Shown here: in pieces, positions 1-64,000 of the stretch
Layout: each line of letters begins with the position of its first letter
Numbering within the stretch: position 1 is the first letter of the stretch
IMG/VR virus record: IMGVR_UViG_3300009085_000003
Location: 15,570-79,569 of that record
Origin: a virus
DNA length: 64,000 bases
Strand: one strand, 5' to 3'
The notes under the pieces: model-generated
Database searches by the model: none
Told to the model about the DNA's origin: nothing
What the model saw: the letters and a program-made list of their open reading frames with translations, nothing else
Made by a program: the position numbers and the translations under genes

Positions 1-1
1 C

Positions 2-2062
2 GGTGGTATTGGCAATTTTTGCCAATGTAATCGCCGAGTCCGCAATTGAGGCGGTAAGCGCCCCGGTCGCCAATGTCAAACCTACTCCGCCGGTACCAGT
101 AACAGTAAGAGCCTGTGGCACGCCATCAGTTCCAGCTGCCCGACCGATGATTCTCTGGTCGGTCAGGTTTGCCATCTTCGCAAGCGTAATAGAGCCATCT
201 GCCACAGTCGCCGAGACCGTGAGCCATGTACCCACGCCGCTCAAAAACTTAGCAGCATCGTTCGGCAAAATCGGACACAGCCCATGGGCAGTGATACTGA
301 CATTGAGGTCAGTATTATTGTCCGGTGTTCCGAGGTCATCCAACTTAAGCGCCGTTTTATTGGTAGCGTTTGTTAAGTCTCGGTCAGTGGCATGATAATG
401 CAGGGCGGAATCCCCGCCATCCGTTAAGTCGGTGTGCTGGGTAACTGTGAGGTGGTAATATGAGCCTGCGGAGCCGCCCTGTAAACTAGCCAGTGAGTTG
501 TGGTCTATACTGCCGCCAGTTCCTACAACGGAGGTCAGAGAGATGTTGAGTTGTACTGGGATGCGAGTGAGGCGGCACTTACCCTTGGTGCCAAGAGCTG
601 CGTTCGTGCCCCATGTAAATTGGTATGCAGCAACACACTCAGCAATAGGAAATCCGGTAAAGTCAAACGTATTAATGTCCTCGGCATAGGCTGCGTTCGC
701 GTTGGCAAACTCGCCACGCCCGTGGATAATGACAAACCGGGCAGCACCCGTCAGGTTGGTGAACAACAGATAGGTGTTATAGTAATCGCCGTTTTGCCCC
801 TCGGTCATAGCTCCGGCATTATCATACTGGATATATCCGGCGGCAGTATAACGGAACGGGACTGCCGAATATTCCCACGTCCATGACCCACCAGAGCGGT
901 AGAAAATCACATAGTCGCTTCCGGCACCGCTGGGGTCAGCCAGAGCCGCAAGCGTATGGAACAAGTCCTCGTCAGCAATCTCAGCCTCAGTAAGACTAAA
1001 CGTATTGTCATCATCGGTCGACCCACCGACCGTATAGTCACCGGGCTCTCCGCCAGACACGTGCATGGTACCCTCGGTGTAGTGATGGATACGATGCCAC
1101 CGCCTGTCTACGAGAACGGTATGTCGCTCATCCATCAGCCAGTATTTTGGCGTATTGCTCGCGTTCCAAATGATGATAGCCACCGGCACCTTGGTATCGT
1201 TCAGCGTCCACGAACTTGTGGACGAGCTTAGCGTGCCATCTACAGCATCTATATAAATGAAGTAAGTCCCAGCGGCAGGCGGCGCCCCCAGCGAAACAGT
1301 CTTGTTTCCAGCAATGGTGTACTTGACACCGGCGCGATAATAAGACCAACTGGCGCCCACTGATGTGAGAGTGAACAGATAGGTACCATCGTTGTAAGAT
1401 AGGCTTGTCTCAACGTTATTATCAAGGAACCCAAAACGATACACGTCGTTTGAGAACGACGAGAGCGCAAAGTCAGATGCATGGAACCCATCCAACAGGT
1501 CAGCATTGAGATTCGGGTTCATGGTAATACTTGTGACCAATATGGGCACCGTTCCAGTTGGAACCAGAGACTGCAACGCCCCGTTCGAGTAAAGTCCACC
1601 GGTTGTGTTCGTAGCGGGGGCGGCAGCTCCCAGTGCACCGTCCGCAGTATCGTCAGTGTATGTGGTAGTGGTATTATCATTAATGGTGGTGACCAGCAAA
1701 TAGTTACCGGCTCCGCCAACCACGGTACGATAAATCTTACGCCCAGTAACGGTAGGAGCCCCCACTGGGATATCCGTCAAAGTGATTTTATTATTACCGC
1801 CAGTAGTAACCGAACCAATCTCCCCGGCAGTGGTCTCTCCACCCAGCAAATCGGTGAAAGTTACCACATAGTTATAAAGCCCAGTTCCGGGATTGCCCGC
1901 GACGCCTGAGTCGGTCGCCGTCAATGCATACCGGGGCGGTACCAATGGGCGTATTTTCTGGGTGCCATGGGATAGAGGAGCGGTCATTCCAGCCGACAAA
2001 ATATTGAGCTTGCGTTGCAGTTCATATATCTTAGCGGCTAAAATTGAGGTTTCGCTTATCAT
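2..2062 (-). CDS. Tail fibre / receptor-binding protein, 3'-truncated (>=687 aa; absent from the ORF track because it has no stop in the window)
   Basis: Hand translation from ATG 2062 (TGATG overlap): MISETSILAAKIYELQRKL... stays open to the edge. Contains the fibre motif NLNADLLDGFHASDF and repeats VADGSITLAKMAN / IADSAITLAKIAN. Confidence 0.85.
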   Translation of the reverse strand, partial: MISETSILAAKIYELQRKLNILSAGMTAPLSHGTQKIRPLVPPRYALTATDSGVAGNPGTGLYNYVVTFTDLLGGETTAGEIGSVTTGGNNKITLTDIPVGAPTVTGRKIYRTVVGGAGNYLLVTTINDNTTTTYTDDTADGALGAAAPATNTTGGLYSNGALQSLVPTGTVPILVTSITMNPNLNADLLDGFHASDFALSSFSNDVYRFGFLDNNVETSLSYNDGTYLFTLTSVGASWSYYRAGVKYTIAGNKTVSLGAPPAAGTYFIYIDAVDGTLSSSTSSWTLNDTKVPVAIIIWNASNTPKYWLMDERHTVLVDRRWHRIHHYTEGTMHVSGGEPGDYTVGGSTDDDNTFSLTEAEIADEDLFHTLAALADPSGAGSDYVIFYRSGGSWTWEYSAVPFRYTAAGYIQYDNAGAMTEGQNGDYYNTYLLFTNLTGAARFVIIHGRGEFANANAAYAEDINTFDFTGFPIAECVAAYQFTWGTNAALGTKGKCRLTRIPVQLNISLTSVVGTGGSIDHNSLASLQGGSAGSYYHLTVTQHTDLTDGGDSALHYHATDRDLTNATNKTALKLDDLGTPDNNTDLNVSITAHGLCPILPNDAAKFLSGVGTWLTVSATVADGSITLAKMANLTDQRIIGRAAGTDGVPQALTVTGTGGVGLTLATGALTASIADSAITLAKIANTT

Positions 2063-3504
2063 CACAAATACTCCTGCGATACTGCGGTCAGCTCGATTGA
2101 TTCTCTGCCGCCCTCATATGTAATATGGACACCGCTGACGTGGCAATCGTATACCTTGCCTTTGTATCCAACTGTAATGATATCCCCATAATTGAAATCA
2201 ATTCCATATCGAGCGTTCGGGCTGTCGACGATTTTCGCCTGAAACGTGATGCGCGGGCGATAGCGTCTGAGATTATCATTCGCTGCGTTCTGGAGGTTCG
2301 TGATGTCTCCAACGCCACCCACATTCAGATAAGCCTCCTTGCGACCAAAGATGCTCATGTTAGACAGCTCCTCGTCCTCTGCCTCGGTCAGCATCTTTAC
2401 ATCCGCCTCCCCCTCTCCGCTGACATAGACCACAGTAGCCATATCAGCATAGTTGTATAGCAATGTCGGCTCGAACACATTTCCAAAGGTGTCGGCAATC
2501 TTGAGATTGGCGCCGCTAGTCTTGCCCCGGTCTACACCGCGTTGATTGACATAAGTCATAAACTTAAAGGTTTTTTCAGTTGGGTTAATCACGTCAAAGG
2601 CTAGGTAACAACGTTTCGTCGGGTCAGTGGGTAGGAACTGGCTGTTGGCTGCTGACGCAACCTGATTCAGCGCCTCGACCACATTCAGGTATGCGAGCTT
2701 CATGTCAACATACGCTAGGCTGGCAGAGATATCTGCATCGACCGACAATGGGTTGAACCGCTTGTAGTTCGAGATAAGGTTCCGTTTCAGGAATCCCACC
2801 ATCACATGATGCACGGTGGTGGCGGCAATCGTTGCTGTCACGGTAATGGTACCGCCCAACCCAGAGCCGCCATCAGCTACAATCGCCTTGGCTCCAATAG
2901 TGGTGTAATCCGCAGTGTGTGCCACCAGCGATGCGTGTTCGCTGTCTTTATAGATACTGATAGAGTAGTTCGGGTCTGAATAGTTAATGACGATGTACAG
3001 CATTCCGCTGTCTGTGTTCGTATCGTCCACGCCCGTAATATTTTCGTACCCATCCAGCTGGTTATAGTCATCATGACTTTCCGATATACCAAACTGCTGT
3101 CGGACAATCGATTTCATGACGTCATCAGCATATCCGTATTTTAGAGACCGGTCACTCTCGTCATTCGAGTTAACGATATGCGTGGACAGAATATAATTAT
3201 TATCATAGCAAGCCAGCCGGATACTTTGTTTCAGGGCGGAGTCAGTCGAAAACGCGGGCGCCTCAATAAACCACTGCGTAGCACCCTCAATATATCCGGG
3301 ATACCCATCTACCGTTCGTATCAGCAAGATACGATAGTCTCGTTTTATCAAAGACGGGTCAAACACTGGTGGCAGCACGGCTTCCAGACTACCGACTTGA
3401 TTCTCTGCACGCGAAAACTCCAGCCGCGATAGGTCATTCAGAGACACGTCGGTAATCCGGTTGCCGAAAGAATCGAGAAATCTGAGCCTGTAATTAACTG
3501 CCAC
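2062..3504 (-). CDS. Siphovirus minor tail protein (ReqiPepy6 Gp37-like hub protein)
   Basis: Position after the distal tail gene; N-terminal LEFSRAENQVGSLE and C-terminal YGIDFNYGDIITV pattern. Confidence 0.7.
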   Translation of the reverse strand: MAVNYRLRFLDSFGNRITDVSLNDLSRLEFSRAENQVGSLEAVLPPVFDPSLIKRDYRILLIRTVDGYPGYIEGATQWFIEAPAFSTDSALKQSIRLACYDNNYILSTHIVNSNDESDRSLKYGYADDVMKSIVRQQFGISESHDDYNQLDGYENITGVDDTNTDSGMLYIVINYSDPNYSISIYKDSEHASLVAHTADYTTIGAKAIVADGGSGLGGTITVTATIAATTVHHVMVGFLKRNLISNYKRFNPLSVDADISASLAYVDMKLAYLNVVEALNQVASAANSQFLPTDPTKRCYLAFDVINPTEKTFKFMTYVNQRGVDRGKTSGANLKIADTFGNVFEPTLLYNYADMATVVYVSGEGEADVKMLTEAEDEELSNMSIFGRKEAYLNVGGVGDITNLQNAANDNLRRYRPRITFQAKIVDSPNARYGIDFNYGDIITVGYKGKVYDCHVSGVHITYEGGRESIELTAVSQEYL

Positions 3505-3519
3505 TCATATCACCTAGCC

Positions 3520-6411
3520 TCAATCAATGGATGTGTACCCATTTTGCCATTGTAGGTAAATCTTGCTTCTGAGATACCCGTAATGAACTTCAATGTCATC
3601 GTCTCCGCCAGATATCACATCCGCATCAAAAACAACAGAGGCTGCAATGCCTGAGGCATTATCTTCTATCAGGGCTTGGAGGATTTGCCCACCACCCGAG
3701 ACGTCAATAGAGGCAGTATGCGCCACTAAGTCACCAGCTCCACGAGCTGCATCCTTATACATCTCGATATGGTACAAATCGCCACCATCATCCACGAGAG
3801 TAACATACATAATCCCGTTATTCGTGTTCACCGTTGTGATACTGCCCGCTAAATCATAGGCGTAAGACCAGCTATATAGCAGGGCGCCGTTGTCATCCCC
3901 GTAGGAAATCATATACGGGTGGTGAATCACTGAAATGCGGTTCTCCCCGGTCTCAAAGCCAAAGTCCATGTCGGAGACGGGGTTGATGTAGGCAAGCAGG
4001 TCACGGGACTGAGATTGGAACGTCACCGTATTGGTCACGCGGTCGATAGTCAGCGTGGCGACCTCATTAAGGGCTATCGACAATCCATCAAAATAGATTG
4101 CCTTTTTATTCGTGTGGTTAACGATAGCATACACATTGGTACCACCGTATATGACAAATTTGATGGTTGTAGAGTCACCAGACCAATCTACTACGTTGTC
4201 GTAGGTACGCATATAGATGCTACCATTATTGAGGAGGTAGATATTATCATCCGGTGTAATATACACGTAATAGGGCTGCTCGCCCAAAGCCACCGCTGGG
4301 TCATTCCATTGATAATCAAAGTTCCAGTCCGCTGGGTACCAAGCACCGTTTTTATATCTAACCACCAAGCCCGGAATCAACACCCCGTATAGGTAATACT
4401 TTGGGGAATTTTGGTCTACTGTAAAAGTATATGAACCATCGTCCATCACCACTACATAATTGAATGATACGTCGCCTGACACTCGGGTAATCTGTTCTTG
4501 ATTGAGGAGTTTGGAGTATTGGTTGCCATCCCAAACCACTATCCCATCAGCACCATCAATACCACCGCCATCCTCAAAGTAACCCACGACGATTAGTTCC
4601 CCAGCTTTGTTGAAAGCCATACCACCGCCGGATTCCGAGGAGCCAGCGTCCAGTATCCATCCACCCACGGGCTCCCACGTTGAGAGCGTGGAATTCCATT
4701 TGACAAGCCCAGCCAACGAGGTGCCGAAATACATCGAGCCAGACATATACAACGAGCCATCCATAGGCGAGACTGCCAGATGGAACGGGGTATCAACCCA
4801 GTTTATCGTGCCCATTGGTGCCCACACAGTACCATTCCACTGGGCAACCGCGACAGCAGCAACGCCATCCACTTCGGTGAATTGCCCCACTATCACAAGA
4901 TTACCATTCGGCAGCTTCGTAATGGCAGTCACTTCTGTTCCAGCGGTGATGCCAGCGCCCAGCGACATCCAAGTCGTGCCATTGTATCTGGCGATACCGT
5001 TGACCGTCACGCCATCCACCGTTGTAAAACTGCCACCGATATAGATGTCGCCGTTATTATCAAAGTAGATGCTGTCTCGAGACGATGCTGATGCATCAAA
5101 CGAACCAACATCGACCCACGCCCCACCGTCCCAGTATTTCAGGTCGTAAGTGGCGCCATTGTCGACGATGACATAGATATATCCGTTATGGGGATTGCGC
5201 CAGAGCCTGCCCCCACTATCGGTCGGCGGAAATACCCCATCTCCAAACTCCTCCCAGACCCCATTTTCGCGGGCATAAAGATAGTCAGCAGTCTGTAAGT
5301 CAGTTTTATTCGTATATGTGAGCTCTTGGGCGGTGTTTCCCTCTTTGATGATGAGCGGCAGAAACTGTTTATACTGTAAGACGATGCGCTCCTGATAATC
5401 GTTATCGATATTGCCTTCGAGCCCACTGTTATACAGCGCCGGGATGAGAAAATCCTCGCCCATCTCCTCTCCATCATCGTTGAGAGGGCGATACTTAAGC
5501 AGCAGGGGCTGCCGAAATACGGTTCTATCGTGGCGGTGAGCATCTAGCAACTGACCACGGAGCTCATGCAAATCATTAACGCTGCCAGTGCGCGAGAACA
5601 ACGCTCCACCTATAGCGAAATCGCGCACCCCAAAAATCGAGTTTTGATAAAATGCGCCGCCAGTGGCGGAGTCCAGCGCAACATTATAAACCGGTGGCAT
5701 ACCAAGACCAGCCACCATCATTATTACCAATCCAAACTGTAGAAAACTCATCTCTCGACCTCCTGCTCTAGTATCACCACTGCGCCACGATACCGACGCG
5801 TGCGGCGCACCGAGCCATTTGTAGGCTATCTGACCAGCCACGTAACCGGTCTGGTCACCATCGCAGTATGTGGTCGCATACTTTTTCGCTTCCACCTGCA
5901 AACCATCAATGTAGAACGGTTCAACCCCAGATATTGCACTCCTTGTCACATAGATTCTATGGGTAGCGCTGGCAGTCGCAGTATATGTGACGCTGCGCCG
6001 TATCCAGAACCCTCTACCCTTGACAGTCACCTTCTCGCTCTTAAGTACACCGGCGTTATCCGTGACATAGATATAATATGTAACACCGGGCAGACCATAA
6101 AGATACACACTAGATGTGTAGCTGGTGTTAGCAACCAGACTCAGCGCATAATACGCACCAGATTCGGTCATGTTCACCGGAATCGCTTTAAGAGAGAACA
6201 GCCCATACTTTTGCTGTTCGCCACTTTGCGAAATCGTCGCATCCACCGCAGTCCACCCGGTAGTATTGGTCTCGATAGATGGATTCCACACGAGGTTTTC
6301 GGTCAGCTCTGGTATGACAATCAGGAACGAATCCTGTTCTATCGCACGCCCGTTAACAACCGGAGGAACTGAATAATGTAGCCTAGGATTTTTATCAAAC
6401 AAATCTGTCAT
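3520..6411 (-). CDS. Distal tail (Dit-like) protein with carbohydrate-binding module and beta-propeller insert
   Basis: Immediately follows tape measure; NLVWNPSIETNTTGW...FYIDGLQVE (CBM-like); repeats such as IYIGGSFTTVDG..IARYNGTTW. Confidence 0.65.
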   Translation of the reverse strand: MTDLFDKNPRLHYSVPPVVNGRAIEQDSFLIVIPELTENLVWNPSIETNTTGWTAVDATISQSGEQQKYGLFSLKAIPVNMTESGAYYALSLVANTSYTSSVYLYGLPGVTYYIYVTDNAGVLKSEKVTVKGRGFWIRRSVTYTATASATHRIYVTRSAISGVEPFYIDGLQVEAKKYATTYCDGDQTGYVAGQIAYKWLGAPHASVSWRSGDTRAGGREMSFLQFGLVIMMVAGLGMPPVYNVALDSATGGAFYQNSIFGVRDFAIGGALFSRTGSVNDLHELRGQLLDAHRHDRTVFRQPLLLKYRPLNDDGEEMGEDFLIPALYNSGLEGNIDNDYQERIVLQYKQFLPLIIKEGNTAQELTYTNKTDLQTADYLYARENGVWEEFGDGVFPPTDSGGRLWRNPHNGYIYVIVDNGATYDLKYWDGGAWVDVGSFDASASSRDSIYFDNNGDIYIGGSFTTVDGVTVNGIARYNGTTWMSLGAGITAGTEVTAITKLPNGNLVIVGQFTEVDGVAAVAVAQWNGTVWAPMGTINWVDTPFHLAVSPMDGSLYMSGSMYFGTSLAGLVKWNSTLSTWEPVGGWILDAGSSESGGGMAFNKAGELIVVGYFEDGGGIDGADGIVVWDGNQYSKLLNQEQITRVSGDVSFNYVVVMDDGSYTFTVDQNSPKYYLYGVLIPGLVVRYKNGAWYPADWNFDYQWNDPAVALGEQPYYVYITPDDNIYLLNNGSIYMRTYDNVVDWSGDSTTIKFVIYGGTNVYAIVNHTNKKAIYFDGLSIALNEVATLTIDRVTNTVTFQSQSRDLLAYINPVSDMDFGFETGENRISVIHHPYMISYGDDNGALLYSWSYAYDLAGSITTVNTNNGIMYVTLVDDGGDLYHIEMYKDAARGAGDLVAHTASIDVSGGGQILQALIEDNASGIAASVVFDADVISGGDDDIEVHYGYLRSKIYLQWQNGYTSID

Positions 6412-9400
6412 TGCGCTGAACCTCCAACCAAATGCATCAACTGGAAATTGCGTATCACTGCCGGGGCAGACTCTTGCGTCGTGACGCCCAGATTATAGGC
6501 GTTATGATTGTTAATCACCGTCGAGCGACCCAGCACTGGGGCTATCGAGCTTGCATACGGCTCGACCGTGCCAGTGTTTCGACCGACACTATTCATGGAC
6601 GGAGCATTAGCGCCGCCGCCACCTATCAAGTCCCATACCCAGTCTGGAATCAGGCTTTGCAGGTACGCAAGGATTTTCCAGCCGATAGAGCGCAGCCCGT
6701 CTAGTATACCTTGAATAATGGCGATGCCCGCATCGCGCAAATCGACATAGATGCCAGATATCCAGTCCATAATATCTTGGATATACTCCGTAACGTTGGT
6801 GTATATCTCCAGCGCCTTTGTGGTGACCGCAGTCACCATATTTGACCACGCCTCGGAAAGATTAGTTTTGATTTCTTCCCATTTGTTCACCAACCAGTCC
6901 TTGACCTCTTGAATTTTCGCCGCGATTCTATCCTTGATTTCTTGCACCTTGGCAGCTATAGCAGTTTTTATCAATTCCCAGATAGCCGAGGCATTCTGGC
7001 GCATTTCATCCCACTTGCTTTTGACATAGGCGACAATGGCTGGGATGCCCACTGTAAATATTGCCTTCCACGCAGCGACCATCCGCTTAATTCCATCGCT
7101 AATCTTTGCCCCGTAAACCTCCCAAGCTAATTTCAGCATAATGATATACTGCATGACCAGCATGATTCCCTCAAACACACCTTTCACCAACAAACCTATT
7201 GTGACTAGGATGCCACCAATAGATTTGCCGACGGCTTTCCCTAGTGACTTCCAGATGGACTCACCAAAGGCTTTTTTCCAATCGTCGAGCACAGGCTTAA
7301 TCCGTTTGTTGTAGTAACGCTGTATTGCCATCGAAAGCGTGTTAAACTCGCGTATCAATGGCTTGAACATAGGTACAATTTCGTTGTTCCACTTATCCTT
7401 GAACGGCTGAAACATCTCATCGAGCTTTGCTTTAACATTCTCTTTGATGGCATCCAAAGCTGTGGTGACATTCAACTTGCTCATGTCTATTCCGCCCAGC
7501 GCGTCCGCCGCAGCCTGAGCCGCAGCTGCCGCAGCAGCGCCAGCTTTAGCCTCTGCTTCCGCAGCTCGAGCAGCGGCGTTCCGAGCGTTGGCGATTTCCA
7601 ACTGCTCCTCAAGTGCCTGCTGCATCAAAGACACCTGCTCCATCAGGGGCTCCACGACCTCTACTTGGTCATCATATTGCTCCTGCGCGGCGTCGGCGTT
7701 ATCTTCTGCCAGCCGGTAAGCATCCTGCGCTGCCTGTAACTCGGCACGCTTGGCAGCCAACACTGCTGGGTCGGCTCCGGCTTCAACGAGAGCGGTGTAC
7801 TCATCAGATAATTTCTGGACATTCTCTCCGGCATCCTTTTGGGCTTTGTTAGCGTCCTTGAGGATTTCCTGATACTCCTCGAGCATCTTGGTTGCATCGC
7901 CCAAAGCTATTTGCTGCTCGACAAGCTCTGCCAGTTCGTCGCCATAGTCACCCGCTGCGCCGCGTATCCGTTCCAGTAGCTCGTCCAGCCCAGTCCCAGT
8001 AGCAATGACCTCTGTAATCTGTTCAGATAGGTCAGCAAACAGAGTTTCGGCAGCTCCTCGCTCACCACCCACTCCACCAAAGGCGGTCATCAGGGCAGCC
8101 CGCAAGGGGCTCTGAATAGCATTCAAGATGCTGAACTGAGCTTGCGTGAATCCGTTAAGATATTCATTCATCGCCGCCGCACCCCAGACATCAATCTCGG
8201 GGGCAACTTTAGGGGGCGAGCCGGGGGACAACCATCCGCCCAGCATACTACTGATAAGGCTCATGGCGCCGCCAATACTGGAGAGAGCGCCCTCAATCAA
8301 GCCAAGGGCAAACTCGGCTATGGTATTAAAACCCCATGTGCCAGCCTTGGTGATAAAACCGATAAATTGACTCGCTGCATCATTGAGCATATCAATGATA
8401 GGCATGACAGCCGACCCAGATGCATCGCGTATTTGTTCCATGAACCACTCAGCCGCACCGCCAGCTAAACCCAGCACCTGCTGTAGATTATCAACCGCGG
8501 TCGTCACAGTGTTGATTTGAGTCGCGTCCAAGTCCTTGCCTAGAGCCTTACCGATATACTCGATAGCCTTTTGCGCGTCTCCCGACAACAGGGCGGCAAA
8601 AGCAGAGGCGAACCGGTAAACACCCTGCATAGCTGCATCGAAGGCGCCCGTGAATGGAGCACCAATAGCCAGTTGTATATCGTTGAGCACGCGCGGCATG
8701 GAGCCCATGATTTTATAGCCACTGGTCATCGCTAAGTCGTATGCCCCGGCAATCTTAGCGCCTTCGGCAATCACCGCGTTAAGCATAGCCTGTTGTTTTT
8801 CAACTGGGGTCAATTGCCCAGCCGTTTTGTTCAACGTTTTGGCGTAGGTATTGAACGCCTCATCAGCACTAACCATGATTCCATACGTGCGCAAAATCAT
8901 GGTGTTGTAGGTCATCACGCCATACTTTAAGCCCTCGAGGGTATCAGTAGAGTTACGACCAGCAACCACCGCTGCGTCCTTGGCAACATTCGCAAGCGCT
9001 TCGGCATCCGCCATATCCATGGAGGCGCGTGCCATCTCGGTGATAAGCTCAGCAGCTGTTGCCGCTTCGATACCAGAGTCACGGATTCTCTTGATGAACT
9101 CATCAACCTGCTGGGTTGTGTAGTTTTGCTTTTGCCCCATCATATAAGCCACAGTCGTGATTTCCTCAAAGCGGCTTGCTGCCTGAATAGCCTCTTTTTC
9201 AAACGCAACGAATTGCTGAACGGTGTGTTGTACCCAGTTCGCTAGATTGATGAAAGATTCAGATAGCAGATTTCCACCCGCGACAGCCAGCATCATGGCT
9301 GGATTCACGGCGCCCGTGAGCACCCCGGTCAACTTACCAAAAGCAGACATTCCCATCCCGGCTTGGGATGGGATTGACTGTAGTTGTCCGCCCAAATTTT

Positions 9401-9515
9401 TGAGCATATCAGAGAACCCACCCGTAGACTGGCGTGCCGCATCGATGCCTTTGCGAAAGGCAGCCTCATTCTCGACTATTAATCGCACGCCAGTTGGTAC
9501 TAGGTTATCACCCAT
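6408..9515 (-). CDS. Tape measure protein
   Basis: 1035 aa, Ala-rich helical, central coiled coil, C-terminal periodic Trp repeats; follows the tail chaperone. Confidence 0.92.
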   Translation of the reverse strand: MGDNLVPTGVRLIVENEAAFRKGIDAARQSTGGFSDMLKNLGGQLQSIPSQAGMGMSAFGKLTGVLTGAVNPAMMLAVAGGNLLSESFINLANWVQHTVQQFVAFEKEAIQAASRFEEITTVAYMMGQKQNYTTQQVDEFIKRIRDSGIEAATAAELITEMARASMDMADAEALANVAKDAAVVAGRNSTDTLEGLKYGVMTYNTMILRTYGIMVSADEAFNTYAKTLNKTAGQLTPVEKQQAMLNAVIAEGAKIAGAYDLAMTSGYKIMGSMPRVLNDIQLAIGAPFTGAFDAAMQGVYRFASAFAALLSGDAQKAIEYIGKALGKDLDATQINTVTTAVDNLQQVLGLAGGAAEWFMEQIRDASGSAVMPIIDMLNDAASQFIGFITKAGTWGFNTIAEFALGLIEGALSSIGGAMSLISSMLGGWLSPGSPPKVAPEIDVWGAAAMNEYLNGFTQAQFSILNAIQSPLRAALMTAFGGVGGERGAAETLFADLSEQITEVIATGTGLDELLERIRGAAGDYGDELAELVEQQIALGDATKMLEEYQEILKDANKAQKDAGENVQKLSDEYTALVEAGADPAVLAAKRAELQAAQDAYRLAEDNADAAQEQYDDQVEVVEPLMEQVSLMQQALEEQLEIANARNAAARAAEAEAKAGAAAAAAAQAAADALGGIDMSKLNVTTALDAIKENVKAKLDEMFQPFKDKWNNEIVPMFKPLIREFNTLSMAIQRYYNKRIKPVLDDWKKAFGESIWKSLGKAVGKSIGGILVTIGLLVKGVFEGIMLVMQYIIMLKLAWEVYGAKISDGIKRMVAAWKAIFTVGIPAIVAYVKSKWDEMRQNASAIWELIKTAIAAKVQEIKDRIAAKIQEVKDWLVNKWEEIKTNLSEAWSNMVTAVTTKALEIYTNVTEYIQDIMDWISGIYVDLRDAGIAIIQGILDGLRSIGWKILAYLQSLIPDWVWDLIGGGGANAPSMNSVGRNTGTVEPYASSIAPVLGRSTVINNHNAYNLGVTTQESAPAVIRNFQLMHLVGGSAQ

Positions 9516-9767
9516 TTAGTGTTTTCCTTTGCCCGACTTGGGCTTTTTGGGCTGGTTCTCTTTTTGTAACAGCGCCTCCATAGCGCTAGTGTCTCGGTAA
9601 GCGGCAATCACAAACGATTGCTCATCTCCATCCATCTCGCAAAACCTGTCCCATGGTATATGCGCCCAGCGAGCCGCATTAATCCACTCAAGATATGGTG
9701 CGTGTCGAAATCCAGACTTGGGGATACTGTAGCTACTGAGCGGGCGTCCCCTGTATAGTGTCTGGAA
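9516..9767 (-). CDS. Frameshift extension of tail assembly chaperone (gpT-like part, no own start)
   Basis: The +1 frame is open from TTC 9767 to TAA 9516-9518, abutting the tape measure ATG: FQTLYRGRPL...WINAARWAHIPWDRFCEMDGDEQSFVIAAY... Confidence 0.7.
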   Translation of the reverse strand, partial: FQTLYRGRPLSSYSIPKSGFRHAPYLEWINAARWAHIPWDRFCEMDGDEQSFVIAAYRDTSAMEALLQKENQPKKPKSGKGKH

Positions 9768-10248
9768 ATAATTCAGCGGCTTGCTTCACCGCCATTTCCG
9801 TAGGCTGAGACCTACGCATAATAGTTTCGATAAGCTCGTTCATATCGTCCGGTGACCCGATTGCGACATACGAGATGAACGCAACCAAATCGTTCTTTTC
9901 GAGTTCACCCATTTTGTTTTCAGCCCAGTAGTCGCGTATCTCTTTCAGGCGCTGTTTGTCATCGTCGGTCAAGGTGTACACGACACCAAACTGAATCATG
10001 GCGCGGCGGACACGCAGCTCCAGCTCAGTATCGTAGGCTTTCATTGCCTTGAGATGACTGGGGTGAGCGGCATTCGGCTCGAGCTTCTTTTTTCCGTCCC
10101 CGTAATCAACTTCTTGCATAGGCGGCTCGGGCGGCGGAAAGCCACGTTGGACTTCCATCACCAAAAGCGGGGAAACTTTGCGGATTTGAACTTGATAGCC
10201 GCCATCTTTGAAAGTGAACGGGGTTAGTTCGTTCGGTTTGAGACTCAT
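9733..10248 (-). CDS. Tail assembly chaperone (gpG-like)
   Basis: Lies between major tail and tape measure; GAGGAG RBS before ATG 10248. Confidence 0.75.
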   Translation of the reverse strand: MSLKPNELTPFTFKDGGYQVQIRKVSPLLVMEVQRGFPPPEPPMQEVDYGDGKKKLEPNAAHPSHLKAMKAYDTELELRVRRAMIQFGVVYTLTDDDKQRLKEIRDYWAENKMGELEKNDLVAFISYVAIGSPDDMNELIETIMRRSQPTEMAVKQAAELFPDTIQGTPAQ

Positions 10249-10277
10249 ATTATCAATACTCCTCACACATAGATTAG

Positions 10278-10315
10278 ACCGTGTGGGTATATCCGCTAGG
10301 ACACACCCACACGGT
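10278..10315 (-). other. Stem-loop after major tail gene (stability element or terminator without U-tract)
   Basis: 11-bp inverted repeat ACCGTGTGGGT...ACCCACACGGT. Confidence 0.5.
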
Positions 10316-10326
10316 AGGTCAACATT

Positions 10327-11865
10327 TTACAGCTTGGTGGCGGTGCCGACGAGAATAATGCCGTCGGTCGCATTACCAGCCAAACCAGCTACAGCCAGAT
10401 TGTTTGCGGCAACGCCAGCAAAGGTATCTGGGAACGCAAGTCGGTGTGCATAGTCAAACACCGGCAGGTTCATCACGCGGGGCGCGGTCATTGTCCAGTC
10501 CGCACCGCCATTGAACGTGCCAAAGATACGTGCCGTGGGTGTCGCAGTTGAGTGCGAGAACCAGCCGACCTCAGCAGTTGGGAATATGATGTCATACAAG
10601 ACACCAGCTCCGCTACCAGAGAATGCGACTTCCACCCAGCTTTCGCCGCCATCAAGGGTGTAGTACAGATGCCCACCCGAGCCCAGCCAGAACCTCTTGG
10701 ATGTCAGGACACAAACAGCAGTGCCATCATCAGCGGAGGGGCTGGTGGTCGTGGTCGCCCAAGTCAAGCCACGGTTGATGCTCTTAATCACAACACCACC
10801 AACACCAAAGCACACAATGGTGTCGTTCTTGTCGCCATGGATGCGTGTCAGGTCAGCAGAGGTTGCTGAACCAGCGCTCTTAACTTCCACACCGGCGGTG
10901 ATATTGTCACTAAAGTAGACATAACCGTCCTCAGCCGAGAACCACACTTCGGTCGAGTTGGACACGAACATATCCAATGGTTTGTGGCTGCCATCAAAGC
11001 CACTGGAAACCTTGGTGAAGGTTCCCGGCACACCAGTGCTGGTGTTGATAGCTGCGTAGAAATACGCGCCGTTGGATGACAAAACAACCAGATAGTTACC
11101 GACGATATCGATAGCCAGAGGCTGGTCGCTGGCGCTTGTCCATCCAGCAATGTTGGCTTGGAACCAGTTTGCCCCACCATCCAGAGAATAGACAATCTCA
11201 GACGGCATACCGGGAGAACCGGAGCCACTGTCCTTGGTCACACCGTAGATGAGCTGCGTGCCATCGCTGACAATTCCGCACTCACCACAGGAGAACTTGC
11301 TGTGATAGACGATATCTATCACCTCAAGGTCAACCTGAGTTGTGGCACCCTCTCCAAACGAGATGGAGCCAACGGGGTAAATGTCGTCAAGTGTCAGGGA
11401 CAGGCTATCTTCCATGGCATCATCAGAATCCCAGCTTGTGCGGGAGCCGAGGTCTTTGCTGTCGACCAAGGCACCGCTGTAAATCAGAACGTAGTCTGAC
11501 CAGCCGTTGAGGAAATCGCTCAAGTCCTCGCAGTTTCCGGTGACTTCGTACAGATTGAAACGGCAACCCATGGTGAGCAGCTGACGCGGGATAGAGCCGT
11601 GCTTCTCGTGCATGAGCAGCGTGGCGCTTGCCAAATCCGGCGCGGAAATCTGGCGTGCTACCAGTTTGTAGCGCCCGACTTGACGTGGGTCATGAACCCA
11701 AATGGGGTCTGCTCCACCAGTCTCGGGCAGCGTGACACCCTCAATCGCCATATACTGGGCATTCTGTCCGGCATACTTGACTGGGTTAGCAGGGCTTGCA
11801 CCGTTGAACTGGATGAAGTTTCGCTTGTGTTTTTGAGTAATTAGCTCATCGGCATTAATGGTCAT
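10327..11865 (-). CDS. Major tail protein with C-terminal BNR/Asp-box beta-propeller
   Basis: Upstream of the chaperone; Asp-box repeats SLDGGANW, SINRGLTW, TLDGGESW, TFNGGADW; strong RBS. Confidence 0.65.
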   Translation of the reverse strand: MTINADELITQKHKRNFIQFNGASPANPVKYAGQNAQYMAIEGVTLPETGGADPIWVHDPRQVGRYKLVARQISAPDLASATLLMHEKHGSIPRQLLTMGCRFNLYEVTGNCEDLSDFLNGWSDYVLIYSGALVDSKDLGSRTSWDSDDAMEDSLSLTLDDIYPVGSISFGEGATTQVDLEVIDIVYHSKFSCGECGIVSDGTQLIYGVTKDSGSGSPGMPSEIVYSLDGGANWFQANIAGWTSASDQPLAIDIVGNYLVVLSSNGAYFYAAINTSTGVPGTFTKVSSGFDGSHKPLDMFVSNSTEVWFSAEDGYVYFSDNITAGVEVKSAGSATSADLTRIHGDKNDTIVCFGVGGVVIKSINRGLTWATTTTSPSADDGTAVCVLTSKRFWLGSGGHLYYTLDGGESWVEVAFSGSGAGVLYDIIFPTAEVGWFSHSTATPTARIFGTFNGGADWTMTAPRVMNLPVFDYAHRLAFPDTFAGVAANNLAVAGLAGNATDGIILVGTATKL

Positions 11866-11891
11866 ATCGATACTCCTTATATTAGTTATTT

Positions 11892-11976
11892 AAAAATACC
11901 GCGCACCCCTTGGGTACACGGTAGCCAATCTCCGAAACCCACTCAGATGCAGTGGTCTGGCAAAATCATTATAGCA
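11892..11976 (-). promoter_or_regulatory. Extended -10 promoter followed by leader terminator upstream of the major tail gene
   Basis: TGCTATAAT at 11976-11968; hairpin TACCGTGTACCC-AAG-GGGTGCGCGGTA then TTTTT (11923-11892). Confidence 0.55.
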
Positions 11977-11986
11977 CATAGGTACG

Positions 11987-12694
11987 CTAGTGATACTTAT
12001 TATCAATCGACTTGATGAACTCCACTATTGTGTCTGGTGTGTCATCCCGGTTGAACTCGACTCGCACAAAACGCGGGTCGTCCGGGGTCTCGCGTACCGC
12101 TTTCAGCTCCTCCATGCGTATCTCCAAGCTATTCGCTAAATCCCAGATTGCCAATTGGTTGTGTTGCTGCGCCAGCTTGATGGCTTTTTCGTAGTTGTGC
12201 TCAACCACGGAGACGTCAAGAAAGAACTTGCGGCTCTCCTTATCGTACCACCCGCCGATATGGGTCTGGTTGTTCTTTTTCAGCAAATCTTGATGCTTGT
12301 CGATAAAGTTGGCGACATCGTTCGGATTCGGACTCGTGGCATCGATGATAGTTTCGTAGTCTTTAAAGATTGACAGGGCATAGCCATCAGCTGGGCTACT
12401 GGCACTGCGTGGCTCAAACGTGAACCCGCCCTCAGTCAGCATCCGGTCGGTCAGGAACTTACCCATCTCAACTTTTTCCTCTGGAGCAAAATACCGCTCC
12501 TCTTGAACCTGTCGAGGCGCATCAGCACCCATGGATTCCGACTCGGCTTTACCAGAACCATCACCCTCGCCACTACCACCAATTTTGCCCGGACGCCCAG
12601 CGTGCCCAAAATTACCGGAGCCCTTGCCTCCTTTGGTAGTGACAAAAACAGACAGGATGTTTTCAATCGCAGTGAAATCATTTGGCTCGGTCAT
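11987..12694 (-). CDS. Tagged putative virion cargo protein (tag plus unknown domain)
   Basis: KGGKGSGNFGHAGRPGKIGGS at aa 21-41, then GGFT..GYALS..GGWYD..FLDVS..LAQQHNQLAIWD. Confidence 0.6.
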   Translation of the reverse strand: MTEPNDFTAIENILSVFVTTKGGKGSGNFGHAGRPGKIGGSGEGDGSGKAESESMGADAPRQVQEERYFAPEEKVEMGKFLTDRMLTEGGFTFEPRSASSPADGYALSIFKDYETIIDATSPNPNDVANFIDKHQDLLKKNNQTHIGGWYDKESRKFFLDVSVVEHNYEKAIKLAQQHNQLAIWDLANSLEIRMEELKAVRETPDDPRFVRVEFNRDDTPDTIVEFIKSIDNKYH

Positions 12695-13956
12695 GGGACA
12701 AATCCTTGTATCTTACGATTGATTTTAACCTCTTTCCACGTCATCACTTGCCCACGGCGTGTTCCCAGAGGGTTCATTAAGTCCTCCCGGCTGATAAGAC
12801 CATACGCCTCACCCGCGTTACCAGATGACTGGGCAAGGTCATATTGCCAGTAGGACAGGTTACGGTTTGCGATATCGCACGCGCAAATTCTCCGAGCCAT
12901 CTCAGCGGTAGCGAGTCGCGCCACCATGTTGGCATATCGCATGTCCATGCGGTCGTGGTCGGCGCGGGGCGCTCCAGCTTCGTAACGCACGAGCACCCGG
13001 TCTGGTGGTCTCCAGTTGTAGTAACAGCCACACCAGTCCACACCGACCCACTGACCAGACGTTGCGTTGTAAACCGACTGACCGATGCCGATGAGACCCG
13101 GCTCCGAGTCACGGATAACCGCACGCGCCAGCGCATACCCGACCGCAGCCGGGTCGTAGGAATTCGATGATGGATATGCCCAGCACGGATACGGGGTAGT
13201 TTCCCAGATTAAAACGCACTGGCAGTCATCCTCTGTGATTCCGGTATTATCAATATGGTAGTCGTAGATGTCCAAGTCGTCAGCAAAGTTCGTGGCGTCT
13301 GACGGGTCAATGGGAGCGGTTTGGTTTTCGTATAGGATGGGACGCACAATTAGCCGGATGTCTCCCTTGACGGTTACAGAACCACCCGCAATGCTTATCT
13401 TGACCGGGCGAACGCGCCAGCGGTCACTGATATCGTCCCCGGTGAAACGGTCGCCACTGTCGAAATAGACTCGAATATAATCCTCATTGGTGACCGTGGT
13501 CGCCAGTGTTATCGTGAAGGTATCGTTGAGACCATCTCCGTCCACGTCACTTAAAACCACCGCGGCACTGCCAATAAGTGTTTCGCTCTTGTATCCCAGA
13601 TGCTGTACCTTGCCCTCGGGGAGCTGCAAGGTGAGCCAGCGGTCATCGGCTGCGGAGTATCCCAAGCGCATCAAATCTTGCTGCGGATAACGTGGGAATT
13701 GTAGCGTGACCTCTTTATAGTGCGGGGCAGGAGCAAAACCGAGGAGTGGCATCAGCCTCTCCTCAGCTGAAATAATAGCCCGATTGATATCATCGCGCCC
13801 AGCAGCATCGGCTGTCAGCCAAGGGTACTGAAACACGATGTCGTTACACTGGCTGGACACCGGGAAGCGGGCGCTCGATGACAGCCCCCAGTAGTGCCAT
13901 GGGTGGTAACCAATTCTCTCGCGCCACTCCTCCAGTGATAACAGGGCTTCTGACAT
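12691..13956 (-). CDS. Head-tail connector / neck protein (putative)
   Basis: 421 aa between the capsid region and major tail gene; called by position. Confidence 0.5.
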   Translation of the reverse strand: MSEALLSLEEWRERIGYHPWHYWGLSSSARFPVSSQCNDIVFQYPWLTADAAGRDDINRAIISAEERLMPLLGFAPAPHYKEVTLQFPRYPQQDLMRLGYSAADDRWLTLQLPEGKVQHLGYKSETLIGSAAVVLSDVDGDGLNDTFTITLATTVTNEDYIRVYFDSGDRFTGDDISDRWRVRPVKISIAGGSVTVKGDIRLIVRPILYENQTAPIDPSDATNFADDLDIYDYHIDNTGITEDDCQCVLIWETTPYPCWAYPSSNSYDPAAVGYALARAVIRDSEPGLIGIGQSVYNATSGQWVGVDWCGCYYNWRPPDRVLVRYEAGAPRADHDRMDMRYANMVARLATAEMARRICACDIANRNLSYWQYDLAQSSGNAGEAYGLISREDLMNPLGTRRGQVMTWKEVKINRKIQGFVP

Positions 13957-13960
13957 ATTA

Positions 13961-14284
13961 TCAATCTCCTCGGCTGGATAGGAAAGCCATGATGTGATGC
14001 CACAGCAAGGTCATGCCAAACATCACCAGCCAGTACCAAACTGCCACGCCTATCGTACTATCGTATAAGACCATGGCGAAAATTGCGAACACGAGCGTGA
14101 ACCAGAACGAGATACAGAGCGGGCAGGTAAATCCCTCGGCAATCCACTCGTGCTTAGTGCGGAGGGAAAGTTCCCTGATTTGTTTGAACACCGCGAACGT
14201 CCCGGTTTCGTATGCGACCATGTATGCCAGCCGATAGGCTGCCAGTGACGAAAGCATCAGGAACGCAACGAGCGACGGTATCAT
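13961..14284 (-). CDS. DUF1360-like membrane protein
   Basis: LAAYRLAYMV...FTCPLCISFW signature with hydrophobic helices. Confidence 0.75.
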   Translation of the reverse strand: MIPSLVAFLMLSSLAAYRLAYMVAYETGTFAVFKQIRELSLRTKHEWIAEGFTCPLCISFWFTLVFAIFAMVLYDSTIGVAVWYWLVMFGMTLLWHHIMAFLSSRGD

Positions 14285-17161
14285 CTAGCCCCTTTTCTTG
14301 CTGCCAAGGAAACCATCCAAGAACGGTTTATCCGCCACTGGCGTCTCATTCACGGTGGAGACGCGGGGCTTCACAGACTCCGAACGCGCTTGCGCCTCGG
14401 CATGTAGCTCATCCTGCGACGCGGCTTTTTCGGGGTTGCGGGTCTTGGTTGCCTGAGTATTCACTGGCGGGTTGGCTCGCGCACCAATCACACGAAAGAC
14501 GCGCAACTTCTCCATGTCCGCCACATCGGTGGCAAGGACGTCGAGATAGCGACCCGACTGACTGGCGCCAGCACGATAAGTGTGCCCATTGACTTTGAAC
14601 GTCATGTTGCCTTGGGCGCTGCCAATATATTCCATGCGCACCTTGGCGGGCTCAATATTGACATTTTCAATCCGCTTGACGTTAATAGGCTGACCACCAC
14701 CACCAACACGTGGTGCTTGCTGAGATGCAATCACACGCTTGGCGGCAATAATTTGTTTTCCTGCTTTACTACCACAACCACTACAAGCCATCATCTTGTT
14801 TACTCCTTTATAGTAACCAGAATATTGTTTTGAAAGTCTCCCAAGAATCTCTTTGCCTCGAGTAGAGAGCTCTCCCTGCTTGGTCAGGGTTAACATGCGC
14901 CTGTGACCGGTATCAATGCGATAAATCATCAGGGGTTCTGGAACGTGCTGCCCACAGATACCATTGACCGCGCATCTCACAAAATATTCCCAGTCCTCCC
15001 AAGACTCATAGGTCTCGTCAAACTTCATGCGCTGAGCGCACTCCGTATACATGAGGACTGTGACAGCGTGCTGCAACTTCCAGTCCATTCTATTATAACT
15101 CTTTAAGCGTTCGATTGAGTCACCGGACTTTTGCCGCAGGATATAGTCTGAGTACACATATGAGATTTCATCGTCGCTGCGTGCCAGAGCGCCCAGTAAC
15201 ACATCCAGTGCGTTATTGGTTAGCATATCATCACAATCTAAAAACATGAGGGTCGGTGCTATGGCGGCATCGATACCGAGATTCCGTGCAATCCCAGCCC
15301 CATGCTTTCCCATGTTCGGCACCACGCGGGCGAACGGGTACGGAGACATAATGTCGCCGGTGATTTCACTCTTGTCGTCCTCAATCGTATCATCTACGAT
15401 TATCAATTCCCACTCACGGCACGACTGGGCAACGACGCTCTCAATGACCTCTGGCAGATACCGGGCATGTCCCTTGCCTACCGGGACAACGACACTGACC
15501 AGCGGAAATAGATATGAGTAGATAGCATCAGGGCGGCGCAACAGGGGGGCGCCCATAGGGTATACCCTGTCCCTCATCCATGGCAAATCCTCATCGATAG
15601 TACGGTAAGGCTTCGTGACGTGGGCACCAGCATCATGTAGGCGGTATCGAAACAGCGGGGTTGTCGATACCCGGCGAGCGGTGAAACCAACCGACAGCCC
15701 ACGTGTCCAGAATTCCGCATCCTCTCCGGGTGCAAACTTTTGCTTATGCCAACCAGCTCGGCGCCACATCTCCTTGCGGAACATGGCTGCGCTCGGTATG
15801 CAGTTGGCGGGCGGGTTGGTGAGGCTGCTCTGTATATCCCAGCTGAATTCCGGCGGAAACTGGGATGACCCCAAGGTTTTACCCTTGGCGTCTATCAGGG
15901 TCAAACCGGCATAGGCGATGCCCAAAGAACGGTCTTGCTCCATGGCGCCCGACAGCAAGCCCACATATCCGGCTGCCAGTTCATCGTCAGCGTCAAGACA
16001 TATTATCAATGGGTACCGAGCTGCTTGAATGCCAGTAGTGCGTGCCGCCGCCACGCCCTGATTCGCCTGTGTGATGATTTTGACCAGCGGGTTTGACCCA
16101 TAGCGCTCACGAATCAACTGGACACTGTTATCTTTTGACCCATCATCCACCACAATTATCTCGTCGGGCTTCTGGGTTTGTTTCAGTGCACTATCGATGG
16201 CGCCCATCACCCACTTGCTATAGTTGTAATTCGTGATAACCACGCTCACGCCATGGGTATCTTTTTCATTCTGGAGCTCATGGGCAATGCCCTCGTACAA
16301 CTTGGCGTATTGCGCCATGATATTCGACCAGTCGTACTGGGCTGCTTTTTCGCGTGCCCGGTCAGACATCTCAGCGCGGTGCGCCTGTATGTATTCGTAT
16401 CCAGCCGCCAGACCCTCGATATCTCCGGGGGCAACAAGGTAACCATCCACCTTGTGGGTCACGATATCAGCTGTGCCGCCCCAGTTGTACCCGAGAACTG
16501 GCACGCCACACATCATTGCCTCCAGTGTACCAACACCAAAGGTCTCAATGGTTGTTGCCAGATAGATGTTTGCTGAGCCAACCAGTACCATCATGTCAGC
16601 ATGACTCATGGTGCCCACTACCCGTAACTTGTCCAGTGCAGGCTTATTCGGTACCGCGAACGTAGATACAATGTCGATACCCTTGGCAGCCAGCTCCCAA
16701 GCCGGTGTAGGGTCACATACGTCACCGACCCGGTTCTTGTTCCAGAGAGCATAGTTCACCGGCTGGTCGTGTCTGGCATCTGTCAAGTCGATACCGTGTC
16801 CAATCACTACTGGGCTGATACGCATATCGCGTTTGAACGGCATCGCTACCCACTGGCTGGGAACGGTTATTTTCAATGCCTTACGGCTGCTGTCTACAAT
16901 CTCGTGGTTGACAGCACTGTGCCAGCTGACATAGGACATATGGGGGAGGTCGGCGAAATAGAGACCATGGCTGTGGAGAACGTCAACACGCTTCTCACCC
17001 CCACGCGCGGCAATATGCACAGCCACTACATCAGCGTTTTTCCAATCGTTCGTAATCTCTATCCCATATCGGGGCAGGTATTTATGCTGGGCATGAACCA
17101 CGCGTCCAATGCCATTGTCATCAGATGCATTATTAGGATTCAGGTTTAGGAATAGTTTCAC
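14285..17161 (-). CDS. Multi-domain glycosyltransferase (GT4 + GT2 + GT2 + CxxC-containing tail)
   Basis: ETFGVGTLEAMMCGVPV (GT4); VSVVITNYN..VVDDGS..LDADD and VSVVVPV..IVDD..LDCDD (two GT2). Confidence 0.9.
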   Translation of the reverse strand: MKLFLNLNPNNASDDNGIGRVVHAQHKYLPRYGIEITNDWKNADVVAVHIAARGGEKRVDVLHSHGLYFADLPHMSYVSWHSAVNHEIVDSSRKALKITVPSQWVAMPFKRDMRISPVVIGHGIDLTDARHDQPVNYALWNKNRVGDVCDPTPAWELAAKGIDIVSTFAVPNKPALDKLRVVGTMSHADMMVLVGSANIYLATTIETFGVGTLEAMMCGVPVLGYNWGGTADIVTHKVDGYLVAPGDIEGLAAGYEYIQAHRAEMSDRAREKAAQYDWSNIMAQYAKLYEGIAHELQNEKDTHGVSVVITNYNYSKWVMGAIDSALKQTQKPDEIIVVDDGSKDNSVQLIRERYGSNPLVKIITQANQGVAAARTTGIQAARYPLIICLDADDELAAGYVGLLSGAMEQDRSLGIAYAGLTLIDAKGKTLGSSQFPPEFSWDIQSSLTNPPANCIPSAAMFRKEMWRRAGWHKQKFAPGEDAEFWTRGLSVGFTARRVSTTPLFRYRLHDAGAHVTKPYRTIDEDLPWMRDRVYPMGAPLLRRPDAIYSYLFPLVSVVVPVGKGHARYLPEVIESVVAQSCREWELIIVDDTIEDDKSEITGDIMSPYPFARVVPNMGKHGAGIARNLGIDAAIAPTLMFLDCDDMLTNNALDVLLGALARSDDEISYVYSDYILRQKSGDSIERLKSYNRMDWKLQHAVTVLMYTECAQRMKFDETYESWEDWEYFVRCAVNGICGQHVPEPLMIYRIDTGHRRMLTLTKQGELSTRGKEILGRLSKQYSGYYKGVNKMMACSGCGSKAGKQIIAAKRVIASQQAPRVGGGGQPINVKRIENVNIEPAKVRMEYIGSAQGNMTFKVNGHTYRAGASQSGRYLDVLATDVADMEKLRVFRVIGARANPPVNTQATKTRNPEKAASQDELHAEAQARSESVKPRVSTVNETPVADKPFLDGFLGSKKRG

Positions 17162-17796
17162 AAAGTCCTCGTTTTGATATAGCCCAGAACTTGGTTGTAG
17201 GTTTCAACCAAATCCCAGTCATAGGCATCGTTGTCGATATCGATAAACACACCGGTCTTATCGTATTGGTGGATATCCAGAGGCATACCGCAAAACGAGC
17301 GATACAGTGACCAGAGTCGATACGGAGTTTTATGGGCTAGGTGGCTATGGACTGCGAAATCAAGCGCTCCACGAACGTGAATCATATCGTGTATGACCAA
17401 GGCATATATTTCGCCCTTGGGCTTAGAGCCAATCACAGCGAGACCGTTGGTGTTGTCCTGTGCCCCAGCCGATACTATCACATCCCACGCCTCGCTGGTA
17501 TAAACACAATCACTTAACAACACCAGCACCGGGGATGCCGTCACGAGCCTTATGGCATCCTGTAAGCTCTCAATAATGGTGTTACTTGGGCGCAGGACAA
17601 ACTTTGCCCGAGCAACGTCGATGATATCCTTTTTGCCGGTCACCAGATACGGCTCCAGAGTCAGCCGCCTGCGGCACTGCCCCATGATGAGGCTGACTGC
17701 CGGGGTGCCATTGATGGGAGCGAGCTCTTTGGGGGACGGAGCCGTCCACCTCTCGCCCTGTCCGCCAGCCATTAGGAAAACAGTCTGTATGCTCAT
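17158..17796 (-). CDS. Sugar nucleotidyltransferase (NTP_transferase-like)
   Basis: LMAGGQGERW..PKELAPING motif; AAGGAG RBS. Confidence 0.75.
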   Translation of the reverse strand: MSIQTVFLMAGGQGERWTAPSPKELAPINGTPAVSLIMGQCRRRLTLEPYLVTGKKDIIDVARAKFVLRPSNTIIESLQDAIRLVTASPVLVLLSDCVYTSEAWDVIVSAGAQDNTNGLAVIGSKPKGEIYALVIHDMIHVRGALDFAVHSHLAHKTPYRLWSLYRSFCGMPLDIHQYDKTGVFIDIDNDAYDWDLVETYNQVLGYIKTRTL

Positions 17797-17820
17797 TGTG
17801 TGCTCCTTAATTATTATCAA

Positions 17821-18552
17821 TCAGGAATTATTACCCAGACATCCTGCGCGGCGCAGCTCCTCGTAGTCATCCTCGCTGAGCTGCCTTGCTGGGTGCATCC
17901 AGTCTCCCTCTTTAACGAATTGTCCGCCGCGTACCATAATCTGGTAACACAGCGCCCATTGTGCCTGACCATACACTCCCAGCTCTGGCATAGACGCAAG
18001 GCGGTTGGTTCCTTGGAGCTCTATCTCCCATGGTGACATGCCCGGCGTCAAGATTCGCTTAAAGCTCTCGACATTCCAGATACTGGCTTGCAGGCTGACC
18101 TGATACGGGGTGTGGTAGGAACGGAATATGTCGACATCACCACGATGGGTAATCATATTGATTTTGCCGCAGTTTAATCTATCCGTGGTGAGGTCGAAGC
18201 GCAGCGCGTGGGGGTGCTCAGTCATCCAGACCTGCCCGGCGATAAGAGCCTGATAGCTGACCTGCCTGACCAGCCAGTAATCCTCGAGCATCACCAGCAG
18301 CAGCGGGTCGTTGGTATATTTCATCACCTTTAACAAAGCGTCCGACCACTTGTTTGCTGGGTAGTCGGACATTGCCCCGATGGAATAGAATTCGTAACGT
18401 TTTTCGTTTATCGGGAAATCTGGTTTGGTGAAGCCTGCCAGTAAGACTGGGTTGGCTGTGATGGTGTGGTCTGATGCATACTTATCCCACTGGTGCATAA
18501 AACCCTGCAAGAGCCAATTGTGTTTGTCGGATGTCATTACAACGATTCGCAT
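17821..18552 (-). CDS. Glycosyltransferase-like protein (GT-A fold, putative)
   Basis: LLLVMLEDYWL acidic motif, YQVSLQASIW..SPWEIE; context next to other sugar enzymes. Confidence 0.55.
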   Translation of the reverse strand: MRIVVMTSDKHNWLLQGFMHQWDKYASDHTITANPVLLAGFTKPDFPINEKRYEFYSIGAMSDYPANKWSDALLKVMKYTNDPLLLVMLEDYWLVRQVSYQALIAGQVWMTEHPHALRFDLTTDRLNCGKINMITHRGDVDIFRSYHTPYQVSLQASIWNVESFKRILTPGMSPWEIELQGTNRLASMPELGVYGQAQWALCYQIMVRGGQFVKEGDWMHPARQLSEDDYEELRRAGCLGNNS

Positions 18553-18634
18553 GTTATCTCTTGTCCCACTCGATTATAGTATATTATCAATCGAAAGGCA
18601 AGCAGGAAAATCGGGGAATCTGACCCGATTTAAC

Positions 18635-18663
18635 TTGACAAACTATCTGTAATGTGCTACAAT
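18635..18663 (+). promoter_or_regulatory. Strong sigma70-type promoter of the inverted island
   Basis: TTGACA-17-TACAAT with TGn extension; AAGGAG RBS and ATG 18687 downstream. Confidence 0.85.
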
Positions 18664-18686
18664 GTACTTAGATAAGGAGCTAAACG

Positions 18687-18947
18687 ATGAACCAATCAGA
18701 GATTATCCAGATGAATCGCACGGCAGCCGAAATCTACGTCGCCAGTGGTCTCAACCCAGAGGTCAAAAAGGCTGTCCGCCAGATGGTCGCCAATCAGGTC
18801 GACATTCATAACATGAATTGCAGTATCCGCTGTGGCGACAAGGAAATTCCGCACGCCAGTGTCGACAAACACTTTCGCATCGTGGTCGCTGAAATCATGA
18901 CACGCAATTACGAGGCTGCAAAGTGCAAGGTTCGGGAGCAATCATAA
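18687..18947 (+). CDS. Hypothetical protein (island gene 1)
   Basis: Promoter and RBS; 86 aa. Confidence 0.75.
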   Translation: MNQSEIIQMNRTAAEIYVASGLNPEVKKAVRQMVANQVDIHNMNCSIRCGDKEIPHASVDKHFRIVVAEIMTRNYEAAKCKVREQS

Positions 18948-19147
18948 TGATGAAGATAACCGAGGCTCGTGCGCTGGCAAAGAAAAAGTGGGGCTCCCTT
19001 GGCTTCGCCGCCAAGACCCGATATGGTGGCGCCTGCTACACCGTTGGCAAGTGGGTCGTGATTGGCAAACAGCTTCACAAGGAATACTATGGGCAGGGAA
19101 CCTCTTGGGAACACGCCTTTGAGCGAGCCGCCCAAAAGGGATACTAG
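18947..19147 (+). CDS. Hypothetical protein (island gene 2)
   Basis: TAATG overlap with gene 1. Confidence 0.65.
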   Translation: MMKITEARALAKKKWGSLGFAAKTRYGGACYTVGKWVVIGKQLHKEYYGQGTSWEHAFERAAQKGY

Positions 19148-19164
19148 AGAGAGGATGGTAGACA

Positions 19165-19500
19165 ATGAATGAGCAGCGTTTTTGGATAACTCAAGGTAAG
19201 GGCTTTCAGATGAAGTTTGACAACGGCTATATGGTGTCGGTACAGTGGGGCAGCATGAATTACTGCGATAACCGTACCTTTGGCACTGACATTGTTCCGC
19301 CAGATGGCGAGGCTGCCAGAGGCGCCATGGGTTCCAACACTGCTGAGGTCGCTATCATCAACCCCAGCAAGCAGTACGTTGGATTCAAGGTGACCGCACG
19401 TGGCATCCGGCGCAGTAACAACCCGTCGTACCGTGTCGGCAGCTACATGGATGCCAACGAGGTCGCCCGAGTCATCGCTTGGGTGGCTCGCATCAAGTAA
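19165..19500 (+). CDS. Hypothetical protein (island gene 3)
   Basis: GAGGA RBS; GFQMKFDNGYMVSVQWG..AEVAII phage-type motif. Confidence 0.75.
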   Translation: MNEQRFWITQGKGFQMKFDNGYMVSVQWGSMNYCDNRTFGTDIVPPDGEAARGAMGSNTAEVAIINPSKQYVGFKVTARGIRRSNNPSYRVGSYMDANEVARVIAWVARIK

Positions 19501-19514
19501 TCTAGGAGGAACGT

Positions 19515-19712
19515 ATGTTCTATAAAATCACTTGGCAAGATAATAGTGGAACATTCCACACCGACTATTTTGTGAGCCCACACACAGTCTGGGCTCACGA
19601 TGGCGGGTACCGGGAATGCAGCTTTGTGCATGTTTCCAACGACCCAGAGACAGCCCTGCGCAAGTTTCTCAAGGCGCTGCCTCTGAGAAACGTGAACATC
19701 GTCTGCCGGTAG
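19515..19712 (+). CDS. Hypothetical protein (island gene 4)
   Basis: AGGAGG RBS. Confidence 0.7.
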   Translation: MFYKITWQDNSGTFHTDYFVSPHTVWAHDGGYRECSFVHVSNDPETALRKFLKALPLRNVNIVCR

Positions 19713-19722
19713 TACAGCAATT

Positions 19723-19761
19723 AAAATATCCCCCCGGAGTTTCCTCCGGGGGGTTTGCTTT
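19723..19761. terminator. Bidirectional intrinsic terminator between the island and the capsid gene
   Basis: CCCCCCGGAG-TTTC-CTCCGGGGGG flanked by A and T tracts. Confidence 0.85.
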
Positions 19762-19801
19762 CATCCGCTATTTAGGCTAAGCGGATTCAATCCGCTTATC
19801 T

Positions 19802-21259
19802 CTAGTTATTCTCTGGGACAGGCGAATAGTAGCTCGGGATAGTGGTATCGCCTGCGGTCTTACCGCCATTGACGAAGTAGCCACTATCGGTGAACGGTGA
19901 ACGTTCGTGTGCCAGAGGTGCGTATCCGACATTATCAATCCGTGCCGCCAGATACGGGGTGAGCAGCATGAGCCGGGGCTCGGTCTTGGCAAGCACCTGA
20001 ACACAGAAATTGTTCGGTGGCTTCTTGTGCCACATAAAGCGACCGCTATCTGTGGTGTAGAAGCTGCCATCCGGGGCGAACAGGTTCGCCATTGCCATGG
20101 CACCGTTCGGTGAGTCGTAGCTAAAGTATTCCATGTAGGTCACTGGCATACGACCGAGAACGGTCATGGGCAGGATAAAGACCCCAGCCGAGAACACGCC
20201 CGGAGCCACTTCGGTTTCGGGGATTGCATCGTCCAAAACCACCGGGACTTTCTGACCGTCGATGAGCAGGTACTGACCTGTATATTCATACAGGTTGCCA
20301 CGCATTTCATCGCGCATCCGTTCCACGTCAGCTGAGTTAAGTGACAGTTCCGCTGAATTCAGGGTCTGGCAGCGATAGCTCAGGTAAGTGCACGGGTAGC
20401 TCTCTGTGATTGCATAGAACAGAGAGAACGGCATGACGATTTTCCATGACACCGGGTCAAGCCCAGCGCGGGAGGCAAGCCATTTCAGGTTGCGCATGGT
20501 GCTGGTAATCAGGCGGATAAAGCCCTCAGCATCGTCCTCGATTTGAACGTCGTTATAGTCGTAGACAATGGAGTCAGCTGCCGGGCAAGCGACGCCAGTT
20601 TCAGCATCCTGATACCCAGTATTGACCAGAGTCTCCAGACCCCAGAATTCACGATACCCGCCGCCCGCCGTGTTATTGGTGGGTGTACCGGTGTAGAGAA
20701 TCCGGGCGAAGTCACGCGACCACGTGACACCGAGCTCAAACAGAGCCTTGGCAATTTCATTCTGAGCAGCTTTCGCAGCGTCAAAACCGATGATGCCGGG
20801 GGTCTGGGGATTATCGCCAGCGCCAGCAAACGGATTGCCGTAGATGTCAAAATCGGTGAATTCTCCCCGATTAGTGACACGTCCCGCGCGGTCTACGTCG
20901 TAGACCTTGGTCATGCGGGAGAACCGACCAAACACAAAGCTGTGGGTGCACAGCTTCATGACACCAGTCACGGGCGGGTCATCACAGACACCGGTCGGCT
21001 CATCGCCTGACGATGCGGTGACACCAGTGATGATGCCATACAACGGGTTGGTCTCATTCGCTGCTTTGACCGGAAGCTGAGCTTGCAGACCCAGCTTGGG
21101 CAGAACCATTGCTGAGAACAACGGCTTTGATAATCCGGGGCTTGAGAACAAGCCACCCATACCGTGTCCCATCGTTGCAGACGGGGTACTGGATGGAACG
21201 TCTTTCAGGCTCACGGTGGAGAGCAGCGATTTCGCTAGTTTTTCGTAATCAATGTCCAT
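19802..21259 (-). CDS. Major capsid protein
   Basis: 485 aa directly after the protease/scaffold gene; strong RBS; terminator downstream. Confidence 0.8.
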   Translation of the reverse strand: MDIDYEKLAKSLLSTVSLKDVPSSTPSATMGHGMGGLFSSPGLSKPLFSAMVLPKLGLQAQLPVKAANETNPLYGIITGVTASSGDEPTGVCDDPPVTGVMKLCTHSFVFGRFSRMTKVYDVDRAGRVTNRGEFTDFDIYGNPFAGAGDNPQTPGIIGFDAAKAAQNEIAKALFELGVTWSRDFARILYTGTPTNNTAGGGYREFWGLETLVNTGYQDAETGVACPAADSIVYDYNDVQIEDDAEGFIRLITSTMRNLKWLASRAGLDPVSWKIVMPFSLFYAITESYPCTYLSYRCQTLNSAELSLNSADVERMRDEMRGNLYEYTGQYLLIDGQKVPVVLDDAIPETEVAPGVFSAGVFILPMTVLGRMPVTYMEYFSYDSPNGAMAMANLFAPDGSFYTTDSGRFMWHKKPPNNFCVQVLAKTEPRLMLLTPYLAARIDNVGYAPLAHERSPFTDSGYFVNGGKTAGDTTIPSYYSPVPENN

Positions 21260-21302
21260 AGGTTTTCTCCTTAGATAAAGGTTTATTTTTTATGTCCGCC
21301 AT

Positions 21303-23348
21303 CTACTGTGGGATGGTCGGCAAAACAAATTGCATGAAGTCATCAATCGGAGTAGATTTCTTCATGTCAACGTTTTTAAACTTGTTGACCACATCCTCGG
21401 CGGTCAGGGTGTTTGTGACCGAGTTGGACGCAATATACTTATCAGAACCCTTTTCCCGAGAGTTCTTGGGCATATTGCCTTCGAGACTTTCCAGACGCGA
21501 GGCGATTTCCTTGGTGGCTGCCTGACTGGATTGCAAAGCCTCTTTGAGCGCCGTGATTTGGTCGTCCCGGCTCTTGGTCTCTTTGGCGGCACTGGCTTGG
21601 ATAGCCTCAGCCGAGTTGATGAAAGGCTGAATCGCTGATGCAAGAGCATCGCTCAACACCGTGGCGAACTGCCCCATGGAGAGGTCGGATAACTTGAGGT
21701 TATCAGCTTCTTTGCCAACTGCCGCCTCATCAGCAACAGGTGCCTCGGGCTCCGCAGCAGGTTCTGGTTTTTCAACCTCGGGCTCCGCAGCAGGTTTTTC
21801 CTCGGGCGTTTCGGCAGCCTCAGCCTCGGGTTTTTCGGTTACCTCGGCTTCGGGTTTTTCTTCGTCCTCGTCCTTTTTGGCTGGCTCAGATTCCTTATAA
21901 GCCAGACCACTCATTTCAGCCGCCTTGGTGACCTTGGTTGCATTATCAATCACATCCGCAACCAAGCCATCATCGGCAAGCAGCTTCTTGAATTCATCGA
22001 GTTTTTTATTGATAGACGTCATACTGTCATCTCCTTGTTTTACTGCAAAGGCAGTGAGTATATTACTTGCATATCCGGCTGGCAGGATGGAGCGCTCAAA
22101 GCGCCGGATGTTATGAAACACACCTTGCTCATCGGGTTCGTTGATGGGGTGTGTGAATCCCAGTGAAACTTGCAGGTCGGACGATGATTCTTTTATCGCC
22201 ATGGCAACCCGCGGGTCAAAGAATATCCCGGACTCGATAAGTACCCGGTCGTAGACCATGTTGAAATCACAGACGCCGATATCGACACCGGGCACGTGCC
22301 ACCAGCGCAACGTTCCGTAATCACCATCGCCGTCTGCCCGGTCACAATCAGCCTCCAGCGCCTTGGTTGAGACAATCTCACGGTCTCGGTCGATGAAAGC
22401 AGTGGACGATATCGCAACCCAGCGGTCTTGGTTCCGGGCATCCTTGAATACCACCATGCTGCCGCGACCGCCAGTGACATCCGCATCATCATCGTTGAAT
22501 CCAACAGGTGGAATGGATTCTTTCGCGGCTCGACCAATACCGAACAAACGTTCGACCCACCCCTTGACCCCATAGGTTTCGGTTTTTTCAATCGATTCTT
22601 TGCGGCTCTTGGGGTGCTCGCTCGGATAGATGCCTGTCACAATCTTATGCGCTCGAGCGGCAATCGCCTTACGCGCCTCTGGCTCATACCTTGCCAGCTC
22701 ATCGGAGCCCGCGACCTTCGTGAAAAAGTCCGGGTCTCCGCCATACTTGTTTGCCAGATGCTTGGCAAGTCCAGCCATGTTGCCAGCGCCTTTTGTCTTG
22801 CTTGATTCTTTCCATAGGATATTATCCCGAATGAAAGATAGCGGGAACTCAGTATTATCAATCATCTCTACCTCAGGCGCCGCTACCGCAACTGGGGACG
22901 GCAATGCGACCCACTGTTTTTCTACCGGATAGGGTTCGCCACGAAACACGATTTGGCTACCCTCGAACAACTCAAAGTCCATCCGGTAGTATAGGTTGGT
23001 GGGTATAGGGCTGGTCAGAGCGGCAGGAGTATTGGGGCTGCCAGTAACAGTGCTCTTGAGACCAGCACGAATAACAGCGTGGTCATCGTAAGTATCCACA
23101 ACATAATAAACCGTCATATCACCGGGCACACCGGCGAAAAATCGTTCAACGTGCCGTACAACTTCACTATCAATATAAGCCGATAAATCCTGTATCGAAA
23201 GTTCTTTTTTAGCATCCGATACGTTGGCATACAAAGCCTTGACCTGAGCCTCAGCCTTGTCCTGACCGTCGTGCGTGCCAACCACCTTGCCGGTGTCCTT
23301 GGCAATCACAACCCATTTTTCACCACGTTTCATCGCTTTATACGGCAT
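21303..23348 (-). CDS. Prohead protease / scaffold fusion
   Basis: DRDREIV..WWH..SLGF..ERSILP..ASN core like HK97-type maturation proteases; acidic Pro/Glu linker and coiled-coil C-terminus. Confidence 0.8.
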   Translation of the reverse strand: MPYKAMKRGEKWVVIAKDTGKVVGTHDGQDKAEAQVKALYANVSDAKKELSIQDLSAYIDSEVVRHVERFFAGVPGDMTVYYVVDTYDDHAVIRAGLKSTVTGSPNTPAALTSPIPTNLYYRMDFELFEGSQIVFRGEPYPVEKQWVALPSPVAVAAPEVEMIDNTEFPLSFIRDNILWKESSKTKGAGNMAGLAKHLANKYGGDPDFFTKVAGSDELARYEPEARKAIAARAHKIVTGIYPSEHPKSRKESIEKTETYGVKGWVERLFGIGRAAKESIPPVGFNDDDADVTGGRGSMVVFKDARNQDRWVAISSTAFIDRDREIVSTKALEADCDRADGDGDYGTLRWWHVPGVDIGVCDFNMVYDRVLIESGIFFDPRVAMAIKESSSDLQVSLGFTHPINEPDEQGVFHNIRRFERSILPAGYASNILTAFAVKQGDDSMTSINKKLDEFKKLLADDGLVADVIDNATKVTKAAEMSGLAYKESEPAKKDEDEEKPEAEVTEKPEAEAAETPEEKPAAEPEVEKPEPAAEPEAPVADEAAVGKEADNLKLSDLSMGQFATVLSDALASAIQPFINSAEAIQASAAKETKSRDDQITALKEALQSSQAATKEIASRLESLEGNMPKNSREKGSDKYIASNSVTNTLTAEDVVNKFKNVDMKKSTPIDDFMQFVLPTIPQ

Positions 23349-23391
23349 CTGTCTTTGACTCCACAATATTGTCAGTTTATGACAATGTAAT

Positions 23392-23494
23392 AAAATAGCA
23401 CCTCGGTCTGGTTAAGACGCGGGGTGCTAAGTCCCGCTGCACTGTCCCTGTAGAACAGCCCAGCAAATGTGTGAAACTTACCTGTATTATAGCA
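23392..23494 (-). promoter_or_regulatory. Extended -10 promoter and leader terminator upstream of the protease-capsid operon
   Basis: TGCTATAAT at 23494-23486; hairpin TAGCACC...GGTGCTA then TTTT (23429-23392). Confidence 0.5.
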
Positions 23495-23498
23495 TAAT

Positions 23499-23723
23499 TT
23501 ACGACATTGTTACCACAGGTCTCCACTGACCTGTCTCACCGCAGTGTCTGCATATGAACGTTACCCGCAATGGGAACGCGGCATTATCAATATACAACCG
23601 AAAGCCATCGGTTTCACCGATGACCGAATCGCAATGGCGGCAGTGGAAGTCTTTTAACGGGACTCCTGCTTTGCTACAGTCGCCATGGATTTTTGAATCA
23701 TTTTTGGGAGTCTCTTTGTCCAT
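23499..23723 (-). CDS. Small zinc-ribbon protein (Mu Com-like regulator, putative)
   Basis: CRHC-x25-CRHC, 74 aa. Confidence 0.55.
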   Translation of the reverse strand: MDKETPKNDSKIHGDCSKAGVPLKDFHCRHCDSVIGETDGFRLYIDNAAFPLRVTFICRHCGETGQWRPVVTMS

Positions 23724-24115
23724 TTTTCACCTATAACTTTACTAAACTCACGTGCTTGGATACCGGGCAGGTTAATGTTCTTGTTTACAATGACGCCGCT
23801 GAATTTACCCTTGCGTGAGCGTATCTGTCCGGGAACGGTCTTGGCGACGAACGGCGGCAGCATCAAGGCGTGTCTTACCCGCGTGCCACGGTCGATATAT
23901 TTGAAGATATCCTGCGTGGTGAAGATGTCACGCACGTTTGGTTTCGTCGCTTCGATGACGAACAGGGGCTGGTTAATCCACGTTTGTGTGACCACCTTGT
24001 AATCGATACGCACATCCTCGGCAGCCTCGTCCAGTGCCCGACCGATACCCTTGAGGTACAAGCCGGGGTCTAGAAACGAGTTCGGTGGAACGTGAATTCG
24101 TGCCCCAAATCTCAT
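23654..24115 (-). CDS. Basic virion morphogenesis protein (HK97 gp10-like, putative)
   Basis: FKYIDRGTR..PGIQAREF motif resembling the YVEYGT..PG.F pattern. Confidence 0.45.
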   Translation of the reverse strand: MRFGARIHVPPNSFLDPGLYLKGIGRALDEAAEDVRIDYKVVTQTWINQPLFVIEATKPNVRDIFTTQDIFKYIDRGTRVRHALMLPPFVAKTVPGQIRSRKGKFSGVIVNKNINLPGIQAREFSKVIGEKWTKRLPKMIQKSMATVAKQESR

Positions 24116-25764
24116 TCAGCCAATCTCCTTAATCCATTCACCATATTGCGGTAAATATCACTACCAAGATTATACGCCTTATGCTGGGCTTTCGTTGTGA
24201 CCACTTGCGTTTCCAGCAAGGTTCGTCCACCCATCTTGAGCAGCCATGACAGGCTCTTGGATGGGTCGATGTGATACGTCTTGGCAAACTTCGCAAACTG
24301 CGCCTGACCCAAGTCGAGGATTTTCTGTAACGTGGTCGCGCGAGCATCCTGCCGCATATAGACTCGCAGGAACCCACCCTCCGGGGCGTCCTGCCACTCG
24401 AACGAATCGACATTGCCACCCAGCATCCCAAGCGTAAATTTGGGGGTCTTGGGGTTCAGGTCTTGTTTCGTAGCTTGAATCAGCGCAGCCTGAATCTCGG
24501 GCGACAGGTCGGATGCCTTGATGTTTTTTATCATTAATGCCTTAGCTTGCTCAACGTCAATCTTACCGCTGCCTAGGTCAGCCAGAACATCGGTGTTGCC
24601 GGGCACAAGGCGGAACAGGGCGGGCAGCTTCTCCTTTTGGAACAGTGCCAGATTGTCAGCCACCGAAATGGCAGTGCCAATCGGGTTGCCCTCCCAGTTG
24701 ATGTCGGTCGATGCGTGGTTCGCTATCTCGATTGCAATCGCATCAGCCACACGGCTGCCAAACGCCTCCTCAATATCCGGGCGCACGTTCACGTTATAAT
24801 TCTCAGCTCCCCAGCGGGGATGTCCCATATCAAGGAATACAGCAGCGGGGTCAGTCAGATACCCAGCGTCGTGATAAATGTTCGCTATATAGGCTTGTGC
24901 GATATCAGTCGGGGTGTCCGAGCCCGGCACCTGTTTGAGTATTTCAGTGGCGAACTCGATATTGCCTCGGATATGATTGATGCCATGGTCACCCAGCTGG
25001 CGCTTCATTGCCTCGTTGTCTTGGACTGCCAATGCATCGGCAGCGTCCATGGCGATTTTGTGTCGCAGTTCTGGTGACGCGTTTGTGTTGACTAAAATAT
25101 CGTCCAGTTCATACAGCGTCTCGGCAATCACTTTAGCTGAGTCTTTATGGATGAACTTATCGGTCAGTTGTGTCATGCGCTCATCGACCGCAGCACGAAC
25201 ATCATTATCATTCAGCTTGGGTCGCTCCCCAAACTCAGCAAGGCGCTCTTTGATGATTTCTGGAATCCGTTTCCCGGCATCTGCCATACGGTCTTGGGCA
25301 TCAGCTCCAGCCTCAGTCCACTTAGCGCGTCGCTCATCCATGTCCATCTTCGCCCATTCAGCTTGGTCGAACGCGATAGCGGGCTTGTTCTGTACCATGA
25401 AATTTGGTTCGTCGAGTTTTTTGGCACCATGCTCACTGGCAAGTTTATCAAACTTCTCCAGCATCACCTTGCGCATCGACGCAGCCCGCTCTTGCTGCTC
25501 AGGTGTTTTGGGCTGGGCGGATGGCTGCGCAGCGGGAGTAGCCTCGGTAGCGGTGACTGGGCTGGACTCACCCTTGGGTTGGCTGCCGCCACGCTTGCCG
25601 GGAATACCAGCATGACCGCGGTTGCCGGAGCCAGCCCCGCCCTTTTCGCGCGTCCCAGACATGCTGCGCTTCACGGCAGCATCAATCTGCTCCGGGGTTG
25701 CCGTGTAAACGTTCAGCCCCTCGCGTTGCAGTTCATCTTCGAGTCCATCTAATTTGTATACCAT
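24112..25764 (-). CDS. Tagged HD-domain phosphohydrolase
   Basis: Tag at aa 41-61; DHGINH..HDAGY..HPRWG..NHAS..ADNL gives the H-HD-H-H-D metal ligands. Confidence 0.75.
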   Translation of the reverse strand: MVYKLDGLEDELQREGLNVYTATPEQIDAAVKRSMSGTREKGGAGSGNRGHAGIPGKRGGSQPKGESSPVTATEATPAAQPSAQPKTPEQQERAASMRKVMLEKFDKLASEHGAKKLDEPNFMVQNKPAIAFDQAEWAKMDMDERRAKWTEAGADAQDRMADAGKRIPEIIKERLAEFGERPKLNDNDVRAAVDERMTQLTDKFIHKDSAKVIAETLYELDDILVNTNASPELRHKIAMDAADALAVQDNEAMKRQLGDHGINHIRGNIEFATEILKQVPGSDTPTDIAQAYIANIYHDAGYLTDPAAVFLDMGHPRWGAENYNVNVRPDIEEAFGSRVADAIAIEIANHASTDINWEGNPIGTAISVADNLALFQKEKLPALFRLVPGNTDVLADLGSGKIDVEQAKALMIKNIKASDLSPEIQAALIQATKQDLNPKTPKFTLGMLGGNVDSFEWQDAPEGGFLRVYMRQDARATTLQKILDLGQAQFAKFAKTYHIDPSKSLSWLLKMGGRTLLETQVVTTKAQHKAYNLGSDIYRNMVNGLRRLAE

Positions 25765-25774
25765 GTGTCCACCT

Positions 25775-26956
25775 CTATGTCTCAGAACCTAATACATAAT
25801 TATCAAACATCAAATCATCCAGACTTATACCACAGTAGTTGTTCAGCAAATGATTGATTTTGTTGGTTTCAACGGGCGAGAACTGCCGGAGCAGATTTGT
25901 CCACCCGTTGGAGCCACTTTGCCACTTCAGTTTTTGGTCTGTGATATTACATGCCACCAGATGTATCAAGCCACGCACCTCGACAATAATTTCAGCGATT
26001 TTGTCAGGCGAATATCCCTTAGCTTGGAGCATGGTGCGAAACAAAGCCACTGTATCGTCGAGTACCACGCGGTAGGTACTATCCGCTCCGCTGCCTATCC
26101 GCCCCGCTATCTTTCCAAAAATTTTGGCTATCTCGCTGTACACCTCGCCGCCAGCGTCGTTACCGCTCTCGTTTGACACGTTCTTGGCTGCCTCGGGCAA
26201 CGTCAGTATCTGGACGGCATACGCAACTTCGTCATTAATACCGGATATCGTTGAGATGCACTGGATAGACCGGGCACCGCTAACCACCGCCATGGCAATA
26301 TCAGCAGATGACAAGGTGGACGCAGTTCCCAGCAGCTGGCGCTCCGCAAGCGCAGCGACGTGCGTGTATATTTGTTCGCCCTCCTCTTGACCATATTTGC
26401 GAATCAGGGTCTCTCGCGCTATATCAAAGTCGTACTCGTTATTCTTGGGATGACAGTGGAGTAGGGTCATGTCATCAAAACGCGCGATATCGTCGTCGGC
26501 GAACGCTATAGAGTGAGCACCGCCTCGCGCCTCGTGTATGATTTCCCCTTTCGGGTTCAGGACAAACGCATACTCCCTACCACCAGATATCTCACCCTGA
26601 CGCATCGCCTCCTTAAGGAGCTCGTTGGTGAGCGCCCGGAACTCCAATGAATTCGTTGGCAGCTTCTCCGATTTTAGTGGGTCGGGAGCCCCGCCTGTCT
26701 CTGGTTTAGGATTATCAATCGGAGCTGCGTGCTCGCCTTTGGGGAGAGACCCACCTCGCTTACCGGGTCTACCGGCGTGACCACGGTTACCAGAACTGGC
26801 GCTGCCTTTTTCGGAAATCGGGGAAAGTTCCCGCTCTGACGCGAGTAAATCATCTAACGCCTGCTGGGTAATATCGGCGTCGTCATAACCGGCTTCTAGA
26901 TATTTCAGCCAGTCGTCATTAAGCTCAGAGTTGTTAACAAAGTTCCTTGGTGTCAT
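25775..26956 (-). CDS. Tagged JAB/MPN-like metallo-isopeptidase
   Basis: Tag at aa 50-70; REYAF (E)..LHCHP (HxH)..LSSADI (SxxD). Confidence 0.65.
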   Translation of the reverse strand: MTPRNFVNNSELNDDWLKYLEAGYDDADITQQALDDLLASERELSPISEKGSASSGNRGHAGRPGKRGGSLPKGEHAAPIDNPKPETGGAPDPLKSEKLPTNSLEFRALTNELLKEAMRQGEISGGREYAFVLNPKGEIIHEARGGAHSIAFADDDIARFDDMTLLHCHPKNNEYDFDIARETLIRKYGQEEGEQIYTHVAALAERQLLGTASTLSSADIAMAVVSGARSIQCISTISGINDEVAYAVQILTLPEAAKNVSNESGNDAGGEVYSEIAKIFGKIAGRIGSGADSTYRVVLDDTVALFRTMLQAKGYSPDKIAEIIVEVRGLIHLVACNITDQKLKWQSGSNGWTNLLRQFSPVETNKINHLLNNYCGISLDDLMFDNYVLGSET

Positions 26957-29802
26957 GTGACTCCTACTATAAACGGATTATCATTCATTATAACAAACTC
27001 CAATTCGTTCAGACACCCAAAGCCAGTTAGGGCATTACAGAAAATTCGGCTGATGGGCACTCTGGCAGAGAACACGTAAGCTGAATTGCCGCTACTGTGA
27101 CCATCACCAAATGTATACGCAATACCAACCGAGGATGTCCATGCCTCCATCGCGTTGCCATGATATAGCGCCGTATCGTACTTGTCAATACCAGCCCTAC
27201 CCGCCTCAAAATTGATGTCTCCGATAGCTCTGGGTACCTCCAAATCGATAAAGCCTCGATAAAGCACAAGGGTGTCAGTCGGTTTGTATCCCATTTTGGC
27301 GAACCACGCCTGTGTTTGGCGATATATCGCTCGCAGCAACGCGCGTGCCTCGGCATTGGTCAATAGCATCATATGTTCGGAGCGGATGTCCATCTTCTCA
27401 TCCGATGTCGACAGCTCCCCCTTCGCCAAGGTGTCCGCAACGAATACCGTGAGACGAGCGAGGTTTCTCTGCTTCTCGTCAGGGAACACGTCCGCAAAAT
27501 TGCCCTCCAGCATATCATTGAGCGGAGACGGGTACAGGGCGGTGATATCGACACCGGTCTCGGCTGCGTATTGCTCTGCCAACACCGTAACTTTTTCATG
27601 TAAGGCACGGGCAATACTCCGAACGGAGTCCTCGGTTCCGATACTCCCCTTGTCACCATCCGGCACGTTGTATAGAAACCCGCGTATGATGCTACTTTCG
27701 GTTTCGTGGATGTAGGCGTAGTATTTTGATGTATCGGTAACTCCGGCTGCCGCCAGAGCTTCGTAAGCTACGGCTTGTAGTTCGTCATAATACTTGGTCA
27801 GAAAATCGCTCTTGGGTTGTACAGCGGCGTATTTCTGTTCTTGCCACTGCGACATATTAGCGCCAAACTCGTCCTTCATCGCCTTTTGCAGACCCAGCAT
27901 CATGGCATTATTATCATTCGAGCTGTGCGCCCAGCACTTAATAGCCGTACTCACTAGGGTCGGACTAATCCCAGTCTCTTGACTTAGGGTACTAATCACG
28001 TTCTTTTTAGCTTCCACACGCGCCACATTTAGTAGAGCCTCAACTTGCCCTTTATAGGTACCAGCTACAATCTGCCTAGAGAGCTCATCACGGTATTTGG
28101 TCGCCATGTCCACCATGTAGGCTGACTCGGGATGCTTGGTGTAATGTTGTAGAAATTCTGGCGTGAGGTATTTGTCCAACATGAGCATCTCACGCTCGAG
28201 GGCGATTCGGCTCCTGTCGTCCCGGTCGCCTTTCTGAGTTCTATCAAACGGGGTAATATCCGCAAAATACTCCCCACTGCTTTGGCTTCCGCCCACCGCT
28301 ACCGGTCGTGACGCCCCCTTTGGGGCGCTGCCGCCACGTTTGCCAAGGATGCCAACATGCCCATGGTGCCCAGAGCCAGTGCCACCTTTGAATGCAGCAA
28401 CCTTGCCTTGGAGAATCCCCATGATGAATGCAAACATATCCGGGTCTTGGCGTGCCAATCGCCATGGGCTGACCGCGAATATCTCAAAAGCGCAGGACAG
28501 CAACTCGGTGCTCCCGTTCTGGTAGGAGGTAGTCATATACTCGAACAAGGGCGGCTTGTTCCGAGCTTCCAGCCGGTCTCGGTATTCGTTCAGTAACGCC
28601 CGGTCGTCGTCGTATAGCAGATATTCAATAGCGTGACCATACTCATGCGCGACCGTTGCCTTGAGCTCATCGTCCATGGTATCCACATCGAGGTCAGTCT
28701 CTCGGTCGGTGTATGGATAATTTTCCCGTGTTGGTAAGAGCTCAGAGTACCCAGCCAGAGCCCGCAGCTCGGGAACCACCTCATAAGGAATGTTCATTTG
28801 CGTATTGGTATCATCGTAGTTAGCGCCACTATTAAACATACTGTACTTTAAGTTTACGCCAATCATGGGCTGGGTTTCGTCCACCACATCATAATTGACC
28901 AGCGAGTCGACTTCTGTAATCGCATCATATATTTTCTGGTCGATAGCATCTCGAATTTCCGGCGTCAGTTGCTTGAGCACCCTATCAGGATAATTATGCA
29001 TCACGTCCACGGTCTCATACTTGTTCAGATACTGGGTGGTGTCAACACCAAACATATCGACGAACTGGCGTTGCATCTTGTGTTGCAGGGCTTGAGACAC
29101 CTCTCGAGCCTTGGTATAGCGCTCCATGGCTGTCGATAGTTCATCGACCGCGTTCTGCATCACATCAGCTGCATGTTCGCCAAGGTACTTTTTTGCCTTG
29201 GCGTAAGAGTCTATAGCGACCACGCGTATCGGTTTCGATGGAATCTTGGCTGTGATATCAAATCCCGCATTACGCCACGCAGCGTTAGGCATATTATCAA
29301 GGTGTATATTTGGGTAGAACGCACCCTCAGCTCGAAACGCGATTGTCCAGTCCTCCGACACTTCATACTCGCCCAGCTCCAGCATATCCAGTACCTCGCC
29401 GTTACCAGCCCGCCACGCTGACATCACCGCGTCGAGCTGCTTGTGAGTCTCGGCATACGCTGCCGTGTACTGAGTCAGGTCTTTATCAATCGCTTTCATG
29501 TATGCGTCTAGATAGGTCTTGCCAATCGCCTTGGTCTGACGCAGTTTTGCCGTGAGTCCCTTTTGGTCGTAGTACCGATGCCGCACAGACGGGATATCGT
29601 ACGACGGGATATCACGCTTTCCCTGCCCCCGCTCCCCCTTGGGTAACGACCCGCCACGTATCCCCGGACGACCCGCATGTCCCCAGTTTCCGGAGCTGGC
29701 ACCACCTTTTACAGTGGCGCCAGTTCCCCATACAGCTGGGTCGATGATATCGATGTCAATCGATAACGGGATTCCGGGAACCGCGACGTTATTGTTTTTC
29801 AT
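26953..29802 (-). CDS. Two-module tagged protein: zincin metallopeptidase + R-S-E-type ADP-ribosyltransferase
   Basis: Two tags; HEYGH..ELLSCAFE; LYRGF..WTSS..ELEF. Confidence 0.75.
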   Translation of the reverse strand: MKNNNVAVPGIPLSIDIDIIDPAVWGTGATVKGGASSGNWGHAGRPGIRGGSLPKGERGQGKRDIPSYDIPSVRHRYYDQKGLTAKLRQTKAIGKTYLDAYMKAIDKDLTQYTAAYAETHKQLDAVMSAWRAGNGEVLDMLELGEYEVSEDWTIAFRAEGAFYPNIHLDNMPNAAWRNAGFDITAKIPSKPIRVVAIDSYAKAKKYLGEHAADVMQNAVDELSTAMERYTKAREVSQALQHKMQRQFVDMFGVDTTQYLNKYETVDVMHNYPDRVLKQLTPEIRDAIDQKIYDAITEVDSLVNYDVVDETQPMIGVNLKYSMFNSGANYDDTNTQMNIPYEVVPELRALAGYSELLPTRENYPYTDRETDLDVDTMDDELKATVAHEYGHAIEYLLYDDDRALLNEYRDRLEARNKPPLFEYMTTSYQNGSTELLSCAFEIFAVSPWRLARQDPDMFAFIMGILQGKVAAFKGGTGSGHHGHVGILGKRGGSAPKGASRPVAVGGSQSSGEYFADITPFDRTQKGDRDDRSRIALEREMLMLDKYLTPEFLQHYTKHPESAYMVDMATKYRDELSRQIVAGTYKGQVEALLNVARVEAKKNVISTLSQETGISPTLVSTAIKCWAHSSNDNNAMMLGLQKAMKDEFGANMSQWQEQKYAAVQPKSDFLTKYYDELQAVAYEALAAAGVTDTSKYYAYIHETESSIIRGFLYNVPDGDKGSIGTEDSVRSIARALHEKVTVLAEQYAAETGVDITALYPSPLNDMLEGNFADVFPDEKQRNLARLTVFVADTLAKGELSTSDEKMDIRSEHMMLLTNAEARALLRAIYRQTQAWFAKMGYKPTDTLVLYRGFIDLEVPRAIGDINFEAGRAGIDKYDTALYHGNAMEAWTSSVGIAYTFGDGHSSGNSAYVFSARVPISRIFCNALTGFGCLNELEFVIMNDNPFIVGVT

Positions 29803-30352
29803 ATGCAGCCAGATAATCTACAACCTCAAGTTGTTTGTGGGCAGTCATCATTTTGTCCACTACCAGTTTAACATCTTTCCAGACATCTTTACCGTAATCA
29901 TGGAACAGAATAATTCCACCCTTTTTGACCAGTGGAACCCAGTCTGTGATATCGCGGGTGATTTCGTGCTCCAGATGACCATCGTCAACCAGCAGCAGGT
30001 CGATGGGTTTATTATCCGCCCAGTGCTTGACCCGTGCCTCGTGCGCGTCCGCAAGAATCTGGACGGGATACGCCGGGAACCCATGCTCCAAAAATGCGTT
30101 CTGTTCATTCACCAAGCCGTGCCCTGTAGCCATTAAGGTATTATCAATCGTGTACAGGGTCGGCAGCAGGTCTGGGCGTACATCAGCCACCGCCATGGCA
30201 GTGGTTCCCACGCCCGCGCCAATATTGACCACCGTGGCATTCTCCGGGGCAAGCTGGGCATACTTCGCCAGTAGACCCACCTCGTTAACCGTCAGGTAGC
30301 CGAACGACCGAGCCAGATGCTCCGCACGTGTTGCTTTCAGTAACTCGCTCAT
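29789..30352 (-). CDS. Class I SAM-dependent methyltransferase (Methyltransf_24-like)
   Basis: VNIGAGVG..IDLLLVDDGH..GGIILFHDY. Confidence 0.85.
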   Translation of the reverse strand: MSELLKATRAEHLARSFGYLTVNEVGLLAKYAQLAPENATVVNIGAGVGTTAMAVADVRPDLLPTLYTIDNTLMATGHGLVNEQNAFLEHGFPAYPVQILADAHEARVKHWADNKPIDLLLVDDGHLEHEITRDITDWVPLVKKGGIILFHDYGKDVWKDVKLVVDKMMTAHKQLEVVDYLAAYEKQ

Positions 30353-33300
30353 AATCCTAGTAACCTCCTAATAGCAACCTCTAGGTCGCTACTGTTTAAA
30401 TTATAGTCGAAATCAAATATATCGTTAGCAGCAATGATTTCGACATTCTCACCACCAAAGATACGGAACTCACCCATGGAGCTCATCTGGTAACCCTTGG
30501 CTTTGCCCAGCTTCCCCATTTTTGGTTTCAGAACAAGTGTCTTAAACTGTTTCGGGTCAAGTTTGGCGAGCGCTTTCCAGTTGGTGCCAAAGAATACCGG
30601 GTTGCTCATGCCGCCCGCACCTTCACGCGCATATAGGTAGGCGTGTGACCACAGATACCACAGAGCCTCGCGGTACGCCTCCTCGGTCATCAGGGTTCCA
30701 TCCCACTTTTTGACCTCCTCGCCACGTTCATAAGCCATAAGTCTGTCCAGACTCTTTTCGCTATCGAACTCCCGGAATCGGTCGCTCCAATCTTCCCGGA
30801 TACCCTCACTGCCGTTCTGGGCACCCTCAAACATCTGGGTAGCAGTCAACATACCATTTGCGACTAACCACGCCTCCTGTAGAGACTGCTCGACTTCTTT
30901 GGCAGTCTTAAGGTCATTGGTCAGGGAGATGGTCTTATCATCACCGCCCGCAAGACCGACTTCGCTATCGTGCCCATGCATCTCGTAGCGGGAGCGGAGC
31001 TGGTCACCGATGACAGCTGCGGCATCGGTCGTGACGTGATATAGCTCATCCGGCAATTCCATCCATTTGCCTTGGTTACTGACATAAAACGCTGTCAGCG
31101 CCTCAACATCGGACGGGGTCAAGCGAGCAGCGGTGACCGCATGATTGACATCGAACTCGAACTTTTCACGCAGCTCCCCAGCCACTCCGCCATATTCTAT
31201 GATATCGTAGTACCCTTTGTATTCTTTGCTATCCTCGCCATACTTGGCTTTAAGTTGCTCCTCGTACCCCTGCAAAATATAGTCTGTCTCCGAGCGACTA
31301 AACTCGGTCATGTCAGGAGCGCCTGCCAGTAACTCTCGGGCTAATTTTCTACCGTAACGACCACGCTCCGCACTGGCATCGCTTCCATCTTGTATCAAGA
31401 GCGACTTGTCAGTCATCCGTGTAGATAAATCCTCTGCGTTTTCAGGCAGCCCAAGCTGTTCGCGCACGCGACGTATGCGATTATCAAACTCGGCTTGATG
31501 GTGCTCCAATACTTTGGTTACCTGAGCTGTAGTAACATAATTGCAGTTCGTAAACACTTCCATCCCGAGGTCTACAGTTGCTGGGTCATCACTGTCCCGC
31601 AAAGCACGCCAGTGGTCATATGTCAGACCAAGCGTGCTAAGCGCAATATCAAAATCGTCAGCACCCAGTCCAACAGTGCCATTATTATCCGTGGCTTCCA
31701 GTTTGTTTTTGAGGAGCAGGTATGGTCTGGATATTGTCATCTGCGGAGTCTCCAGTATCTCCGCACTCACATCCGGGTCTCCATACCCACGCCTGACGCT
31801 ACGAGAACTGAAATAGAATTTGTCGGCTAGGTCAATCATGACATCTGGGTTAGGAATGATGCCATTGTTAGCGATGATGGCTTTCGCCTCTTGCACCAGA
31901 GCTTGCCGCTGGGCACGAGCTTGTTCGACCTCAGCATCCTCGATACCGTATGACACCACCGGTCGCGCGGCTCCCTTGGGCGCTGAACCGCCCCGGCGTC
32001 CCAAGACGCCCACGTGTCCACGGTGACCAGAACCAGCCCCGCCTTTCAGCTTCGCCTCTTTGTTCACGCCAACGTAGTCCCACTCTTGGAGCGGGTGGGT
32101 ACGCCAGCCACCATCGTCGCTGATGTATATAGCAATGTCCGACGGATTCAACTGTCGTTCAAATAAGGCGCTTAGAATGTCAGGAAAGTGTTTATCCAGC
32201 TTTTTCAATAACCGGTCGATATCATCATCACCGTATCGATGCAGAGATACAATTGGCTTCCCTTTCACATACCCAAACAGCCCACGGAAACTTATGTTAT
32301 CCTGATTTAATTTGTCATTACCACCATAACGACCTGTCTCTCGCATGAGGATATCGTCATGTATCTCGTCTTTTTTCCCGGCGAACGCAAGCCCATCCTC
32401 GGTAACCAAGAATGGTCGAACGTCAGCCATGCCCTCTGTTTTATTGGTTCGTATCATGGCGTAGCCGGGTATCTCGTCCTCAGCCCGGAGTCGAGAGGCA
32501 ACATCGATATCAGTAATGCCCATCGTCACGAGCCCACCGCGTCCTGAGCCACCCACCTTACCGGGACGTCCACGATGACCAAAATTACCAGAGCCCTCTC
32601 CGCCCTTGAGTACCACATTTCCGTGAATAATCCCCAAAATGAATGAGAACAGGTACGGGTCTTGCCGCGCCAGTTTCCATGGGGCGGTAGCGAAAATCTC
32701 AAAAGCACAGGACAGGATTTCGGTCTCCCCGCTCGAGTATTCCCTGTTCATGTAGTCAAAGAACATATGAGACGTGTTCTTGTTCGTTCGGTAGTCCCTC
32801 AGGGCTTGGCGGGTCTTGGCTGGCAACCGTGCCTCTACGTGATGACCCAACTCATGCCACAACTCCGCTCGGGCAGCCTCTTGCATGGCGTCCACATCCA
32901 GTTCGGTATGGCGCTGTACATACGGATAATTGTTCGGGTCGTTAGCAAGGAACTCCCCGCTATCCCATGTGTACAAAGTCGCCTCGCCGCTTATCTGCTG
33001 TAAATCCGCAGTGTACGCGCCCCGATTCGGGTAGGTAACAAAGAGCACTTCGTTATCGACAGCTTTCGGGTCGTAGACACTTTTATCAATCATCTGGTTG
33101 GCACGCCACAGCTCCTGCCGGATAAACTCCTCGGCATCAGGGGCGTACCGTATATCGCCAATATTCCAACCGATAGGACGCGGCGCCAAAGCGATAGACG
33201 TCCTGAATTTCTCCGCCTTGTCTCCGGCACTCAGCACACTGGTATAACAGTCCATGACCATCTGGCGCTGCATGTCGTTGACCTCACCCTTGCGCTTGAT

Positions 33301-36300
33301 AACCTCTTGAACAAATTCATTGTGTCGATTTAGATACGTCTCAAAGTGCTCCGCCGCCTGCGGATACTCTTTCTGAATGTCGCGCAAGCTCATCTCTCGC
33401 TCGAGCGTATTGTTGAACGGGGACGGCGAGATTCGTCGCTCAGTAATTGTAAAAACTCTATCATCGATGCCTATCGGTCGAATGCGACTTGTCCCATAAA
33501 GATGGGACTCGATTCCAGCAACCGCGGTACTGGTCTGTTCGTTGAACATCGCCTCGCGCGTATCCGGGGATGACAGGGTAGACCTATCGTTTTCCATCCA
33601 CACCATCTGGTTACGAACCCAGACGAGATAGTCATCGCGCAACTTCTCATACTGTTCTACCTGCGGTTTGACCCGGTTCATGTACTCGAGCACGGCAGAG
33701 GCGCCCGCCCGCATCAACGACTTAACGTCATGTTCGTATACAACTGGATGACCGCTCACATCTTTTTCCGGTGGGAATTTCAGGAACGGATTATCAAGAT
33801 TAATAGCGGGGGTGGAACGCTCACCTTTAGGTAACGAACCTCCACGCTTGCCCGGTCTGCCAGCGTGACCGATATTGCCGGAGCCCGTACCACCCTTAGT
33901 AGTAACATTCGGGTCATAGCCAAATGTAAACGAGTCAAGCTCCGTGAGCCAATCAAAGTGCCGAAAGTATGGCTTGTTGGCAACGATGACCACGCGCAAT
34001 GGCTTGCCCGTTAAATCACAATACTTTTTCAGGGCGCCCATGAATCGAGACCCTAGGTTGTTAAGGTTGTCTGGTTTTTTAAAGATGGTTCCCAAATATA
34101 GGTATGAGCCATCGTCCTGTATTCCAACCGACAACTGGGTATTATCATTATCGGTGAAGTACAGCGACTCGACCGGATTGCCGTAGATGTCGTTCCACCG
34201 CTCGTCACCATTACCATAGCGCATCGTAACATCCCCGCCCATTTCGCGCTCAAAGAATATCTTCACCGGGTTGTCTGGCGTGTTTAATAGTTGCCGACCA
34301 GTGATACTGCGACTCCACAGCTCGCGCCGGGGCATATCTGTGCCGTCAGCAACTTCACGTAGCTTATTAACAGCATCGTTATAACCCGCTTCGGAGCCGC
34401 CCTCCCCAGACCCACCCACCTGTCCGGGGCGTCCCCGGTGACCAAAGTTACCAGAACCCTGTCCGCCTTTCAGCACCGTAGTTCCCTGAATGATGCTGAG
34501 GATAAAGCCGAACATCTCTGGGTCTTGTTGGGCAAGACGCCATGGGGCAGTAGAGAATATCTCGAACGCGCAGGACAGGAGCTCGGTGGCACCAGTGCGG
34601 TACCGTGTTTGCATGTAGTCGAACATGAAAGGATTCTTACCATCGGCTACATCCACGCGAAAGAGATAGAAATTATCAATAGCATGACGGTATGGTACGG
34701 TTAGAGTGTGTTCCACATGATGACCAAACTCGTGCCAGATTTCCAGCCGCAGGTATTCTTGCAGTGTGTCGACATCCACATCGTAGTCTCGCGGTATGAA
34801 TGGATAAATGCCACCTATGCCAGCACCGGGGAATTCTGGGGGTTCAGCCGCATAGGCGCTCTCGCGCTGGTCGTATGTCACCAGCTTGCGGTCTAAGGTG
34901 ATGGTCGGTATATCCAACTCCCGGTTGTCCGCAGGGTTGGCATACGAACCGGTCATAAGGGAGGTGTCAATATAGAGCTTGTCACCATACAAGCTGCGGT
35001 TGCCCTCATGCAGAATGTTGACATTCACTACGCCTGCCGCATCGTCTACGACGCTACGAATATAATCAATGGCGTCCGGTGAAATAGATAGGGGCTTACC
35101 GGTGATGTCTACTCCTCCCGTATTCATGTCCAGCGCGACCTCCCATGGTCTTGGGTTGGACGCCTTAAGAGATTTAATGAACTGGTTCGCTAACTCGGTC
35201 TGGACTTTGTTGGCTGCCTCGCGCTTTTCAATATAGCCGTTCGCAAAGGCATTGTAATCGTTGAACCACTTATCCAGTCCGCCAGCAGTGAGGGCTTCTG
35301 GATATTTTTCCTTGAGGTCGTTGTAGCTGAAAACCTGCTGGTATTTGTGACCGGATTCGTGGGTATTTGGGTCATCAGCCGACGGTACCCATGGCTGGAT
35401 AAGCAGGAACGGCTCATCCGGGCTCAGGGGACGCACCTCCATGCGCGAGTCGTAGGTATTATCAAAGCGCTGCTGCCCGATACGAATCGACGGGTTCCGC
35501 ACATCGACATGGGCAAGACCGTAATCATCAGGGGATAGGTGCCGAAACGTGTCATGGAGCACATTGCTAGAATCGGCTGACGGCAGACTTTGCAGGAACT
35601 CATGTGTTATCGCCTTAAAGTCAGCCTGTGCCTCAGTGACGAACGTCTCCCGCAGCTTTTTGTACTCATCCAGCTGGGGCTCGATGGATTTCAGGTATAC
35701 AGCTGCCGCATCCTTGTTCGCGTCGATGAGTGCCTGAACATGGCTTGGGTATTGCGGTGCCGGGAATGTTTTGTCGCCCACGCGCAGGACACCACGCGGC
35801 TGCTTCTTGGGCTTGTCTACTGGAACCCCACGAACGCCCTTGGGCAAGCTGCCACCGCGTTTTCCGGGTCGTCCTGCATGACCAACGTTCCCAGAGCCTG
35901 TGCCGCCCTTGGTGGTAGTCTCTTTCAGGGAGATGTTCCCATCGGAATCGATAAACACGTGCTTGGCAGACAAAAACTCGCTCAGGTCATATTCGAGCGA
36001 TACACTGGAGTACCCATGACCGAGATGCTCAGAGTACGTCTGCCAGCGCACAGTGTCGTTGTCCGCCAGCTCCATATCCCAGACGCCAGCATCGTACATG
36101 CGTTGCAGCTGGCGGAGGATTTTGGAGTTGACGTTCTGGGTGGTGATATATAAAGACTTGCCACGGAAATTACCAACCAACAGGCGGAAGTTCACGAACG
36201 GTATCGCGCTGTTCTCGTCCATGACCAACATGCCATACGTCTCCTGCATGGCGTGGCGGAACATGCCCACGGTCTCAGAGAGCTTCACCGGCATCGTTGT

Positions 36301-38472
36301 CATGGGCTGATTCTCGAGCTGGTGTTTCAGGTAGATAGCGTTGTACTTATTAACTATCCGTTCGAGTTCTTTTTCAATCTCGTGGTCATCATCAAACACA
36401 CCCTCATCGACCTCGCGGGTCAGCTTGTGCATCTCTTTGTCCAAGTCGACATATTCCTGTAGCCACGCAATCGCTGGGTCATCGTTAGACTCCAGTATTT
36501 TCTTGGCGCTCCTAGCAACACCGATGATGGGGCGCAACGCATCGAACACAAAGACGGCTTTTTCACCAACCCGTCCGGGGTCAGCTTCCATCTCCTTGAC
36601 GATATCGGGGAATAATCCCGGATTTTCGTACACAATTCCACCCACCAGCTGCTCGTGACTAAAATGCCCTTCGCCACGAACGCCAATCACGCCAATCCCC
36701 TCGATATAGGTGGCGGCTGCCGTGGTGAAGTCATCAACATCGTCTCCCTCGAGCTCAGCCTTAATCGCTTCGTTCACGCTGTCGAATGGACGGTAGCCAC
36801 TCGGGAGCTTGACAGTGTTCCAGTCTATTGTCGGGGGACTATCGATGCCGTAGGTAATTGACTCGCCCGCAGGGGCACGGGGGACAGGAGCAGCGCCTTT
36901 CGGGGCAGAACCACCGCGCTTTCCCGGCACACCTACGTGACCATGGTGCCCACTGCCAGCACCGCCCTTGGTGGTTACCTCGGGCATCAGATAATACAGC
37001 TTGTAAAAATACTTATAGCCATCCGGTGATGGGGATTCCTTAAATTCATCGAGAACCCACTGAGCGTCATGATTGAGACGCAACGTAAACATGCCATCTA
37101 TCCACGAAGGCGGGATAGCCTGCTCCATGCGATAGCACCCTTGAGTCTCAAAGTCAACGTCAGCTTGCGCGTCTGTAAAGATGTCAGATAATTTTTCAAT
37201 CGGAACCCGGATACGCACCCACACAGGCTGGGTTTTCGCAGCAAACTCCTCCGGTGGAAACAAGTCAGTTGGTACGTTGTGTTGTACATAGCTGGCTAGG
37301 TCGGTCATCGTTTCTATGTCATCGACAAAATAGGTCGATGGCGGTCTGCCATAATGGACACGACCGGGCAGAATGCCGTACTGCTTGAGACTGTCCGCCA
37401 AACCAGCTGGAGTCCCATGGTAGAGGTCAACGTATCCGATACCCTTTGCGATAAGCTCCTGCTCCAGAGCGTCCAGTTTCGCAGCGATATCTGGGTCGTA
37501 GTTCGTAAAGTCTCCCTGCGCATGATACGGTGTCGCATACGGGTCTTTACTCGGGTCTGTTTTCATCGGTTCTAGGTCACGCTCCCAGCCATGGAGACCG
37601 GTGTAAGCCGGGTCTGTGCGACGCGGGTTGTGCATGTCAATGACTTCCGACGCCGGAGCGACCCTGCCACCGAACCGACTCCCGCCACGCTTTCCGGGAA
37701 TACCAGCATGACCCGCCTCGCGCGTGAATCCACTGCCCTTCCCGCCTTTGAGTGAAATCGGGGAAACTTCCCTCCCCGCTATGCGATGCAACGGCAGGTG
37801 AACTTGCTTCGTCCGGTACGGTAAGATGAGTTCCCAGTTCCGTATCTGGAGCGGGTTCCATGCACGATGACGCTCGACGCAGGTCTGGCAGTGCTCAGCG
37901 ACCCCGAGCTCCCAGTATGCATCAGCGTTACCGTCCTCGATATCACCGATGACCTCGATACGCCACCGGCATTTGCAGTTTTTCAAACATTGGCTGGTAC
38001 CATCCCCCGGATAGGCTGGCAGGGGCATGTCATCCACGCCCAGCTTGGCAGAGGTGTTGGCACGCCAGTATTGCTCTACCGCAGTGCGGTTGTACTGACG
38101 AGCACGCCCGAACCAGCGGCTGTCGAAATTGGTATCATCGAATTTGTTCCCGAGTTGGTTGGCTGCGATTACCAATGCAAAGCCAGACAAGAACGCCAGC
38201 TGCTGGGCAATCGCTTGTGTCAGGTAGTCGCTTGCTTTTGGGGGAATGACCTCAGAGCCAGCGCCGACCATGTAGCCGGTGGTGGCTCCCAAACCGATGA
38301 GCTCACCCATCAGCTGCTCCCAAGCCTCGACGGTTATCTCACCGTTAAATAGCTCGTAGAGCAGGGCGTCGGTCTGTTCATCCATGCCCATAATAACGGG
38401 AATCAGCTCGGGGGGCAGACCGTCGTAGCGTTCCCACAGCTCGGGCTCACCAAGCGGGGTGTAGTCTGGCAT
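30349..38472 (-). CDS. MuF-like minor head polyprotein with 7 tagged cargo modules
   Basis: Directly after portal; N-terminal PGDG..CLKNCKC..HCQTC head-morphogenesis motif; 7 tag copies; ART, HExxH and GNAT-like motifs. Confidence 0.8.
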   Translation of the reverse strand: MPDYTPLGEPELWERYDGLPPELIPVIMGMDEQTDALLYELFNGEITVEAWEQLMGELIGLGATTGYMVGAGSEVIPPKASDYLTQAIAQQLAFLSGFALVIAANQLGNKFDDTNFDSRWFGRARQYNRTAVEQYWRANTSAKLGVDDMPLPAYPGDGTSQCLKNCKCRWRIEVIGDIEDGNADAYWELGVAEHCQTCVERHRAWNPLQIRNWELILPYRTKQVHLPLHRIAGREVSPISLKGGKGSGFTREAGHAGIPGKRGGSRFGGRVAPASEVIDMHNPRRTDPAYTGLHGWERDLEPMKTDPSKDPYATPYHAQGDFTNYDPDIAAKLDALEQELIAKGIGYVDLYHGTPAGLADSLKQYGILPGRVHYGRPPSTYFVDDIETMTDLASYVQHNVPTDLFPPEEFAAKTQPVWVRIRVPIEKLSDIFTDAQADVDFETQGCYRMEQAIPPSWIDGMFTLRLNHDAQWVLDEFKESPSPDGYKYFYKLYYLMPEVTTKGGAGSGHHGHVGVPGKRGGSAPKGAAPVPRAPAGESITYGIDSPPTIDWNTVKLPSGYRPFDSVNEAIKAELEGDDVDDFTTAAATYIEGIGVIGVRGEGHFSHEQLVGGIVYENPGLFPDIVKEMEADPGRVGEKAVFVFDALRPIIGVARSAKKILESNDDPAIAWLQEYVDLDKEMHKLTREVDEGVFDDDHEIEKELERIVNKYNAIYLKHQLENQPMTTMPVKLSETVGMFRHAMQETYGMLVMDENSAIPFVNFRLLVGNFRGKSLYITTQNVNSKILRQLQRMYDAGVWDMELADNDTVRWQTYSEHLGHGYSSVSLEYDLSEFLSAKHVFIDSDGNISLKETTTKGGTGSGNVGHAGRPGKRGGSLPKGVRGVPVDKPKKQPRGVLRVGDKTFPAPQYPSHVQALIDANKDAAAVYLKSIEPQLDEYKKLRETFVTEAQADFKAITHEFLQSLPSADSSNVLHDTFRHLSPDDYGLAHVDVRNPSIRIGQQRFDNTYDSRMEVRPLSPDEPFLLIQPWVPSADDPNTHESGHKYQQVFSYNDLKEKYPEALTAGGLDKWFNDYNAFANGYIEKREAANKVQTELANQFIKSLKASNPRPWEVALDMNTGGVDITGKPLSISPDAIDYIRSVVDDAAGVVNVNILHEGNRSLYGDKLYIDTSLMTGSYANPADNRELDIPTITLDRKLVTYDQRESAYAAEPPEFPGAGIGGIYPFIPRDYDVDVDTLQEYLRLEIWHEFGHHVEHTLTVPYRHAIDNFYLFRVDVADGKNPFMFDYMQTRYRTGATELLSCAFEIFSTAPWRLAQQDPEMFGFILSIIQGTTVLKGGQGSGNFGHRGRPGQVGGSGEGGSEAGYNDAVNKLREVADGTDMPRRELWSRSITGRQLLNTPDNPVKIFFEREMGGDVTMRYGNGDERWNDIYGNPVESLYFTDNDNTQLSVGIQDDGSYLYLGTIFKKPDNLNNLGSRFMGALKKYCDLTGKPLRVVIVANKPYFRHFDWLTELDSFTFGYDPNVTTKGGTGSGNIGHAGRPGKRGGSLPKGERSTPAINLDNPFLKFPPEKDVSGHPVVYEHDVKSLMRAGASAVLEYMNRVKPQVEQYEKLRDDYLVWVRNQMVWMENDRSTLSSPDTREAMFNEQTSTAVAGIESHLYGTSRIRPIGIDDRVFTITERRISPSPFNNTLEREMSLRDIQKEYPQAAEHFETYLNRHNEFVQEVIKRKGEVNDMQRQMVMDCYTSVLSAGDKAEKFRTSIALAPRPIGWNIGDIRYAPDAEEFIRQELWRANQMIDKSVYDPKAVDNEVLFVTYPNRGAYTADLQQISGEATLYTWDSGEFLANDPNNYPYVQRHTELDVDAMQEAARAELWHELGHHVEARLPAKTRQALRDYRTNKNTSHMFFDYMNREYSSGETEILSCAFEIFATAPWKLARQDPYLFSFILGIIHGNVVLKGGEGSGNFGHRGRPGKVGGSGRGGLVTMGITDIDVASRLRAEDEIPGYAMIRTNKTEGMADVRPFLVTEDGLAFAGKKDEIHDDILMRETGRYGGNDKLNQDNISFRGLFGYVKGKPIVSLHRYGDDDIDRLLKKLDKHFPDILSALFERQLNPSDIAIYISDDGGWRTHPLQEWDYVGVNKEAKLKGGAGSGHRGHVGVLGRRGGSAPKGAARPVVSYGIEDAEVEQARAQRQALVQEAKAIIANNGIIPNPDVMIDLADKFYFSSRSVRRGYGDPDVSAEILETPQMTISRPYLLLKNKLEATDNNGTVGLGADDFDIALSTLGLTYDHWRALRDSDDPATVDLGMEVFTNCNYVTTAQVTKVLEHHQAEFDNRIRRVREQLGLPENAEDLSTRMTDKSLLIQDGSDASAERGRYGRKLARELLAGAPDMTEFSRSETDYILQGYEEQLKAKYGEDSKEYKGYYDIIEYGGVAGELREKFEFDVNHAVTAARLTPSDVEALTAFYVSNQGKWMELPDELYHVTTDAAAVIGDQLRSRYEMHGHDSEVGLAGGDDKTISLTNDLKTAKEVEQSLQEAWLVANGMLTATQMFEGAQNGSEGIREDWSDRFREFDSEKSLDRLMAYERGEEVKKWDGTLMTEEAYREALWYLWSHAYLYAREGAGGMSNPVFFGTNWKALAKLDPKQFKTLVLKPKMGKLGKAKGYQMSSMGEFRIFGGENVEIIAANDIFDFDYNLNSSDLEVAIRRLLGL

Positions 38473-40157
38473 TAGCGCCCCCTGCGTGCGAATTTGGTTA
38501 CTGAGCTGTACAGCTTCCGTGCGGCTCCCATAGATTTAGCCAGAATGCTCTCAGCCCGTTTTTGTTCCTTGGGGGTCACAACCGGGATAGGCTTGTCACG
38601 CTTGGCTCCTAGACTGTTCACCTTGGGCTTGGGGGCTGGCTTGGTACGCACCGCCTTGGTTGCTTTAGGCTTAGCAGTTGCCACCAGCTTACCCAGCATC
38701 TGTTGCCGGAGCATCTTATTGAAATCAGCCGGGTTGGGCTTAACAGCTGGCGCAGCAGTGTTGGTCGCTACGGTAGGCGTTCCCGGCGTGACCTCTGGAC
38801 TGGCATTATCATCCGGGCTCATGCTGACCTCACCGGGTGCTCCAACCGGAGCGCCTGTCTGGACGCCGGGAGCCTTTGAATCAGCGAAATCCTTGGGCAA
38901 CTCGTCTTTTTCAATCATCATCGTGCGTTCCTCGTCGGGTGTGGTCAGACCAGCTGACAGACGCACCTGCGCTGACTGCGCACGCTTGGTGGAGATATCC
39001 TCAGATTGCTGGATGTCACGATAGTCTTTTTCAACAAATGCAAACTCGGTATCCATGGGCATGACGTACTCATTCATGGCGTGTGTGAAAGCCTCGCGCC
39101 ATGCGACCAAACCCTTGCCACGCGCCTTGTCCGCCAGAACCTGTGACTGGGCGCCGGTACCGATAGTGCCGGAGCTGAGCGGCTGGAGCTCTTGGGGGTC
39201 AAGACCGAGCACGTCTGCATAGGTCAGGAGGGCAATGTCAAACTCCTCTTTGCGCTGGAATCGGTCAGGCAGTTCGGCAAGTGGGATTTTTACCAGATTT
39301 GGCTGCATCTCATCCGGGACACCAAGCACCACAGCGCCCATGTAGGACATGACGCCCTTGGCAGTCTCACCGGATTTGGTAGCCAGAACAGCCTCGCGCA
39401 ACTGGGTGTCCAACACGCCGTTCACGATGTAGATAGCAAGCGGGTGCATACCGGAAATCTTCTCCCGGAGGTACCACTCAATCGCTGACAATTTGTAGAT
39501 AGCTGGGAAAGCACGGCTGGCGGCACACAGTCCGACGCCGTTATAAATCTCGGACGGGTCTGGCATCTCCGAGAACATCATCACTTGGTGGTCACGCATC
39601 TCATGGTACGCGCCCCGCCTGTCCTGAAAGACAACCGGGACGTCCGGGTCGCCGGTACGAATGCAGCGCAACGAGTCCAAGTGCCGGAGACCGATAATCT
39701 TGCTGCCCTCAGCTGGCGAAGCTCGGACGATTTCGATGAAACTTCCGTTATCCGTGGTCAAATAATCGCGCAACTGTTTTGACAGGAACCCGACCCACCC
39801 GACCCGGCGTCCATCCGCACCACGCAGCAGCTCTTGGGTATCCTGTACACGCTGCGGCACTGAGCCCTTGATTTCCCATGACAGCGACACGATGCGCGTG
39901 ATGGCAATACCGATGGCGGCTGACCACATGGCTTCTTTGAATAGAGAGCTGCGCAAGATAGCATCGCGCCCCCGCGTCCAATACGCCGGGGGCTGTGGGG
40001 TCATGGCGCTCGAGTCCTCGCTACGATGCCACGGAACTACAATTTGTAGGACGCCACCATTCAGAACCTGCGCGACGTCATCTTTGGTGACAGACTTTTG
40101 TAAGAGCTTCTTGATGTCAGTTGCTCCGCTATCCGCCTTTTTGTTTTTTTGAACCAT
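38472..40157 (-). CDS. Portal protein
   Basis: 561 aa; RDYLTTDNGSFIEIVR..GLRHLDSLR, DVLGLDPQEL, LTTPDEER motifs typical of HK97-like portals. Confidence 0.85.
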   Translation of the reverse strand: MVQKNKKADSGATDIKKLLQKSVTKDDVAQVLNGGVLQIVVPWHRSEDSSAMTPQPPAYWTRGRDAILRSSLFKEAMWSAAIGIAITRIVSLSWEIKGSVPQRVQDTQELLRGADGRRVGWVGFLSKQLRDYLTTDNGSFIEIVRASPAEGSKIIGLRHLDSLRCIRTGDPDVPVVFQDRRGAYHEMRDHQVMMFSEMPDPSEIYNGVGLCAASRAFPAIYKLSAIEWYLREKISGMHPLAIYIVNGVLDTQLREAVLATKSGETAKGVMSYMGAVVLGVPDEMQPNLVKIPLAELPDRFQRKEEFDIALLTYADVLGLDPQELQPLSSGTIGTGAQSQVLADKARGKGLVAWREAFTHAMNEYVMPMDTEFAFVEKDYRDIQQSEDISTKRAQSAQVRLSAGLTTPDEERTMMIEKDELPKDFADSKAPGVQTGAPVGAPGEVSMSPDDNASPEVTPGTPTVATNTAAPAVKPNPADFNKMLRQQMLGKLVATAKPKATKAVRTKPAPKPKVNSLGAKRDKPIPVVTPKEQKRAESILAKSMGAARKLYSSVTKFARRGR

Positions 40158-40178
40158 GGATACCTCAGGTGAGTTAAG

Positions 40179-40496
40179 TTATTCCAGTTCGTCCGATTCT
40201 CCCTCGTCAAGTATTTCGCGTTCCTCGGAATCACTGGAGACCACCTCTGCTCCCACGACATCACCATCGTATGGGCGCTTGGTCAGTGCCACTACTTCGC
40301 CGCCAAGTTCCTTGGCAACGTATTTGGCTATTTCGTTATCGATATCCACCATCCCACCAATATGGTCGGTCGCATCCGCAACTGACCACATTCCACCTAT
40401 CATCGTTGCCTGAAACAACAGGTCAGGGTCATCGGACGACCACTGCTTGTTCGTCACAGTGGCGGTGTGTTCACCTAACTTTATCATTGCTGGCAT
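40179..40496 (-). CDS. Hypothetical protein
   Basis: AGGAG RBS, 105 aa. Confidence 0.65.
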   Translation of the reverse strand: MPAMIKLGEHTATVTNKQWSSDDPDLLFQATMIGGMWSVADATDHIGGMVDIDNEIAKYVAKELGGEVVALTKRPYDGDVVGAEVVSSDSEEREILDEGESDELE

Positions 40497-40553
40497 AGCT
40501 ACTCTCCTGTGGCTTATTAAGCCATTATACGTTTATTATAGTGCACAATATGG

Positions 40554-40868
40554 TTATTTGTGCCGCTTGGCTTCGCGCACCATGGCACGCTCAATTGATT
40601 TGGCGGTTTTCAGCATGGCGTCCGCTGAGCGTGCAATGTTGTGAGACTGGATGTTGAGCATCTTTATCACTGCATCCATGGTGTTCACGAGGATGGCAAT
40701 CTGCTCATCCGTGGTCAGGGGTCGATTGGGCAACCCGGCTTTTTCCGCAGCGGTCTGCTCTGCCTCAGCCACGACCGCAGGTACCTCGGGCGGGGTCTCT
40801 CCATTCATCCTGTCCATCTGGGCGTCTTGTTCTTTGGGGTCAATCTGTTGTTCATCCATTTTGTACAC
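40554..40868 (-). CDS. Hypothetical protein
   Basis: AAGGAG RBS, 104 aa. Confidence 0.65.
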   Translation of the reverse strand: MYKMDEQQIDPKEQDAQMDRMNGETPPEVPAVVAEAEQTAAEKAGLPNRPLTTDEQIAILVNTMDAVIKMLNIQSHNIARSADAMLKTAKSIERAMVREAKRHK

Positions 40869-40889
40869 ACTCCTTGAGATTTGTAATTA

Positions 40890-41240
40890 TTATAACAAAA
40901 GTAACTGGACTGGACTAGCCTTTTTAGGTGGGAATGTGACCTCCCAGTATCCCAGTGACTCGTCCAGCAGCATCGCTATCTGTTTACCGTACCCACGCTC
41001 GACCTTGAATCCCAAGTCATACAGACGGTCAATGGGAGCCCGGTAGGTTATCTTGGTGTCGAGGTTGGTGACCTCCACGATACGCGCCCCAGCTGCTTTG
41101 GCAGCTCTCAGGGTGCTGTCATCAAACGCCAGCGCTCGGGGTCGTTGGAGAACATGCTTCTCGTGGATGGTCTTTCGGAACGTGTCATTGAGAACCGACC
41201 CAACGACTTTGGAACCCACATAAATCGGTATAGCACTCAT
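40890..41240 (-). CDS. Hypothetical phage protein
   Basis: ATGA overlap with the methyltransferase gene. Confidence 0.65.
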   Translation of the reverse strand: MSAIPIYVGSKVVGSVLNDTFRKTIHEKHVLQRPRALAFDDSTLRAAKAAGARIVEVTNLDTKITYRAPIDRLYDLGFKVERGYGKQIAMLLDESLGYWEVTFPPKKASPVQLLLL

Positions 41241-41821
41241 GCCTCATCCTTTCCGCCAGCGCCATGCAGACGTCTGGCTGCGATATCAAAGTATTTTTTA
41301 TCAATCTCAATTCCAGTGAATGCCCGCCCCAGATTCTGGCACGCCTCGCCGGTACGCCCAGACCCCATGAATGGGTCGAGCACACTGTCTCCGGGATTGG
41401 TATAGATACGCACCAGCCGCTCCATGAGCGACAGTGGCTTTTCGTATGGGTGTTCGGTGGGACTGATATGCCGGTCGTCGTAGACCCCGGTCATCTGAGA
41501 CCAGTGCAATCGGTTGAACGTGTTACCGCGCCGATTGACCAGTATCATCTCAACGAACCGACCGCACGCCCGGATATAGTTTTTGGTCGACGGGGTTTTT
41601 ATCCAGAACAGATACTCATCCGCAGTCCAGTAGACGTTTTCCGGCTTGCAAAAAGCGATGATGTTGCCCTTGGCGATTCTGGCAAACTGTCCCAAGAGAC
41701 TCATCGCCCTAAGCGGCTCAATGTCGTAGGGTGGGTCAGTAATGATGGCATCATAGGATTGGTCTGGTATCGTCGGGAGCACCGACAGGCAATCATCGAG
41801 CAGAATAATACCTTTCGTCAT
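41237..41821 (-). CDS. N6-adenine/N4-cytosine DNA methyltransferase (beta class)
   Basis: ITDPPY..HPYEKP..VLDPFMGSG..GIEI. Confidence 0.92.
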   Translation of the reverse strand: MTKGIILLDDCLSVLPTIPDQSYDAIITDPPYDIEPLRAMSLLGQFARIAKGNIIAFCKPENVYWTADEYLFWIKTPSTKNYIRACGRFVEMILVNRRGNTFNRLHWSQMTGVYDDRHISPTEHPYEKPLSLMERLVRIYTNPGDSVLDPFMGSGRTGEACQNLGRAFTGIEIDKKYFDIAARRLHGAGGKDEA

Positions 41822-41837
41822 ATCGATATCCTCTCTG

Positions 41838-42104
41838 TTATAGCTTTAGTAAATAATCTCGGACTCTCTCAAATATATCAGAGCCCTCTTGCAGCTCACA
41901 GTCGCTGTTGATGACCTTGGCTGCTGTAGTGTCCAGCTCTTGCAGGAGCGCCCGGACGTATTCCAGCTCGTCAACCAGAGCCTGTATCGCACACCCCTCA
42001 TGGATATAGCGGCAGTCCTTGTAATGGGTGGACTCCACGCCGCTCGATAAAAACGACGTGATGACACGGCTGAGATTTAAAGCCTCTTTGACAGGTCTGG
42101 TCAT
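41838..42104 (-). CDS. Hypothetical protein
   Basis: ORF in operon; start uncertain. Confidence 0.5.
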   Translation of the reverse strand: MTRPVKEALNLSRVITSFLSSGVESTHYKDCRYIHEGCAIQALVDELEYVRALLQELDTTAAKVINSDCELQEGSDIFERVRDYLLKL

Positions 42105-42210
42105 AGGAATACGCTCAGAAAAAAGACTCCGGCGACAAGCGCCAAAACAAACACCAACGCGAGACATCCGCAGCATCCGCTGCCGGGCTCGCAATAATCC
42201 TCATCATACC

Positions 42211-42534
42211 TCATTCCCATAGTGTCTCACCTTTCGCATAAGCCTCAGCATGTTCCGGGCACAGGGTCTTAATCCACCCACGTGGCTCAGTCGGCTTGCC
42301 CGGTTTACCACACACCTCACAGATTGTTAAACTACGATTTTCAATCTCATCCAGCAGGTCGTAGTAAGCCATGTCCGCCATGGAGGGGGTGATTCTGAGT
42401 CCGCCCCACTTCTCTTTGACTTCGACAATGACCACTCTCTTGGGCTTGTTACGATATGCCTCGAGTAGTAGTTCGTGCCAGCCCTTGCCAACCTGCCGCT
42501 GGGCATCATGGAGTGTGATGTGGTCTTTATGCAT
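42211..42534 (-). CDS. Conserved phage protein with zinc-binding tail
   Basis: VKEKWGGLR..CEVCGKPG..GWIKTLC..H motif. Confidence 0.7.
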   Translation of the reverse strand: MHKDHITLHDAQRQVGKGWHELLLEAYRNKPKRVVIVEVKEKWGGLRITPSMADMAYYDLLDEIENRSLTICEVCGKPGKPTEPRGWIKTLCPEHAEAYAKGETLWE

Positions 42535-42790
42535 GGGTGACCACCTGTTCGACCCCATCCCATGTTTCCATGGCATAGAACCGATTCGCCCAGCTGTCCT
42601 CGTCGATACCCTCGCCCCACACCCAACGCATACCCTTGGCAATCAGAGCGCGAGACGCCTCTTTTGCCGCCTCGTAACTCTTGAGACCAGACTGTTGACG
42701 CCGGGCACCACTGGCTGGGTCTTTGTAGTGCACGACCCACGTGTTACGATTTGTGGTCTGAACGGGAATCTTAACTGTAGCCTTGGACAT
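42527..42790 (-). CDS. Hypothetical protein (Arm-DNA-binding-like, weak)
   Basis: GAGGTG RBS; WVVHYKDP..RRQQSGLKSYEAA. Confidence 0.55.
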   Translation of the reverse strand: MSKATVKIPVQTTNRNTWVVHYKDPASGARRQQSGLKSYEAAKEASRALIAKGMRWVWGEGIDEDSWANRFYAMETWDGVEQVVTHA

Positions 42791-42820
42791 ATCTCACTCA
42801 CCTCTCTCACTTATAGTGTA

Positions 42821-43027
42821 CTAACATGATACTACATTTGCTGTTTTTGTCAAGTAATCCTCGTGACTGACGAACACGTCCGGGGTGTACACCTGACCAC
42901 AGAACACGCACTTGAATAGTCCTCTGGGCAAGTCAACGCTGTACACCAATCTCACCTCATTACACACCGGACAATCCGCATATCTGCATTCTGGGGGTTT
43001 GGGCTTTTCGCCATGGTTGTGTTTCAT
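42821..43027 (-). CDS. Small zinc-finger protein
   Basis: CPVC..CVFC; GAGGT RBS. Confidence 0.55.
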   Translation of the reverse strand: MKHNHGEKPKPPECRYADCPVCNEVRLVYSVDLPRGLFKCVFCGQVYTPDVFVSHEDYLTKTANVVSC

Positions 43028-43202
43028 GGTTACCTCTACTCAGATTATACATCGAAATGCAGAGCTCGGGTCACTGTACACATGAACCCGAGCCCTTTGA
43101 ACAAGCGGCATATAGGTAATTTGGGGGCATGTGCACTGAGGCTAATCATGCCATGCCGCTGATTTAAGTATAGGGGGTTTCCGTAAATTTGTGCCAGCCA
43201 GT

Positions 43203-44210
43203 TCACGGCTCCAGCCTTTTTGCGCACTTTATCAATGCCCGGAGACCACCCTTGGTCAACGAGCCATCCAGAATCATGTCGTCGATTTTGCGGTTCAGGT
43301 TTATAATGCGGGATTTTTCACCGATTACATCCACCAGCCGTCCCAGTGGCGTGTTGGCAGCTTTCGCGTGCGAGAGCACCCTCGCGTCCGGGTCGAGACA
43401 CACGTACACCGGGTCACAGTTCGCAATCGGGGCAAGCAAGTCGAGGTCGGGCGTCACACCGGGCACACCCACAACGTGCATATCGACGTCATCCAGCGCC
43501 AGATACGTGGTCATCGCCTTGAACTCTCCCTCGACCAACAGGCACGCCCCAGCCATGGGTCGGTCGTGGTCTGCCACAAATAGTCTGGGCGGCAGTCCCT
43601 TGACCTCGCTCCTGTAACGGTCATTCTTGCTGCGGGGATGGACAATGCGGTGCTTGATGTTCAGGACGGTGCCGGTCACAGGTTCGTGGAGAGGTATCGT
43701 CAGCGACGGGGATTCGTAGTACGCATCACCCACCCACACGCCACGATTCGGGCAATAGCCCAGCTCCCAGTAATTCAGCCAGTATGGGTCAACGATACCG
43801 CGCTGGGCATAGAGCGCTCGAGCGGCATCATCCAACTGGGCATGATAGGTTTTCCACACGTGGGACGCTGTGAACTCAGCCATGGCTTTCGCCGCCAGCT
43901 CCTGCTGTTCTTTTTCAAACGCTTGACGCTGGCGCTCTATCTCCGCCTGTTGTTCGGCAGTCAGAGTGACACCCGCCTCACGTCCCGGTAGCCAGACGTA
44001 TCCGCATCGACGGCACCAGCCAAACGCGCCACCGGTTGCCTTGGATTGCACGAACATTCGGAACCTGTCCGGGAATGAACCATCCTGATGGGGAGAGCCA
44101 CCACACCGGGGGCAACTGCCGGAATACTCGTTGGCGCTGACCCGGACAACATGGTTGACGAGTGGCGTGAGCTCAGCACAGGCTGCTGGCAAAACGGCGG
44201 TATGCCTCAT
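43203..44210 (-). CDS. DNA primase-like protein (zinc ribbon + TOPRIM)
   Basis: CPRC..CRRC; LLVEGEFKA..VCLDPD. Confidence 0.85.
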   Translation of the reverse strand: MRHTAVLPAACAELTPLVNHVVRVSANEYSGSCPRCGGSPHQDGSFPDRFRMFVQSKATGGAFGWCRRCGYVWLPGREAGVTLTAEQQAEIERQRQAFEKEQQELAAKAMAEFTASHVWKTYHAQLDDAARALYAQRGIVDPYWLNYWELGYCPNRGVWVGDAYYESPSLTIPLHEPVTGTVLNIKHRIVHPRSKNDRYRSEVKGLPPRLFVADHDRPMAGACLLVEGEFKAMTTYLALDDVDMHVVGVPGVTPDLDLLAPIANCDPVYVCLDPDARVLSHAKAANTPLGRLVDVIGEKSRIINLNRKIDDMILDGSLTKGGLRALIKCAKRLEP

Positions 44211-44497
44211 GCGTCCACCACGAGCAGCGGCTTGCGGGCACGATGCTTGGGAAATCCATCATGCTGCCTGCCCCACTTATCATCCATCTTCATCACCGGC
44301 TCATTCTCACCGTTGTCGTACTGGCAGACGCGACCGTCCTTGCCCAAGTGGGTGGGCACGATTGGCTCACCAATAAAATCGATGCCCAGTAGCGGCATGG
44401 AACGACCGCAGTGTGGGCATCGAATGGCACGACAATAGGTTCCCTCGTGCTTGGCTTTTTTATATTCAGCGATTTTGCGCCTTTGACTGTAATTCAC
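44207..44497 (-). CDS. Hypothetical zinc-binding protein
   Basis: CPHC..H..C; GAGGTG RBS. Confidence 0.55.
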   Translation of the reverse strand: MNYSQRRKIAEYKKAKHEGTYCRAIRCPHCGRSMPLLGIDFIGEPIVPTHLGKDGRVCQYDNGENEPVMKMDDKWGRQHDGFPKHRARKPLLVVDA

Positions 44498-44546
44498 TGT
44501 GCACCTCTCTCAAATTGTATCATTATCAAACAACACGTACTGATAC

Positions 44547-44575
44547 ATTGTAACACAGTGTCATTATGGTGTCAA
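44547..44575 (-). promoter_or_regulatory. Sigma70-type promoter
   Basis: TTGACA-17-TACAAT with TGn extension. Confidence 0.8.
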
Positions 44576-44964
44576 GGGGTATCTTCTGGTTGGTCGATAG
44601 CTCCCTCAAGCTCGGGCACACGAGCCCAGTTGCGCATCTCATCCTTTGTCCACACCTCCAACACCTCGAGGTCGGTACAGTTCATCGTATCACCCACGCA
44701 GCCATGGGCGGGCGGGTCTCCGTAGTGCCAGCTCTTGGGCGGACGTTTGTTCGGCTTGAACCGGTCGAACAGGCTCAAGTGCATCTCGACGTCGAACCGC
44801 TGGTCGCAGCTCTGGCACCCGATACGCATCAAGACCACAACACGAGAATAAATATCTGGCGCCAAATCCGGCTCAAACTTGCCATACCGGGGCGTACCGT
44901 TTTCGTCGTACCACGTAGGCTGCTCCTGAATCCGGGAGCGGATATCCTGAAACCTGCTATGCAT
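44572..44964 (-). CDS. Hypothetical phage protein
   Basis: WYDENGTPRY..CQSC..HYGDPP..C; RBS present. Confidence 0.65.
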   Translation of the reverse strand: MHSRFQDIRSRIQEQPTWYDENGTPRYGKFEPDLAPDIYSRVVVLMRIGCQSCDQRFDVEMHLSLFDRFKPNKRPPKSWHYGDPPAHGCVGDTMNCTDLEVLEVWTKDEMRNWARVPELEGAIDQPEDTP

Positions 44965-45148
44965 GTTCCGGCTCCTCTCCGGTGGGAGACTTCGCTTGCT
45001 GCTCCGCCCATTTTATCAATACCGACACTGGTGTCTTGCTGAGCGACTTACCCGTAATATCGCTAAAGTCCTCCACTAGCTCATACAACATGCCACGCAA
45101 TTCGTCGTGGCGTGCTTTGTGCTCTGCGGGTGTAAATGGTTTAGGCAT
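44957..45148 (-). CDS. Small hypothetical protein (paralog of the adjacent gene)
   Basis: HKARHDEL..ELVEDF..TGK..LIKW. Confidence 0.65.
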   Translation of the reverse strand: MPKPFTPAEHKARHDELRGMLYELVEDFSDITGKSLSKTPVSVLIKWAEQQAKSPTGEEPEHA

Positions 45149-45151
45149 GGT

Positions 45152-45334
45152 TTACTCCTCTGGATTCAATGTCTGTAAATACGACCAGTCCATCAGCTCT
45201 TTCAGGGTCGTCTGACTGGGCAACTTTCCGGTATGCAGTATAAAGTCCGCCACCAGCTCATCGAACATTTGGTGGAGTTCTCCATGGCGCTCTTTGTGCG
45301 CCTCGCGCTGCGTTTTATCAATCTGCTCACTCAC
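45152..45334 (-). CDS. Small hypothetical protein (paralog of the adjacent gene)
   Basis: HKERHGEL..ELVADF..TGK..LMDW; AGGAGG RBS, GTG start. Confidence 0.65.
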   Translation of the reverse strand: MSEQIDKTQREAHKERHGELHQMFDELVADFILHTGKLPSQTTLKELMDWSYLQTLNPEE

Positions 45335-45344
45335 ACAGAACCTC

Positions 45345-46115
45345 CTAGAAATGGTTAAAGTAGACGCCATTCATTCGCTGATACAGCTGGGTGGTCAGGT
45401 ATACGTCGTTGCTGACGTACTGGCGCCGGACATCATTGGTCATATCCGCAATCATCGAACCATCCAGCTCTGGCAGCGGGTTGTCCAGATTGTACAGCTT
45501 GGCAAGCGCCTTGAGTCCCTTGACGTTCTGGATGCTCCAGTTATAGAGAATCGAGAACAGGTCAGTAATCGGTTCAGTGCGAAACCGCGCCAGATTCGGG
45601 ATGTGACGCGGGCGGATACCCAGCGCCATGGAGCGGCGCATGATGTAGGGGATGTCGAAGTTAAGCACGTTGAATCCCACCACGCGCCCCTCGCACTCAG
45701 CGTACTTTTTCCAGAACAGCTCAATCAGGTCGCTTTCAGTAATCGTCGCGTGAACGAGCGTGCTTTCGTCAACGGTCTCGTCACCCACCAGCCACGCCTC
45801 TATGGGCAGGCTCGGGTGTGTGCGATAGGCAATGGCGATGATGCGCCCATAGTCCGGGTCGAGCGGGGCGTCCTTGAGACGCTGCTCCTGCTTTTCGGAC
45901 TTGTATTTTTCAATCGTGTCAGCATCCTTGTAGTTTCCGGGCGCCTTGACCTCTGGCATCAAATCGGCAATCAAAGGGTTCGCCTCGGTCTCGATATCAA
46001 AGAACAGGCGCTTGGATGCCGTGCGAATCGGCATTGCGACCGGTATCAAATCCGGCTGGGTCGCCACGTCCGCTGGGAACGTGGTCTCAATGGGATAGGG
46101 GGGTTTTTCACTCAT
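45345..46115 (-). CDS. DnaQ/PolB-type 3'-5' exonuclease
   Basis: FDIET, GFNVLNFD and YVSND form ExoI-III (DEDDy). Confidence 0.85.
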   Translation of the reverse strand: MSEKPPYPIETTFPADVATQPDLIPVAMPIRTASKRLFFDIETEANPLIADLMPEVKAPGNYKDADTIEKYKSEKQEQRLKDAPLDPDYGRIIAIAYRTHPSLPIEAWLVGDETVDESTLVHATITESDLIELFWKKYAECEGRVVGFNVLNFDIPYIMRRSMALGIRPRHIPNLARFRTEPITDLFSILYNWSIQNVKGLKALAKLYNLDNPLPELDGSMIADMTNDVRRQYVSNDVYLTTQLYQRMNGVYFNHF

Positions 46116-46153
46116 AGTCTCACTCCTTGTGCGTTATTGTATCACATTATCAA

Positions 46154-46828
46154 TCAATGTCCCCACTGGTCGCGGCGCAGCAACAGACCGATGGCGCCGT
46201 ACACAGCCAAGTCCATGAACGAATCCTCCAGCGACTCGTTGGCTGCCTCCGCAGGTGGGTTCACGGGCTCATCACTGATGGTCAGGATATACTTGCCGTC
46301 CTTGTGTTGCACCTCAATGTTGAACCCGAGCAGGTTCATGAGCCGGATGGTCTTGTCCCAGATACGCACCATGACACCCTTTTTGCCGGTGCCAATGATG
46401 TTGGCTGGGGAGTAGTCCGAATTCTTGCGGACATGGACGCGGTACATCGATGATGTCAGGTTGCGGAACGCTTCGCACTGTACCGGGCTGGTCACCTCTG
46501 CTTTGGGTATCTTGGGCAGCTTGGGATAAAAGTACACCGGGATATCGTGCGCCTTGGCATACTCGACCTCCACCTTGGCGCCCTTACTGGATTCCCAGTC
46601 TGGGAGCGCAATCACAGCATCGACGCGCGAAATCATGTCGAGGTCACCGGCGATATAGTCCTCCCACGTACAGGTGCAATCCTGCTCAAAGTGGGCAGTG
46701 TTGAGGTGAGGGCAGATAACGTGGTACCCATCCTGCCAGAGCCGGACAGCCACGCGCCGGGCATTGGCAAGGTTCTGTTCCATAGTAGTACCACCGGTAG
46801 AATATGGGGCTGAGATATAGACTAACAC
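46154..46828 (-). CDS. DUF4406 (nucleoside deoxyribosyltransferase-like) fused to DUF1599-like domain
   Basis: VYISAPY..WESSKGAKVE; KNSDY..VRIWDK..ESLEDSFMDLAVY. Confidence 0.75.
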   Translation of the reverse strand: MLVYISAPYSTGGTTMEQNLANARRVAVRLWQDGYHVICPHLNTAHFEQDCTCTWEDYIAGDLDMISRVDAVIALPDWESSKGAKVEVEYAKAHDIPVYFYPKLPKIPKAEVTSPVQCEAFRNLTSSMYRVHVRKNSDYSPANIIGTGKKGVMVRIWDKTIRLMNLLGFNIEVQHKDGKYILTISDEPVNPPAEAANESLEDSFMDLAVYGAIGLLLRRDQWGH

Positions 46829-47106
46829 ACGACACCTCCATGCGCCCCGAATTCGACTATCTCGTCACCGCACCAGCAGCAGCGCTCCAGACATCGGAAT
46901 TCTGGCGGGTGTCCTGCGGCAGCCCACTTGCCATGGGGCTTGGGCAACTTGGTGTTGTCCTGTTGTGACACCTCGTGCCAGCAGTGGCGACCGTCGGGAG
47001 CAACTTCGCAATTATATGTTGACATCACACCAACATCGTGCCCAACCACGCCATCGTATCTCTTGCGTTTCGTAGTGCGCTTAATATACTCTTTTACCTC
47101 ACTCAT
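46822..47106 (-). CDS. Hypothetical Cys/His-rich protein
   Basis: AAGGAG RBS; HCWH..CCWCG. Confidence 0.55.
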   Translation of the reverse strand: MSEVKEYIKRTTKRKRYDGVVGHDVGVMSTYNCEVAPDGRHCWHEVSQQDNTKLPKPHGKWAAAGHPPEFRCLERCCWCGDEIVEFGAHGGVVC

Positions 47107-47312
47107 CTCACATCTCCTTTTTGTTTTCTGGTTGGCTTGGGCGGTTTCCACCCCTCGGGTGCTGTTCCGATATCCACCCGATGGGTAGTATCGTCGACGT
47201 GCCAGTAGAACATTACAAATGGGCTGTCAAAATAATCGGCAGCACCCAGAGAGTCCACCACAAAGTCGACCTTTGGGATAACCGTACCGTTCACATGCAT
47301 ATAGTAATACAC
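47103..47312 (-). CDS. Hypothetical protein
   Basis: GAGGAG RBS; YYMHVNG..YFDSPFV motif. Confidence 0.6.
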   Translation of the reverse strand: MYYYMHVNGTVIPKVDFVVDSLGAADYFDSPFVMFYWHVDDTTHRVDIGTAPEGWKPPKPTRKQKGDVR

Positions 47313-47339
47313 TCACACACTCCTCTCTCATGATTATTA

Positions 47340-48251
47340 TCAATCGCCCGGATATAGCAGGGGCGTCAAGTTGCCCTGCTTGCAGGCGTCGTACCAGATG
47401 CGGACAAAAGCCTTGACGATATCCGCCGGTAACTCCAGCTCTGCAAACTCGCGCATATTGTAGCTCCAGACACCCGGCTGGCAAGCCATGGTGTTATCGT
47501 CCCGGACAAGCCACTTGCCTGCCGTGATGGAGCAACTGTATTGCACCGACTGGTCGAGACATGCTGGCAGGCTCTGGTTGCAGGCTTCGTTCTCAGCATA
47601 ACTCAGGTTGTAAACGTACTCACCGAACAGGCTCTGGTAGTCTGGCTCCACATCGCAGTCCAGCTTATCTGTGACCACGTACAGGAAAATCGTGCGCAGG
47701 GACGGGAACTGGGTATAGGACGTCGACCACCCACAGGTATCCGCACCACTGCCCTCAACCTGTTCTGCTGGGCACGCTTTTCTGGGGCACTCATATTTGA
47801 CCGGGGTCGGGGTCACAATCCATCCAGTCGGGGTGACCGTGGGGGTAAATTCCATGGTGGGGGTCGCAGTGAATTTAGGCGTGCTGGTCGGCGTAAACTC
47901 GGGAGTATTGGTAGCCGTAGGCTCTTTGGTGTTGGTGGCTGTGGGCTCCGGGGTATTGGTACTGGTGGGCTCGAGAGTCTTGGTGACCGTGGCGGTCTTG
48001 GTGACGGTTGGGGTGGCGGTATAGAGCCACTCGCATTTTCCGTTCTCAGACTCTGGGTTGAACGGGATACACGCCAGTCCGGGGCAACAGGGTTTGTCAC
48101 TCTCGTTTATGGTGCACTCAGCGTGCTCATGCTTGCAGTCGGTACACTCCGCAGGCTGCGGTTGCGATATCAGCAGGGCAGCGACAACCACCAGAACAAG
48201 CACAACGAGAACATAGGGGGCAAGACGTAACAGTTTATTCATGGGGCACAC
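47340..48251 (-). CDS. Membrane-anchored Cys-rich protein with Pro/Thr stalk
   Basis: N-terminal hydrophobic helix, knottin-like Cys spacing, EPTATNT repeats. Confidence 0.75.
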   Translation of the reverse strand: MCPMNKLLRLAPYVLVVLVLVVVAALLISQPQPAECTDCKHEHAECTINESDKPCCPGLACIPFNPESENGKCEWLYTATPTVTKTATVTKTLEPTSTNTPEPTATNTKEPTATNTPEFTPTSTPKFTATPTMEFTPTVTPTGWIVTPTPVKYECPRKACPAEQVEGSGADTCGWSTSYTQFPSLRTIFLYVVTDKLDCDVEPDYQSLFGEYVYNLSYAENEACNQSLPACLDQSVQYSCSITAGKWLVRDDNTMACQPGVWSYNMREFAELELPADIVKAFVRIWYDACKQGNLTPLLYPGD

Positions 48252-48270
48252 TCCTCGCCACTATTATACA

Positions 48271-48642
48271 TCATAGTGCATCCAACGAGGTGACCCTGAT
48301 GCGGTCTGCCAGATACACAACCCCGCGGGCATGAACCTTGGGGCGTATGAGACCCGCTGCCTCGCACCTGACGATACGCCTATTCTCCCGACGTCGAAAC
48401 ATCTTGCTGAAAAAATCTTGCGCCTCCTCGAGCGTCAGGAACACATGGAACCCAGACACGTAACGGGTACCGCGCGACCCATCGCATACAACCTTGACGT
48501 CAGCGTCCACCCACTCACCCAGTGGCAGCACCCGGCTCTTGTTTGTGCCGTGGAACAGAGACAAGGGTTGACCATTTTTGACCTCGACAATGCGGTAACA
48601 GGTAATCGCTCCTAATTGCGTGAAACTTCCCATGATTATCAT
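48271..48642 (-). CDS. Hypothetical phage protein
   Basis: ATGA overlap; YVSGFHVF motif. Confidence 0.6.
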   Translation of the reverse strand: MIIMGSFTQLGAITCYRIVEVKNGQPLSLFHGTNKSRVLPLGEWVDADVKVVCDGSRGTRYVSGFHVFLTLEEAQDFFSKMFRRRENRRIVRCEAAGLIRPKVHARGVVYLADRIRVTSLDAL

Positions 48643-48854
48643 TGCTCCGGCTGCTGCTGCTCGGGAAGCAAAGACACGCGCGAATTCCATAAAGCCACAG
48701 CCTGCCCAGCTGGGAGCTGTGGTGTCCTGAGACCACACACGATGCAGGACACATGCTCTAAAACCTCCCGGTCACCCTGCAAGTTGCGGCGGGTTACTGC
48801 GTATGCCCGCGCCTTTTTCCCGCAGCAGGGACAGGATTCAATCCGTACTGACAT
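48639..48854 (-). CDS. Lar-family (restriction alleviation-like) zinc-ribbon protein
   Basis: SCPCCG..VSCIVCG..AVALWNSR. Confidence 0.7.
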   Translation of the reverse strand: MSVRIESCPCCGKKARAYAVTRRNLQGDREVLEHVSCIVCGLRTPQLPAGQAVALWNSRVSLLPEQQQPEQ

Positions 48855-49155
48855 CGCTCTGCTCCTCGCCACCCAGCATCGGGATACTCGGCTTCTTGGC
48901 GACCAGAGAGTACCACCGCTCGACCGATACGCTGGGCTCTTTTTGGCTCAGGTCGTTGCGCACACTCAGGATGTGGGCAACACGATTACCCTGCGCCAGT
49001 ACGAGATTCATGTATCCGACCAGCTTGGTGATGGTCTTGCGCTGCTGCTCTACAGCACGCGCGTATGGGGTGGTGAATATCAAAAAGCTGGCAAAGATGC
49101 CAACCACCAGACCCAGCACCAAAGCGACTGCTCCAACAACAAAAATTTTATCCAT
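48838..49155 (-). CDS. Membrane protein
   Basis: N-terminal hydrophobic helix; AGGAG RBS. Confidence 0.6.
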   Translation of the reverse strand: MDKIFVVGAVALVLGLVVGIFASFLIFTTPYARAVEQQRKTITKLVGYMNLVLAQGNRVAHILSVRNDLSQKEPSVSVERWYSLVAKKPSIPMLGGEEQSDVSTD

Positions 49156-49261
49156 AACTCTCACTCCTATTCTGTTTTTTTGGGCATGGGCAGGGAAAAC
49201 GCGGGGAGCAACCCCCACCAAAACCTGCCCACGCCCGCAAGCAAAAGCCCGCTTGACCGTC

Positions 49262-49290
49262 ATTGTAGCACGGCGGCATTACAATGTCAA
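49262..49290 (-). promoter_or_regulatory. Sigma70-type promoter
   Basis: TTGACA-17-TACAAT with TGn extension. Confidence 0.8.
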
Positions 49291-49652
49291 GTTATGCCAA
49301 TCGATTTACGCATGGCTTGCTCCAAACGATACATAAGGTCACGCTCCTTATCAGAGCCCGGCAGACTCTCGGTGATACTCTTTTTCAATAGCTCAATCAA
49401 CAGGAGCGTTGTACGGAACGATATGCCGAGACGCCACTGGTTTTTGCCAACATGACGGTCAAGAATCACATACGCCGCGCGTTGGGCGTTCTCGACAACC
49501 TGTACTGCGCCCGAATAGCTTATGAGGTCGGGGAACTGACAGGTTTTTGTGCTCATAAGGCGCCGCAAAGCACGATTCAGGGTGGCGATATCGCCCCGCC
49601 GCGCCAGAAACTCGCAACCGTCCCACCTATCCACATAGGGCTCATTCTCCAT
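49287..49652 (-). CDS. Paralog array member 5
   Basis: C-terminal LMYRLEQAMRKSIG. Confidence 0.65.
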   Translation of the reverse strand: MENEPYVDRWDGCEFLARRGDIATLNRALRRLMSTKTCQFPDLISYSGAVQVVENAQRAAYVILDRHVGKNQWRLGISFRTTLLLIELLKKSITESLPGSDKERDLMYRLEQAMRKSIGIT

Positions 49653-50025
49653 GGGAGTATCCCAGCGCCCGGCTGACCCCGAGCTGTATCTTGTCCCGGA
49701 GCTCACCAATCTCTCTGGCTTTTTTCGGGTTGTACCATATGTCTTTGTTATAGATAGCAGACAGGATACGGACAGTGTTCATCCACACCTCCAACCGGCA
49801 GCCGATGGTGGAGTAACCTGAGTGAGATTTGTGATTCAGTTCCCAGTCCTGCGCCACTTGACTAAAGCCCATCGGCAAATTGCACCTTACATGGAACGCG
49901 TTGCCTTTCAAGTCATCCACACCGTGGAGGCTGGCACGCTGCCGCATGGCGCTGTTAATCATCTTGACCTCATCGTAAGTCAAGTCTATAGTAATGTGTG
50001 AGTTTAATAATTCTCGTGTGTTCAT
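49642..50025 (-). CDS. Paralog array member 4
   Basis: C-terminal LRDKIQLGVSRALGYSHG. Confidence 0.65.
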   Translation of the reverse strand: MNTRELLNSHITIDLTYDEVKMINSAMRQRASLHGVDDLKGNAFHVRCNLPMGFSQVAQDWELNHKSHSGYSTIGCRLEVWMNTVRILSAIYNKDIWYNPKKAREIGELRDKIQLGVSRALGYSHGE

Positions 50026-50315
50026 CCTACCGGTAACCCTAGCGCCTCTCTGACGGCTTGTTCCAACCTGTCCAGCAACGCTTCGGCGTCTTTATCCATG
50101 GGCTTATCCAACCGAATATAATCGCTGACCGCTCGCGCCACAATCAACGCTCTCTGTAGCGACACTGAGTAATCCACCGTCATGCCATAACTCAGCAAGA
50201 TGCGCACGGATAAGCCAACATCCGAATCCCGGTCGTAGTCCTCGAGGACGCGCCGCAACACGTAGCGGTCGGTGAGACACATCGTAACCTTGGCACCTAG
50301 AGGCATCTTACCCAT
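50022..50315 (-). CDS. Paralog array member 3
   Basis: C-terminal LLDRLEQAVREALG. Confidence 0.65.
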   Translation of the reverse strand: MGKMPLGAKVTMCLTDRYVLRRVLEDYDRDSDVGLSVRILLSYGMTVDYSVSLQRALIVARAVSDYIRLDKPMDKDAEALLDRLEQAVREALGLPVG

Positions 50316-50781
50316 GGCTCATCCCCACAGCCTTGTACACTGCCGCCTCTAGCCTGTCACGTAATTGTAGTATTTTCAAATTATCCTCATCGCTCAGTTG
50401 GATTACAAGCGTCGGGTCTACTTTTGGTTGCCAAAAGTATCCGTCGTCCACGAACGGCTCCGGCTCTGACAGGTGGCTAATCGCCTCGATAGCCTCCAGC
50501 GCGAGCGTGACCGGGGCGTGACACAGCGCTGGCAGAAATGGATTTGGCTTCACCGTCATCTTGCCGGTCAGCCCATTAACCGACACGATTTGTGGAAACT
50601 TATATGCTGGTATGGAGACTTTAAAGGCGCACATCAAGCGTATCAAGACGTGCTCCCGCCACCGGGTCTGGGGTAACTGGAACCGCCCCAAAAGCTCAAC
50701 GTCAGCAGTGGTCACTATGATTTCGCATGTCAATGCCCTTGCTCGAACACGGAGGTCTTCTATCTCATCTTCACGCCACAT
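50308..50781 (-). CDS. Paralog array member 2
   Basis: C-terminal LRDRLEAAVYKAVGMSHG. Confidence 0.65.
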   Translation of the reverse strand: MWREDEIEDLRVRARALTCEIIVTTADVELLGRFQLPQTRWREHVLIRLMCAFKVSIPAYKFPQIVSVNGLTGKMTVKPNPFLPALCHAPVTLALEAIEAISHLSEPEPFVDDGYFWQPKVDPTLVIQLSDEDNLKILQLRDRLEAAVYKAVGMSHG

Positions 50782-51188
50782 ATGCGATACACCACCCTTT
50801 CCAATTGTGTGAGCACCCGCTCCAGTCGGTTGCGCGTGATGATGCCGAGATGCCGCGCATACCGCTGTTTATACTCCAACACGTTGGACTGTAAAAACAT
50901 CAGTCGGATGCCAGTCATCCTCACGCGACGCGTCTCATGAGTCGGTATGTCACCGAGCAGATACGTGGATTGCCATAGACGCCCTTGTGGTTTCCCTAGC
51001 CTCAACAGACCGCACGAAACTAACTGAGACATAACACGTGCGCAATACTCCGAACGCCATGGTTCACCCGCCGCAACCGCAGTCATAATCCTTGCCAACA
51101 CACCCGCCTCGTATTTAGTGAGGCGGATAGAGTACACGCGCGACAGGCGCTCGTTTTGATACGCTGTGTCTGGAACCATACTCCTCAT
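50760..51188 (-). CDS. Paralog array member 1
   Basis: C-terminal VLTQLERVVYRICG; promoter directly upstream. Confidence 0.6.
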   Translation of the reverse strand: MRSMVPDTAYQNERLSRVYSIRLTKYEAGVLARIMTAVAAGEPWRSEYCARVMSQLVSCGLLRLGKPQGRLWQSTYLLGDIPTHETRRVRMTGIRLMFLQSNVLEYKQRYARHLGIITRNRLERVLTQLERVVYRICGVKMR

Positions 51189-51209
51189 AATATACCTTTC
51201 GTGTACCAC

Positions 51210-51239
51210 ATTGTAGCATATTACACCACCGAAAGTCAA
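51210..51239 (-). promoter_or_regulatory. Sigma70-type promoter of the paralog array
   Basis: TTGACT-18-TACAAT with TGn extension. Confidence 0.65.
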
Positions 51240-51466
51240 GTAGCAAAGTGCGACCCCCGCCTGTCTGCAAGCGGGGGTCTTGACCGGACGCCACCAGATG
51301 GCGAAGGCTATTCCCATCATAATTTGGTGGCTACCATCACCGCAGCGTGGAAAGGGCACGCTCGGTGTTATGGTTACTTTTGCGAAGCACGATTATTATA
51401 GCAACTTTTAAGGTATAATGCAATAGTGAATTACACTCACGCCCACTAACCCCCAATGGAGGACAA

Positions 51467-52876
51467 ATGTTAAAACGGATTATCCCTATCGTACTGTCTG
51501 TGGCGCTTGCCATCAGTCTGATTTTCAATGTTGTGCTCATCACACGCCCAGTCCCCGCCCCAGAGACGGTGGAGCCCATGGCGCTGTCCCAGCCCATGGT
51601 GAACGATACCACAGCGGTCGCACCCACACAGGAGCAGGGCAGCGAATCAACTCGCTGGACTGAGGTGCACTTTACCACCGCTGACAAGGCGCAGTACGCC
51701 ACGTATGCGGGAACGGATGCGGACGCGATACAGCCATCCTTTAACATCCAAATACCCAAAACCTATATCTACCTATTTGACATGAACGTCGATTATGAGG
51801 ACGTTCGCCTGAGCACGCAGGTTGTCAGCTACGGGCAGAACACCAATTACACGACCCTTGTCTGCCGATATGACGTCGACCGGGGCTGGTACGAGTTCAA
51901 CGTATCCAACTCCGGGATAGTTGCCGTACTGCGATATGACCATGAGCACGGATACAAGCTCATCGGTGAGGGCGGTCTCCAGACCATGAAACGCGGGGAC
52001 GCAATGAATGAGGTGACCGCCTCCTGTATCGGTAACGAGCTGAGCATCGAGGTCAACGGCAAGCTCTGGCGCACATTCAGAGACGACACCATCCACCATG
52101 GATATATCGGTGTCGGAGCTGGCAGCGGGACACTATACCCGGTGTCTATCAAGTTCCAGACCATCGACGTCCTAGCCCTGAGCCCAGCCACCACGATACT
52201 CCCCACAGCTACAGCCATGGTGACCCCCACCGACTGTACCGACTGGTGGGACTGCGCAGCCAAGACGCCCAAGCCAAACGACCCCCGGTTCTTGGGGTGG
52301 ACGCGTGGCAGCGGGAAGTCTGGCAACGTGAATGACCCATACTGGCAAAAGTGGGTCTGGATGAACGAGAATGACTGGCGCACGGAACGAGCGACCATCA
52401 TCTGGGACTACCTGTGCCAAATCGATGGCTGCCCATCGGAACGCGACTTGGCAACCTTACTGTTCTATCAGGAGGGCTCCATCCTACTGGATGACCCATA
52501 CGCACAGGAACTTATGGTCAAGGCTATCAAGTTCAAGCTCTCGAGTGAATCGTTCATGGGTCAGCATGATGTCATGTTTACCGGGGACGGTGTGACCATG
52601 GAGGACTTGTCGTTCTTTACGCCTTTTTTCAATCCCAAGTCTGATGGCGCCAACTTTAGCGATGCAGACTGGGCAGAGCTGACCACCAAGCCCAAGCCGG
52701 TGTTCTTTGAATTGGTCGATAAGTGGTATGCCGACCCGCACTATCCCATCTGTGGCTTGAACGGTGAGGTTGTCGACCACTGGTGGACAGGCGGGGAGCC
52801 AACCGCAGGTGTCTGGCTGTGGTTCTACAGCGTCATCGACCGTGGCGGAAACGTTATCCTCAACTTTGGGTCGTAG
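51467..52876 (+). CDS. Membrane-anchored extracellular protein with ConA/DUF1080-like beta-sandwich
   Basis: N-terminal TM helix; YEFNVSNSG..CIGNELSIEVNG..GYIGVG; Thr/Pro linker; GGAGG RBS. Confidence 0.7.
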   Translation: MLKRIIPIVLSVALAISLIFNVVLITRPVPAPETVEPMALSQPMVNDTTAVAPTQEQGSESTRWTEVHFTTADKAQYATYAGTDADAIQPSFNIQIPKTYIYLFDMNVDYEDVRLSTQVVSYGQNTNYTTLVCRYDVDRGWYEFNVSNSGIVAVLRYDHEHGYKLIGEGGLQTMKRGDAMNEVTASCIGNELSIEVNGKLWRTFRDDTIHHGYIGVGAGSGTLYPVSIKFQTIDVLALSPATTILPTATAMVTPTDCTDWWDCAAKTPKPNDPRFLGWTRGSGKSGNVNDPYWQKWVWMNENDWRTERATIIWDYLCQIDGCPSERDLATLLFYQEGSILLDDPYAQELMVKAIKFKLSSESFMGQHDVMFTGDGVTMEDLSFFTPFFNPKSDGANFSDADWAELTTKPKPVFFELVDKWYADPHYPICGLNGEVVDHWWTGGEPTAGVWLWFYSVIDRGGNVILNFGS

Positions 52877-52878
52877 CC

Positions 52879-54012
52879 ATGAGACAACTACTCGATATCC
52901 TTGGAGTTGGAATAGCGGCAATAATGCTGCTGTGCATCCTGAGCATAGCGCCTGTGTTGCCAGAGCCGGTGAACTTTTCTGAACTTGGATTATCAACTCC
53001 AACTACAGAAGTTCAACCAACGTGGGAAAGTACCCCGATTTACGCCCCGTGCACAGATAATTACTTGTCCCTTGTGGACTGGGGTGTCAACCCCGACTGG
53101 TACTATGCCCTGCTTGCTGGCGAAAGCGCCCGAGCCGCGTATCAAGCCGACCATGGCTTAACGGTCAGGCGTAGCGATGATGTGTCCAGAGCCCTGTATC
53201 AGAATTACTATACCCCGTCGCCCTGTAACTTCGTCTCCCATGGCACGTGGTTCGGCAGCGACGAACTATCGGTACAGGAGCTCCTGTTCTCTGGTGAGGT
53301 CATGCGCCAACAGATGGAGCGAGGATATGTCCTTGTGGGCAGCGGGGATTATGGGTATCACTGGGACTTGAAATATGAGGTTGACGCCTATATCGCAAAA
53401 TGGGCAGCCAATCGCAGCCCCACTGATTACCTGCTCGAAAAGCAGGGGTCTGTCCTGTACGTCTACTTTGCCGATGGCGGGGTAGAACGCACGCACCATT
53501 TTGTGGGTGGCAAGATTGACCCGGTGACATACGAGGAGCTCAACCCCAAGCAACGGCGCCTGTATGACGCTACCACCATGGGTGCTTGGGATATCCAATC
53601 CAAGCTGCTGGTACCCACACAGGAGCACCTGACCCCGGAACAAGCCCTTGCCTCTAGGCAGTATGTTGGCTTTGTATCTGGTAAGTCAGTCAACGATATC
53701 GGGCGCCGGTTCCTGTTGTATCGATACCTGCCCGAGCCCCAGTTTGTGGGCGTTGCTCTTGTGGTCGGAACAGCAAAGCGGGCAGACTGGACTGGCATAG
53801 GTGGAACGTCAGATGAGAGTTTTCAGTATGACCACTTCCCCCTGATTCTGAGACGATACAACGGATACCTCTGGGGATTCGATTTCCCCACCAACCTGTA
53901 CCTGATGTTCGGGGGCACCATCAACCCCGGTGACCCGATACACGTCCCTACAGAGCCGGTGCTGGCAATCGACCCAGACAGGAACAGCCCCAACCCAGCA
54001 CGCGGGGAGTAA
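52879..54012 (+). CDS. Membrane-anchored hypothetical protein
   Basis: ATG 2 nt after the preceding stop; N-terminal hydrophobic helix. Confidence 0.7.
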   Translation: MRQLLDILGVGIAAIMLLCILSIAPVLPEPVNFSELGLSTPTTEVQPTWESTPIYAPCTDNYLSLVDWGVNPDWYYALLAGESARAAYQADHGLTVRRSDDVSRALYQNYYTPSPCNFVSHGTWFGSDELSVQELLFSGEVMRQQMERGYVLVGSGDYGYHWDLKYEVDAYIAKWAANRSPTDYLLEKQGSVLYVYFADGGVERTHHFVGGKIDPVTYEELNPKQRRLYDATTMGAWDIQSKLLVPTQEHLTPEQALASRQYVGFVSGKSVNDIGRRFLLYRYLPEPQFVGVALVVGTAKRADWTGIGGTSDESFQYDHFPLILRRYNGYLWGFDFPTNLYLMFGGTINPGDPIHVPTEPVLAIDPDRNSPNPARGE

Positions 54013-54068
54013 AACGTAAAATAGGTTTTTACAGAAATGGGTTGTTTTTGTAAAATGGCAATGATACC

Positions 54069-54104
54069 AAAAGTCCTACCCCTTACTGGTAGGACTTCGG
54101 TTTT
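54069..54104. terminator. Terminator hairpin between the convergent + operon and tRNA
   Basis: AAGTCCTACC-N7-GGTAGGACTT. Confidence 0.7.
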
Positions 54105-54133
54105 GTGAGCGTCGTATTGGGCTGTGTGATAGC

Positions 54134-54204
54134 CTGCGGGACACAGGGTCGAACTGTGACCTCCGGGGGATGAACCCGACGAGCTACCTGAGCTCCATCC
54201 CGCT
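54134..54204 (-). tRNA. Initiator-type tRNA-fMet(CAT), atypical
   Basis: Cloverleaf AGCGGGA TG GAGC TCAGGTA GCTC G TCGGG TTCATCC CCCGG AGGT CACAG TTCGACC CTGTG TCCCGCA G; 1-72 mismatch, A11:U24, three anticodon-stem G-C pairs; no CCA. Confidence 0.75.
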
Positions 54205-54365
54205 CTAAGAGGGACACCCTAACGACACCCCCAGTATACCACATTATTAAAGCGAACCCCCGCCAGTTCGGGGGCGGGGGCTGCCAGAAATGAGGGACTT
54301 GTGGGCACAAGTCAGATACATAAACCTCTTAGATAGTACAATATTTCAAAACAAAAGTCAAGTAC

Positions 54366-54686
54366 CTATTTTCGCATGGCTTTGGCAACGACCTCCTGCC
54401 ACTCCTCGAGCGTGATGCGCCCATGGCTCAGCGCCCAGCACTCTCGCGGGTTGAGATACTGTCTGCCGTCCTTGGGGGCGTCCCACGCGTTGTATCGTAT
54501 CACCTGCGTCTCCGCCTCCTCGTAACGACCTATCTTGAGCAGGGTGTGCACCCGAACCCGCTCCCGGCGATGGATGTGTGTTTTGTACCACTTCTCGCTC
54601 TCACTGGTCGTGATACCAGTTATCGGGGTATGGCGGCGCGACCGGCTCACTCTTGCCTCGGGTTGGCTCCGTGCTCCTCCATGCAT
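54366..54686 (-). CDS. Hypothetical protein
   Basis: ORF in operon; start uncertain. Confidence 0.5.
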   Translation of the reverse strand: MHGGARSQPEARVSRSRRHTPITGITTSESEKWYKTHIHRRERVRVHTLLKIGRYEEAETQVIRYNAWDAPKDGRQYLNPRECWALSHGRITLEEWQEVVAKAMRK

Positions 54687-54901
54687 TTGACGCAGATACC
54701 CGCAATCTTGCGGATGTCGTCCAGCGCCATGGCATCGCTGGGGGTGAGCGTCCAGTGCTCGACAGCCCGGTTCATGTAGTGCTGCATCATTATCAAAAAC
54801 TCGCCAACCGTGTGCTTGCGCCCATCGGTGCGAATCTTGGGTAGCTTATCCTGATATGCCCGTTCGCTGTCGATGATTTCGTAGACCTTTTCACGTAACA
54901 T
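54647..54901 (-). CDS. Small all-alpha MazG-like protein (putative)
   Basis: SERAYQD..IRKIAGICVKCME pattern; AGGAGG RBS. Confidence 0.5.
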   Translation of the reverse strand: MLREKVYEIIDSERAYQDKLPKIRTDGRKHTVGEFLIMMQHYMNRAVEHWTLTPSDAMALDDIRKIAGICVKCMEEHGANPRQE

Positions 54902-55151
54902 ATGGGGGAATCCTCCTGTTGTGTCTAATGGCGCTTACTCCCTGCGCCGACCTCTCGAGCGTCGACCCTGCGACACCCACGGTCTAGGTTACCTTACGCG
55001 TAACCCAGAGGGTCAGCTGTATAAGTGGGACGTTGCTGGGGCTGATACGCTGTGCACATTTGCTGTATCGGGTCTCCGAGCCACAGTTTTGGGATGCATC
55101 CCATCGCCAACGTTGCCCTACCAAACCACAGTATACCACATGCGTGGCAGA

Positions 55152-55225
55152 TACTCGTGGGTGGACTCGAACCACCGACCCGCACCTTAGAAGGATGCCG
55201 CTCTCACCAACTGAGCTACACGAGT
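55152..55225 (-). tRNA. tRNA-Arg(TCT)
   Basis: ACTCGTG TA GCTC AGTTGGTGA GAGC G GCATC CTTCTAA GGTGC GGGTC GGTGG TTCGAGT CCACC CACGAGT A; no CCA. Confidence 0.92.
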
Positions 55226-55599
55226 GTGGAGCGGGAGGGGGAGACAGGACGCCATAAGTCGGGGTCAGCGTAATCGCCCCACGTCCCGTCCTCACAGAAC
55301 GCGGCGATTGCCCACGCCTCGGGAGCGTCTGGGCGCTTGGCATAGTACAAAATGCACCGCTGCCCAAGGTCTGGGCGCTCCTGAGGGTACTGGCGCCAGC
55401 GCACTACATCACGCATGGTACTTAGGCGACCCCTTAACTCAGCGACGTATACGTCCAGTTCTTTTTGTCCACGCGTTGACATGCCACCGTCTTGTTCGTC
55501 ACCGATTGATATATCCAAAATCTCATCAACCAGCGCGTTGTCTGGCAAAGCTCGGGCGATGGTCATGGCTTCTTGCTCATACTTAGTTAACTTTCGCAT
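55216..55599 (-). CDS. Hypothetical protein
   Basis: AAGGAG RBS; 3' end overlaps the tRNA-Arg 5' end. Confidence 0.6.
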   Translation of the reverse strand: MRKLTKYEQEAMTIARALPDNALVDEILDISIGDEQDGGMSTRGQKELDVYVAELRGRLSTMRDVVRWRQYPQERPDLGQRCILYYAKRPDAPEAWAIAAFCEDGTWGDYADPDLWRPVSPSRSTLV

Positions 55600-55643
55600 C
55601 TCGACGCTCCTTATAAACACACTTACATTATAACACATTATTA

Positions 55644-56174
55644 TCAATCAGCTTGCCAGTGCTTTGGAATCCCCAGCCGCCGTTCGATAGCGCGGCGGGT
55701 ATCCCGCTGTAGCTGTAACTTGTGCCCGTTCTGACAGTACCACATCCTTGCAGCAAAATAGCGGTCATCCTTGGGAGATGTCCTACCCTGTGCCTTGCCA
55801 GCCCCCACCCAGTCACATATCATCTCGGTGAGGTAGGGCTCCTCTATGGGTAGGATAATAAACCCGGTCTCATCCTCGGGGTGTGTCCACCACTGCCAGT
55901 GGTGTCGGTTGCGCTTTTGATGCAGGAACCACGCCCGGTCAAATGCAGCGTCCCCGGTGTTGGTAGGCTTGTAGTACCCGGTCTCGTTACGTCCGGTCTG
56001 GATGCTGCCACGCTTGACACCATAAAAGTGCTTGGCATAGGGGATGAACTCATCCGGGCTGAACTTGCTCAGGTCGTGTACGATTCCACGCCAAGCGATA
56101 CCCGCCCGGATACACTCGAGCAGCACGTACAGCTTGTGGCGGAGCAAATAACGCAGGTAGGGCAGGTAGGTCAA
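55644..56174 (-). CDS. DUF5662-like HD-family protein
   Basis: RHK..HDLSKF..HQKRNRHHW..EMICDW; start uncertain. Confidence 0.75.
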   Translation of the reverse strand: MTYLPYLRYLLRHKLYVLLECIRAGIAWRGIVHDLSKFSPDEFIPYAKHFYGVKRGSIQTGRNETGYYKPTNTGDAAFDRAWFLHQKRNRHHWQWWTHPEDETGFIILPIEEPYLTEMICDWVGAGKAQGRTSPKDDRYFAARMWYCQNGHKLQLQRDTRRAIERRLGIPKHWQAD

Positions 56175-56271
56175 TGGAGCGCCACCGCTATGACACACAG
56201 CCATGGCAGGATAAAACACACCACCACCAAGAACGCCTGCCGGATACGAATCATGTCAGGTTTATCATTCA

Positions 56272-57750
56272 TCATAACCTCCAAAAGTTTGCCCGCGCCG
56301 TTGCCATGGACAGGCACACGCACAGGTCGATTTTCAGGCTCTGGCTGCGTTTGACGATACGCAGCTTCGCATCATCCGCATCAGTCTTGTAGTTCGCGTT
56401 GCAGACATGGGTTGACAGGTCTGGGTACCCACCATCGTGGTGCACCCTGCGGTCACGTATCATGTCGCGCAGCGCCTTATCCGACACCAATCGGTCGGCT
56501 CCCTGCTTGAATTCCTTGAGGTGAGCGATGCGCTCTTTTTTGAGCCGGTTCGCCATATCCTCCAACTGGTAGGGGTCGTAACATATCTCCACCACGTTGT
56601 AGGACGCCAGCAGCCTGCGTATCTCCGCCTCGACCTCTTGAAAGTCTATTTTACCATTCAGTGGCGGCTTCCATGCGTTGGCATAGCGCACATCCAGATG
56701 CTGCCCATTGTCCCCGCGCCCGGATACCATCACCAACCCGAAAGAGTCATCGTCCACCGCCGCGTCCATGGCAACGACACATGGCTGCGATGGGTCTAAA
56801 TCGGGTAAGTTTCCCTTGCACCCCTCCCACCACTCTGCCGGGATAAACGACTCTGTGCTCGATGCCCACTCGTTGCGGTGAACGCGCCTGAATTCGGAGT
56901 CGGTCAGGACTGCCGTCTCTTGGGCATAGTAATCCTTGGACTGCCATGGCAGCCGTGGCACCGTGTTCCACAGCATGAACATGCGGGCGGTTCTATTCGT
57001 CCACGCCTCCAGTGGCGGGGTGAGATTATCAAACTGTACCAGCTCCCCAGCTCTCCCGGTATCATACAGCTGCTCGAGCAGGGTGGATTCCCCAGAGAAC
57101 CCTGCGTAGGTCTCCACCCACCGGAATGAGCGACCGAACTTCATGGGGGAGAGGGTAGCCTCAGTCCACATCCGCCGCTGTGCCTCTTGGTGCGCTCCCC
57201 AGAGCTCACTGAATACGATGACATCCGCATTGGAGCCAGCTTCACCGGTTGGGTCGATAGGTACAGATTCGATGATGGTGTGATTCGGCAGGGTGATTTG
57301 GTAGTTCCTGACCTTACAGACATGCCTGAGGGCAGGGTTGAGCTCGATAGCACGCCTGATGTAGAACCCCACACGGCTGTCAGCGCCCTTGAGGTCGTTC
57401 GCAATGACCATGACTTGTCCCCACTCCACCTGAAAGCCCCTGTAGAGCGCTACAGCGGCTGCTATGGTCGATTTGATGGACTTCTTGATATCTGACCACA
57501 CTATCACGGAATTATTGAACAGCCCCGTCTGTGGGTCAGTGCTCAGCGCCACCCGGAGCGCCTGTTGCTGGTAGTTATCCAGCACCATGGCTCCCTTGAG
57601 CTCCGGGACGTAGAAATGCCGTGTAATCCAGCGCACCGGGTCTGGGTCAACCAGCATCAGGTCACTGTTGCGCTCAGCCCGGCGCCGCCGTAACTCAAGC
57701 TCGGCTTGGGCTTGCAGCTGCATCAGCTCATTACTGCGTTCCGAGGACAT
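56272..57750 (-). CDS. terL: Terminase large subunit
   Basis: YQQ Q-motif, deviant Walker A IKKSIKST, Walker B IVFSE, nuclease MDAAVDDD..DPYQ..KID. Confidence 0.9.
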   Translation of the reverse strand: MSSERSNELMQLQAQAELELRRRRAERNSDLMLVDPDPVRWITRHFYVPELKGAMVLDNYQQQALRVALSTDPQTGLFNNSVIVWSDIKKSIKSTIAAAVALYRGFQVEWGQVMVIANDLKGADSRVGFYIRRAIELNPALRHVCKVRNYQITLPNHTIIESVPIDPTGEAGSNADVIVFSELWGAHQEAQRRMWTEATLSPMKFGRSFRWVETYAGFSGESTLLEQLYDTGRAGELVQFDNLTPPLEAWTNRTARMFMLWNTVPRLPWQSKDYYAQETAVLTDSEFRRVHRNEWASSTESFIPAEWWEGCKGNLPDLDPSQPCVVAMDAAVDDDSFGLVMVSGRGDNGQHLDVRYANAWKPPLNGKIDFQEVEAEIRRLLASYNVVEICYDPYQLEDMANRLKKERIAHLKEFKQGADRLVSDKALRDMIRDRRVHHDGGYPDLSTHVCNANYKTDADDAKLRIVKRSQSLKIDLCVCLSMATARANFWRL

Positions 57751-58156
57751 CCGTTAAGCTCTCACCCTTGGAGATACGCTCCAGCTGCTCATCGGTCAGG
57801 TCTTTCATGTTGACCTCGAGCACTGCCAGAGACGTCTTGTACAGCCCCCGTAGCTTGGCTTCGTCGACCGCAGCCTCCAGCGCCAGCTTTGGGTTCTTTG
57901 AGTCCAAAGCCTTGAGCCTGAGCATACGCCGGAACGCCAGATGTTCAGCCAGCGCCTGCGCGTTGGTAGCCTTGAGCTCCTTGAGCACAGCTGCTTTCAC
58001 CCGGCTCATGTAGTACCGCGCCATCCGCTCGTTGACTTGCCACTTATCGGCAATATATTGCAACATATATGACATATCGTTGCCCTCAAGATACAGGCGG
58101 CGCAATACCTCCACTCGCTCAATAGTCTCTAGGTCGGTTGCTTTTGCCATCTTCAT
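57731..58156 (-). CDS. Terminase small subunit (putative)
   Basis: HTH-like N-terminus, EAKLRGLY, LTDEQL; directly upstream of terL. Confidence 0.7.
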   Translation of the reverse strand: MKMAKATDLETIERVEVLRRLYLEGNDMSYMLQYIADKWQVNERMARYYMSRVKAAVLKELKATNAQALAEHLAFRRMLRLKALDSKNPKLALEAAVDEAKLRGLYKTSLAVLEVNMKDLTDEQLERISKGESLTDVLGTQ

Positions 58157-58206
58157 TACTCCTGTATCATTTTAGGTACACTGTATCATATTGGCAGGTT
58201 TTGCCA

Positions 58207-58437
58207 CTATACCAACTTCTGGCACGCCCACTGTATGGCGATACCACGCTCCCGAGCCATATTTTCAAAACACGGAATGCAGTACAACCCACCCCCTCCG
58301 TCGTACCCACCGGTTACCGCTTCCCAAACGTCCTTGTCTGCCCACCATACAGTATCATAGGCAGCGCCACAAATATGGCAGCGTTCCCCGTCCCAGCTAT
58401 CTGGGCTCTGGGGGGATGACGGGGTGTTCTTTGTCAT
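58207..58437 (-). CDS. Small zinc-binding protein
   Basis: CHIC..WEAV..LYCIPCF. Confidence 0.55.
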   Translation of the reverse strand: MTKNTPSSPQSPDSWDGERCHICGAAYDTVWWADKDVWEAVTGGYDGGGGLYCIPCFENMARERGIAIQWACQKLV

Positions 58438-59611
58438 GTATCTCCCTTTCCGTGGAGAGGTGGTCTTTGATGATGACCGCTCGAGACATGAACCCATGCC
58501 CGGTCAGGGTCGGGATAGCTGCGGGAGCGGTGTATATCAGCAACTGGTTCGGGTCAAGCTCATCCACCATGGCTTGCACCATGTCGAGTATCAGGTTGCT
58601 GTCCGGGGTCACCTGAAACTGTATGGCAATCGGGACATTCTTGGGAACCCCAGCCCAGCATAGCTCTTTGTCGGACGGCACAATTTGGACATTTGGGATG
58701 ACCTTGATACCAGCCTCTTGGAGATACCTGCCCACCCACAGGCTGCGGTAGCGCTGCCAGTGTCTCTGGGCAGCTGGGTCTTGGTTACCGATGTAATAGG
58801 GCGGAGTGAGCACAGCCATGATATCAGACTGGGCTATCTTGCGGGCATATATCTCAGCTTTGAACCACAGCCCCTGATAGAATCTGTCGTGTGTGTAAAA
58901 TGATACAACGGTTTTATTCAAATCCAACCCATCGATGCCATCACGTCCCCATACCAGATACCACAGGTCGGGCTCCACATCCACTACCGCTCCGCCCACC
59001 CACGTTGCGATACGCGCAGGGACACTGGTCGGGATATGTTCTGGTAATAGCTCCGGGAATCCGAGTGGATGGCTCGAGGTGAATGTCTTACGCTCCAGCT
59101 CTTTGTAGTCCTTGGAATCATCTGGCAAATCATCAAGGGTCTTGGGGTTTTTCTTTTTGTAGATGGCGGCATTGTCCAGCGCTTGCTGGGATTCGGCACC
59201 AATCTTGTCCATCAGGGCTTGCAGATTATTATCATTCGCCTTGACTGACTGGACTATCTCCAGCAACTTGGAGTCATCGTGCACGCCCATCTCAGCTGTG
59301 ATACCGATGGCAGCCAGCGCGATGCGCTCCTCGTCCGCCGTCAGGGTCACGTAGATAACTGGCACCGGGGTCTTGCCACCGCGTCGATACGCCAGCGTAG
59401 CCCGCAGGTGACCGTCCACAACATGCTGCGTGGTGGTGTTCACCTTGACCGCATCCACCCATCCGATTTCGTTGAGAGAGCCCTCTACAGCGTGTTGCTG
59501 TAACTGGGTATGAATGCGCCAGTTGAATGGGTTGGCAAGTAGCTCCTCAGCCGGAACTTCGACTATTGTCGAGTCCATCCGATTTTTCCAAGCAGGTTTG
59601 GTTCCCGTCAT
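58397..59611 (-). CDS. ParB-N domain fused to DUF4417-like domain
   Basis: NPFNWRIH..VVDGHLR; SFYTHDRFY..YRSLWVGRYLQEAGIKVIPNV. Confidence 0.7.
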   Translation of the reverse strand: MTGTKPAWKNRMDSTIVEVPAEELLANPFNWRIHTQLQQHAVEGSLNEIGWVDAVKVNTTTQHVVDGHLRATLAYRRGGKTPVPVIYVTLTADEERIALAAIGITAEMGVHDDSKLLEIVQSVKANDNNLQALMDKIGAESQQALDNAAIYKKKNPKTLDDLPDDSKDYKELERKTFTSSHPLGFPELLPEHIPTSVPARIATWVGGAVVDVEPDLWYLVWGRDGIDGLDLNKTVVSFYTHDRFYQGLWFKAEIYARKIAQSDIMAVLTPPYYIGNQDPAAQRHWQRYRSLWVGRYLQEAGIKVIPNVQIVPSDKELCWAGVPKNVPIAIQFQVTPDSNLILDMVQAMVDELDPNQLLIYTAPAAIPTLTGHGFMSRAVIIKDHLSTEREIHDKEHPVIPPEPR

Positions 59612-59828
59612 AGTTTACCTCACTATGTAACATTATACATCATCACGGCTTAAACAGCGACACCCACGACTAGAGAGGGGAGCCGTGGGTGCCTTCACCG
59701 CTGTGGTGAGAGAGGGATATCGCTCTGGATAATAGCATATCTGATACAAAAATGCAAGAGCCAACTTAGTGGCAATAGCGGCGACACCATGTGGGAAGTT
59801 TCCCCGATTTACACATTGCGTAAAAGAC

Positions 59829-59858
59829 AAAAAAAGACCCCCGATGTTTTGGGGGTCT
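59829..59858 (-). terminator. Intrinsic terminator
   Basis: AGACCCCC-N8-GGGGGTCT followed by a T tract. Confidence 0.8.
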
Positions 59859-59876
59859 CTGTAACTGGGAGCGGCT

Positions 59877-60290
59877 CTACTCCCGCGGGATTAGTTTGCC
59901 ATCCACATTTTCGTACGCCGCCTCGCTACTCTTGTCGAAATACTTATCGACACCGTGTTTGGTGGAAAGCGCAAGGAACTCCTCGTTTCCCAGATTGACC
60001 ATCAGTTCTATGGTCAGATAAATCACCTCAGCGGCTACCTTATCCGGGTCAGTACCAGCTTCTGGGTGAGTCATCAGCGCTTTGGCGGCATACTCCTCTT
60101 GGAGACGCCCGCGCACTATCTTGGCGTTGAGCTTACGAACACGTATCGAATTATCCGCCAAGCTCCTCAGCATGTTACGCATCTCCGGCAGCTTGGCTGC
60201 GTCCTTTTTGGAGTCCGCAAACATCTCGGTCGCCTCATCCAGAGATAACTGGACACGTATAGTCCCATCTTCCTCAAAATGCTTAGCCAT
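59877..60290 (-). CDS. Hypothetical protein
   Basis: Start MAKHF overlaps the end of the upstream gene. Confidence 0.65.
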   Translation of the reverse strand: MAKHFEEDGTIRVQLSLDEATEMFADSKKDAAKLPEMRNMLRSLADNSIRVRKLNAKIVRGRLQEEYAAKALMTHPEAGTDPDKVAAEVIYLTIELMVNLGNEEFLALSTKHGVDKYFDKSSEAAYENVDGKLIPRE

Positions 60291-61443
60291 TGGTTTCACC
60301 GTCCTTTTGGTTTTCGTCATCATCGTCGTCTGCGAACCCACCGATAGTGGTTCCCTCAGACTCCAACCAGTCCTTAAGCTCAGGGGGCACATTCGACTGG
60401 TGCCCAAAATGACCACTGACCACAGCTGAGCCGTTTGCCAGCATCTCAACCTCACCGGCGCCATCGGGCTTGATGATGGAGCCCATCAGTTTATCAACAT
60501 CGATGTCCGGGAGCGGCATGTCCAGTACATCATCGATGGTAACAGGCTCGTCGCGTGCGATTTTTTCGACCAGCGCACGGATGTTCTTGGGAGCAGGGCT
60601 ATCTGAACTGGCGATGGTATCCATAATCCGCTTGTCCATGTTGCACGCTTGGCAGTCCTTGTCACAATTCGACTCGACCTCCACAATGACGTTGGCGACC
60701 AGCCGTAGAACCCTTGGACGAACCTCGTCATTCGCAAGCAGCTCCCGGATAGCCTCGTTGTGTGCGCTCAGTGATTCAAGTCCGCGTGGCGCATCCACTG
60801 AAACTGACACGGGGTCTTGGAAGTCGCGCGGGTTTAGAATGTCTTTGGCTCCATCGTCCAGCACAATCCGGGCGTGCTCGTCCACATCAAACTCACCCAT
60901 GGCTTTGGAGTAATCCTCAAGGGTGGGATTGTCACCCAGCGCCTTGATAGACGGGTTGGACTCGACCAACAACTTGTGCACCGGACTCCATTGCAGATAC
61001 CGCTCGAACAATTGCTTTGCTCGGGCAGCCACATCCGCAGCGTGGAACGACTCGTCCACCTCTGGTGTCTGGAGAGAGCGCTGGAATTTCGGTTCCACTT
61101 TAATGAAATGGTCGGCATAGTCCCGGTCATTTGGTGCGGTGGTGCCGTCGAACAGGCTCTGCAATTTCAGCGCCTCAAATAACTTGCGCCGCATTTCATC
61201 AGGCATACCTTTGAAATGGAGCTCTATGCGCAGCCCGTAGCCCTCGCGCTTGCCGACAGCTTGGGATTCTTTAGAGGCGTAATCAAAATCATCCGCCTCC
61301 TCAATATCGACCAAGTGGTTGGTGATAGCCTCCGACAACGCGGCTTTCAGTTCTGGTAACGCATACTGGAGCGTCGAATCGCCGACATCCCTGCGGCTCA
61401 CCGTCACCAAAAAGTCCTGCAAATTCGTCTTTCGTTTATACAT
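60283..61443 (-). CDS. Hypothetical acidic protein (386 aa)
   Basis: Own promoter, AAGGAGAGG RBS; CDKDCQAC motif. Confidence 0.75.
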   Translation of the reverse strand: MYKRKTNLQDFLVTVSRRDVGDSTLQYALPELKAALSEAITNHLVDIEEADDFDYASKESQAVGKREGYGLRIELHFKGMPDEMRRKLFEALKLQSLFDGTTAPNDRDYADHFIKVEPKFQRSLQTPEVDESFHAADVAARAKQLFERYLQWSPVHKLLVESNPSIKALGDNPTLEDYSKAMGEFDVDEHARIVLDDGAKDILNPRDFQDPVSVSVDAPRGLESLSAHNEAIRELLANDEVRPRVLRLVANVIVEVESNCDKDCQACNMDKRIMDTIASSDSPAPKNIRALVEKIARDEPVTIDDVLDMPLPDIDVDKLMGSIIKPDGAGEVEMLANGSAVVSGHFGHQSNVPPELKDWLESEGTTIGGFADDDDDENQKDGETNG

Positions 61444-61472
61444 AGTCCTCTCCTTAGAATAGAATATAGTTC

Positions 61473-61501
61473 ATTGTAGCATAGTGTCTTATGAAAGTCA
61501 A
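61473..61501 (-). promoter_or_regulatory. Sigma70-type promoter
   Basis: TTGACT-17-TACAAT with TGn extension. Confidence 0.75.
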
Positions 61502-61502
61502 G

Positions 61503-61766
61503 CTACAGTTTTATCAGGATGGTTCCACTGTGCTGACGCTGATACCTGCGCCAGTAATACTTGCGGATGGACAACCACCCAATATCAAAATGCTCGTGCA
61601 CATGGGGGAACGGAAACGCATCGATGCACCGGATGTCTGGCACCACGCCCCACGAAATACGCCAATGCTTAAGCCGTACAAAACGCCAGAATATGATACG
61701 GCTCTTGAGAACCCCGCTGGCTGGGCTGCGGTGAAATCGAACATATCGGACTACTTGACGTATCAT
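61503..61766 (-). CDS. Hypothetical basic protein (strand choice uncertain)
   Basis: ATGA overlap with the upstream gene. Confidence 0.4.
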   Translation of the reverse strand: MIRQVVRYVRFHRSPASGVLKSRIIFWRFVRLKHWRISWGVVPDIRCIDAFPFPHVHEHFDIGWLSIRKYYWRRYQRQHSGTILIKL

Positions 61767-61993
61767 GGTTGTTTTTTCTCCACGACCACATAGCAGTCAC
61801 ACCCAGTACACGACATGCGACTTTTGATTTGGAAGTCCATCAACTTCCAACATCCCATGGCGCCCTCAACGGCACCGGGATAGCTACACCACACCGGCTG
61901 TGGGTACAGCTGCGCCATCTCCTCCCATGTAATACCCTGCTCAACTAACTTATCGAACTCCATGCGGGTCAATTTATGAAACGGTTTTATCAT
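61763..61993 (-). CDS. Hypothetical Cys-rich protein
   Basis: QPVWCSYP..MGCWKL..CTGC. Confidence 0.65.
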   Translation of the reverse strand: MIKPFHKLTRMEFDKLVEQGITWEEMAQLYPQPVWCSYPGAVEGAMGCWKLMDFQIKSRMSCTGCDCYVVVEKKQP

Positions 61994-62751
61994 TCTCGTG
62001 TATCCTCCTCGCTTTGTAATGGGATGTACCGACCTACCCTGCCGGTGATGTGTTCCATGGTCTCTCGAGCAGACACCAGAAGCTGGGATAGCTGCATCAC
62101 GATATCAGCATTGGTTGTGTTGGCTTGCAGGATGGTCAGGTCTCCCATCAGGTCTTGCAGCCGGGACGCCACGCGGCGCAGCACCACGTCGTGGGTCACC
62201 GGGCTGGCGCTGGGTGGAGGGATGATGGTCGGCTCACCGGCAAAGTCATCCTCGGGCTCCCAGCTGTCAAGTATATTCTGGGAAACTTCACCGATATTAT
62301 CAATCGGCTGTTCTGGGTCACGCAGCATCAGCCCTTTCATGCTCTCGAGACTGGGCGGAATGCCGTGCTTCTCCATATAGTCCAGAGACACCCGCATCAC
62401 CCGCTCCCAGTCCTGCCCGTAGCTCATGGCGAACACGTAGTGGGAATACGGCAACACGTCATACTTGCGCTGGGCATCGGCAGTATAAAAAGCAGCCACC
62501 GACGCGTAGAGCCGAACCGACCGCATCGCCTTGCCTACCACACGACCCACGGCGGCACAAATCTCGAGCCTGCCGACATCAAGGTGGTTGGCAATCGATA
62601 GCGTGTGTAACTCATTGACGATGTTACCGATACGCCAGTAGCTATGGGTCATGGTGTCACGGATTGCCAGCAGCTCATCCAGCATGTTTTGCGGCATGAA
62701 GTTGATGAGCGACTTGGTGGACGGCTGCGTTAAAGCAACATTATCATTCAT
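61990..62751 (-). CDS. Hypothetical protein (possible DNA-binding)
   Basis: TAATG overlap; WRIG..LPYSHY pattern. Confidence 0.65.
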   Translation of the reverse strand: MNDNVALTQPSTKSLINFMPQNMLDELLAIRDTMTHSYWRIGNIVNELHTLSIANHLDVGRLEICAAVGRVVGKAMRSVRLYASVAAFYTADAQRKYDVLPYSHYVFAMSYGQDWERVMRVSLDYMEKHGIPPSLESMKGLMLRDPEQPIDNIGEVSQNILDSWEPEDDFAGEPTIIPPPSASPVTHDVVLRRVASRLQDLMGDLTILQANTTNADIVMQLSQLLVSARETMEHITGRVGRYIPLQSEEDTRE

Positions 62752-63059
62752 TACCAGCACTTCTCCATTCTAATTTTTGTCGGGATGGTGGCGTGCCAAG
62801 CGTCGAGGTCATACCCTCGGGCAATCTGCCGCTGAGCGAAACGCTGGCGGCTTTTCCGGCTATTGACGATACCCTCTTGGTGACAACGCTTACACACCAA
62901 CCCACAATTCTCATCGCAATCTCTCCAAGGCTCACTGTCTCGCTCATGGTATATCCAGTGATGCAAATCCAGCGCCTGTTTTTCAGCTCCACACTCCTCA
63001 CATACCTTGCCGCGCGTAGCTATCAGGAACAACTTAAGCTCTTTGCGCGGTAATATCAC
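62751..63059 (-). CDS. HNH-like endonuclease
   Basis: CEECG..DLHH..NCGLVCKRCH. Confidence 0.75.
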   Translation of the reverse strand: MILPRKELKLFLIATRGKVCEECGAEKQALDLHHWIYHERDSEPWRDCDENCGLVCKRCHQEGIVNSRKSRQRFAQRQIARGYDLDAWHATIPTKIRMEKCW

Positions 63060-63271
63060 AGCCGTTTAATATCCGTGCTTGGATAGATTCGATGAACCAC
63101 CTTGCTACGATACCGAGCCTTGAATTCAGGCTTGGCAGTCTCGGTAATCACCGCGACCTCGTAGTTGTCGGTCAGGACGCCCTCACTGTTCTGTACCCGA
63201 GCCGTCACATATCCCTTACCGTCCGGTGTCTCCACCGGGTCTTGGAACCGAAACGCGGTAGGCGTGGTCAT
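63056..63271 (-). CDS. Hypothetical protein
   Basis: ATGA overlap, GGAGG RBS. Confidence 0.6.
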   Translation of the reverse strand: MTTPTAFRFQDPVETPDGKGYVTARVQNSEGVLTDNYEVAVITETAKPEFKARYRSKVVHRIYPSTDIKRL

Positions 63272-63741
63272 TGGCTGATGACTCCCTCCATGATGATACG
63301 CGTGTGACCTTTATTATCAATCACGTCGTGAATCATAAAGCTACCATGGTACTCAACATCGACCTTGATAGCACACTGCCGCACATCGGTTCCCCACTTG
63401 GTCTCGAGACGTTTCAAGGCTCGTTTGACCCACAGATACACCGCCGTGATATCCGAGTAGTCCCGCAGGTCTCCCCAGATATAGACCACGCCCCATGACA
63501 CCTCACCCCCCTCGGGAGATTGTCTCCCGGTCTTTTGCACAGCGTATTGCACCGACCCCTCAGACCCCGCTGGCACATTGCAGCGTTTTCTGGAGGCAAG
63601 GTACTCGTCGTCCGATAACCTCGGGTCATAGTGATATGTGTGACCAAACGCATCCTTTACGCCCTGTAGGAACGCAGCGTCCTCTCCGAACCTCATACAA
63701 TCAAGCCGGATAATCCCTGCAACGTGTGTCCACTGACTCAT
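63268..63741 (-). CDS. Conserved phage hypothetical protein
   Basis: MSQWTHVAGIIR..PAGSEG..IWGDLRDY. Confidence 0.7.
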   Translation of the reverse strand: MSQWTHVAGIIRLDCMRFGEDAAFLQGVKDAFGHTYHYDPRLSDDEYLASRKRCNVPAGSEGSVQYAVQKTGRQSPEGGEVSWGVVYIWGDLRDYSDITAVYLWVKRALKRLETKWGTDVRQCAIKVDVEYHGSFMIHDVIDNKGHTRIIMEGVISQ

Positions 63742-64000
63742 TTCTGCTCCTTTATTAAGCACTGGGCTTCGGTTCGCGGGTGAAATCCGGGGAGGTTGTG
63801 CCAATTCCACACTAGTTTGTCATCTTCTTCGCGCCAGTTGCGCTTATCCTCTATTTCCACCACAAACGCCAGTAATGCTGCGTTGCTGGATTGGAGCCTC
63901 CCTATCCTTGCAATCGCATGTTCTACCGTAAGCTCCGAGCCAGCGCCTTCAACTCCAATAGCAACAGCCAACGTACTTATATTGGCTTCCAGTTCCTCAA
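63738..64000 (-). CDS. Hypothetical protein, 5'-truncated
   Basis: Frame is open to the window edge. Confidence 0.5.
   Translation of the reverse strand, partial: EELEANISTLAVAIGVEGAGSELTVEHAIARIGRLQSSNAALLAFVVEIEDKRNWREEDDKLVWNWHNLPGFHPRTEAQCLIKEQK

Follow-up and report, generated by a model that had tools for sequence, protein, structure and literature searches.

Distribution of the word

The DNA comes from an uncultured, siphovirus-like phage of freshwater sediment, whose virus record is 79,569 bp (79.5 kb) long and ends in a 120-bp terminal repeat. The window, the whole stretch of 64,000 nucleotides analysed, comprises record bases 15570-79569, and window numbering is used unless the genome is named. 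Only the structural module is shared with relatives. The early/replication module is private, the relatives being without its primase-like protein, DnaB helicase and O/DnaD-like loader.

The 9-mer ATTATCAAT occurs 20 times on the + strand of the window and once on the - strand (4308), in each case where the sequence-only reading had placed it. The whole record holds 23 (+) and 2 (-) exact copies, with approximately 0.3-0.45 expected. Dinucleotide shuffles gave 0.45 +/- 0.72 copies, both strands pooled, with a maximum of 3. The 9-mer read backwards, used as a control word, was found on neither strand genome-wide (0/0). Fourteen copies extend to the 11-mer ATTATCAATC, as had been reported, and its strand count was 14:0; the counts were 34:3 for ATTATCAWT and 52:8 for the 7-mer core TGATAAT.

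On the sense strand the word reads (G)ATTGATAAT(A), 9-11 bases. Its real form is nWTGAWAAW, of which one strand has about 66 copies and the other 9, and its best form is 5'-G-A(T/A)TGATAAT-A-3'. The word is enriched roughly 50- to 80-fold above expectation. Word positions 3-4 (TG) are strict. Single-substitution variants were also one-stranded (43 sense, 7 antisense) and outnumber the 23 exact copies. The core is spaced at about 1.5 kb in a Poisson-like manner, the spacing of copies ranges over 1.2-2.3 kb, and exact copies have a density of about 1 per 3.5 kb. The latter crowd towards the centre of the TerL-oriented map, with 15/23 in 31% of the genome, and reach their highest density over the structural genes. 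Since the flanks are unrelated to each other, the copies are not pieces of longer repeats. No inverted partner was found in the position matrix of the word, and no conserved -35 element or other conserved flank was found around the copies.

Fourteen of the 23 exact copies are inside genes, with relative positions spread evenly along them, and nine are at junctions or between genes. The IDN and LII frames noticed earlier account for 11 copies (frame 0) and 3 copies (frame 2), respectively. Frame 1 reads TGA TAA, and junction copies consequently overlap stop codons; the ORF coordinates confirm the overlaps claimed at 13957, 17813, 46146, 47336 and 55640. The -10-like boxes described beside 18583, 46146 and 55640 are present.

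Table 1. Exact and variant copies of the word in the window.
Feature	Position	Strand	Context
Exact copy	10249..10257	+	- strand sense GAGGAGT-ATTGATAAT-ATG; fills Shine-Dalgarno-to-start-codon gap
Exact copy	11999..12007	+	Inside gene 11987-12694(-), frame 0 (KSIDNKY)
Near-perfect 7-1-7 palindrome TGATACT-T-ATTATCA	11991-12005		Copy 11999 plus upstream flank
Exact copy	13246..13254	+	Inside gene 12691-13956(-), frame 0 (YHIDNTG); IDP in two relatives
Exact copy	13957..13965	+	Junction GAGGAG-ATTGATAAT-ATG; TGA is stop of 13961-14284, then in-frame TAA, then ATG of 12691-13956
Exact copy	15399..15407	+	958-aa glycosyltransferase gene 14285-17161(-), frame 2 (ELII); relatives LVV/LIV/IVL
Exact copy	16002..16010	+	Glycosyltransferase gene 14285-17161(-), frame 2 (PLII); relatives FVT/FII/MII
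Exact copy	17813..17821	+	Junction; overlaps stop of 17821-18552; AAGGAG and ATG 6-19 nt downstream (sense)
Exact copy	18583..18591	+	Divergent intergenic region; spacer of sigma-70-like TTGCCT-N17-TATAAT, - strand (spacing read from sequence)
Exact copy	19931..19939	+	Gene 19802-21259(-), conserved structural protein, frame 0 (ARIDNVG); relatives ITN/LQN/LDN
Exact copy	21942..21950	+	Gene 21303-23366(-), frame 0 (DVIDNAT); relatives LDT/IGG
Exact copy	22854..22862	+	Gene 21303-23366(-), frame 0 (EMIDNTE)
Exact copy	23583..23591	+	Between genes 23654-24115 and 21303-23366
Exact copy	26711..26719	+	Gene 25775-26956(-), frame 0 (APIDNPK)
Exact copy	30140..30148	+	Methyltransferase-like gene 29789-30352(-), frame 0 (YTIDNTL)
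Exact copy	34672..34680	+	2707-aa gene 30349-38472(-), frame 0 (HAIDNFY); aligned position in two internal paralogues CTGAGGGAC / CTGAACGAA
Exact copy	46146..46154	+	Overlaps stop of 46154-46828; spacer of GGGACA-N16-TGnTACAAT (- strand)
Exact copy	47336..47344	+	Junction; includes TGA stop of 47340-48251
Exact copy	55640..55648	+	Junction; includes TGA stop of 55644-56219 (DUF5662); 7 nt upstream of TGTTATAAT (sense)
Exact copy	62296..62304	+	Gene 61990-62760(-), frame 0 (QPIDNIG)
Exact copy	63313..63321	+	Gene 63268-63810(-), frame 0 (DVIDNKG)
Reverse exact copy, only one in window	4308..4316	-	Inside tail gene 3520-6411(-)
Variant ATTATCATT (sense AATGATAAT)	1673..1681	+	
Variant ATTATCATT	2272..2280	+	
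Variant ATTATCATT	25204..25212	+	
Variant ATTATCATT	26977..26985	+	Immediately follows TGTTATAATG in sense
Variant ATTATCATT	27910..27918	+	
Variant ATTATCATT	34141..34149	+	
Variant ATTATCATT	48635..48643	+	Sense AATGATAATCAT
Variant ATTATCATT	59228..59236	+	
Variant ATTATCATT	62740..62748	+	

Selection at the DNA level

The sequence-only reading had named a codon-preserving null as the test of its claim, and the enrichment persisted under two of them. In the confident - strand genes, 14 intragenic copies were observed vs. 1.22 expected from synonymous-codon shuffling (maximum of 5 in 300 shuffles) and 0.27 from codon permutation. Reverse copies, the other point that had been raised, were not similarly frequent; with 1 observed vs. 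0.39 expected in these genes they are not enriched, and the one at 4308 is at background level given the composition of the tail protein. Under the codon-preserving null, TGATAAT was found 40 times in sense vs. 8.4 expected and its reverse form 7 times vs. 5.5, even though no frame of the latter contains a stop codon.

The spelling of short peptides showed the same preference. Ile-Asp-Asn tripeptides are encoded by ATT-GAT-AAT in 11/14 cases, where codon usage predicts about 1, DN dipeptides by GATAAT in 42/78, and LII tripeptides by TTGATAAT in 5/6. Codon choice at these sites opposes codon preference. Moreover, one or two of the residues encoded at the word sites are replaced in orthologues and paralogues. 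The word is thus selected against codon preference and through amino-acid replacement, and is a selected DNA-level signal with a single polarity over the whole chromosome.

Polarity

Word polarity tracks the chromosome, not transcription. The + strand genes contain 2 copies in genome orientation vs. 0.146 expected (p=0.0055). In the transcription-sense orientation they contain none, vs. about 3.4 expected. Polarity is the same to the left and right of the O-like initiator gene (4178-5203), as the copies at genome positions 2667, 4736, 5657 and 9377 show, and no flip was seen at this putative lambda-O-type origin. GC skew is an independent sign of chromosome-wide asymmetry. At 4-fold sites the sense-strand skew is -0.010 in - genes and -0.238 in + genes, from which it follows that the - strand is G-rich regardless of gene direction; the word sits on this strand. 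A one-strand pattern of this kind is characteristic of signals recognised by DNA enzymes that work in a single direction, as Chi sites and phage nick sites are. The earlier suggestion of a polar translocation or packaging signal identified the right class, a DNA-level signal of one polarity chromosome-wide, but the data do not establish packaging as the process.

Possible readers of the word

The possibility was considered that the word is a site for a phage transcription regulator, either an operator/stoperator roadblock of the L5 type, as first proposed, or a promoter or pause element resembling a -10 box. GATAAT, a -10-like sequence, is part of the word, the sense strand carries most copies, three or four of them are in or beside sigma-70-like promoters (18583, 46146, 55640, 26977), and the nine junction or intergenic copies and the density over structural genes point the same way. 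L5 and Cluster A stoperators are also asymmetric short sites in dozens of copies, some overlapping stop or start codons and some within promoters. However, stoperator orientation follows transcription and stoperators are located in short intergenic gaps. The present word keeps its genome orientation in oppositely transcribed genes and most copies are mid-gene, so the stoperator proposal fails; polarity that follows the chromosome argues against promoter and RNA-level readings as well. The strongest early promoters (TTGACA-N17-TGnTACAAT at 49290, 44575 and 51239) lack the word, the flanks hold no -35 element, the phage proteins include no recognisable repressor, integrase, sigma factor or RNA polymerase, and there is no sign of a temperate lifestyle. 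A regulator site is improbable. Still less credible is a half-site for Fur or another dimeric transcription factor that titrates a host regulator. The 7-1-7 Fur box has TGATAAT as its heptamer, and both the palindrome at 11991-12005 and AATGATAATCAT at 48635 resemble such a box. However, a dimer site has no polarity, in conflict with the 52:8 and 34:3 counts, the inverted partner is missing, and palindrome-like matches are only modestly above the expectation from the enriched half-site alone. Finally, with most genes encoded on one strand, coding alone will make some words strand-biased, as TTTTCAAT is (17:0). The view that the word is a functionless by-product of codon usage, amino-acid repeats or repeated DNA was nevertheless refuted by the codon-preserving shuffles; the IDN, DN and LII codon choice, the unrelated flanks and the unenriched reverse form also oppose it, and it is almost certainly wrong.

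Two further readings are close rivals of the one preferred below. The word may be a nick-site motif at each copy of which a phage strand-specific nickase cuts one strand, as happens at localized single-strand interruptions in T5 and in the Pseudomonas phages tf and Rembedalsseter. Phage tf has 14 copies of its 9-mer (5'-TACT/RTGMC-3'), all on one strand despite convergent transcription (PMC3517423), and Rembedalsseter has 13 copies of WACTRTGAC, again confined to one strand and both within coding sequence and outside it (PMC11780129). The present word matches this anatomy, with a 23:2 count that does not depend on gene direction and copies in several frames; like the nick-associated 9-mers of the LUZ24-like phages it is about 10-fold or more above chance, and its density of about 1 per 3.5 kb equals that of tf. 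Its base composition poses no obstacle. The private early/replication module, which includes a ParB-like/DUF4417 'nuclease' next to the terminase and a small endonuclease-like protein, could house the nickase. However, nick motifs are lineage traits, that of the LUZ24-like group being common to 61 phages with little DNA similarity (PMC11780129), whereas the present word is private to one lineage. Furthermore, tf has few single-substitution variants (3 vs. 14 exact copies), and at some positions a substitution abolishes nicking, whereas the variants here outnumber exact copies and show an equal strand bias, a sign of graded recognition. No known nickase family is available for comparison. Nicking is possible but somewhat doubtful. 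Less likely again is a priming signal at which the phage primase and DnaB-type helicase would start lagging-strand primers during one-directional (rolling-circle) replication. Besides the helicase and the loader, the phage has a primase-like protein whose N-terminus bears a zinc-ribbon-like motif; the G-rich strand is, by the usual skew rule, the lagging-strand template, and the 1.2-2.3 kb spacing is that of Okazaki fragments. An 8-nt recognition sequence, 5'-TTTGGTTA-3', is reported for the NrS-1 primase-polymerase (PMC8718748). However, the recognition sequence of T7-class primases is 5'-GTC-3', and to our knowledge no genome-wide array of an 8-11-mer priming signal has been described. Known DnaG/T7-type sites have only 3-5 nt, and the present word is far longer and more specific; even the NrS-1 enzyme works better on GTG (PMC8718748). 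The primase call is one PHROG match to which Pfam, NCBIfam and PDB gave no support. Moreover, with no polarity flip at the putative origin, priming requires purely one-directional replication.

The reading preferred, tentatively, is that of a Chi-type oriented control word. An enzyme that tracks along the phage chromosome, always in the same direction, would recognise the word on one strand with some probability per copy. We infer that this reader may be a translocating nuclease, either a host helicase-nuclease of the RecBCD/AddAB class or a phage-encoded equivalent, and that recognition would switch it from degrading linear replication and packaging intermediates to leaving them intact or recombining them. 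Every copy and every half-active variant would add to the effect, which fits the observed abundance of both. The strand that carries the word is no evidence for Chi because either strand could be named 'active'.

Known Chi sequences include AGCGG, GCGCGTG and GAAGCGG. Chi arrays, with the sequences GCTGGTGG and GCTGGCGC, were found in two phages without a Rec module, E. coli LLS (20 active, 3 inactive) and P. aeruginosa MD8 (32:0), where they cluster at the chromosome end at which RecBCD enters (Zheng et al. 2025, PMC12315714). As in these arrays of 20-32 copies, the word (23:2) is the most over-represented oligomer of its genome and has nearly one orientation, inside and outside genes. The replication module is also of the lambda type, with an O-like initiator and DnaB, and no recombinase, Gam or RecBCD inhibitor was recognised among the phage proteins (PHROGs, Pfam, NCBIfam). 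However, more than 60 phage ORFs are unannotated, and a recombinase or nuclease inhibitor could be among them, which counts against the Chi-type reading. Those Chi sequences are 5-8 nt and G/C-rich, the arrays being of a G-rich 8-mer, whereas the present word is A/T-rich, 9-11 nt long, has a single G and consists of less-used codons; carrying it would be costly for a host of similar GC content. The mid-map density of exact copies is unlike the end clustering in LLS and MD8, and the present phage is not a lambdoid. The word was absent from all of approximately 80 relatives examined (TerL 39-61% identical), a patchy occurrence such as that of Chi-richness among lambdoid phages. In one of these relatives, L024, the top 8-mer is E. 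coli Chi, with a strand count of 5:0.

Abundance and strand bias of the word

The sequence-only reading had listed at least 20 copies of the 9-mer ATTATCAAT on the + strand of the window and had noticed a single reverse copy. Both counts and all coordinates were recovered exactly, against an expectation of 0.45 copies for the two strands together in dinucleotide shuffles of the window. In the whole record, to which the genome coordinates refer, the word occurs 23 times in one orientation and twice in the other, and a control word with the same letters read backwards is absent from both strands (0/0). No other 9-mer in the genome is as over-represented, the word reaching about 80 times the second-order Markov expectation. 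The genome-wide counts in word and reverse orientation were 23:2 for the 9-mer, 34:3 for ATTATCAWT and 14:0 for the 11-mer. The 7-mer core, TGATAAT in the - strand form taken here as sense, stands at 52:8 with a mean spacing of 1.5 kb and a largest gap of 5.7 kb, a spacing that corresponds to random uniform, Poisson-like scatter. The exact 9-mers are more crowded across genome 25.8-50.2 kb; on a map oriented by TerL, 15 of the 23 fall at 0.29-0.60 of the length.

Searching the literature for the word returned only primers and unrelated sequences. Assembled Logan contigs placed the phage in seven runs, six from freshwater sediment (2017) and one from soil (2024). In the four runs examined the pieces were almost all letter-identical, short and of low depth, and yielded no usable variants.

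Selection at the DNA level

The enrichment proposed by the sequence-only reading persisted under a codon-preserving null. Synonymous codons were shuffled within each confident - strand gene, which preserves both the protein sequence and the codon usage; 14 copies were observed, as compared with 1.22 expected and a maximum of 5 in 300 shuffles. A codon permutation null gave an expectation of 0.27 copies. The core TGATAAT was found 40 times in sense, while 8.4 and 4.7 were expected from the synonymous shuffle and the codon permutation, respectively. Reverse copies of the core were at background (7 observed, 5.5 expected).

The intragenic copies had also been assigned to more than one frame (IDN and LII), and these, frames 0 and 2, are the only frames open to the word. 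Frame 1 reads TGA TAA, so that copies at gene junctions double as stop codons. Since the reverse orientation is open in all three frames, the strand bias cannot be produced by coding constraints. Ile-Asp-Asn was seen 14 times where composition predicts 3.1, and 11 of the 14 are spelled ATT-GAT-AAT, about one being predicted from codon usage (0.35 x 0.49 x 0.43). Asp-Asn is spelled GATAAT in 42 of 78 cases, and five of six Leu-Ile-Ile are spelled TTG-ATA-AT, which uses two of the rarer codons.

Where the word falls in conserved structural proteins, the relatives have ITN/LQN/LDN, IDP, LDT, FII/MII and LVV. Within the 2707-aa protein, ATTGATAAT in one internal paralogue aligns with CTGAGGGAC and CTGAACGAA in the two others. 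The differences of relatives and paralogues at the word sites indicate that conservative replacements at permissive positions created the word. Fourteen of the 23 copies are intragenic, at relative positions from 0.02 to 0.97, and the other nine lie at junctions or between genes.

Form of the motif

Alignment of the 34 AWTGATAAT sites showed flank conservation limited to G at -1 (23/34) and A at +10 (20/34); a -35-like element, an inverted partner and a hairpin arm were all absent from this alignment. Counts of each single substitution on both strands define the motif as nWTGAWAAW, which one strand carries about 66 times and the opposite strand 9 times.

Single substitutions in the sense form of the word (sense/antisense copies)
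Position	Substitutions
1	T 7/1, C 3/0, G 2/0
2	A 11/1, G 1/0
3-4 (TG)	no sense substitutions
5	G 3/0
6	A 5/0
7	T 1/0
8	G 1/0
9	A 9/0

The context pattern CATATTATCAATCTCCTC matched 8 contigs in IMG/VR, and in the five that were checked the control word was likewise frequent or the counts were small, so there was no real excess. A second one-strand word family extends across the window (TTTTCAAT 17:0 and TCTTTTTCAA 7:0, coding effects included) and in part represents the motif with a substitution at position 6 (sense ATTGAAAAT).

Gene content and polarity along the chromosome

The record, of which the window covers bases 15570-79569, is 79,569 bp long with 53% GC and identical 120-bp ends, a terminal repeat that could have arisen by overlap in the assembly of a circular or permuted genome. 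Genes were called by ORF length and a codon model, together with family searches. The record is that of a tailed phage with the majority of its genes on the - strand, and three + strand blocks are backed by codon scores and Pfam. Comparison of about 70 ORFs with PHROGs, Pfam and NCBIfam revealed no recombinase, RecBCD inhibitor, integrase or repressor, most of these ORFs matching nothing. The primase assignment consists of one PHROG match (E 2.7e-12), with none from Pfam or PDB. The PDB sequence search returned no matches for either the primase or the ParB-like protein, and PADLOC gave the latter only a weak match to a Type II methyltransferase model.

Principal genes and blocks of the phage
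Feature	Window	Genome	Remark
Large terminase	56272-57750		
Tape measure protein	6408-9515		
2707-aa multi-module protein	30349-38472		
Glycosyltransferases	14285-17161		
GH25+SH3 endolysin		13206-14102	GH25 muramidase and SH3_3 wall-binding domain
O/DnaD-like initiator		4178-5203	
DnaB helicase		2859-4184	
Primase-like protein	43203-44210		
PolB-exo-like exonuclease	45345-46115		
N6/N4 methylase	41237-41821		
ParB-like/DUF4417 'nuclease'	58397-59611		adjoins terminase
+ strand block		5306-10981	includes MoxR ATPase, vWA protein
+ strand block		34256-35281	
+ strand block		67036-68445	

Because oppositely transcribed genes are present, the polarity of the chromosome can be separated from that of transcription. 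Two good copies in the + strand genes (8.4 kb) follow the orientation of the genome: TATTATCATTC, at genome 5657, and TATTATCAATA, within the vWA gene at genome 9377. The synonymous shuffle predicts 0.146 and reached two or more in 11 of 2000 shuffles (p=0.0055). There were no copies in the sense of transcription, as compared with about 3.4 predicted from the density in - strand genes. The polarity is unchanged on either side of the O-like initiator gene, the expected place of a lambda-type origin. At four-fold degenerate sites, the GC skew of the sense strand was -0.010 for genes on the - strand and -0.238 for those on the + strand; regardless of gene direction, then, it is the - strand that is rich in G, and the word lies on that strand. 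The skew is a chromosome-wide, transcription-independent asymmetry of the kind made by replication and suggests that replication proceeds in a single direction.

The polarity is the key discriminating result. It speaks for a one-way process along the whole DNA and against stoperators, promoters, pause sites or any RNA-level signal. The general statement that the word is a selected, chromosome-polar signal at the DNA level is well supported and very probably correct; that it is an artefact is scarcely conceivable.

An apparent switch of polarity at genome 11.8-21 kb, marked by a cluster of reverse 7-mers (P=0.0015), was dropped, since protein composition largely accounts for the cluster. The tail-fibre proteins are rich in I, N and Y, and 1.45 and 0.89 reverse 7-mers are expected where 3 and 2 were observed.

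Relatives

The highest TerL identity found among 5.8 billion proteins was 63%, and a portal query for closer relatives gave no match. IMG/VR contained 80 TerL relatives (39-61% identity) and three capsid-gene relatives. The screen covered the 58 of the 80 TerL loci that are at least 9 kb long, the complete 58-kb relative G001 (57,950 bp) and all three capsid-gene loci, of which one belongs to G001 and the other two to the nearest relatives (59-60% identity). The word was found in no screened locus, TGATAAT being at background with no excess of exact copies, and the nearest relatives had no alternative dispersed polar word. The structural module is all that the phage has in common with the relatives; the whole replication and early module is private to this phage. 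A 164-aa endonuclease-like protein (genome 1179-1673) belongs to this private early module, as do the ParB-like/DUF4417 protein and the primase-like protein. The absence of the word from the relatives indicates that it arose in this lineage after divergence, and that it goes with the host or with the private gene set.

Most of the apparent polar words in relatives were rejected as tandem or protein repeats, Shine-Dalgarno contexts, iterons or promoter units. Three loci show that oriented words recur in this phage group. In L024 (IMGVR_UViG_3300037247_000471), a 10.9-kb locus with 55% TerL identity, the E. coli Chi octamer GCTGGTGG is the top over-represented 8-mer, with 5:0 copies, all on the TerL-sense strand at 3423-9840. 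Locus L028 (IMGVR_UViG_3300020577_005397) has CCAACCGC at 9:0 inside 3.2 kb (130-3190), and L063 has six copies of CTCAGCTTG inside 2.1 kb (142-2215). These two tight one-strand clusters lie upstream of terminase genes, consist of dispersed sites with unrelated flanks, and are reminiscent of the end-clustered Chi of phages LLS and MD8.

One of the nearest relatives, L102 (IMGVR_UViG_3300027627_000017), has 12 copies of ATGTGTGT, mostly AAATGTGTGTR and several of them 12 nt apart, in an array at 17926-18280 that is likely an origin. At 920-4080, at intervals of about 500 bp, it also has eight units of about 50 bp (a T-run followed by TTGGAGTT-CGTGATAGG) that resemble repeated early promoter/terminator units. 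A 57,936-bp contig deposited as 'MAG: Methanothrix sp.' (JAUCQD010000187.1) has a TerL 56% identical to that of this phage and matches G001 in size; the contig is probably a phage genome that was binned with an archaeal MAG by mistake.

Possible readers of the word

Few DNA-level signals can be read straight from a phage genome, and oriented over-represented words belong to these few; in the systems studied to date they tell of host-nuclease handling (Chi) or of virion DNA structure (nicks). An anatomy like that of the present word is known from three kinds of signal: Chi arrays, nick motifs and priming signals. The present case is unusually clean, in that the word survives codon-preserving nulls and was introduced by conservative replacements in conserved structural proteins. 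By analogy, it is plausible, if tentative, that the word is a Chi-type control word, whose copies a moving enzyme would recognise probabilistically, with half-matching variants contributing. Lambdoid phages without a recombination module carry 8-25 Chi in the active orientation, 20:3 in LLS (Zheng et al. 2025, PMC12315714), and Pseudomonas phage MD8 carries 32:0 (PMC12315714). The orientation counts found here (23:2, 34:3 and 14:0) are nearly the same as those of LLS and MD8, and the polarity is the same in + strand genes and across the putative origin. The replication module is of the lambda O/DnaB type, neither a recombinase nor a nuclease inhibitor was recognised in the scan of about 70 mostly unmatched ORFs, occurrence among relatives is patchy, and the many half-matching variants, equally one-stranded, suit probabilistic recognition. 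However, the word is an A/T-rich 9-11-mer with one G, whereas to our knowledge all characterised Chi sequences are short (5-8 nt) and G-rich. Moreover, the Chi of LLS and MD8 lie near the chromosome end where the nuclease enters, while the copies in this phage are not gathered near one end but lie mid-map (15/23 at 0.29-0.60, TerL-oriented). If the word were the Chi of the host, it would add a first A/T-rich example to the known Chi sequences and provide a sequence handle on the host of an uncultured lineage. A nick motif of the tf/T5 type, also an argument from analogy, is a more doubtful candidate. It would account for a pattern that is all on one strand irrespective of gene direction, and the length and density of the word equal those of tf-type motifs: in tf, TACTRTGMC occurs 14 times, on a single strand only, despite convergent transcription (PMC3517423), and Rembedalsseter has 13 copies of its nick motif, an enrichment common to 60 relatives (PMC11780129). 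Known nick motifs are, however, kept across a phage group and have few variants; here the variants are many, and none of the screened relatives, which are distant (at most 61% TerL identity, IMG/VR), carries the word. A priming signal is unlikely, although a primase-like protein and a helicase of the phage's own are encoded in the private module, and the word lies on the presumed lagging-strand template at Okazaki-size spacing, the direction of replication being inferred. The 8-nt primase recognition sequence of NrS-1 provides a precedent (PMC8718748), but recognition this long is unusual and the primase assignment is weak. On a broader proposal, about as doubtful as the nick motif, the word would be a private 'self' mark read by an enzyme from the phage's own lineage-specific replication and early module, whether as a phage-specified Chi equivalent or as a priming or nicking code. 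The phage DNA machinery would thereby distinguish phage DNA, together with its orientation, from that of the host; by extrapolation from 0.28 per 79.5 kb, an A/T-rich 11-mer is expected by chance only about a dozen times on each strand of a host genome a few megabases in size. Should a phage enzyme read the word, it would constitute a new recognition system, with the reader expected in the roughly 40 kb not common to the relatives.

A site for a transcription-linked regulator is very unlikely. The resemblance to L5-type stoperators that the sequence-only reading had suggested did not hold up: orientation is not tied to transcription, the + strand genes having two antisense copies (p=0.0055) and no sense copies, and the copies are not confined to intergenic gaps or start/stop overlaps, 14 of the 23 being intragenic and nine at junctions or between genes. 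As to promoters, most copies are mid-gene, there is no conserved flank beyond the -1 G and +10 A, the spacing from the word to the -10 box is variable (4, 4 and 7 nt), and the strongest early promoters (window 49290, 44575 and 51239) are without the word. Titration of a Fur-like protein by half-sites is barely credible, since the position matrix has no inverted partner and the strong strand bias is unlike that of a dimer site. The remaining probability belongs to something not yet described. Three further candidates were rejected: IHF (WATCAANNNNTTR), as the TTR part is missing; a DnaA box, which the word matches at only 6 of 9 positions; and off-frame 'ambush' stop codons, which leave the specific 11-mer and the copies in + strand genes unexplained.

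Other features of the genome

A single near-perfect 7-1-7 palindrome with the architecture of a Fur box, TGATACT-T-ATTATCA, occurs at window 11991-12005, where it is made up of one motif copy and its flank. The - strand has a family of strong sigma-70-like early promoters, TTGACA-N17-TGnTACAAT, at window 49290-49262, 44575-44547, 51239-51210 and 42853-42826, and promoter-like sites in the 40-60 kb region number 31, as compared with 14.7 in shuffles.

The initiator gene, which adjoins the DnaB gene, contains overlapping GTTAAC palindromes at genome 4592-4627. The cluster may be an origin that lies within the gene, the arrangement known from lambda. The initiator gene is followed by a divergent, A/T-rich intergenic gap (genome 5200-5350, 32-36% GC).

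The nearest protein-atlas clusters of the endolysin are mostly from Chloroflexota and Bacillota, and this similarity may be a weak lead toward a host in one of the two phyla. The virion genes at window 14285-18552 and 29789-30352 include a 958-aa multi-glycosyltransferase, a MobA-like nucleotidyl transferase and a SAM methyltransferase. The presence of sugar- and methyl-transfer genes among the virion genes may reflect glycosylation of the virion, and the 958-aa glycosyltransferase is kept in relatives at 44% identity.

Follow-up and report, generated by a model that had tools for sequence, protein, structure and literature searches.

A glycine-rich peptide tag heads cargo-like modules of a freshwater-sediment phage and follows a residue that covaries with the family of the head-maturation protease

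What is the function of a peptide that recurs twelve times in one phage, in front of modules that otherwise have little in common? Its 21-residue glycine-rich consensus, K-GG-x-GSG-[NH]-x-GH-x-G-x-x-G-x-x-GGS, heads 12 modules encoded by a phage from freshwater sediment in the stretch of 64 kb analysed here (the window; positions 15,570 to 79,569 of IMG/VR record IMGVR_UViG_3300009085_000003). Neither the tag nor its description was present in the literature and family libraries searched. A sequence-only reading of the window had proposed that the tag is a portable label of head-associated effectors, exposed by cleavage after its Lys, and this proposal was followed up computationally.

Twelve tags in five genes

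Exactly 12 copies were found, all on the minus strand, as are all features described below: seven in a 2707-aa protein, two in a 949-aa protein and one in each of the 393-, 550- and 235-aa proteins. Lys stands directly before all of them (12/12), as had been noticed initially. An HMM of the tag matched these copies at 35.6–47.2 bits, while the next-best match in the window reached only 4.6 bits; structural and early genes therefore contain no degenerate copies, in line with the first impression. The shuffled sequence gives an expectation of 0.04 core matches per window, and no further tags were detected across the whole 79.6-kb genome.

Pairwise nucleotide identity of the 12 copies averages 0.64, identical codons are used at only 34% of identical tag residues, and conserved Ser positions employ both TCN and AGY codons. 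Since codons at conserved residues are randomised, the tag is under selection as a peptide. Conservation around the tags returns to background beyond P5 upstream and at ~P26' downstream. His, Ser and aromatic positions are invariant in ~890 non-redundant tags, which implies a role at the protein level, and ~14 positions are universal even among phages whose portals and proteases are unrelated.

Tagged proteins and their genomic context

The largest tagged product is a 2707-aa polyvalent protein (30349..38472), in which an N-terminal domain of 241 aa precedes seven tag-headed modules (aa 242-501, 502-854, 855-1334, 1335-1525, 1526-1955, 1956-2142 and 2143-2707). Tag 1 (aa 242-265; 37678..37749; junction SPISL-K/GG, where the slash marks the putative cut) has a 3-aa insertion and the score of 35.6 bits. 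It is followed by tag 2 (aa 502-522; 36907..36969; EVTT-K/GG), tag 3 (aa 855-875; 35848..35910; ETTT-K/GG), tag 4 (aa 1335-1355; 34408..34470; TTVL-K/GG), tag 5 (aa 1526-1546; 33835..33897; NVTT-K/GG), tag 6 (aa 1956-1976; 32545..32607; NVVL-K/GG) and tag 7 (aa 2143-2163; 31984..32046; EAKL-K/GG). In the 949-aa protein (26953..29802) a 31-aa leader precedes tag 8 (aa 32-52; 29647..29709; 47.2 bits), which begins a zincin-like module (aa 32-471; HEYGH), and tag 9 (aa 472-492; 28327..28389) begins an ART-like module (aa 472-949). The 393-aa protein (25775..26956) consists of a 49-aa leader, tag 10 (aa 50-70; 26747-26809) and a module without assigned function; its leader ends with RELSPISEK, resembling REVSPISLK at junction 1 of the 2707-aa protein. 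The 550-aa protein (24112..25764) has a 40-aa leader and tag 11 (aa 41-61; 25582-25644), and its module is also present in tagged proteins of loci L058, L050, L061 and L063. An orphan 235-aa protein (11987..12694) is encoded among neck/tail genes and has a 20-aa leader, tag 12 (aa 21-41; 12572-12634) and a module that matches phrog_17808 as well as tagged proteins of loci L041, L039 and L059. Thus, the leaders measure 31, 49, 40 and 20 aa, within the range of 20–49 aa given before.

Modules 3 and 5 of the 2707-aa protein, headed by tags 3 and 5, are paralogs with an HExxH motif in each. Together with the zincin-like module of the 949-aa protein they retain this motif intact (HEFGHHVEH, HELGHHVEA and HEYGHAIEY) and can be aligned from the tag onwards, each ending ~8 residues ahead of the following tag. 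The assumption that every tag opens a distinct domain is borne out by these three modules, while the remaining ones share nothing except the tag. No Pfam match to ART, zincin, GNAT or Mu F domains was obtained for any tagged protein of the window. Assignment of zincins is supported by the intact HExxH of the three paralogs and by their look-alikes in the atlas (M90/ATLF, DUF4344, LPD1 and DdrB clusters). ART is a lead only, coming from look-alikes of aa 500-949 of the 949-aa protein, and GNAT was not seen in the tagged proteins of the window.

The 241-aa N-terminal domain (37750..38472) is a candidate MuF-like anchor. It has 18 homologs, none of them with a Pfam domain (0/18), and a conserved signature PGDGTTxCxTxCKCRW...HCxTC. 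Its AF2 model (pLDDT 82) gave weak matches in BFVD, enriched for “head morphogenesis / minor capsid” names, while the PDB search was empty and PF04233 did not match. Gene position, the Cys-rich motif and weak fold matches point only weakly to a MuF-like nature. Directly upstream lies the gene of a 561-aa protein (38472..40157), which gave no direct Pfam or PHROG match. Its homologs were found in loci L012, L023 and L033; two of them have weak matches to portal phrog_2662 (E values of 7e-4 and 0.0095), and in L012 the gene of the homolog comes immediately after that of the large terminase. Judging by position and these matches, the 561-aa protein is probably the portal. The 485-aa product (19802..21259) is by its position a putative major capsid protein: its gene directly follows that of the protease-scaffold protein described below and is conserved at the same place in L012 (8e-78), L033 and L009, and no match was found for it in Pfam, PHROG or PDB sequences.

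The tag is widespread: at a threshold of E<=1e-3 its HMM matched 4,978 cluster representatives, single proteins having as many as 10 copies, a sample subject to ascertainment bias as the model was trained on K-type copies and loci were retrieved by tag-derived patterns. The tag is always preceded by a leader, and the spacing between tags is at minimum 72–116 aa with a median of ~220 aa. Tagged proteins elsewhere carry ADPrib_exo_Tox, ART-PolyVal, NUDIX, GNAT, ATLF, Zeta_toxin, Mu F and XkdF protease domains. On the upstream side of tagged clusters (78 neighbours) there are ~29 terminases, 21 portals and 6 Mu F proteins; on the downstream side the neighbours are minor head proteins of MuF type and head-maturation proteases. 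Tagged genes are placed between terminase/portal and MuF/protease/scaffold genes. In Clostridia prophages tagged modules are fused to the C-terminus of the portal. The HMM search suggested by the sequence-only reading thus returned the head-module context and effector domains (ART, GNAT, NUDIX, zincin and zeta-toxin among them), and together with the codon usage it substantiates the idea that cargo genes of the head module share a portable element at the protein level.

The residue before the tag and the head-maturation protease

The candidate enzyme for cutting before the tags is an untagged protein of 687 aa (21303..23366), composed of a small N-terminal domain (aa 13-47), a middle region, a prohead serine protease domain (aa ~295-440; 21987-22484), an acidic PE-rich linker and a helical C-terminus. 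The catalytic His in “RWWH” and Ser in “S-x-G-F” are invariant across 29 homologs. For the AF2 model of the protease (pLDDT 78) Foldseek returned T4 gp21 at the top (probability 1.0, TM 0.51) and herpesvirus assemblins. The 687-aa protein has more than 200 homologs, none with a Pfam domain in the protease region. Its conserved residues and predicted fold identify it as a prohead serine protease that had escaped annotation, joined to a C-terminus resembling a scaffold. In the relative L012 the homolog of this polypeptide itself carries five tagged modules inside.

The residue preceding the tag may be K, D, L/A, R, E or N, depending on the lineage. It agrees in 0.89 of comparisons within a genome versus 0.27 between genomes, whereas for other variable tag positions the excess of within- over between-genome agreement is only 0.13–0.45, save 0.68 at P7'. 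Motifs at P2-P4 likewise differ by lineage and fade past P5: 71% of E-type sites show L/I at P3, i.e. [L/I]-x-E, 91% of A-type sites show R there, and R-type sites read [LI]-[VIT]-E-R. Conservation at P2-P4 is weak for the K and D groups, that of this phage included. The junction residue follows the protease family with zero exceptions in 53 loci. It is K in 9/9 loci with an HK97-type S78 protease and in 4/4 with the window's own family, plus two more records and this genome; it is D in 27/27 loci of the close Pa193-gp24-like subgroup, and L, A, N, H or mixed in the distant one, with K in 0/40. No protease was identified in loci of the E- and R-type lineages. Fisher's p is 1e-12, uncorrected for relatedness, and because only ~four protease groups are compared, independent transitions are few; the link could come from shared ancestry of whole head modules. 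It is known that the T4 prohead protease gp21 cuts at L/I-x-E (PMC9026906) and that the HK97 capsid protein is cut by HK97 itself at K103/S104 (PMC10275583).

As the lineage-specific site before the tag matches the type of encoded head-maturation protease, it probably marks the point at which cargo is released by cutting within the head. For this phage we consider the chances somewhat better than even that the prohead protease cuts after Lys and leaves ~12 modules with the tag at their N-termini. Cleavage after Lys is thereby favoured indirectly in this genome, though Lys is not a feature of all lineages, being replaced by D, L, A, R, E or N elsewhere. Cleavage cannot be the whole function of the tag, because its universal part is on the P' side and is conserved far beyond the needs of a protease site. 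Precisely this universality in spite of unrelated portals and proteases, as well as strong peptide-level selection and the presence of tags on stand-alone proteins, where a linker is needless, would suit an uncleaved address label or docking peptide for the procapsid interior (shell, scaffold, portal or DNA), comparable to the binding of encapsulin cargo-loading peptides to HK97-fold shells, with polyproteins staying as beads on a string and the preceding residue belonging to a lineage-specific contact; transfer in unprocessed form is indeed known for N4 vRNAP and for certain polyvalent proteins of plasmids (PMC5512222). We regard this as rather unlikely, since it leaves unexplained both the leader before every tag and the protease-family-specific conservation confined to P1-P4, including the T4-type L/I-x-E; moreover, no non-cargo protein family common to all tag-bearing loci was found, and a folded chain of 2707 aa would have to traverse portal and tail.

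Alternatively, the zincin (MPTase-like) module of the polyvalent proteins themselves might do the cutting, either within the head or once injected. Preservation of HExxH in three paralogs ending shortly before the next tag, their look-alikes in the atlas and the autoprocessing by MPTase hypothesized for polyvalent proteins in general (Iyer et al., PMC5512222) speak in its favour. However, phmmer gave no match to the zincin family of the window in other tag-bearing loci, ATLF-type domains occur in only 2/53 tagged proteins, the junction residue follows the prohead-protease family instead, and the E-type site fits the logo of a serine prohead protease, which makes zincin a distinctly improbable candidate. 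That the tag is an evolutionary junction with little protein function, favouring recombination of cargo cassettes like demarcation motifs of polymorphic toxins, seems highly improbable: the modules behind tags vary greatly and are reshuffled among phages by recombination, that of the 550-aa protein recurs in other architectures, and fused and split forms both occur, but 64% nucleotide identity with randomised codons and Ser from both codon families offers little DNA homology for recombination, the peptide being conserved instead, and the invariant residues speak for a role in the protein.

A possible route of the cargo and its precedents

If the prohead protease does release the cargo, each tag would be the N-terminal header of a module carried in the head, and the short site before it, here x-x-x-Lys/Gly-Gly, would be recognised by the phage's own enzyme. 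The five tagged proteins would be built into the procapsid, the 2707-aa one entering via its N-terminal carrier domain beside the portal. The serine protease domain of the 687-aa protein would then cut after each Lys, removing the 20–49-aa leaders and splitting the polyproteins into ~12 modules of 190–565 aa that begin with GG-x-GSG and retain the tag. These modules, including three zincin-like peptidases and a candidate ADP-ribosyltransferase, may leave the head with DNA; gene position and the precedents below suggest such presence in virions and delivery. The retained 20 residues may serve for docking inside the shell or for DNA binding, or they may keep the N-terminus flexible so that the module can leave via the portal.

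Encapsulin cargo-loading peptides, which are short, conserved and adjacent to Gly-rich linkers, steer unrelated enzymes into shells of the HK97 fold; they are usually C-terminal and have no association with protease sites. The tag differs in sequence, is N-terminal to its module and is tied to a candidate protease site, and its binding to a shell is hypothetical. Phage-type polyvalent proteins are also giant, multi-module and encoded beside virion genes, with a similar set of domains (ART, zincin (MPTase), GNAT and NUDIX), and were proposed to be packaged, injected and possibly processed into units by MPTase (Iyer, Burroughs, Anand, de Souza, Aravind 2017, PMC5512222). That paper describes no junction motif, and the words “glycine” and “linker” are absent from its text; in our case the junction residue varies with the family of the prohead serine protease, and the tag also heads small stand-alone proteins. 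In T4, capsid targeting propeptides of IPI-III and of the injected ADP-ribosyltransferase Alt are removed by gp21 (PMC9026906), and E-type tags have exactly the same P3/P1 pattern. However, in T4 a conserved functional propeptide of ~10 aa lies upstream of the cut and is discarded, whereas here leaders are unconserved and the conserved 20-residue element downstream of the putative cut would be retained; the tag system also operates within polyproteins and spans several protease families. In giant phages (SPN3US gp245, phiKZ gp175; PMC10052503) many head-internal and ejected proteins, head proteins of SPN3US among them, similarly have N-terminal propeptides of 20–254 aa removed by the prohead protease, which cuts at a short motif, yet these phages have neither polyprotein strings nor a shared tag after the cut site. 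MuF polymorphic toxins (Jamet et al. 2017, PMC5576092) and SPP1 gp7/Mu F minor head proteins (PF04233) share with the 2707-aa protein a gene directly after the portal and an N-terminal carrier followed by variable toxin/effector domains; linker, motif or cleavage are not mentioned for MuF toxins in PMC5576092. PF04233 is present in some tagged proteins outside the window but has no match within it, one protein here contains up to seven modules, and no immunity gene was identified.

New is a junction residue that is constant within a genome, differs between genomes and tracks the protease family, and a tag that would be the header of capsid-associated cargo in thousands of uncultured phages.

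Tag copies and their modules in the window

Twelve copies of the tag, carried by five co-oriented minus-strand ORFs, were found exactly where the sequence-only reading had placed them, and they share the consensus K-GG-x-GSG-[NH]-x-GH-x-G-x-x-G-x-x-GGS. The tag profile scored them at 35.6–47.2 bits, with the runner-up among all frames of the window at 4.6 bits, and 0.04 matches to the core motif are expected in shuffled sequence; a chance or low-complexity origin is rejected by these scores and counts. Mean pairwise nucleotide identity among the copies is 0.64; where two copies agree in a residue, its codon agrees as well in only 34% of comparisons, and both conserved Ser positions are encoded by TCN as well as AGY codons. 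Low identity and randomised codons also reject recent duplication or gene conversion of the copies, and DNA so diverged gives little homology for recombination. Similarity is thus confined to the protein level, which argues that selection has maintained the peptide independently in its 12 settings. Three diverged tag subtypes of the window all retain the preceding Lys. The source record is a complete 79,569-bp IMG/VR virus with direct terminal repeats, of which the window forms the right-hand 64 kb, and the rest of this genome contains no further tag. DNA of the phage is present in sequencing runs of freshwater sediment metagenomes (2017), among which the sample of origin may be included; no RNA sequencing runs containing it are listed. 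From the sequence alone a 9-mer, ATTATCAAT, had also been recorded as over-represented and strand-biased across the window, together with a tRNA-like element upstream of it.

All-against-all comparison of the tag-delimited modules revealed three paralogs, two of them in the 2707-aa protein (modules 3 and 5) and one in the 949-aa protein (module 1), which can be aligned from their own tag to shortly before the following one. For the remaining modules the tag is the only shared part, so that among the seven modules of the 2707-aa protein only two are mutual paralogs. The leaders of the four stand-alone tagged genes (20–49 aa) are likewise unlike one another. None of the window's tagged proteins had a Pfam match at E≤0.01, whether searched whole or as tag-delimited segments; PHROGs assigned the segments to families of unknown function only, and NCBIfam matched none of nine tagged proteins. 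The zincin, ART and GNAT domains anticipated by the sequence-only reading fared differently under these conditions. The zincin assignment holds at the level of the motif, because HExxH is intact in the three paralogs and zincins are found among their atlas look-alikes (M90/ATLF, DUF4344, LPD1 and a “DdrB domain” cluster), a search in which the paralog from the 949-aa protein was used in place of module 3 of the 2707-aa protein; it has no Pfam match. For ART there is a lead, DraT and ADPrib_exo_Tox look-alikes of the C-terminal module of the 949-aa protein, registered by features and model structure, and this protein would then combine a zincin-like module with an ART-like one. No GNAT was seen in this window.

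[quoted passage not shown] Its model (pLDDT 82) gave weak fold matches enriched in “head morphogenesis / minor capsid” names (E 0.06–0.9), and Foldseek against PDB returned generic helical bundles only. PF04233 (Phage_Mu_F) is unmatched in the 2707-aa protein and genome-wide at E≤10, so the MuF-like label proposed for these 241 residues is tentative and draws its plausibility from gene position.

The genes follow the order probable portal (561 aa), tagged genes, protease-scaffold (687 aa) and putative capsid protein (485 aa). Synteny and weak matches are the grounds on which the portal is called probable, the capsid protein putative and the 241-aa domain a carrier: phmmer with the 687-, 485- and 561-aa proteins against PDB sequences gave nothing, and locus L012, a relative of the window phage, shares with it two small proteins as well as counterparts of the probable portal and of the putative capsid protein (8e-78). 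No terminase was detected in the genome by PF03237 or by the TerL of L012. Several untagged genes lie in or near this region. A 187-aa protein (29789–30352, minus strand) between the 2707- and 949-aa genes matches a DNA methyltransferase PHROG in the C-terminal part of that family (4.5e-12), and a 194-aa ORF (41237–41821, minus strand) upstream of the probable portal is a second and clear, though fragment-sized, DNA methyltransferase (phrog_67, 7e-48). The 958-aa protein of the structural module (14285–17161, minus strand) contains two or three glycosyltransferase-like regions (PHROG: GtrB-like, beta-1,4-glycosyltransferase); a large protein with several such regions is not usually encountered between head and tail genes, and it may add sugars to components of the virion or of the host surface. 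Next to the orphan tagged gene, the 512-aa protein (10327–11865, minus strand) shows BNR/Asp-box and Sortilin-Vps10-like repeats that are sub-threshold in Pfam, which suggests a sialidase-like beta-propeller tail or receptor-binding protein.

Tagged genes in other viral and prokaryotic genomes

Scanning IMG/VR with the alignment of the tag yielded 72 loci with 311 tags in 191 ORFs (at most 6 in one ORF and 14 in one locus). When 1.84 billion cluster representatives were searched exhaustively with the profile, 4,978 proteins passed E≤1e-3, the richest of them having 10 tags; as most single-tag proteins score below that threshold, this count is a minimum. The tag HMM was built from K-type copies, that is, those preceded by Lys, and all tag-bearing loci were found by the tag itself. 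When one genome per prokaryotic species was scanned, the tag appeared in prophage-like regions of Clostridia and in contigs binned to methanogens, Omnitrophota, Dehalococcoidia and Sulfuricaulis. A word-indexed homolog search with the tag region of the 393-aa protein returned only the query itself, and tblastn with the 235-aa protein and a cargo stretch of a Clostridia prophage against 50,697 cultured-phage records found no tag, the low-complexity filter of this search being able to mask it.

Pfam domains of 53 tagged proteins, ADPrib_exo_Tox (9), ART-PolyVal (3), XkdF-type protease (2), NUDIX, Mu F, GNAT, ATLF, PARP, topoisomerase IB, zeta toxin, LigT, Tpt1 and RadC, make up the repertoire of phage polyvalent proteins. 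Within the retrieved loci, the nearest upstream neighbours of tagged clusters are large terminases in about 29 of 78 cases, portals in 21 and Mu F proteins in six, and downstream neighbours (98 ORFs) include MuF-type minor head proteins and head-maturation proteases. Based on this neighbourhood one can regard the tag as a widespread mark of head-module cargo genes. In Clostridia prophages (L085–L109) the tagged ORF even begins as a portal, with tags and a cargo module at its C-terminus and Asp always preceding the tag (for instance L092:5133–8102, Clostridiales bacterium CCNA10, AP018533.1), so that cargo there hangs on the portal itself. Single-linkage clustering of non-cargo families revealed none common to every tag-bearing locus, the loci being partial and the clustering not resolving.

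The G-R-P core of the tag invites comparison with an AT-hook. Among ~890 non-redundant tags R and P are each present in 88%, and the preceding residue is Ala in 51%, Glu in 12% and Ser in 11%, Arg being a minority, while I or V replaces the core Arg in five of the 12 window tags. A canonical AT-hook, with its R-G-R-P core and basic flanks, is therefore rejected.

The residue before the tag and the prohead protease

Lys, with which all 12 window copies start, did not prove general: the same ~890 tags are preceded by K, L, R, D, A, N or E. Within a protein the residue is nevertheless stable, being uniform in 115 of 146 multi-tag proteins. Agreement reaches 0.89 within a genome or protein versus 0.27 between such units, an excess of 0.85, compared with 0.13–0.45 at other variable positions of the tag, but 0.68 at P7′. 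General homogenisation of the copies is thus not the explanation. Motifs upstream of the junction are lineage-specific and fall to background beyond P5. Lineages are named here by the preceding residue. At P3, L or I occupies 71% of E-type sites, R 91% of A-type sites (which also show L/P/M at P4 and T/A/V at P2) and R or K 71% of L-type sites; R-type sites read [L/I]-[V/I/T]-E-R; and K- and D-type sites show weak preferences only at P2–P4. The [L/I]-x-E pattern of the E-type repeats the processing logic of T4 gp21: processing of the T4 capsid-targeting sequence is governed by residues 8 and 10, and “LIE-9” fits the gp21 logo (PMC9026906).

The candidate protease of the window is the untagged 687-aa protein (21303–23366, minus strand), encoded just upstream of the putative capsid gene. 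Its protease domain (aa 295–460) has more than 200 close homologs of 55–65% identity, with no Pfam model for the shared region. In all 29 sequences compared, His63 (“RWWH”) and Ser107 (“S-x-G-F”) are unchanged and, judging from this family pattern, are probably catalytic. The top Foldseek rows for the AF2 model (pLDDT 78) were exclusively T4 gp21 (probability 1.0, TM 0.51) and herpesvirus assemblins, with E only ~4e-3; PF04586 and PF14550 are unmatched in the genome, and S77, S78 and S78_2 gave no curated-family support. The domain is followed by an acidic PE-rich segment, and the C-terminus is helical; the protein may be read as a protease-scaffold fusion from an uncatalogued branch of the assemblin / HK97 gp4 / T4 gp21 fold.

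In the L012 homolog (1,578 aa, L012:8408–13141) five tagged modules are inserted between a small N-terminal domain and the protease. This domain, K-x-G-x-K-W-x-V-...-G-x-H-...-A-x-A-Q, matches phrog_3684 and is also present in the window protein (aa 13–47; aa 13–46 in L012); it directly precedes the first tag of L012 and may therefore serve there as carrier or leader. Tagged members are rare among homologs of the protease (1 of 120), and many have a PF13563/PF02834 (2'-5' RNA ligase/LigT), PF23855 or PF10469 domain fused upstream of it. Such variable fusions imply that the protease-scaffold protein itself carries variable cargo even without tags.

Proteases were sought in whole viral records with family models and the profile of the window protease, and were assigned to classes by local iterative HMMs over all 101 loci. 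Lys precedes the tag in 9 of 9 loci with an HK97-type S78 protease and in all members of the window's protease family (four loci, two more records and this genome). In the Pa193 gp24-like family the close subgroup has Asp in 27 of 27 loci, and the distant one (13 loci) has L, A, N, H or mixed residues and never K. Junction residue and protease class thus agree without exception in 53 loci, none of which contains two classes (K versus non-K by class, Fisher p 1e-12, uncorrected for relatedness). Only about four protease groups are represented, and joint descent of entire head modules may account for part of this covariation. Pfam S77 and S78_2 gave no matches in 50 viral records, nor did S77 in the E-type loci, but the S77 control was likewise silent, which makes this search uninformative, and PHROGs found no protease among candidate ORFs of E- and R-type loci. 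The HK97 capsid protein is cleaved at K103/S104 (PMC10275583), so a site between Lys and a small residue has a precedent for HK97-like proteases.

The “head maturation protease” family of D- and L/A-type loci corresponds to phrog_530 / phrog_12864 (L060:15369–16172 and 39 other loci) and shows homology with the first 230 aa of gp24 from Pseudomonas phage Pa193 (PDB 9b40_G, 1.2e-13). The deposited entry names gp24 a putative scaffolding protein, and the helix-turn-helix at the C-terminus of gp24 remains under the capsid vertices; from this homology Pbunavirus gp24 may be a protease-scaffold fusion.

Proposed cleavage, proposed retention of the tag and its possible role

The simplest account of these observations places a prohead-protease site that differs between lineages directly before a tag that is universal. 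Inside the procapsid the protease would cut N-terminal to the tag, stripping leaders from stand-alone cargo and dividing polyproteins, and the tag would remain as the new N-terminus of the released module. Processing could instead be performed by the zincin modules, as was proposed for polyvalent proteins by Iyer et al. (PMC5512222), but the zincin family of the window is absent from other tag-bearing loci.

Cleavage by a prohead protease has known parallels: gp21 removes the propeptides of T4 cargo, including that of the injected ART Alt (PMC9026906), and head proteins of giant phages lose propeptides of 20–254 aa to their prohead protease (PMC10052503). In T4, however, the conserved element is the discarded propeptide, whereas here it is the part that would be retained, and the part that would be discarded varies. 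No conserved N-terminal targeting propeptide of ~10 aa, as in T4, was found, because the leaders differ and upstream conservation is limited to P1–P4. Since the conserved part is the one that would stay, cleavage cannot be the whole purpose of the tag. Its ~14 near-invariant positions (GG, GSG, N/H-F, GH, GRPG, GGS) and G-x-x periodicity call for a further universal role, which could be docking, binding of DNA or passage out through the portal. One specific form of it, which we consider rather doubtful, is that the retained 20 residues are a universal cargo-handling peptide docking modules to a component that all these capsids have, either the packaged DNA or the inner face of the HK97-fold shell; the Gly-rich, His/Arg-bearing N-terminus, once freed by the lineage-specific protease, would do the docking.

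Like phage-type polyvalent proteins (Iyer et al. 2017), the 2707- and 949-aa proteins of the window combine at least two unrelated effector-type domains per polypeptide, and here as in other loci the tagged genes lie among late or virion genes, in the window following the probable portal. From MuF polymorphic toxins, in which a single C-terminal toxin goes with an adjacent immunity gene in a temperate phage, the 2707-aa protein differs in giving no match to the N-terminal Phage_Mu_F domain and in its architecture of seven modules. The motif is not mentioned in the papers on polyvalent proteins (PMC5512222) or MuF toxins (PMC5576092), full-text literature search for tag strings gave no paper, and no model in Pfam, PHROGs or NCBIfam reports it.

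Through the tag, candidate capsid-cargo modules of uncultured phages can be picked out by sequence in their thousands; many have no known function, and they are likely to be anti-defence or host-takeover enzymes. The analysis also brought out a prohead-protease family outside current catalogues (more than 200 members, without a Pfam model) and the 241-aa carrier domain. To our knowledge, the choice, loading, processing and delivery of protein cargo by phages are understood only for a few models, namely T4 CTS, P1 Dar and ejection proteins of giant phages. Covariation of the junction residue with the protease provides a testable processing rule and allows cleavage specificity of uncharacterised prohead proteases to be read from genomes alone. 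If the retained tag is an address label, it would be a practical means of loading foreign proteins into phage heads. If docking is indeed universal, any protein placed behind a protease site and tag would be loaded and co-ejected in bacterial and probably archaeal viruses, and the pair would constitute a general, transferable cargo-loading code for phage capsids.

Follow-up and report, generated by a model that had tools for sequence, protein, structure and literature searches.

The window, the whole 64,000-nt stretch that was analysed, belongs to the complete ~80-kb genome of an uncultured phage with direct terminal repeats. Its minus strand carries a gene for a 2707-aa polyprotein together with the following neighbours and related genes.

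38472..40157, minus strand: portal-like gene, 561 aa, called on the synteny of its 13-member family
30349..38472, minus strand: polyprotein gene, 2707 aa, in translational coupling with both neighbours (portal-like gene on the upstream side, methyltransferase gene on the downstream side)
29789..30352, minus strand: SAM-dependent methyltransferase gene (Methyltransf_24), 187 aa, untagged, called on a profile match
24112..29802, minus strand: three more tagged, putative cargo genes of 949 aa (two tags), 393 aa (one tag) and 550 aa (one tag)
11987..12694, minus strand: tagged gene, 235 aa, apart from the cluster, called on its tag match

The polyprotein gene is a single uninterrupted ORF with an ATG start, as originally predicted. 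It shares TAATG with the end of the 561-aa gene and ATGA with the beginning of the methyltransferase gene, stop and start codons overlapping at both junctions; ahead of the polyprotein and methyltransferase starts there is in each case a purine-rich stretch (AGGGGG and GGAGG), a possible ribosome-binding site. The 561-aa product has no Pfam or PHROG match; in other phages members of its family stand between the large terminase gene, which they follow directly, and the tagged genes, and we call it portal-like from this synteny. By its profile match (Methyltransf_24, E 1.3e-13) the gene after the polyprotein is indeed a methyltransferase; a small immunity-like ORF is lacking downstream of the polyprotein.

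The encoded protein consists of an N-terminal head-protein domain (M0) followed by seven cassettes (M1 to M7), each headed by a 21-residue Gly-rich peptide, KGGxGSGxxGHxGxPGxxGGS, here called the tag. A regular expression found exactly seven tags in the polyprotein (aa 242, 502, 855, 1335, 1526, 1956 and 2143), and their starts coincide exactly with the predicted module boundaries (nt 37749, 36969, 35910, 34470, 33897, 32607 and 32046). The layout is as follows.

37750..38472, minus strand: M0, N-terminal head-protein domain with a four-helix bundle and a zinc knuckle
37678..37749, minus strand: tag 1 (KGGKGSGFTREAGHAGIPGKRGGS, with a 3-residue insert)
37054..37443, minus strand: M1 core, ART-fold domain from PDB profile matches; aligned motifs LYHGT (37411-37425) and STYF (37327-37338)
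36907..36969, minus strand: tag 2
35911..36906, minus strand: M2, no homologue found
35848..35910, minus strand: tag 3
34471..35847, minus strand: M3, N-terminal part without assignment and C-terminal HExxH zincin core (34471-34872); aligned motifs HEFGH (34720-34734) and the conserved E in TELLS (34555-34587)
34408..34470, minus strand: tag 4
33898..34407, minus strand: M4, small module for which just two homologues were found, L022 and P0239
33835..33897, minus strand: tag 5
32608..33834, minus strand: M5, M3 paralogue; zincin core 32608-33117, HELGH at 32842-32856
32545..32607, minus strand: tag 6
32047..32544, minus strand: M6, no homologue found
31984..32046, minus strand: tag 7
30352..31983, minus strand: M7, N-terminal half without assignment and C-terminal ART-fold core (30451-31062); motifs conserved in the family alignment YHxTT (31027-31044), SxT (30919-30930) and ExR (30454-30474)

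Five further tags occur in four other genes, all on the minus strand (29682 and 28362 in the 949-aa ORF, 26782 in the 393-aa, 25617 in the 550-aa and 12607 in the 235-aa gene); beyond these 12 copies the phage genome has none. Alignment of 11 tags (A1, from which the M1 tag was omitted for its 3-residue insert) shows 11 invariant residues over ~21 positions. The tags share 68% amino acid identity, while the same codon is used at only 34% of identical residues and the longest exact nucleotide run is 12; the M3 and M5 tags are 93% identical with the same codon at 16% of identical residues. Since synonymous sites are scrambled and invariant residues kept, the tag is a selected peptide rather than a chance or recent DNA repeat. 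Domain limits had been set as a test of the tag positions, and the two agree where folds are predicted; in the M0 model, for instance, mean pLDDT drops to ~50 from about residue 220, shortly before the tag at 242.

The interpretation attached to the polyprotein held in part: tag-bounded cassettes, ART and zincin modules and the methyltransferase stood, and the MuF-like character of the N terminus proved weaker than stated. The protein starts directly 3′ of the portal gene (called by synteny) through the TAATG overlap, the position used by Jamet et al., and each of the related phages checked has one or the other, canonical MuF or the M0-like family, and never both. This position and this replacement argue for an equivalent role of M0 and MuF. 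As in MuF/SPP1 gp7 (PF04233), whose gene also lies directly 3′ of the portal gene, a helical N-terminal part is followed by a small Cys/His knuckle, with effector domains fused C-terminally. The knuckle motifs of M0, CLKNCKC (37969-37989) and EHCQTC (37879-37896), are however in swapped (permuted) order relative to MuF. PF04233 gave no match at E <= 10 in the polyprotein, the M0 module or the six-frame genome, and matches one of the 82 members of the M0 family, at E 0.031. In hhalign, the A5 alignment and that of canonical MuF (A4) matched over 43 columns at the zinc knuckle only (E 7.9e-4, probability 25%), and A3 against A4 gave a probability of 4%. A BFVD fold search with M0 returned head-morphogenesis or minor capsid proteins in ~15 of the best 50 rows, at weak values (E 0.15-0.9, TM 0.2-0.4). 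M0 is thus a member of a Pfam-less family that takes the place of MuF after the portal; it is MuF-like by position and by weak profile and fold signals, and no demonstrated member of PF04233.

No Pfam family, ART-PolyVal and MuF included, passes threshold in the whole polyprotein or in any module; in its homologues such hallmark domains are found only in other regions. The assignment of M1 as ART-like was borne out by PDB profile searches, in which 41 of 42 matches were ART-fold proteins (best E 0.0035), namely Tpt1, PARP, exotoxin A, cholix, diphtheria toxin or DarT. The HGT motif of M1 is invariant in homologues, and the position aligned with the catalytic glutamate of the third motif varies among E, Q, K and A in 10 homologues. 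For M7, likewise predicted to be ART-like, the AF2 model has pLDDT 89 and almost all of the best 50 VIA rows are ART folds (Tpt1 9ld3 with Z 8.0 and rmsd 2.7 over 88 aa, diphtheria toxin with Z 6.5, Scabin with Z 6.1); the Z scores are of moderate height, and with Foldseek alone no match was significant. In 43-49 family members H40, S77 and E229 of the M7 core are invariant and T79 nearly so; these residues fall in motifs of the ART catalytic type (H or R; S/T or Y; E). The M7-core family co-occurs with ADPrib_exo_Tox, ART-PolyVal, GNAT, 2H, MuF, ParB_N, ATLF and helicase domains, and includes very long untagged polyvalent proteins of up to 6325 aa.

M3 and M5 (28% identity over 470 aa) are putative HExxH...E zincins: both have the conserved HExxH and downstream E of the zincin paralogues that they had been taken for. 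HExGH is present in seven of nine aligned zincin rows (the L007 row begins after the motif and L027 has no visible motif), with an invariant E 45-70 residues downstream. The C-terminal 45 aa match only phrog_33618, of no known function, and a PDB profile search reached lethal factor at a weak E of 0.21. A third copy (HEYGH at 28633-28647) is encoded in the 949-aa tagged gene. M2 and M6 have neither a Pfam match nor a homologue. The GNAT-like reading of M4 found no Pfam or PDB profile match, and its two homologues have no Pfam match on record; by eye, M4 has NLGSR where a homologue has the GxGxA-like GGMGTA. At least four cassettes, the two with ART folds and the two HExxH zincins, are thus by their motifs and profiles of predicted enzyme types usual in injected phage effectors.

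The tag is not confined to this phage. Strict patterns confirmed 215 tagged stretches in IMG/VR; the tag is absent from 50,697 GenBank phage records, no cultured phage carrying it was found in GenBank, and the literature searched yielded no description. By these searches the 21-residue tag was previously undescribed. In 74 loci we collected 176 unique tagged ORFs with one to seven tags each, all tagged ORFs lying on one strand; the first tag stands at a median of aa 38, and successive tags are a median of 241 aa apart. Proteins with up to nine tags exist, and in single-tag proteins a short variable leader precedes the tag. In the 176 ORFs the same modules recur, singly or in fusions and always preceded by a tag, which agrees with the view of tags as cassette boundaries; the domain of the 235-aa gene, for example, recurs in tagged proteins of eight other loci. 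Tagged loci follow the gene order terminase, portal, tagged genes, capsid gene, and the tag is conserved between phages that differ in capsid-gene family and draw on at least three portal families. Some members of Pfam-verified portal families have a tag and a C-terminal add-on, and canonical MuF in tagged phages stands alone, fused to the portal or behind a tag. The tag also occurs in prophage-like regions of several bacterial phyla (e.g. Gastranaerophilales, Muribaculaceae, Oscillospiraceae, Oxalobacter and Azospirillum). Candidate capsid proteins have no tag, so the classical substrate of prohead proteases would not have the putative cut site discussed below.

The residue at −1 of the tag is K in all 12 copies of this phage. 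Identity at this position is 0.87 within a phage versus 0.21 between phages: the residue preceding the tag is phage-specific and the tag itself universal. Such a phage-specific residue corresponds to the protease-specific type of site that adjoins the signal of T4 internal proteins. The T4-type S77 prohead protease cuts at L/I-x-E, and L019, the only one of 22 other tag-bearing records with a protease of this type, has [LIF]-x-E before every tag; in two records with K before the tag an S78_2 protease is present. The match between pre-tag motif and protease type thus covers three records only. A profile search of the complete genome of our phage for S78, S78_2, ClpP and S49 proteases found none, and 19 of the 22 records, including all seven complete ones, lack all of five protease families. 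With no such family found here or in most tag-bearing records, the cutting enzyme is hypothetical. A divergent prohead protease may have been missed, as the portal and capsid genes of this phage also escape all profiles.

Several known systems share features with this arrangement. Polyvalent proteins (Iyer et al. 2017, PMC5512222) combine ART, zincin-like metallopeptidase and MuF-type head domains in one phage protein, are predicted, like ours, to travel in the head and enter the host by injection, and have 2-15 distinct effector or enzyme domains per polypeptide in phages or conjugative elements, a range that includes the present protein with two ART-fold domains, two HExxH zincins and M2, M4 and M6. 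Unlike in those proteins, each cassette here is headed by a conserved tag and a phage-specific residue, and none of the domains reaches the Pfam threshold; a text search of PMC5512222 for linkers, glycine motifs or cleavage tags between domains gave nothing. A second parallel is with phage T4. Its internal proteins and Alt have an N-terminal capsid-targeting sequence of ~10 residues that is removed by the gp21 prohead protease. The likeness lies in a short N-terminal signal on unrelated head cargo, an ADP-ribosyltransferase included (predicted in our case), and in a putative protease-specific site, which L019 with its T4-type protease exemplifies. In contrast to the T4 signal, the tag lies behind the putative cut, so that the cargo would keep it; it recurs within polyproteins, and phages whose portals and proteases are unrelated have it in common. 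Encapsulin cargo-loading peptides are also short and Gly-rich and direct unrelated enzymes into an HK97-fold shell. They are usually C-terminal and differ from the tag in consensus; the comparison is an analogy, and capsid binding by the tag would be hypothetical.

The reading that we favour, with slightly better than even confidence, is that the polyvalent protein is capsid cargo cut before each tag into tagged effectors that are injected with the DNA. M0 would dock the string to the portal or the procapsid interior, as SPP1 gp7 does, and a protease would cut ...K|GG ahead of each tag during head maturation. From the polyprotein and the four other tagged gene products this would yield 12 free modules, each starting with the GG-tag, which may act as a retention or ejection label bound by a conserved partner. 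Together with the DNA the modules would then be ejected from the capsid and would modify targets in the host for takeover or counter-defence. As the protease searches brought up no standard prohead protease, the candidate cutters are the three zincins embedded in the tagged proteins, and metallopeptidases in polyvalent proteins have been proposed to process them (Iyer et al. 2017, PMC5512222). A zincin is present in only ~8 of 74 tag loci and so cannot be the general tag protease.

We think it unlikely that the whole 2707-aa chain is packaged and injected uncut, with tags as flexible spacers or repeated docking peptides instead of cut sites; such peptides would bind the scaffold or the inside of the capsid, much as encapsulin cargo-loading peptides do. 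Phage N4 delivers its virion RNA polymerase as an uncut chain in this way, and this possibility would accord with the missing S78, S78_2, ClpP and S49 proteases, with the Gly-rich tags in low-confidence, probably disordered stretches and with the length reached by untagged polyvalent proteins of the M7-core family. A plain spacer, however, would not retain 11 invariant residues with its synonymous sites saturated, and a docking peptide would be needed once per chain, not ahead of every module; the phage-specific residue before a universal tag, together with the S77 match in L019, resembles a cut site, and single-tag proteins have short variable leaders. Processing could also follow injection, the intact string being cut in the cytoplasm, whether by its own zincins (M3 and M5) or by a host protease that is itself conserved and reads the universal tag, so that active enzymes are freed only in the target cell. 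Conservation of the tag across portal and capsid families and bacterial phyla fits a universal partner, and the same alternative was proposed for metallopeptidase domains (Iyer et al. 2017, PMC5512222); still, the rarity of zincins in tag loci, the need for a host partner conserved across all the bacterial lineages with tagged prophage-like regions and a pre-tag residue that tracks the phage rather than the tag make this course quite improbable.

MuF polymorphic toxins have one C-terminal toxin and a small immunity ORF and belong to temperate phages (Jamet et al. 2017, PMC5576092). The position directly after the portal, which partly defines that superfamily (PMC5576092), and ART-fold and metallopeptidase domains of toxin kinds would suit such a toxin for competition between bacteria with immunity encoded elsewhere. 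The polyprotein nonetheless does not fit the definition: it has seven cassettes instead of one toxin, a 187-aa methyltransferase in place of an immunity-like ORF, and no PF04233 match, and its genome shows direct terminal repeats and no sign of lysogeny, no tyrosine integrase being found in the complete sequence. We therefore give this explanation very little credence, and the original preference for host takeover over a temperate-phage toxin-immunity pair agrees with the lack of an integrase. Finally, the same modules appear in many orders, fused or split and always joined at tags, as would be expected if tags were DNA-level recombination sites for cassette shuffling and the peptide had no function. 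Runs of at most 12 identical nucleotides and near-random codon choice at identical residues (34%) are the opposite of a recombination substrate; this reading is largely refuted and hardly credible.

The tag, which the original prediction for the polyprotein missed as a wider signal, is phage-wide and metagenome-wide and not peculiar to the polyprotein gene. This signal, with the phage-specific residue ahead of it, changes the meaning of the 'cassettes'. The cassettes are probably separated by cutting and travel inside the capsid, to be injected into the host.

The 2707-aa gene lies in the head operon of the phage, directly after the portal-like gene, and encodes a row of cassettes that all begin with a tag, a 21-residue Gly-rich peptide. 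A search with the pattern KGGxGSGxxGHxGxPGxxGGS found seven copies in the polyprotein, at residues 242, 502, 855, 1335, 1526, 1956 and 2143, and the module borders of the original prediction fall on these tag starts, exact to the base. We designate the N-terminal head-protein domain M0 and the tagged cassettes M1 to M7. The ORF overlaps the 561-aa gene upstream in TAATG and the gene downstream in ATGA; the downstream gene encodes a Methyltransf_24 enzyme, as its earlier assignment as a methyltransferase had implied. Five further tag copies were found in four other genes, and nowhere else in the genome. The tagged genes are as follows:

30349..38472, minus strand: polyprotein ORF, 2707 aa, single open frame
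minus strand: ORF of 949 aa, two tags
minus strand: ORF of 393 aa, one tag
minus strand: ORF of 550 aa, one tag
minus strand: ORF of 235 aa, one tag

The source record is a complete IMG/VR virus of 79,569 bp with direct terminal repeats, of which the window covers positions 15570-79569. Each sequencing run that contains at least half of the sampled words is labelled as a freshwater-sediment metagenome; no RNA data set is listed among the sequencing runs.

An alignment of 11 tags, from which the M1 tag (with a 3-residue insert) was left out, has 11 invariant residues. The tags of this genome share 68% amino-acid identity, with the same codon used at only 34% of the identical residues and a longest common nucleotide run of 12. 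Identity at the peptide level combined with scrambled codons indicates that the tag peptide itself is under selection. Gene conversion is unlikely, as is a recombination role for the tag DNA; the rival explanation that the tags, standing as they do at cassette borders, are recombination sites was rejected on the scrambled codons and the shared nucleotide runs of at most 12. An AT-hook was also considered and set aside: RGRP is present in only 2 of the 12 tags of this phage, and across loci GRP is most often preceded by A (48%).

Scanning IMG/VR with the tag alignment yielded 215 confirmed stretches. The 74 loci that were kept comprise 176 distinct tagged ORFs, each bearing one to seven tags, and there are also proteins with as many as nine. 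In the 176 ORFs the first tag starts at median residue 38, the median spacing between tags is 241 residues and the median length after the last tag is 245 residues. A tag followed by one domain is thus the unit, which occurs on its own or in fusions. In 50,697 GenBank phage records no tag was found, and a 37-aa tag query against them gave only spurious matches at E ≤ 10. Literal tag strings had no match in the searchable literature, and the text of Iyer et al. 2017 (PMC5512222) on polyvalent proteins, so far as it could be searched, mentions neither a linker nor a glycine motif.

Bacterial genomes from several phyla carry the tag at 17 loci, the cultured Oxalobacter paraformigenes HOxBLS among them; a scan of genome contigs with the tag subtype of this phage found none. 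The Oxalobacter locus (NZ_KI392031.1:869664-885726) is a prophage-like region in which ORFs similar to terminase and portal families are followed by one more gene and then by a 1961-aa protein with two tags. Its presence in a cultured bacterium makes it a possible experimental system. At nine other loci (L077-L081, L083-L085 and L089, several of them from Gastranaerophilales and Vampirovibrio MAGs) tblastn matched the tag and gene calling with table 11 yielded no tagged ORF; these phages or prophages may have recoded stop codons.

In the 74 loci the gene order is large terminase, portal, tagged genes and capsid gene. Some members of two portal families, PF04860 and PF06381 (Pfam assignment verified on representatives), themselves bear a tag and a C-terminal extension; such tagged portal-family ORFs with an add-on module occur at loci L005, L006, L008, L048, L051 and L053. 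Canonical MuF (PF04233) occurs in three settings: on its own, joined to a portal (L033/L037) and behind a tag. The tag was never present in candidate capsid proteins. The gene order, the tagged portals and the links to MuF tie the tagged modules to proteins of the capsid interior.

In this phage neither the 485-aa capsid candidate (19802-21259, minus strand) nor the 561-aa portal-like gene (38472-40157, minus strand) matched Pfam or PHROGs; both belong to families that recur at the expected positions in 6-13 phages with tags. The nearest relative of the head module of this phage is in L003 (IMG/VR 3300033141_001736). Between the cargo block and the capsid candidate lies an untagged 687-aa gene (21303-23366, minus strand); its residues 296-491 have homologues among the modules that make up tagged proteins in L040 and L003.

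The N-terminus had been predicted to be MuF-like, a claim that stands for position and probable role and is weaker for sequence. M0 (residues 1-241) had no profile match, PF04233 was found nowhere in the genome, and M0 alone had no close relative in IMG/VR. The M0 family comprises at least 85 clusters, none with a Pfam family on record for this region, and consists mostly of free-standing proteins of 210-240 aa. The two Cys motifs of its zinc knuckle, PxDGSTxCxxNCxC and WxLxxAEHCxxC, vary in order: they are swapped in the polyprotein, while other members have the MuF-like order, one of these reaching E 0.03 on PF04233. Profile-profile comparison of the M0 family with canonical MuF aligned the knuckle only (43 columns, E 7.9e-4, probability 25%). 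The AF2 model of M0 (pLDDT 86.8) has a four-helix bundle and a small beta knuckle, mean pLDDT being ~50 from roughly residue 220. Against BFVD the model gave weak matches, about 15 of the top 50 being named head-morphogenesis or minor capsid proteins; against PDB (Foldseek and VIA wide) it gave generic helical bundles only.

In L003 and L032, as in this phage, an M0-family gene comes next after the portal-like gene, and in L008 one is located a short way downstream of a portal-family gene; canonical MuF was absent from the checked records of phages with the M0 family, one of which is 96% complete. M0 is MuF-like in position and probably in role, and a distant or unproven relative by sequence. 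At another locus (L002:1-3756, IMG/VR 3300025087_001783) an intein (Pfam Intein_splicing, aa 993-1188) splits an M0-like head domain, its insertion point being inside the first Cys motif (DGSTEC / HNCLMYCKC).

As a whole the polyprotein is a singleton among 5.8 billion clusters. It had no match by megablast and tblastn against the 50,697 GenBank phages, nor in a PDB sequence search; with Pfam, PHROGs and NCBIfam, applied to the whole chain and to all eight modules, the only match was phrog_33618 at the zincin C-termini. Its only long 'relatives' are three proteins, P0002-P0004, which have in common with it the tags and one or two domains. P0003 has several repeated modules, a tag before each, with kinase-like Pfam families on record; for P0004 the Pfam record lists ART-PolyVal, ADPrib_exo_Tox and 2H phosphoesterase. 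A second short conserved motif, HLPGQHDQQTH, occurs in the metagenomic protein P0003 at residues 7, 610 and 806, near domain borders and once directly upstream of a Gly-rich tag; it is absent from the window and may be another type of header. The polyprotein is a genuine and remarkable representative of the polyvalent proteins: its widely shared header tag is undescribed, and its domain at the MuF position is permuted.

Two cassettes had been described as ART-like, and both assignments held. Of the 42 PDB entries matched by the M1 profile, 41 are ART folds (best E 0.0035), namely Tpt1, PARP10/12/14/15, exotoxin A, cholix toxin, diphtheria toxin and DarT. The residue aligned with the third-motif glutamate varies among homologues. 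Other proteins contain the M1 core behind a tag in 13 cases. The M7 model (pLDDT 89) gave ART folds in nearly all of the top 50 full-PDB structural alignments, Tpt1 being first with Z 8.0; this match came from VIA wide, Foldseek against PDB being not significant and the M7-core profile finding nothing in PDB sequences. The family of the M7 C-terminal core has 1043 representative proteins of 234-6325 aa, with tags in about a quarter of the top 149. Three residues of the family (H, S and E) do not vary, and the T of SxT hardly does; elsewhere the core is accompanied by the domains that are usual in polyvalent proteins.

The zincin cassettes M3 and M5 are paralogues (28% identity over 470 residues), and a third copy of their HExxH...E core is present in the 949-aa neighbour. 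An additional string, HESGH (aa 1038, 35347-35361, minus strand), in the N-terminal part of M3 is not conserved in M5 and is probably fortuitous. M4 has two homologues; its reading as a GNAT found no supporting match in profile or homologue searches. For M2 and M6 jackhmmer detected no homologue in 4860 ORFs of the tag loci.

The residue before the tag is specific to the phage. For tags of one phage the identity at position -1 amounts to 0.87, against 0.21 for tags of different phages; the corresponding values at position -3 are 0.35 and 0.11. The pre-tag types vary by phage (...E, ...D, ...N, R-x-L, V-x-R, ...K), K preceding the tag in all 12 copies of this phage. Among 22 tag-bearing records searched, a T4-type S77 prohead protease is present in one, the record whose seven pre-tags are all [LIF]-x-E, which is the known site of T4 gp21; S78_2 is present in two, both with ...K before the tag, and S78, S49 and ClpP in none. 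These data are consistent with a phage-specific cut just before a universal tag, for which the match between pre-tag and protease, in three records, is the best available evidence.

The protease is the weakest link of the cleavage reading. A search of this genome for the four families S78, S78_2, ClpP and S49 detected none, and seven complete tag-bearing genomes searched had none of five families, these four and S77. The embedded zincins are therefore candidates, but for this phage only: as a universal tag protease the zincin was rejected, being present in only ~8 of 74 loci. Elsewhere the zincin core is the protein end, so that a tag after a zincin marks the next cassette and the arrangement is a mere cassette junction.

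We propose that M0 would bring the string into the procapsid and that a protease would cut behind the K that precedes every tag. The tags would retain all 12 modules of this phage in the head until they leave it together with the DNA, to act on the host at an early stage of infection. Two rivals accept the modules as cargo and differ over the cut: the chain may stay uncut, with the tags serving for docking, or be processed after injection. The phage-specific pre-tag residues and their match to proteases speak for a cut; the protease searches of this and the complete genomes leave room for an uncut chain. A further rival is a MuF toxin, in keeping with the MuF position of M0. The genome has no tyrosine integrase, and no immunity-like ORF follows the polyprotein gene; both points suit host takeover or counter-defence more than bacterial competition, in line with the original prediction.

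Under the cargo reading, the tag, GG-x-GSG-xx-GH-x-GRPG-xx-GGS, might tentatively be seen as an undescribed, lineage-independent cargo header, which the protease of the respective phage would expose as a new N-terminus and a single conserved partner would recognise. Should that rather doubtful proposal hold, the partner could be, for example, the packaged DNA, a conserved capsid-interior surface or an ejection machine. Any protein behind a tag would then be loaded into the capsid and injected, the polyprotein being a natural 7-in-1 delivery string.

For this gene, the reading yields seven candidates for enzymes that modify the host early, two of them ART-fold domains whose families lack a Pfam model; in addition, the head protein at the MuF position has a permuted zinc knuckle. 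Should the reading be correct, one portable peptide would mark what many uncultured phages, a large group, pack into the capsid and deliver to the host; injected effectors would be readable from sequence alone, the handling of giant polyvalent proteins would be explained, and phage heads could be loaded with foreign proteins by means of a simple handle.
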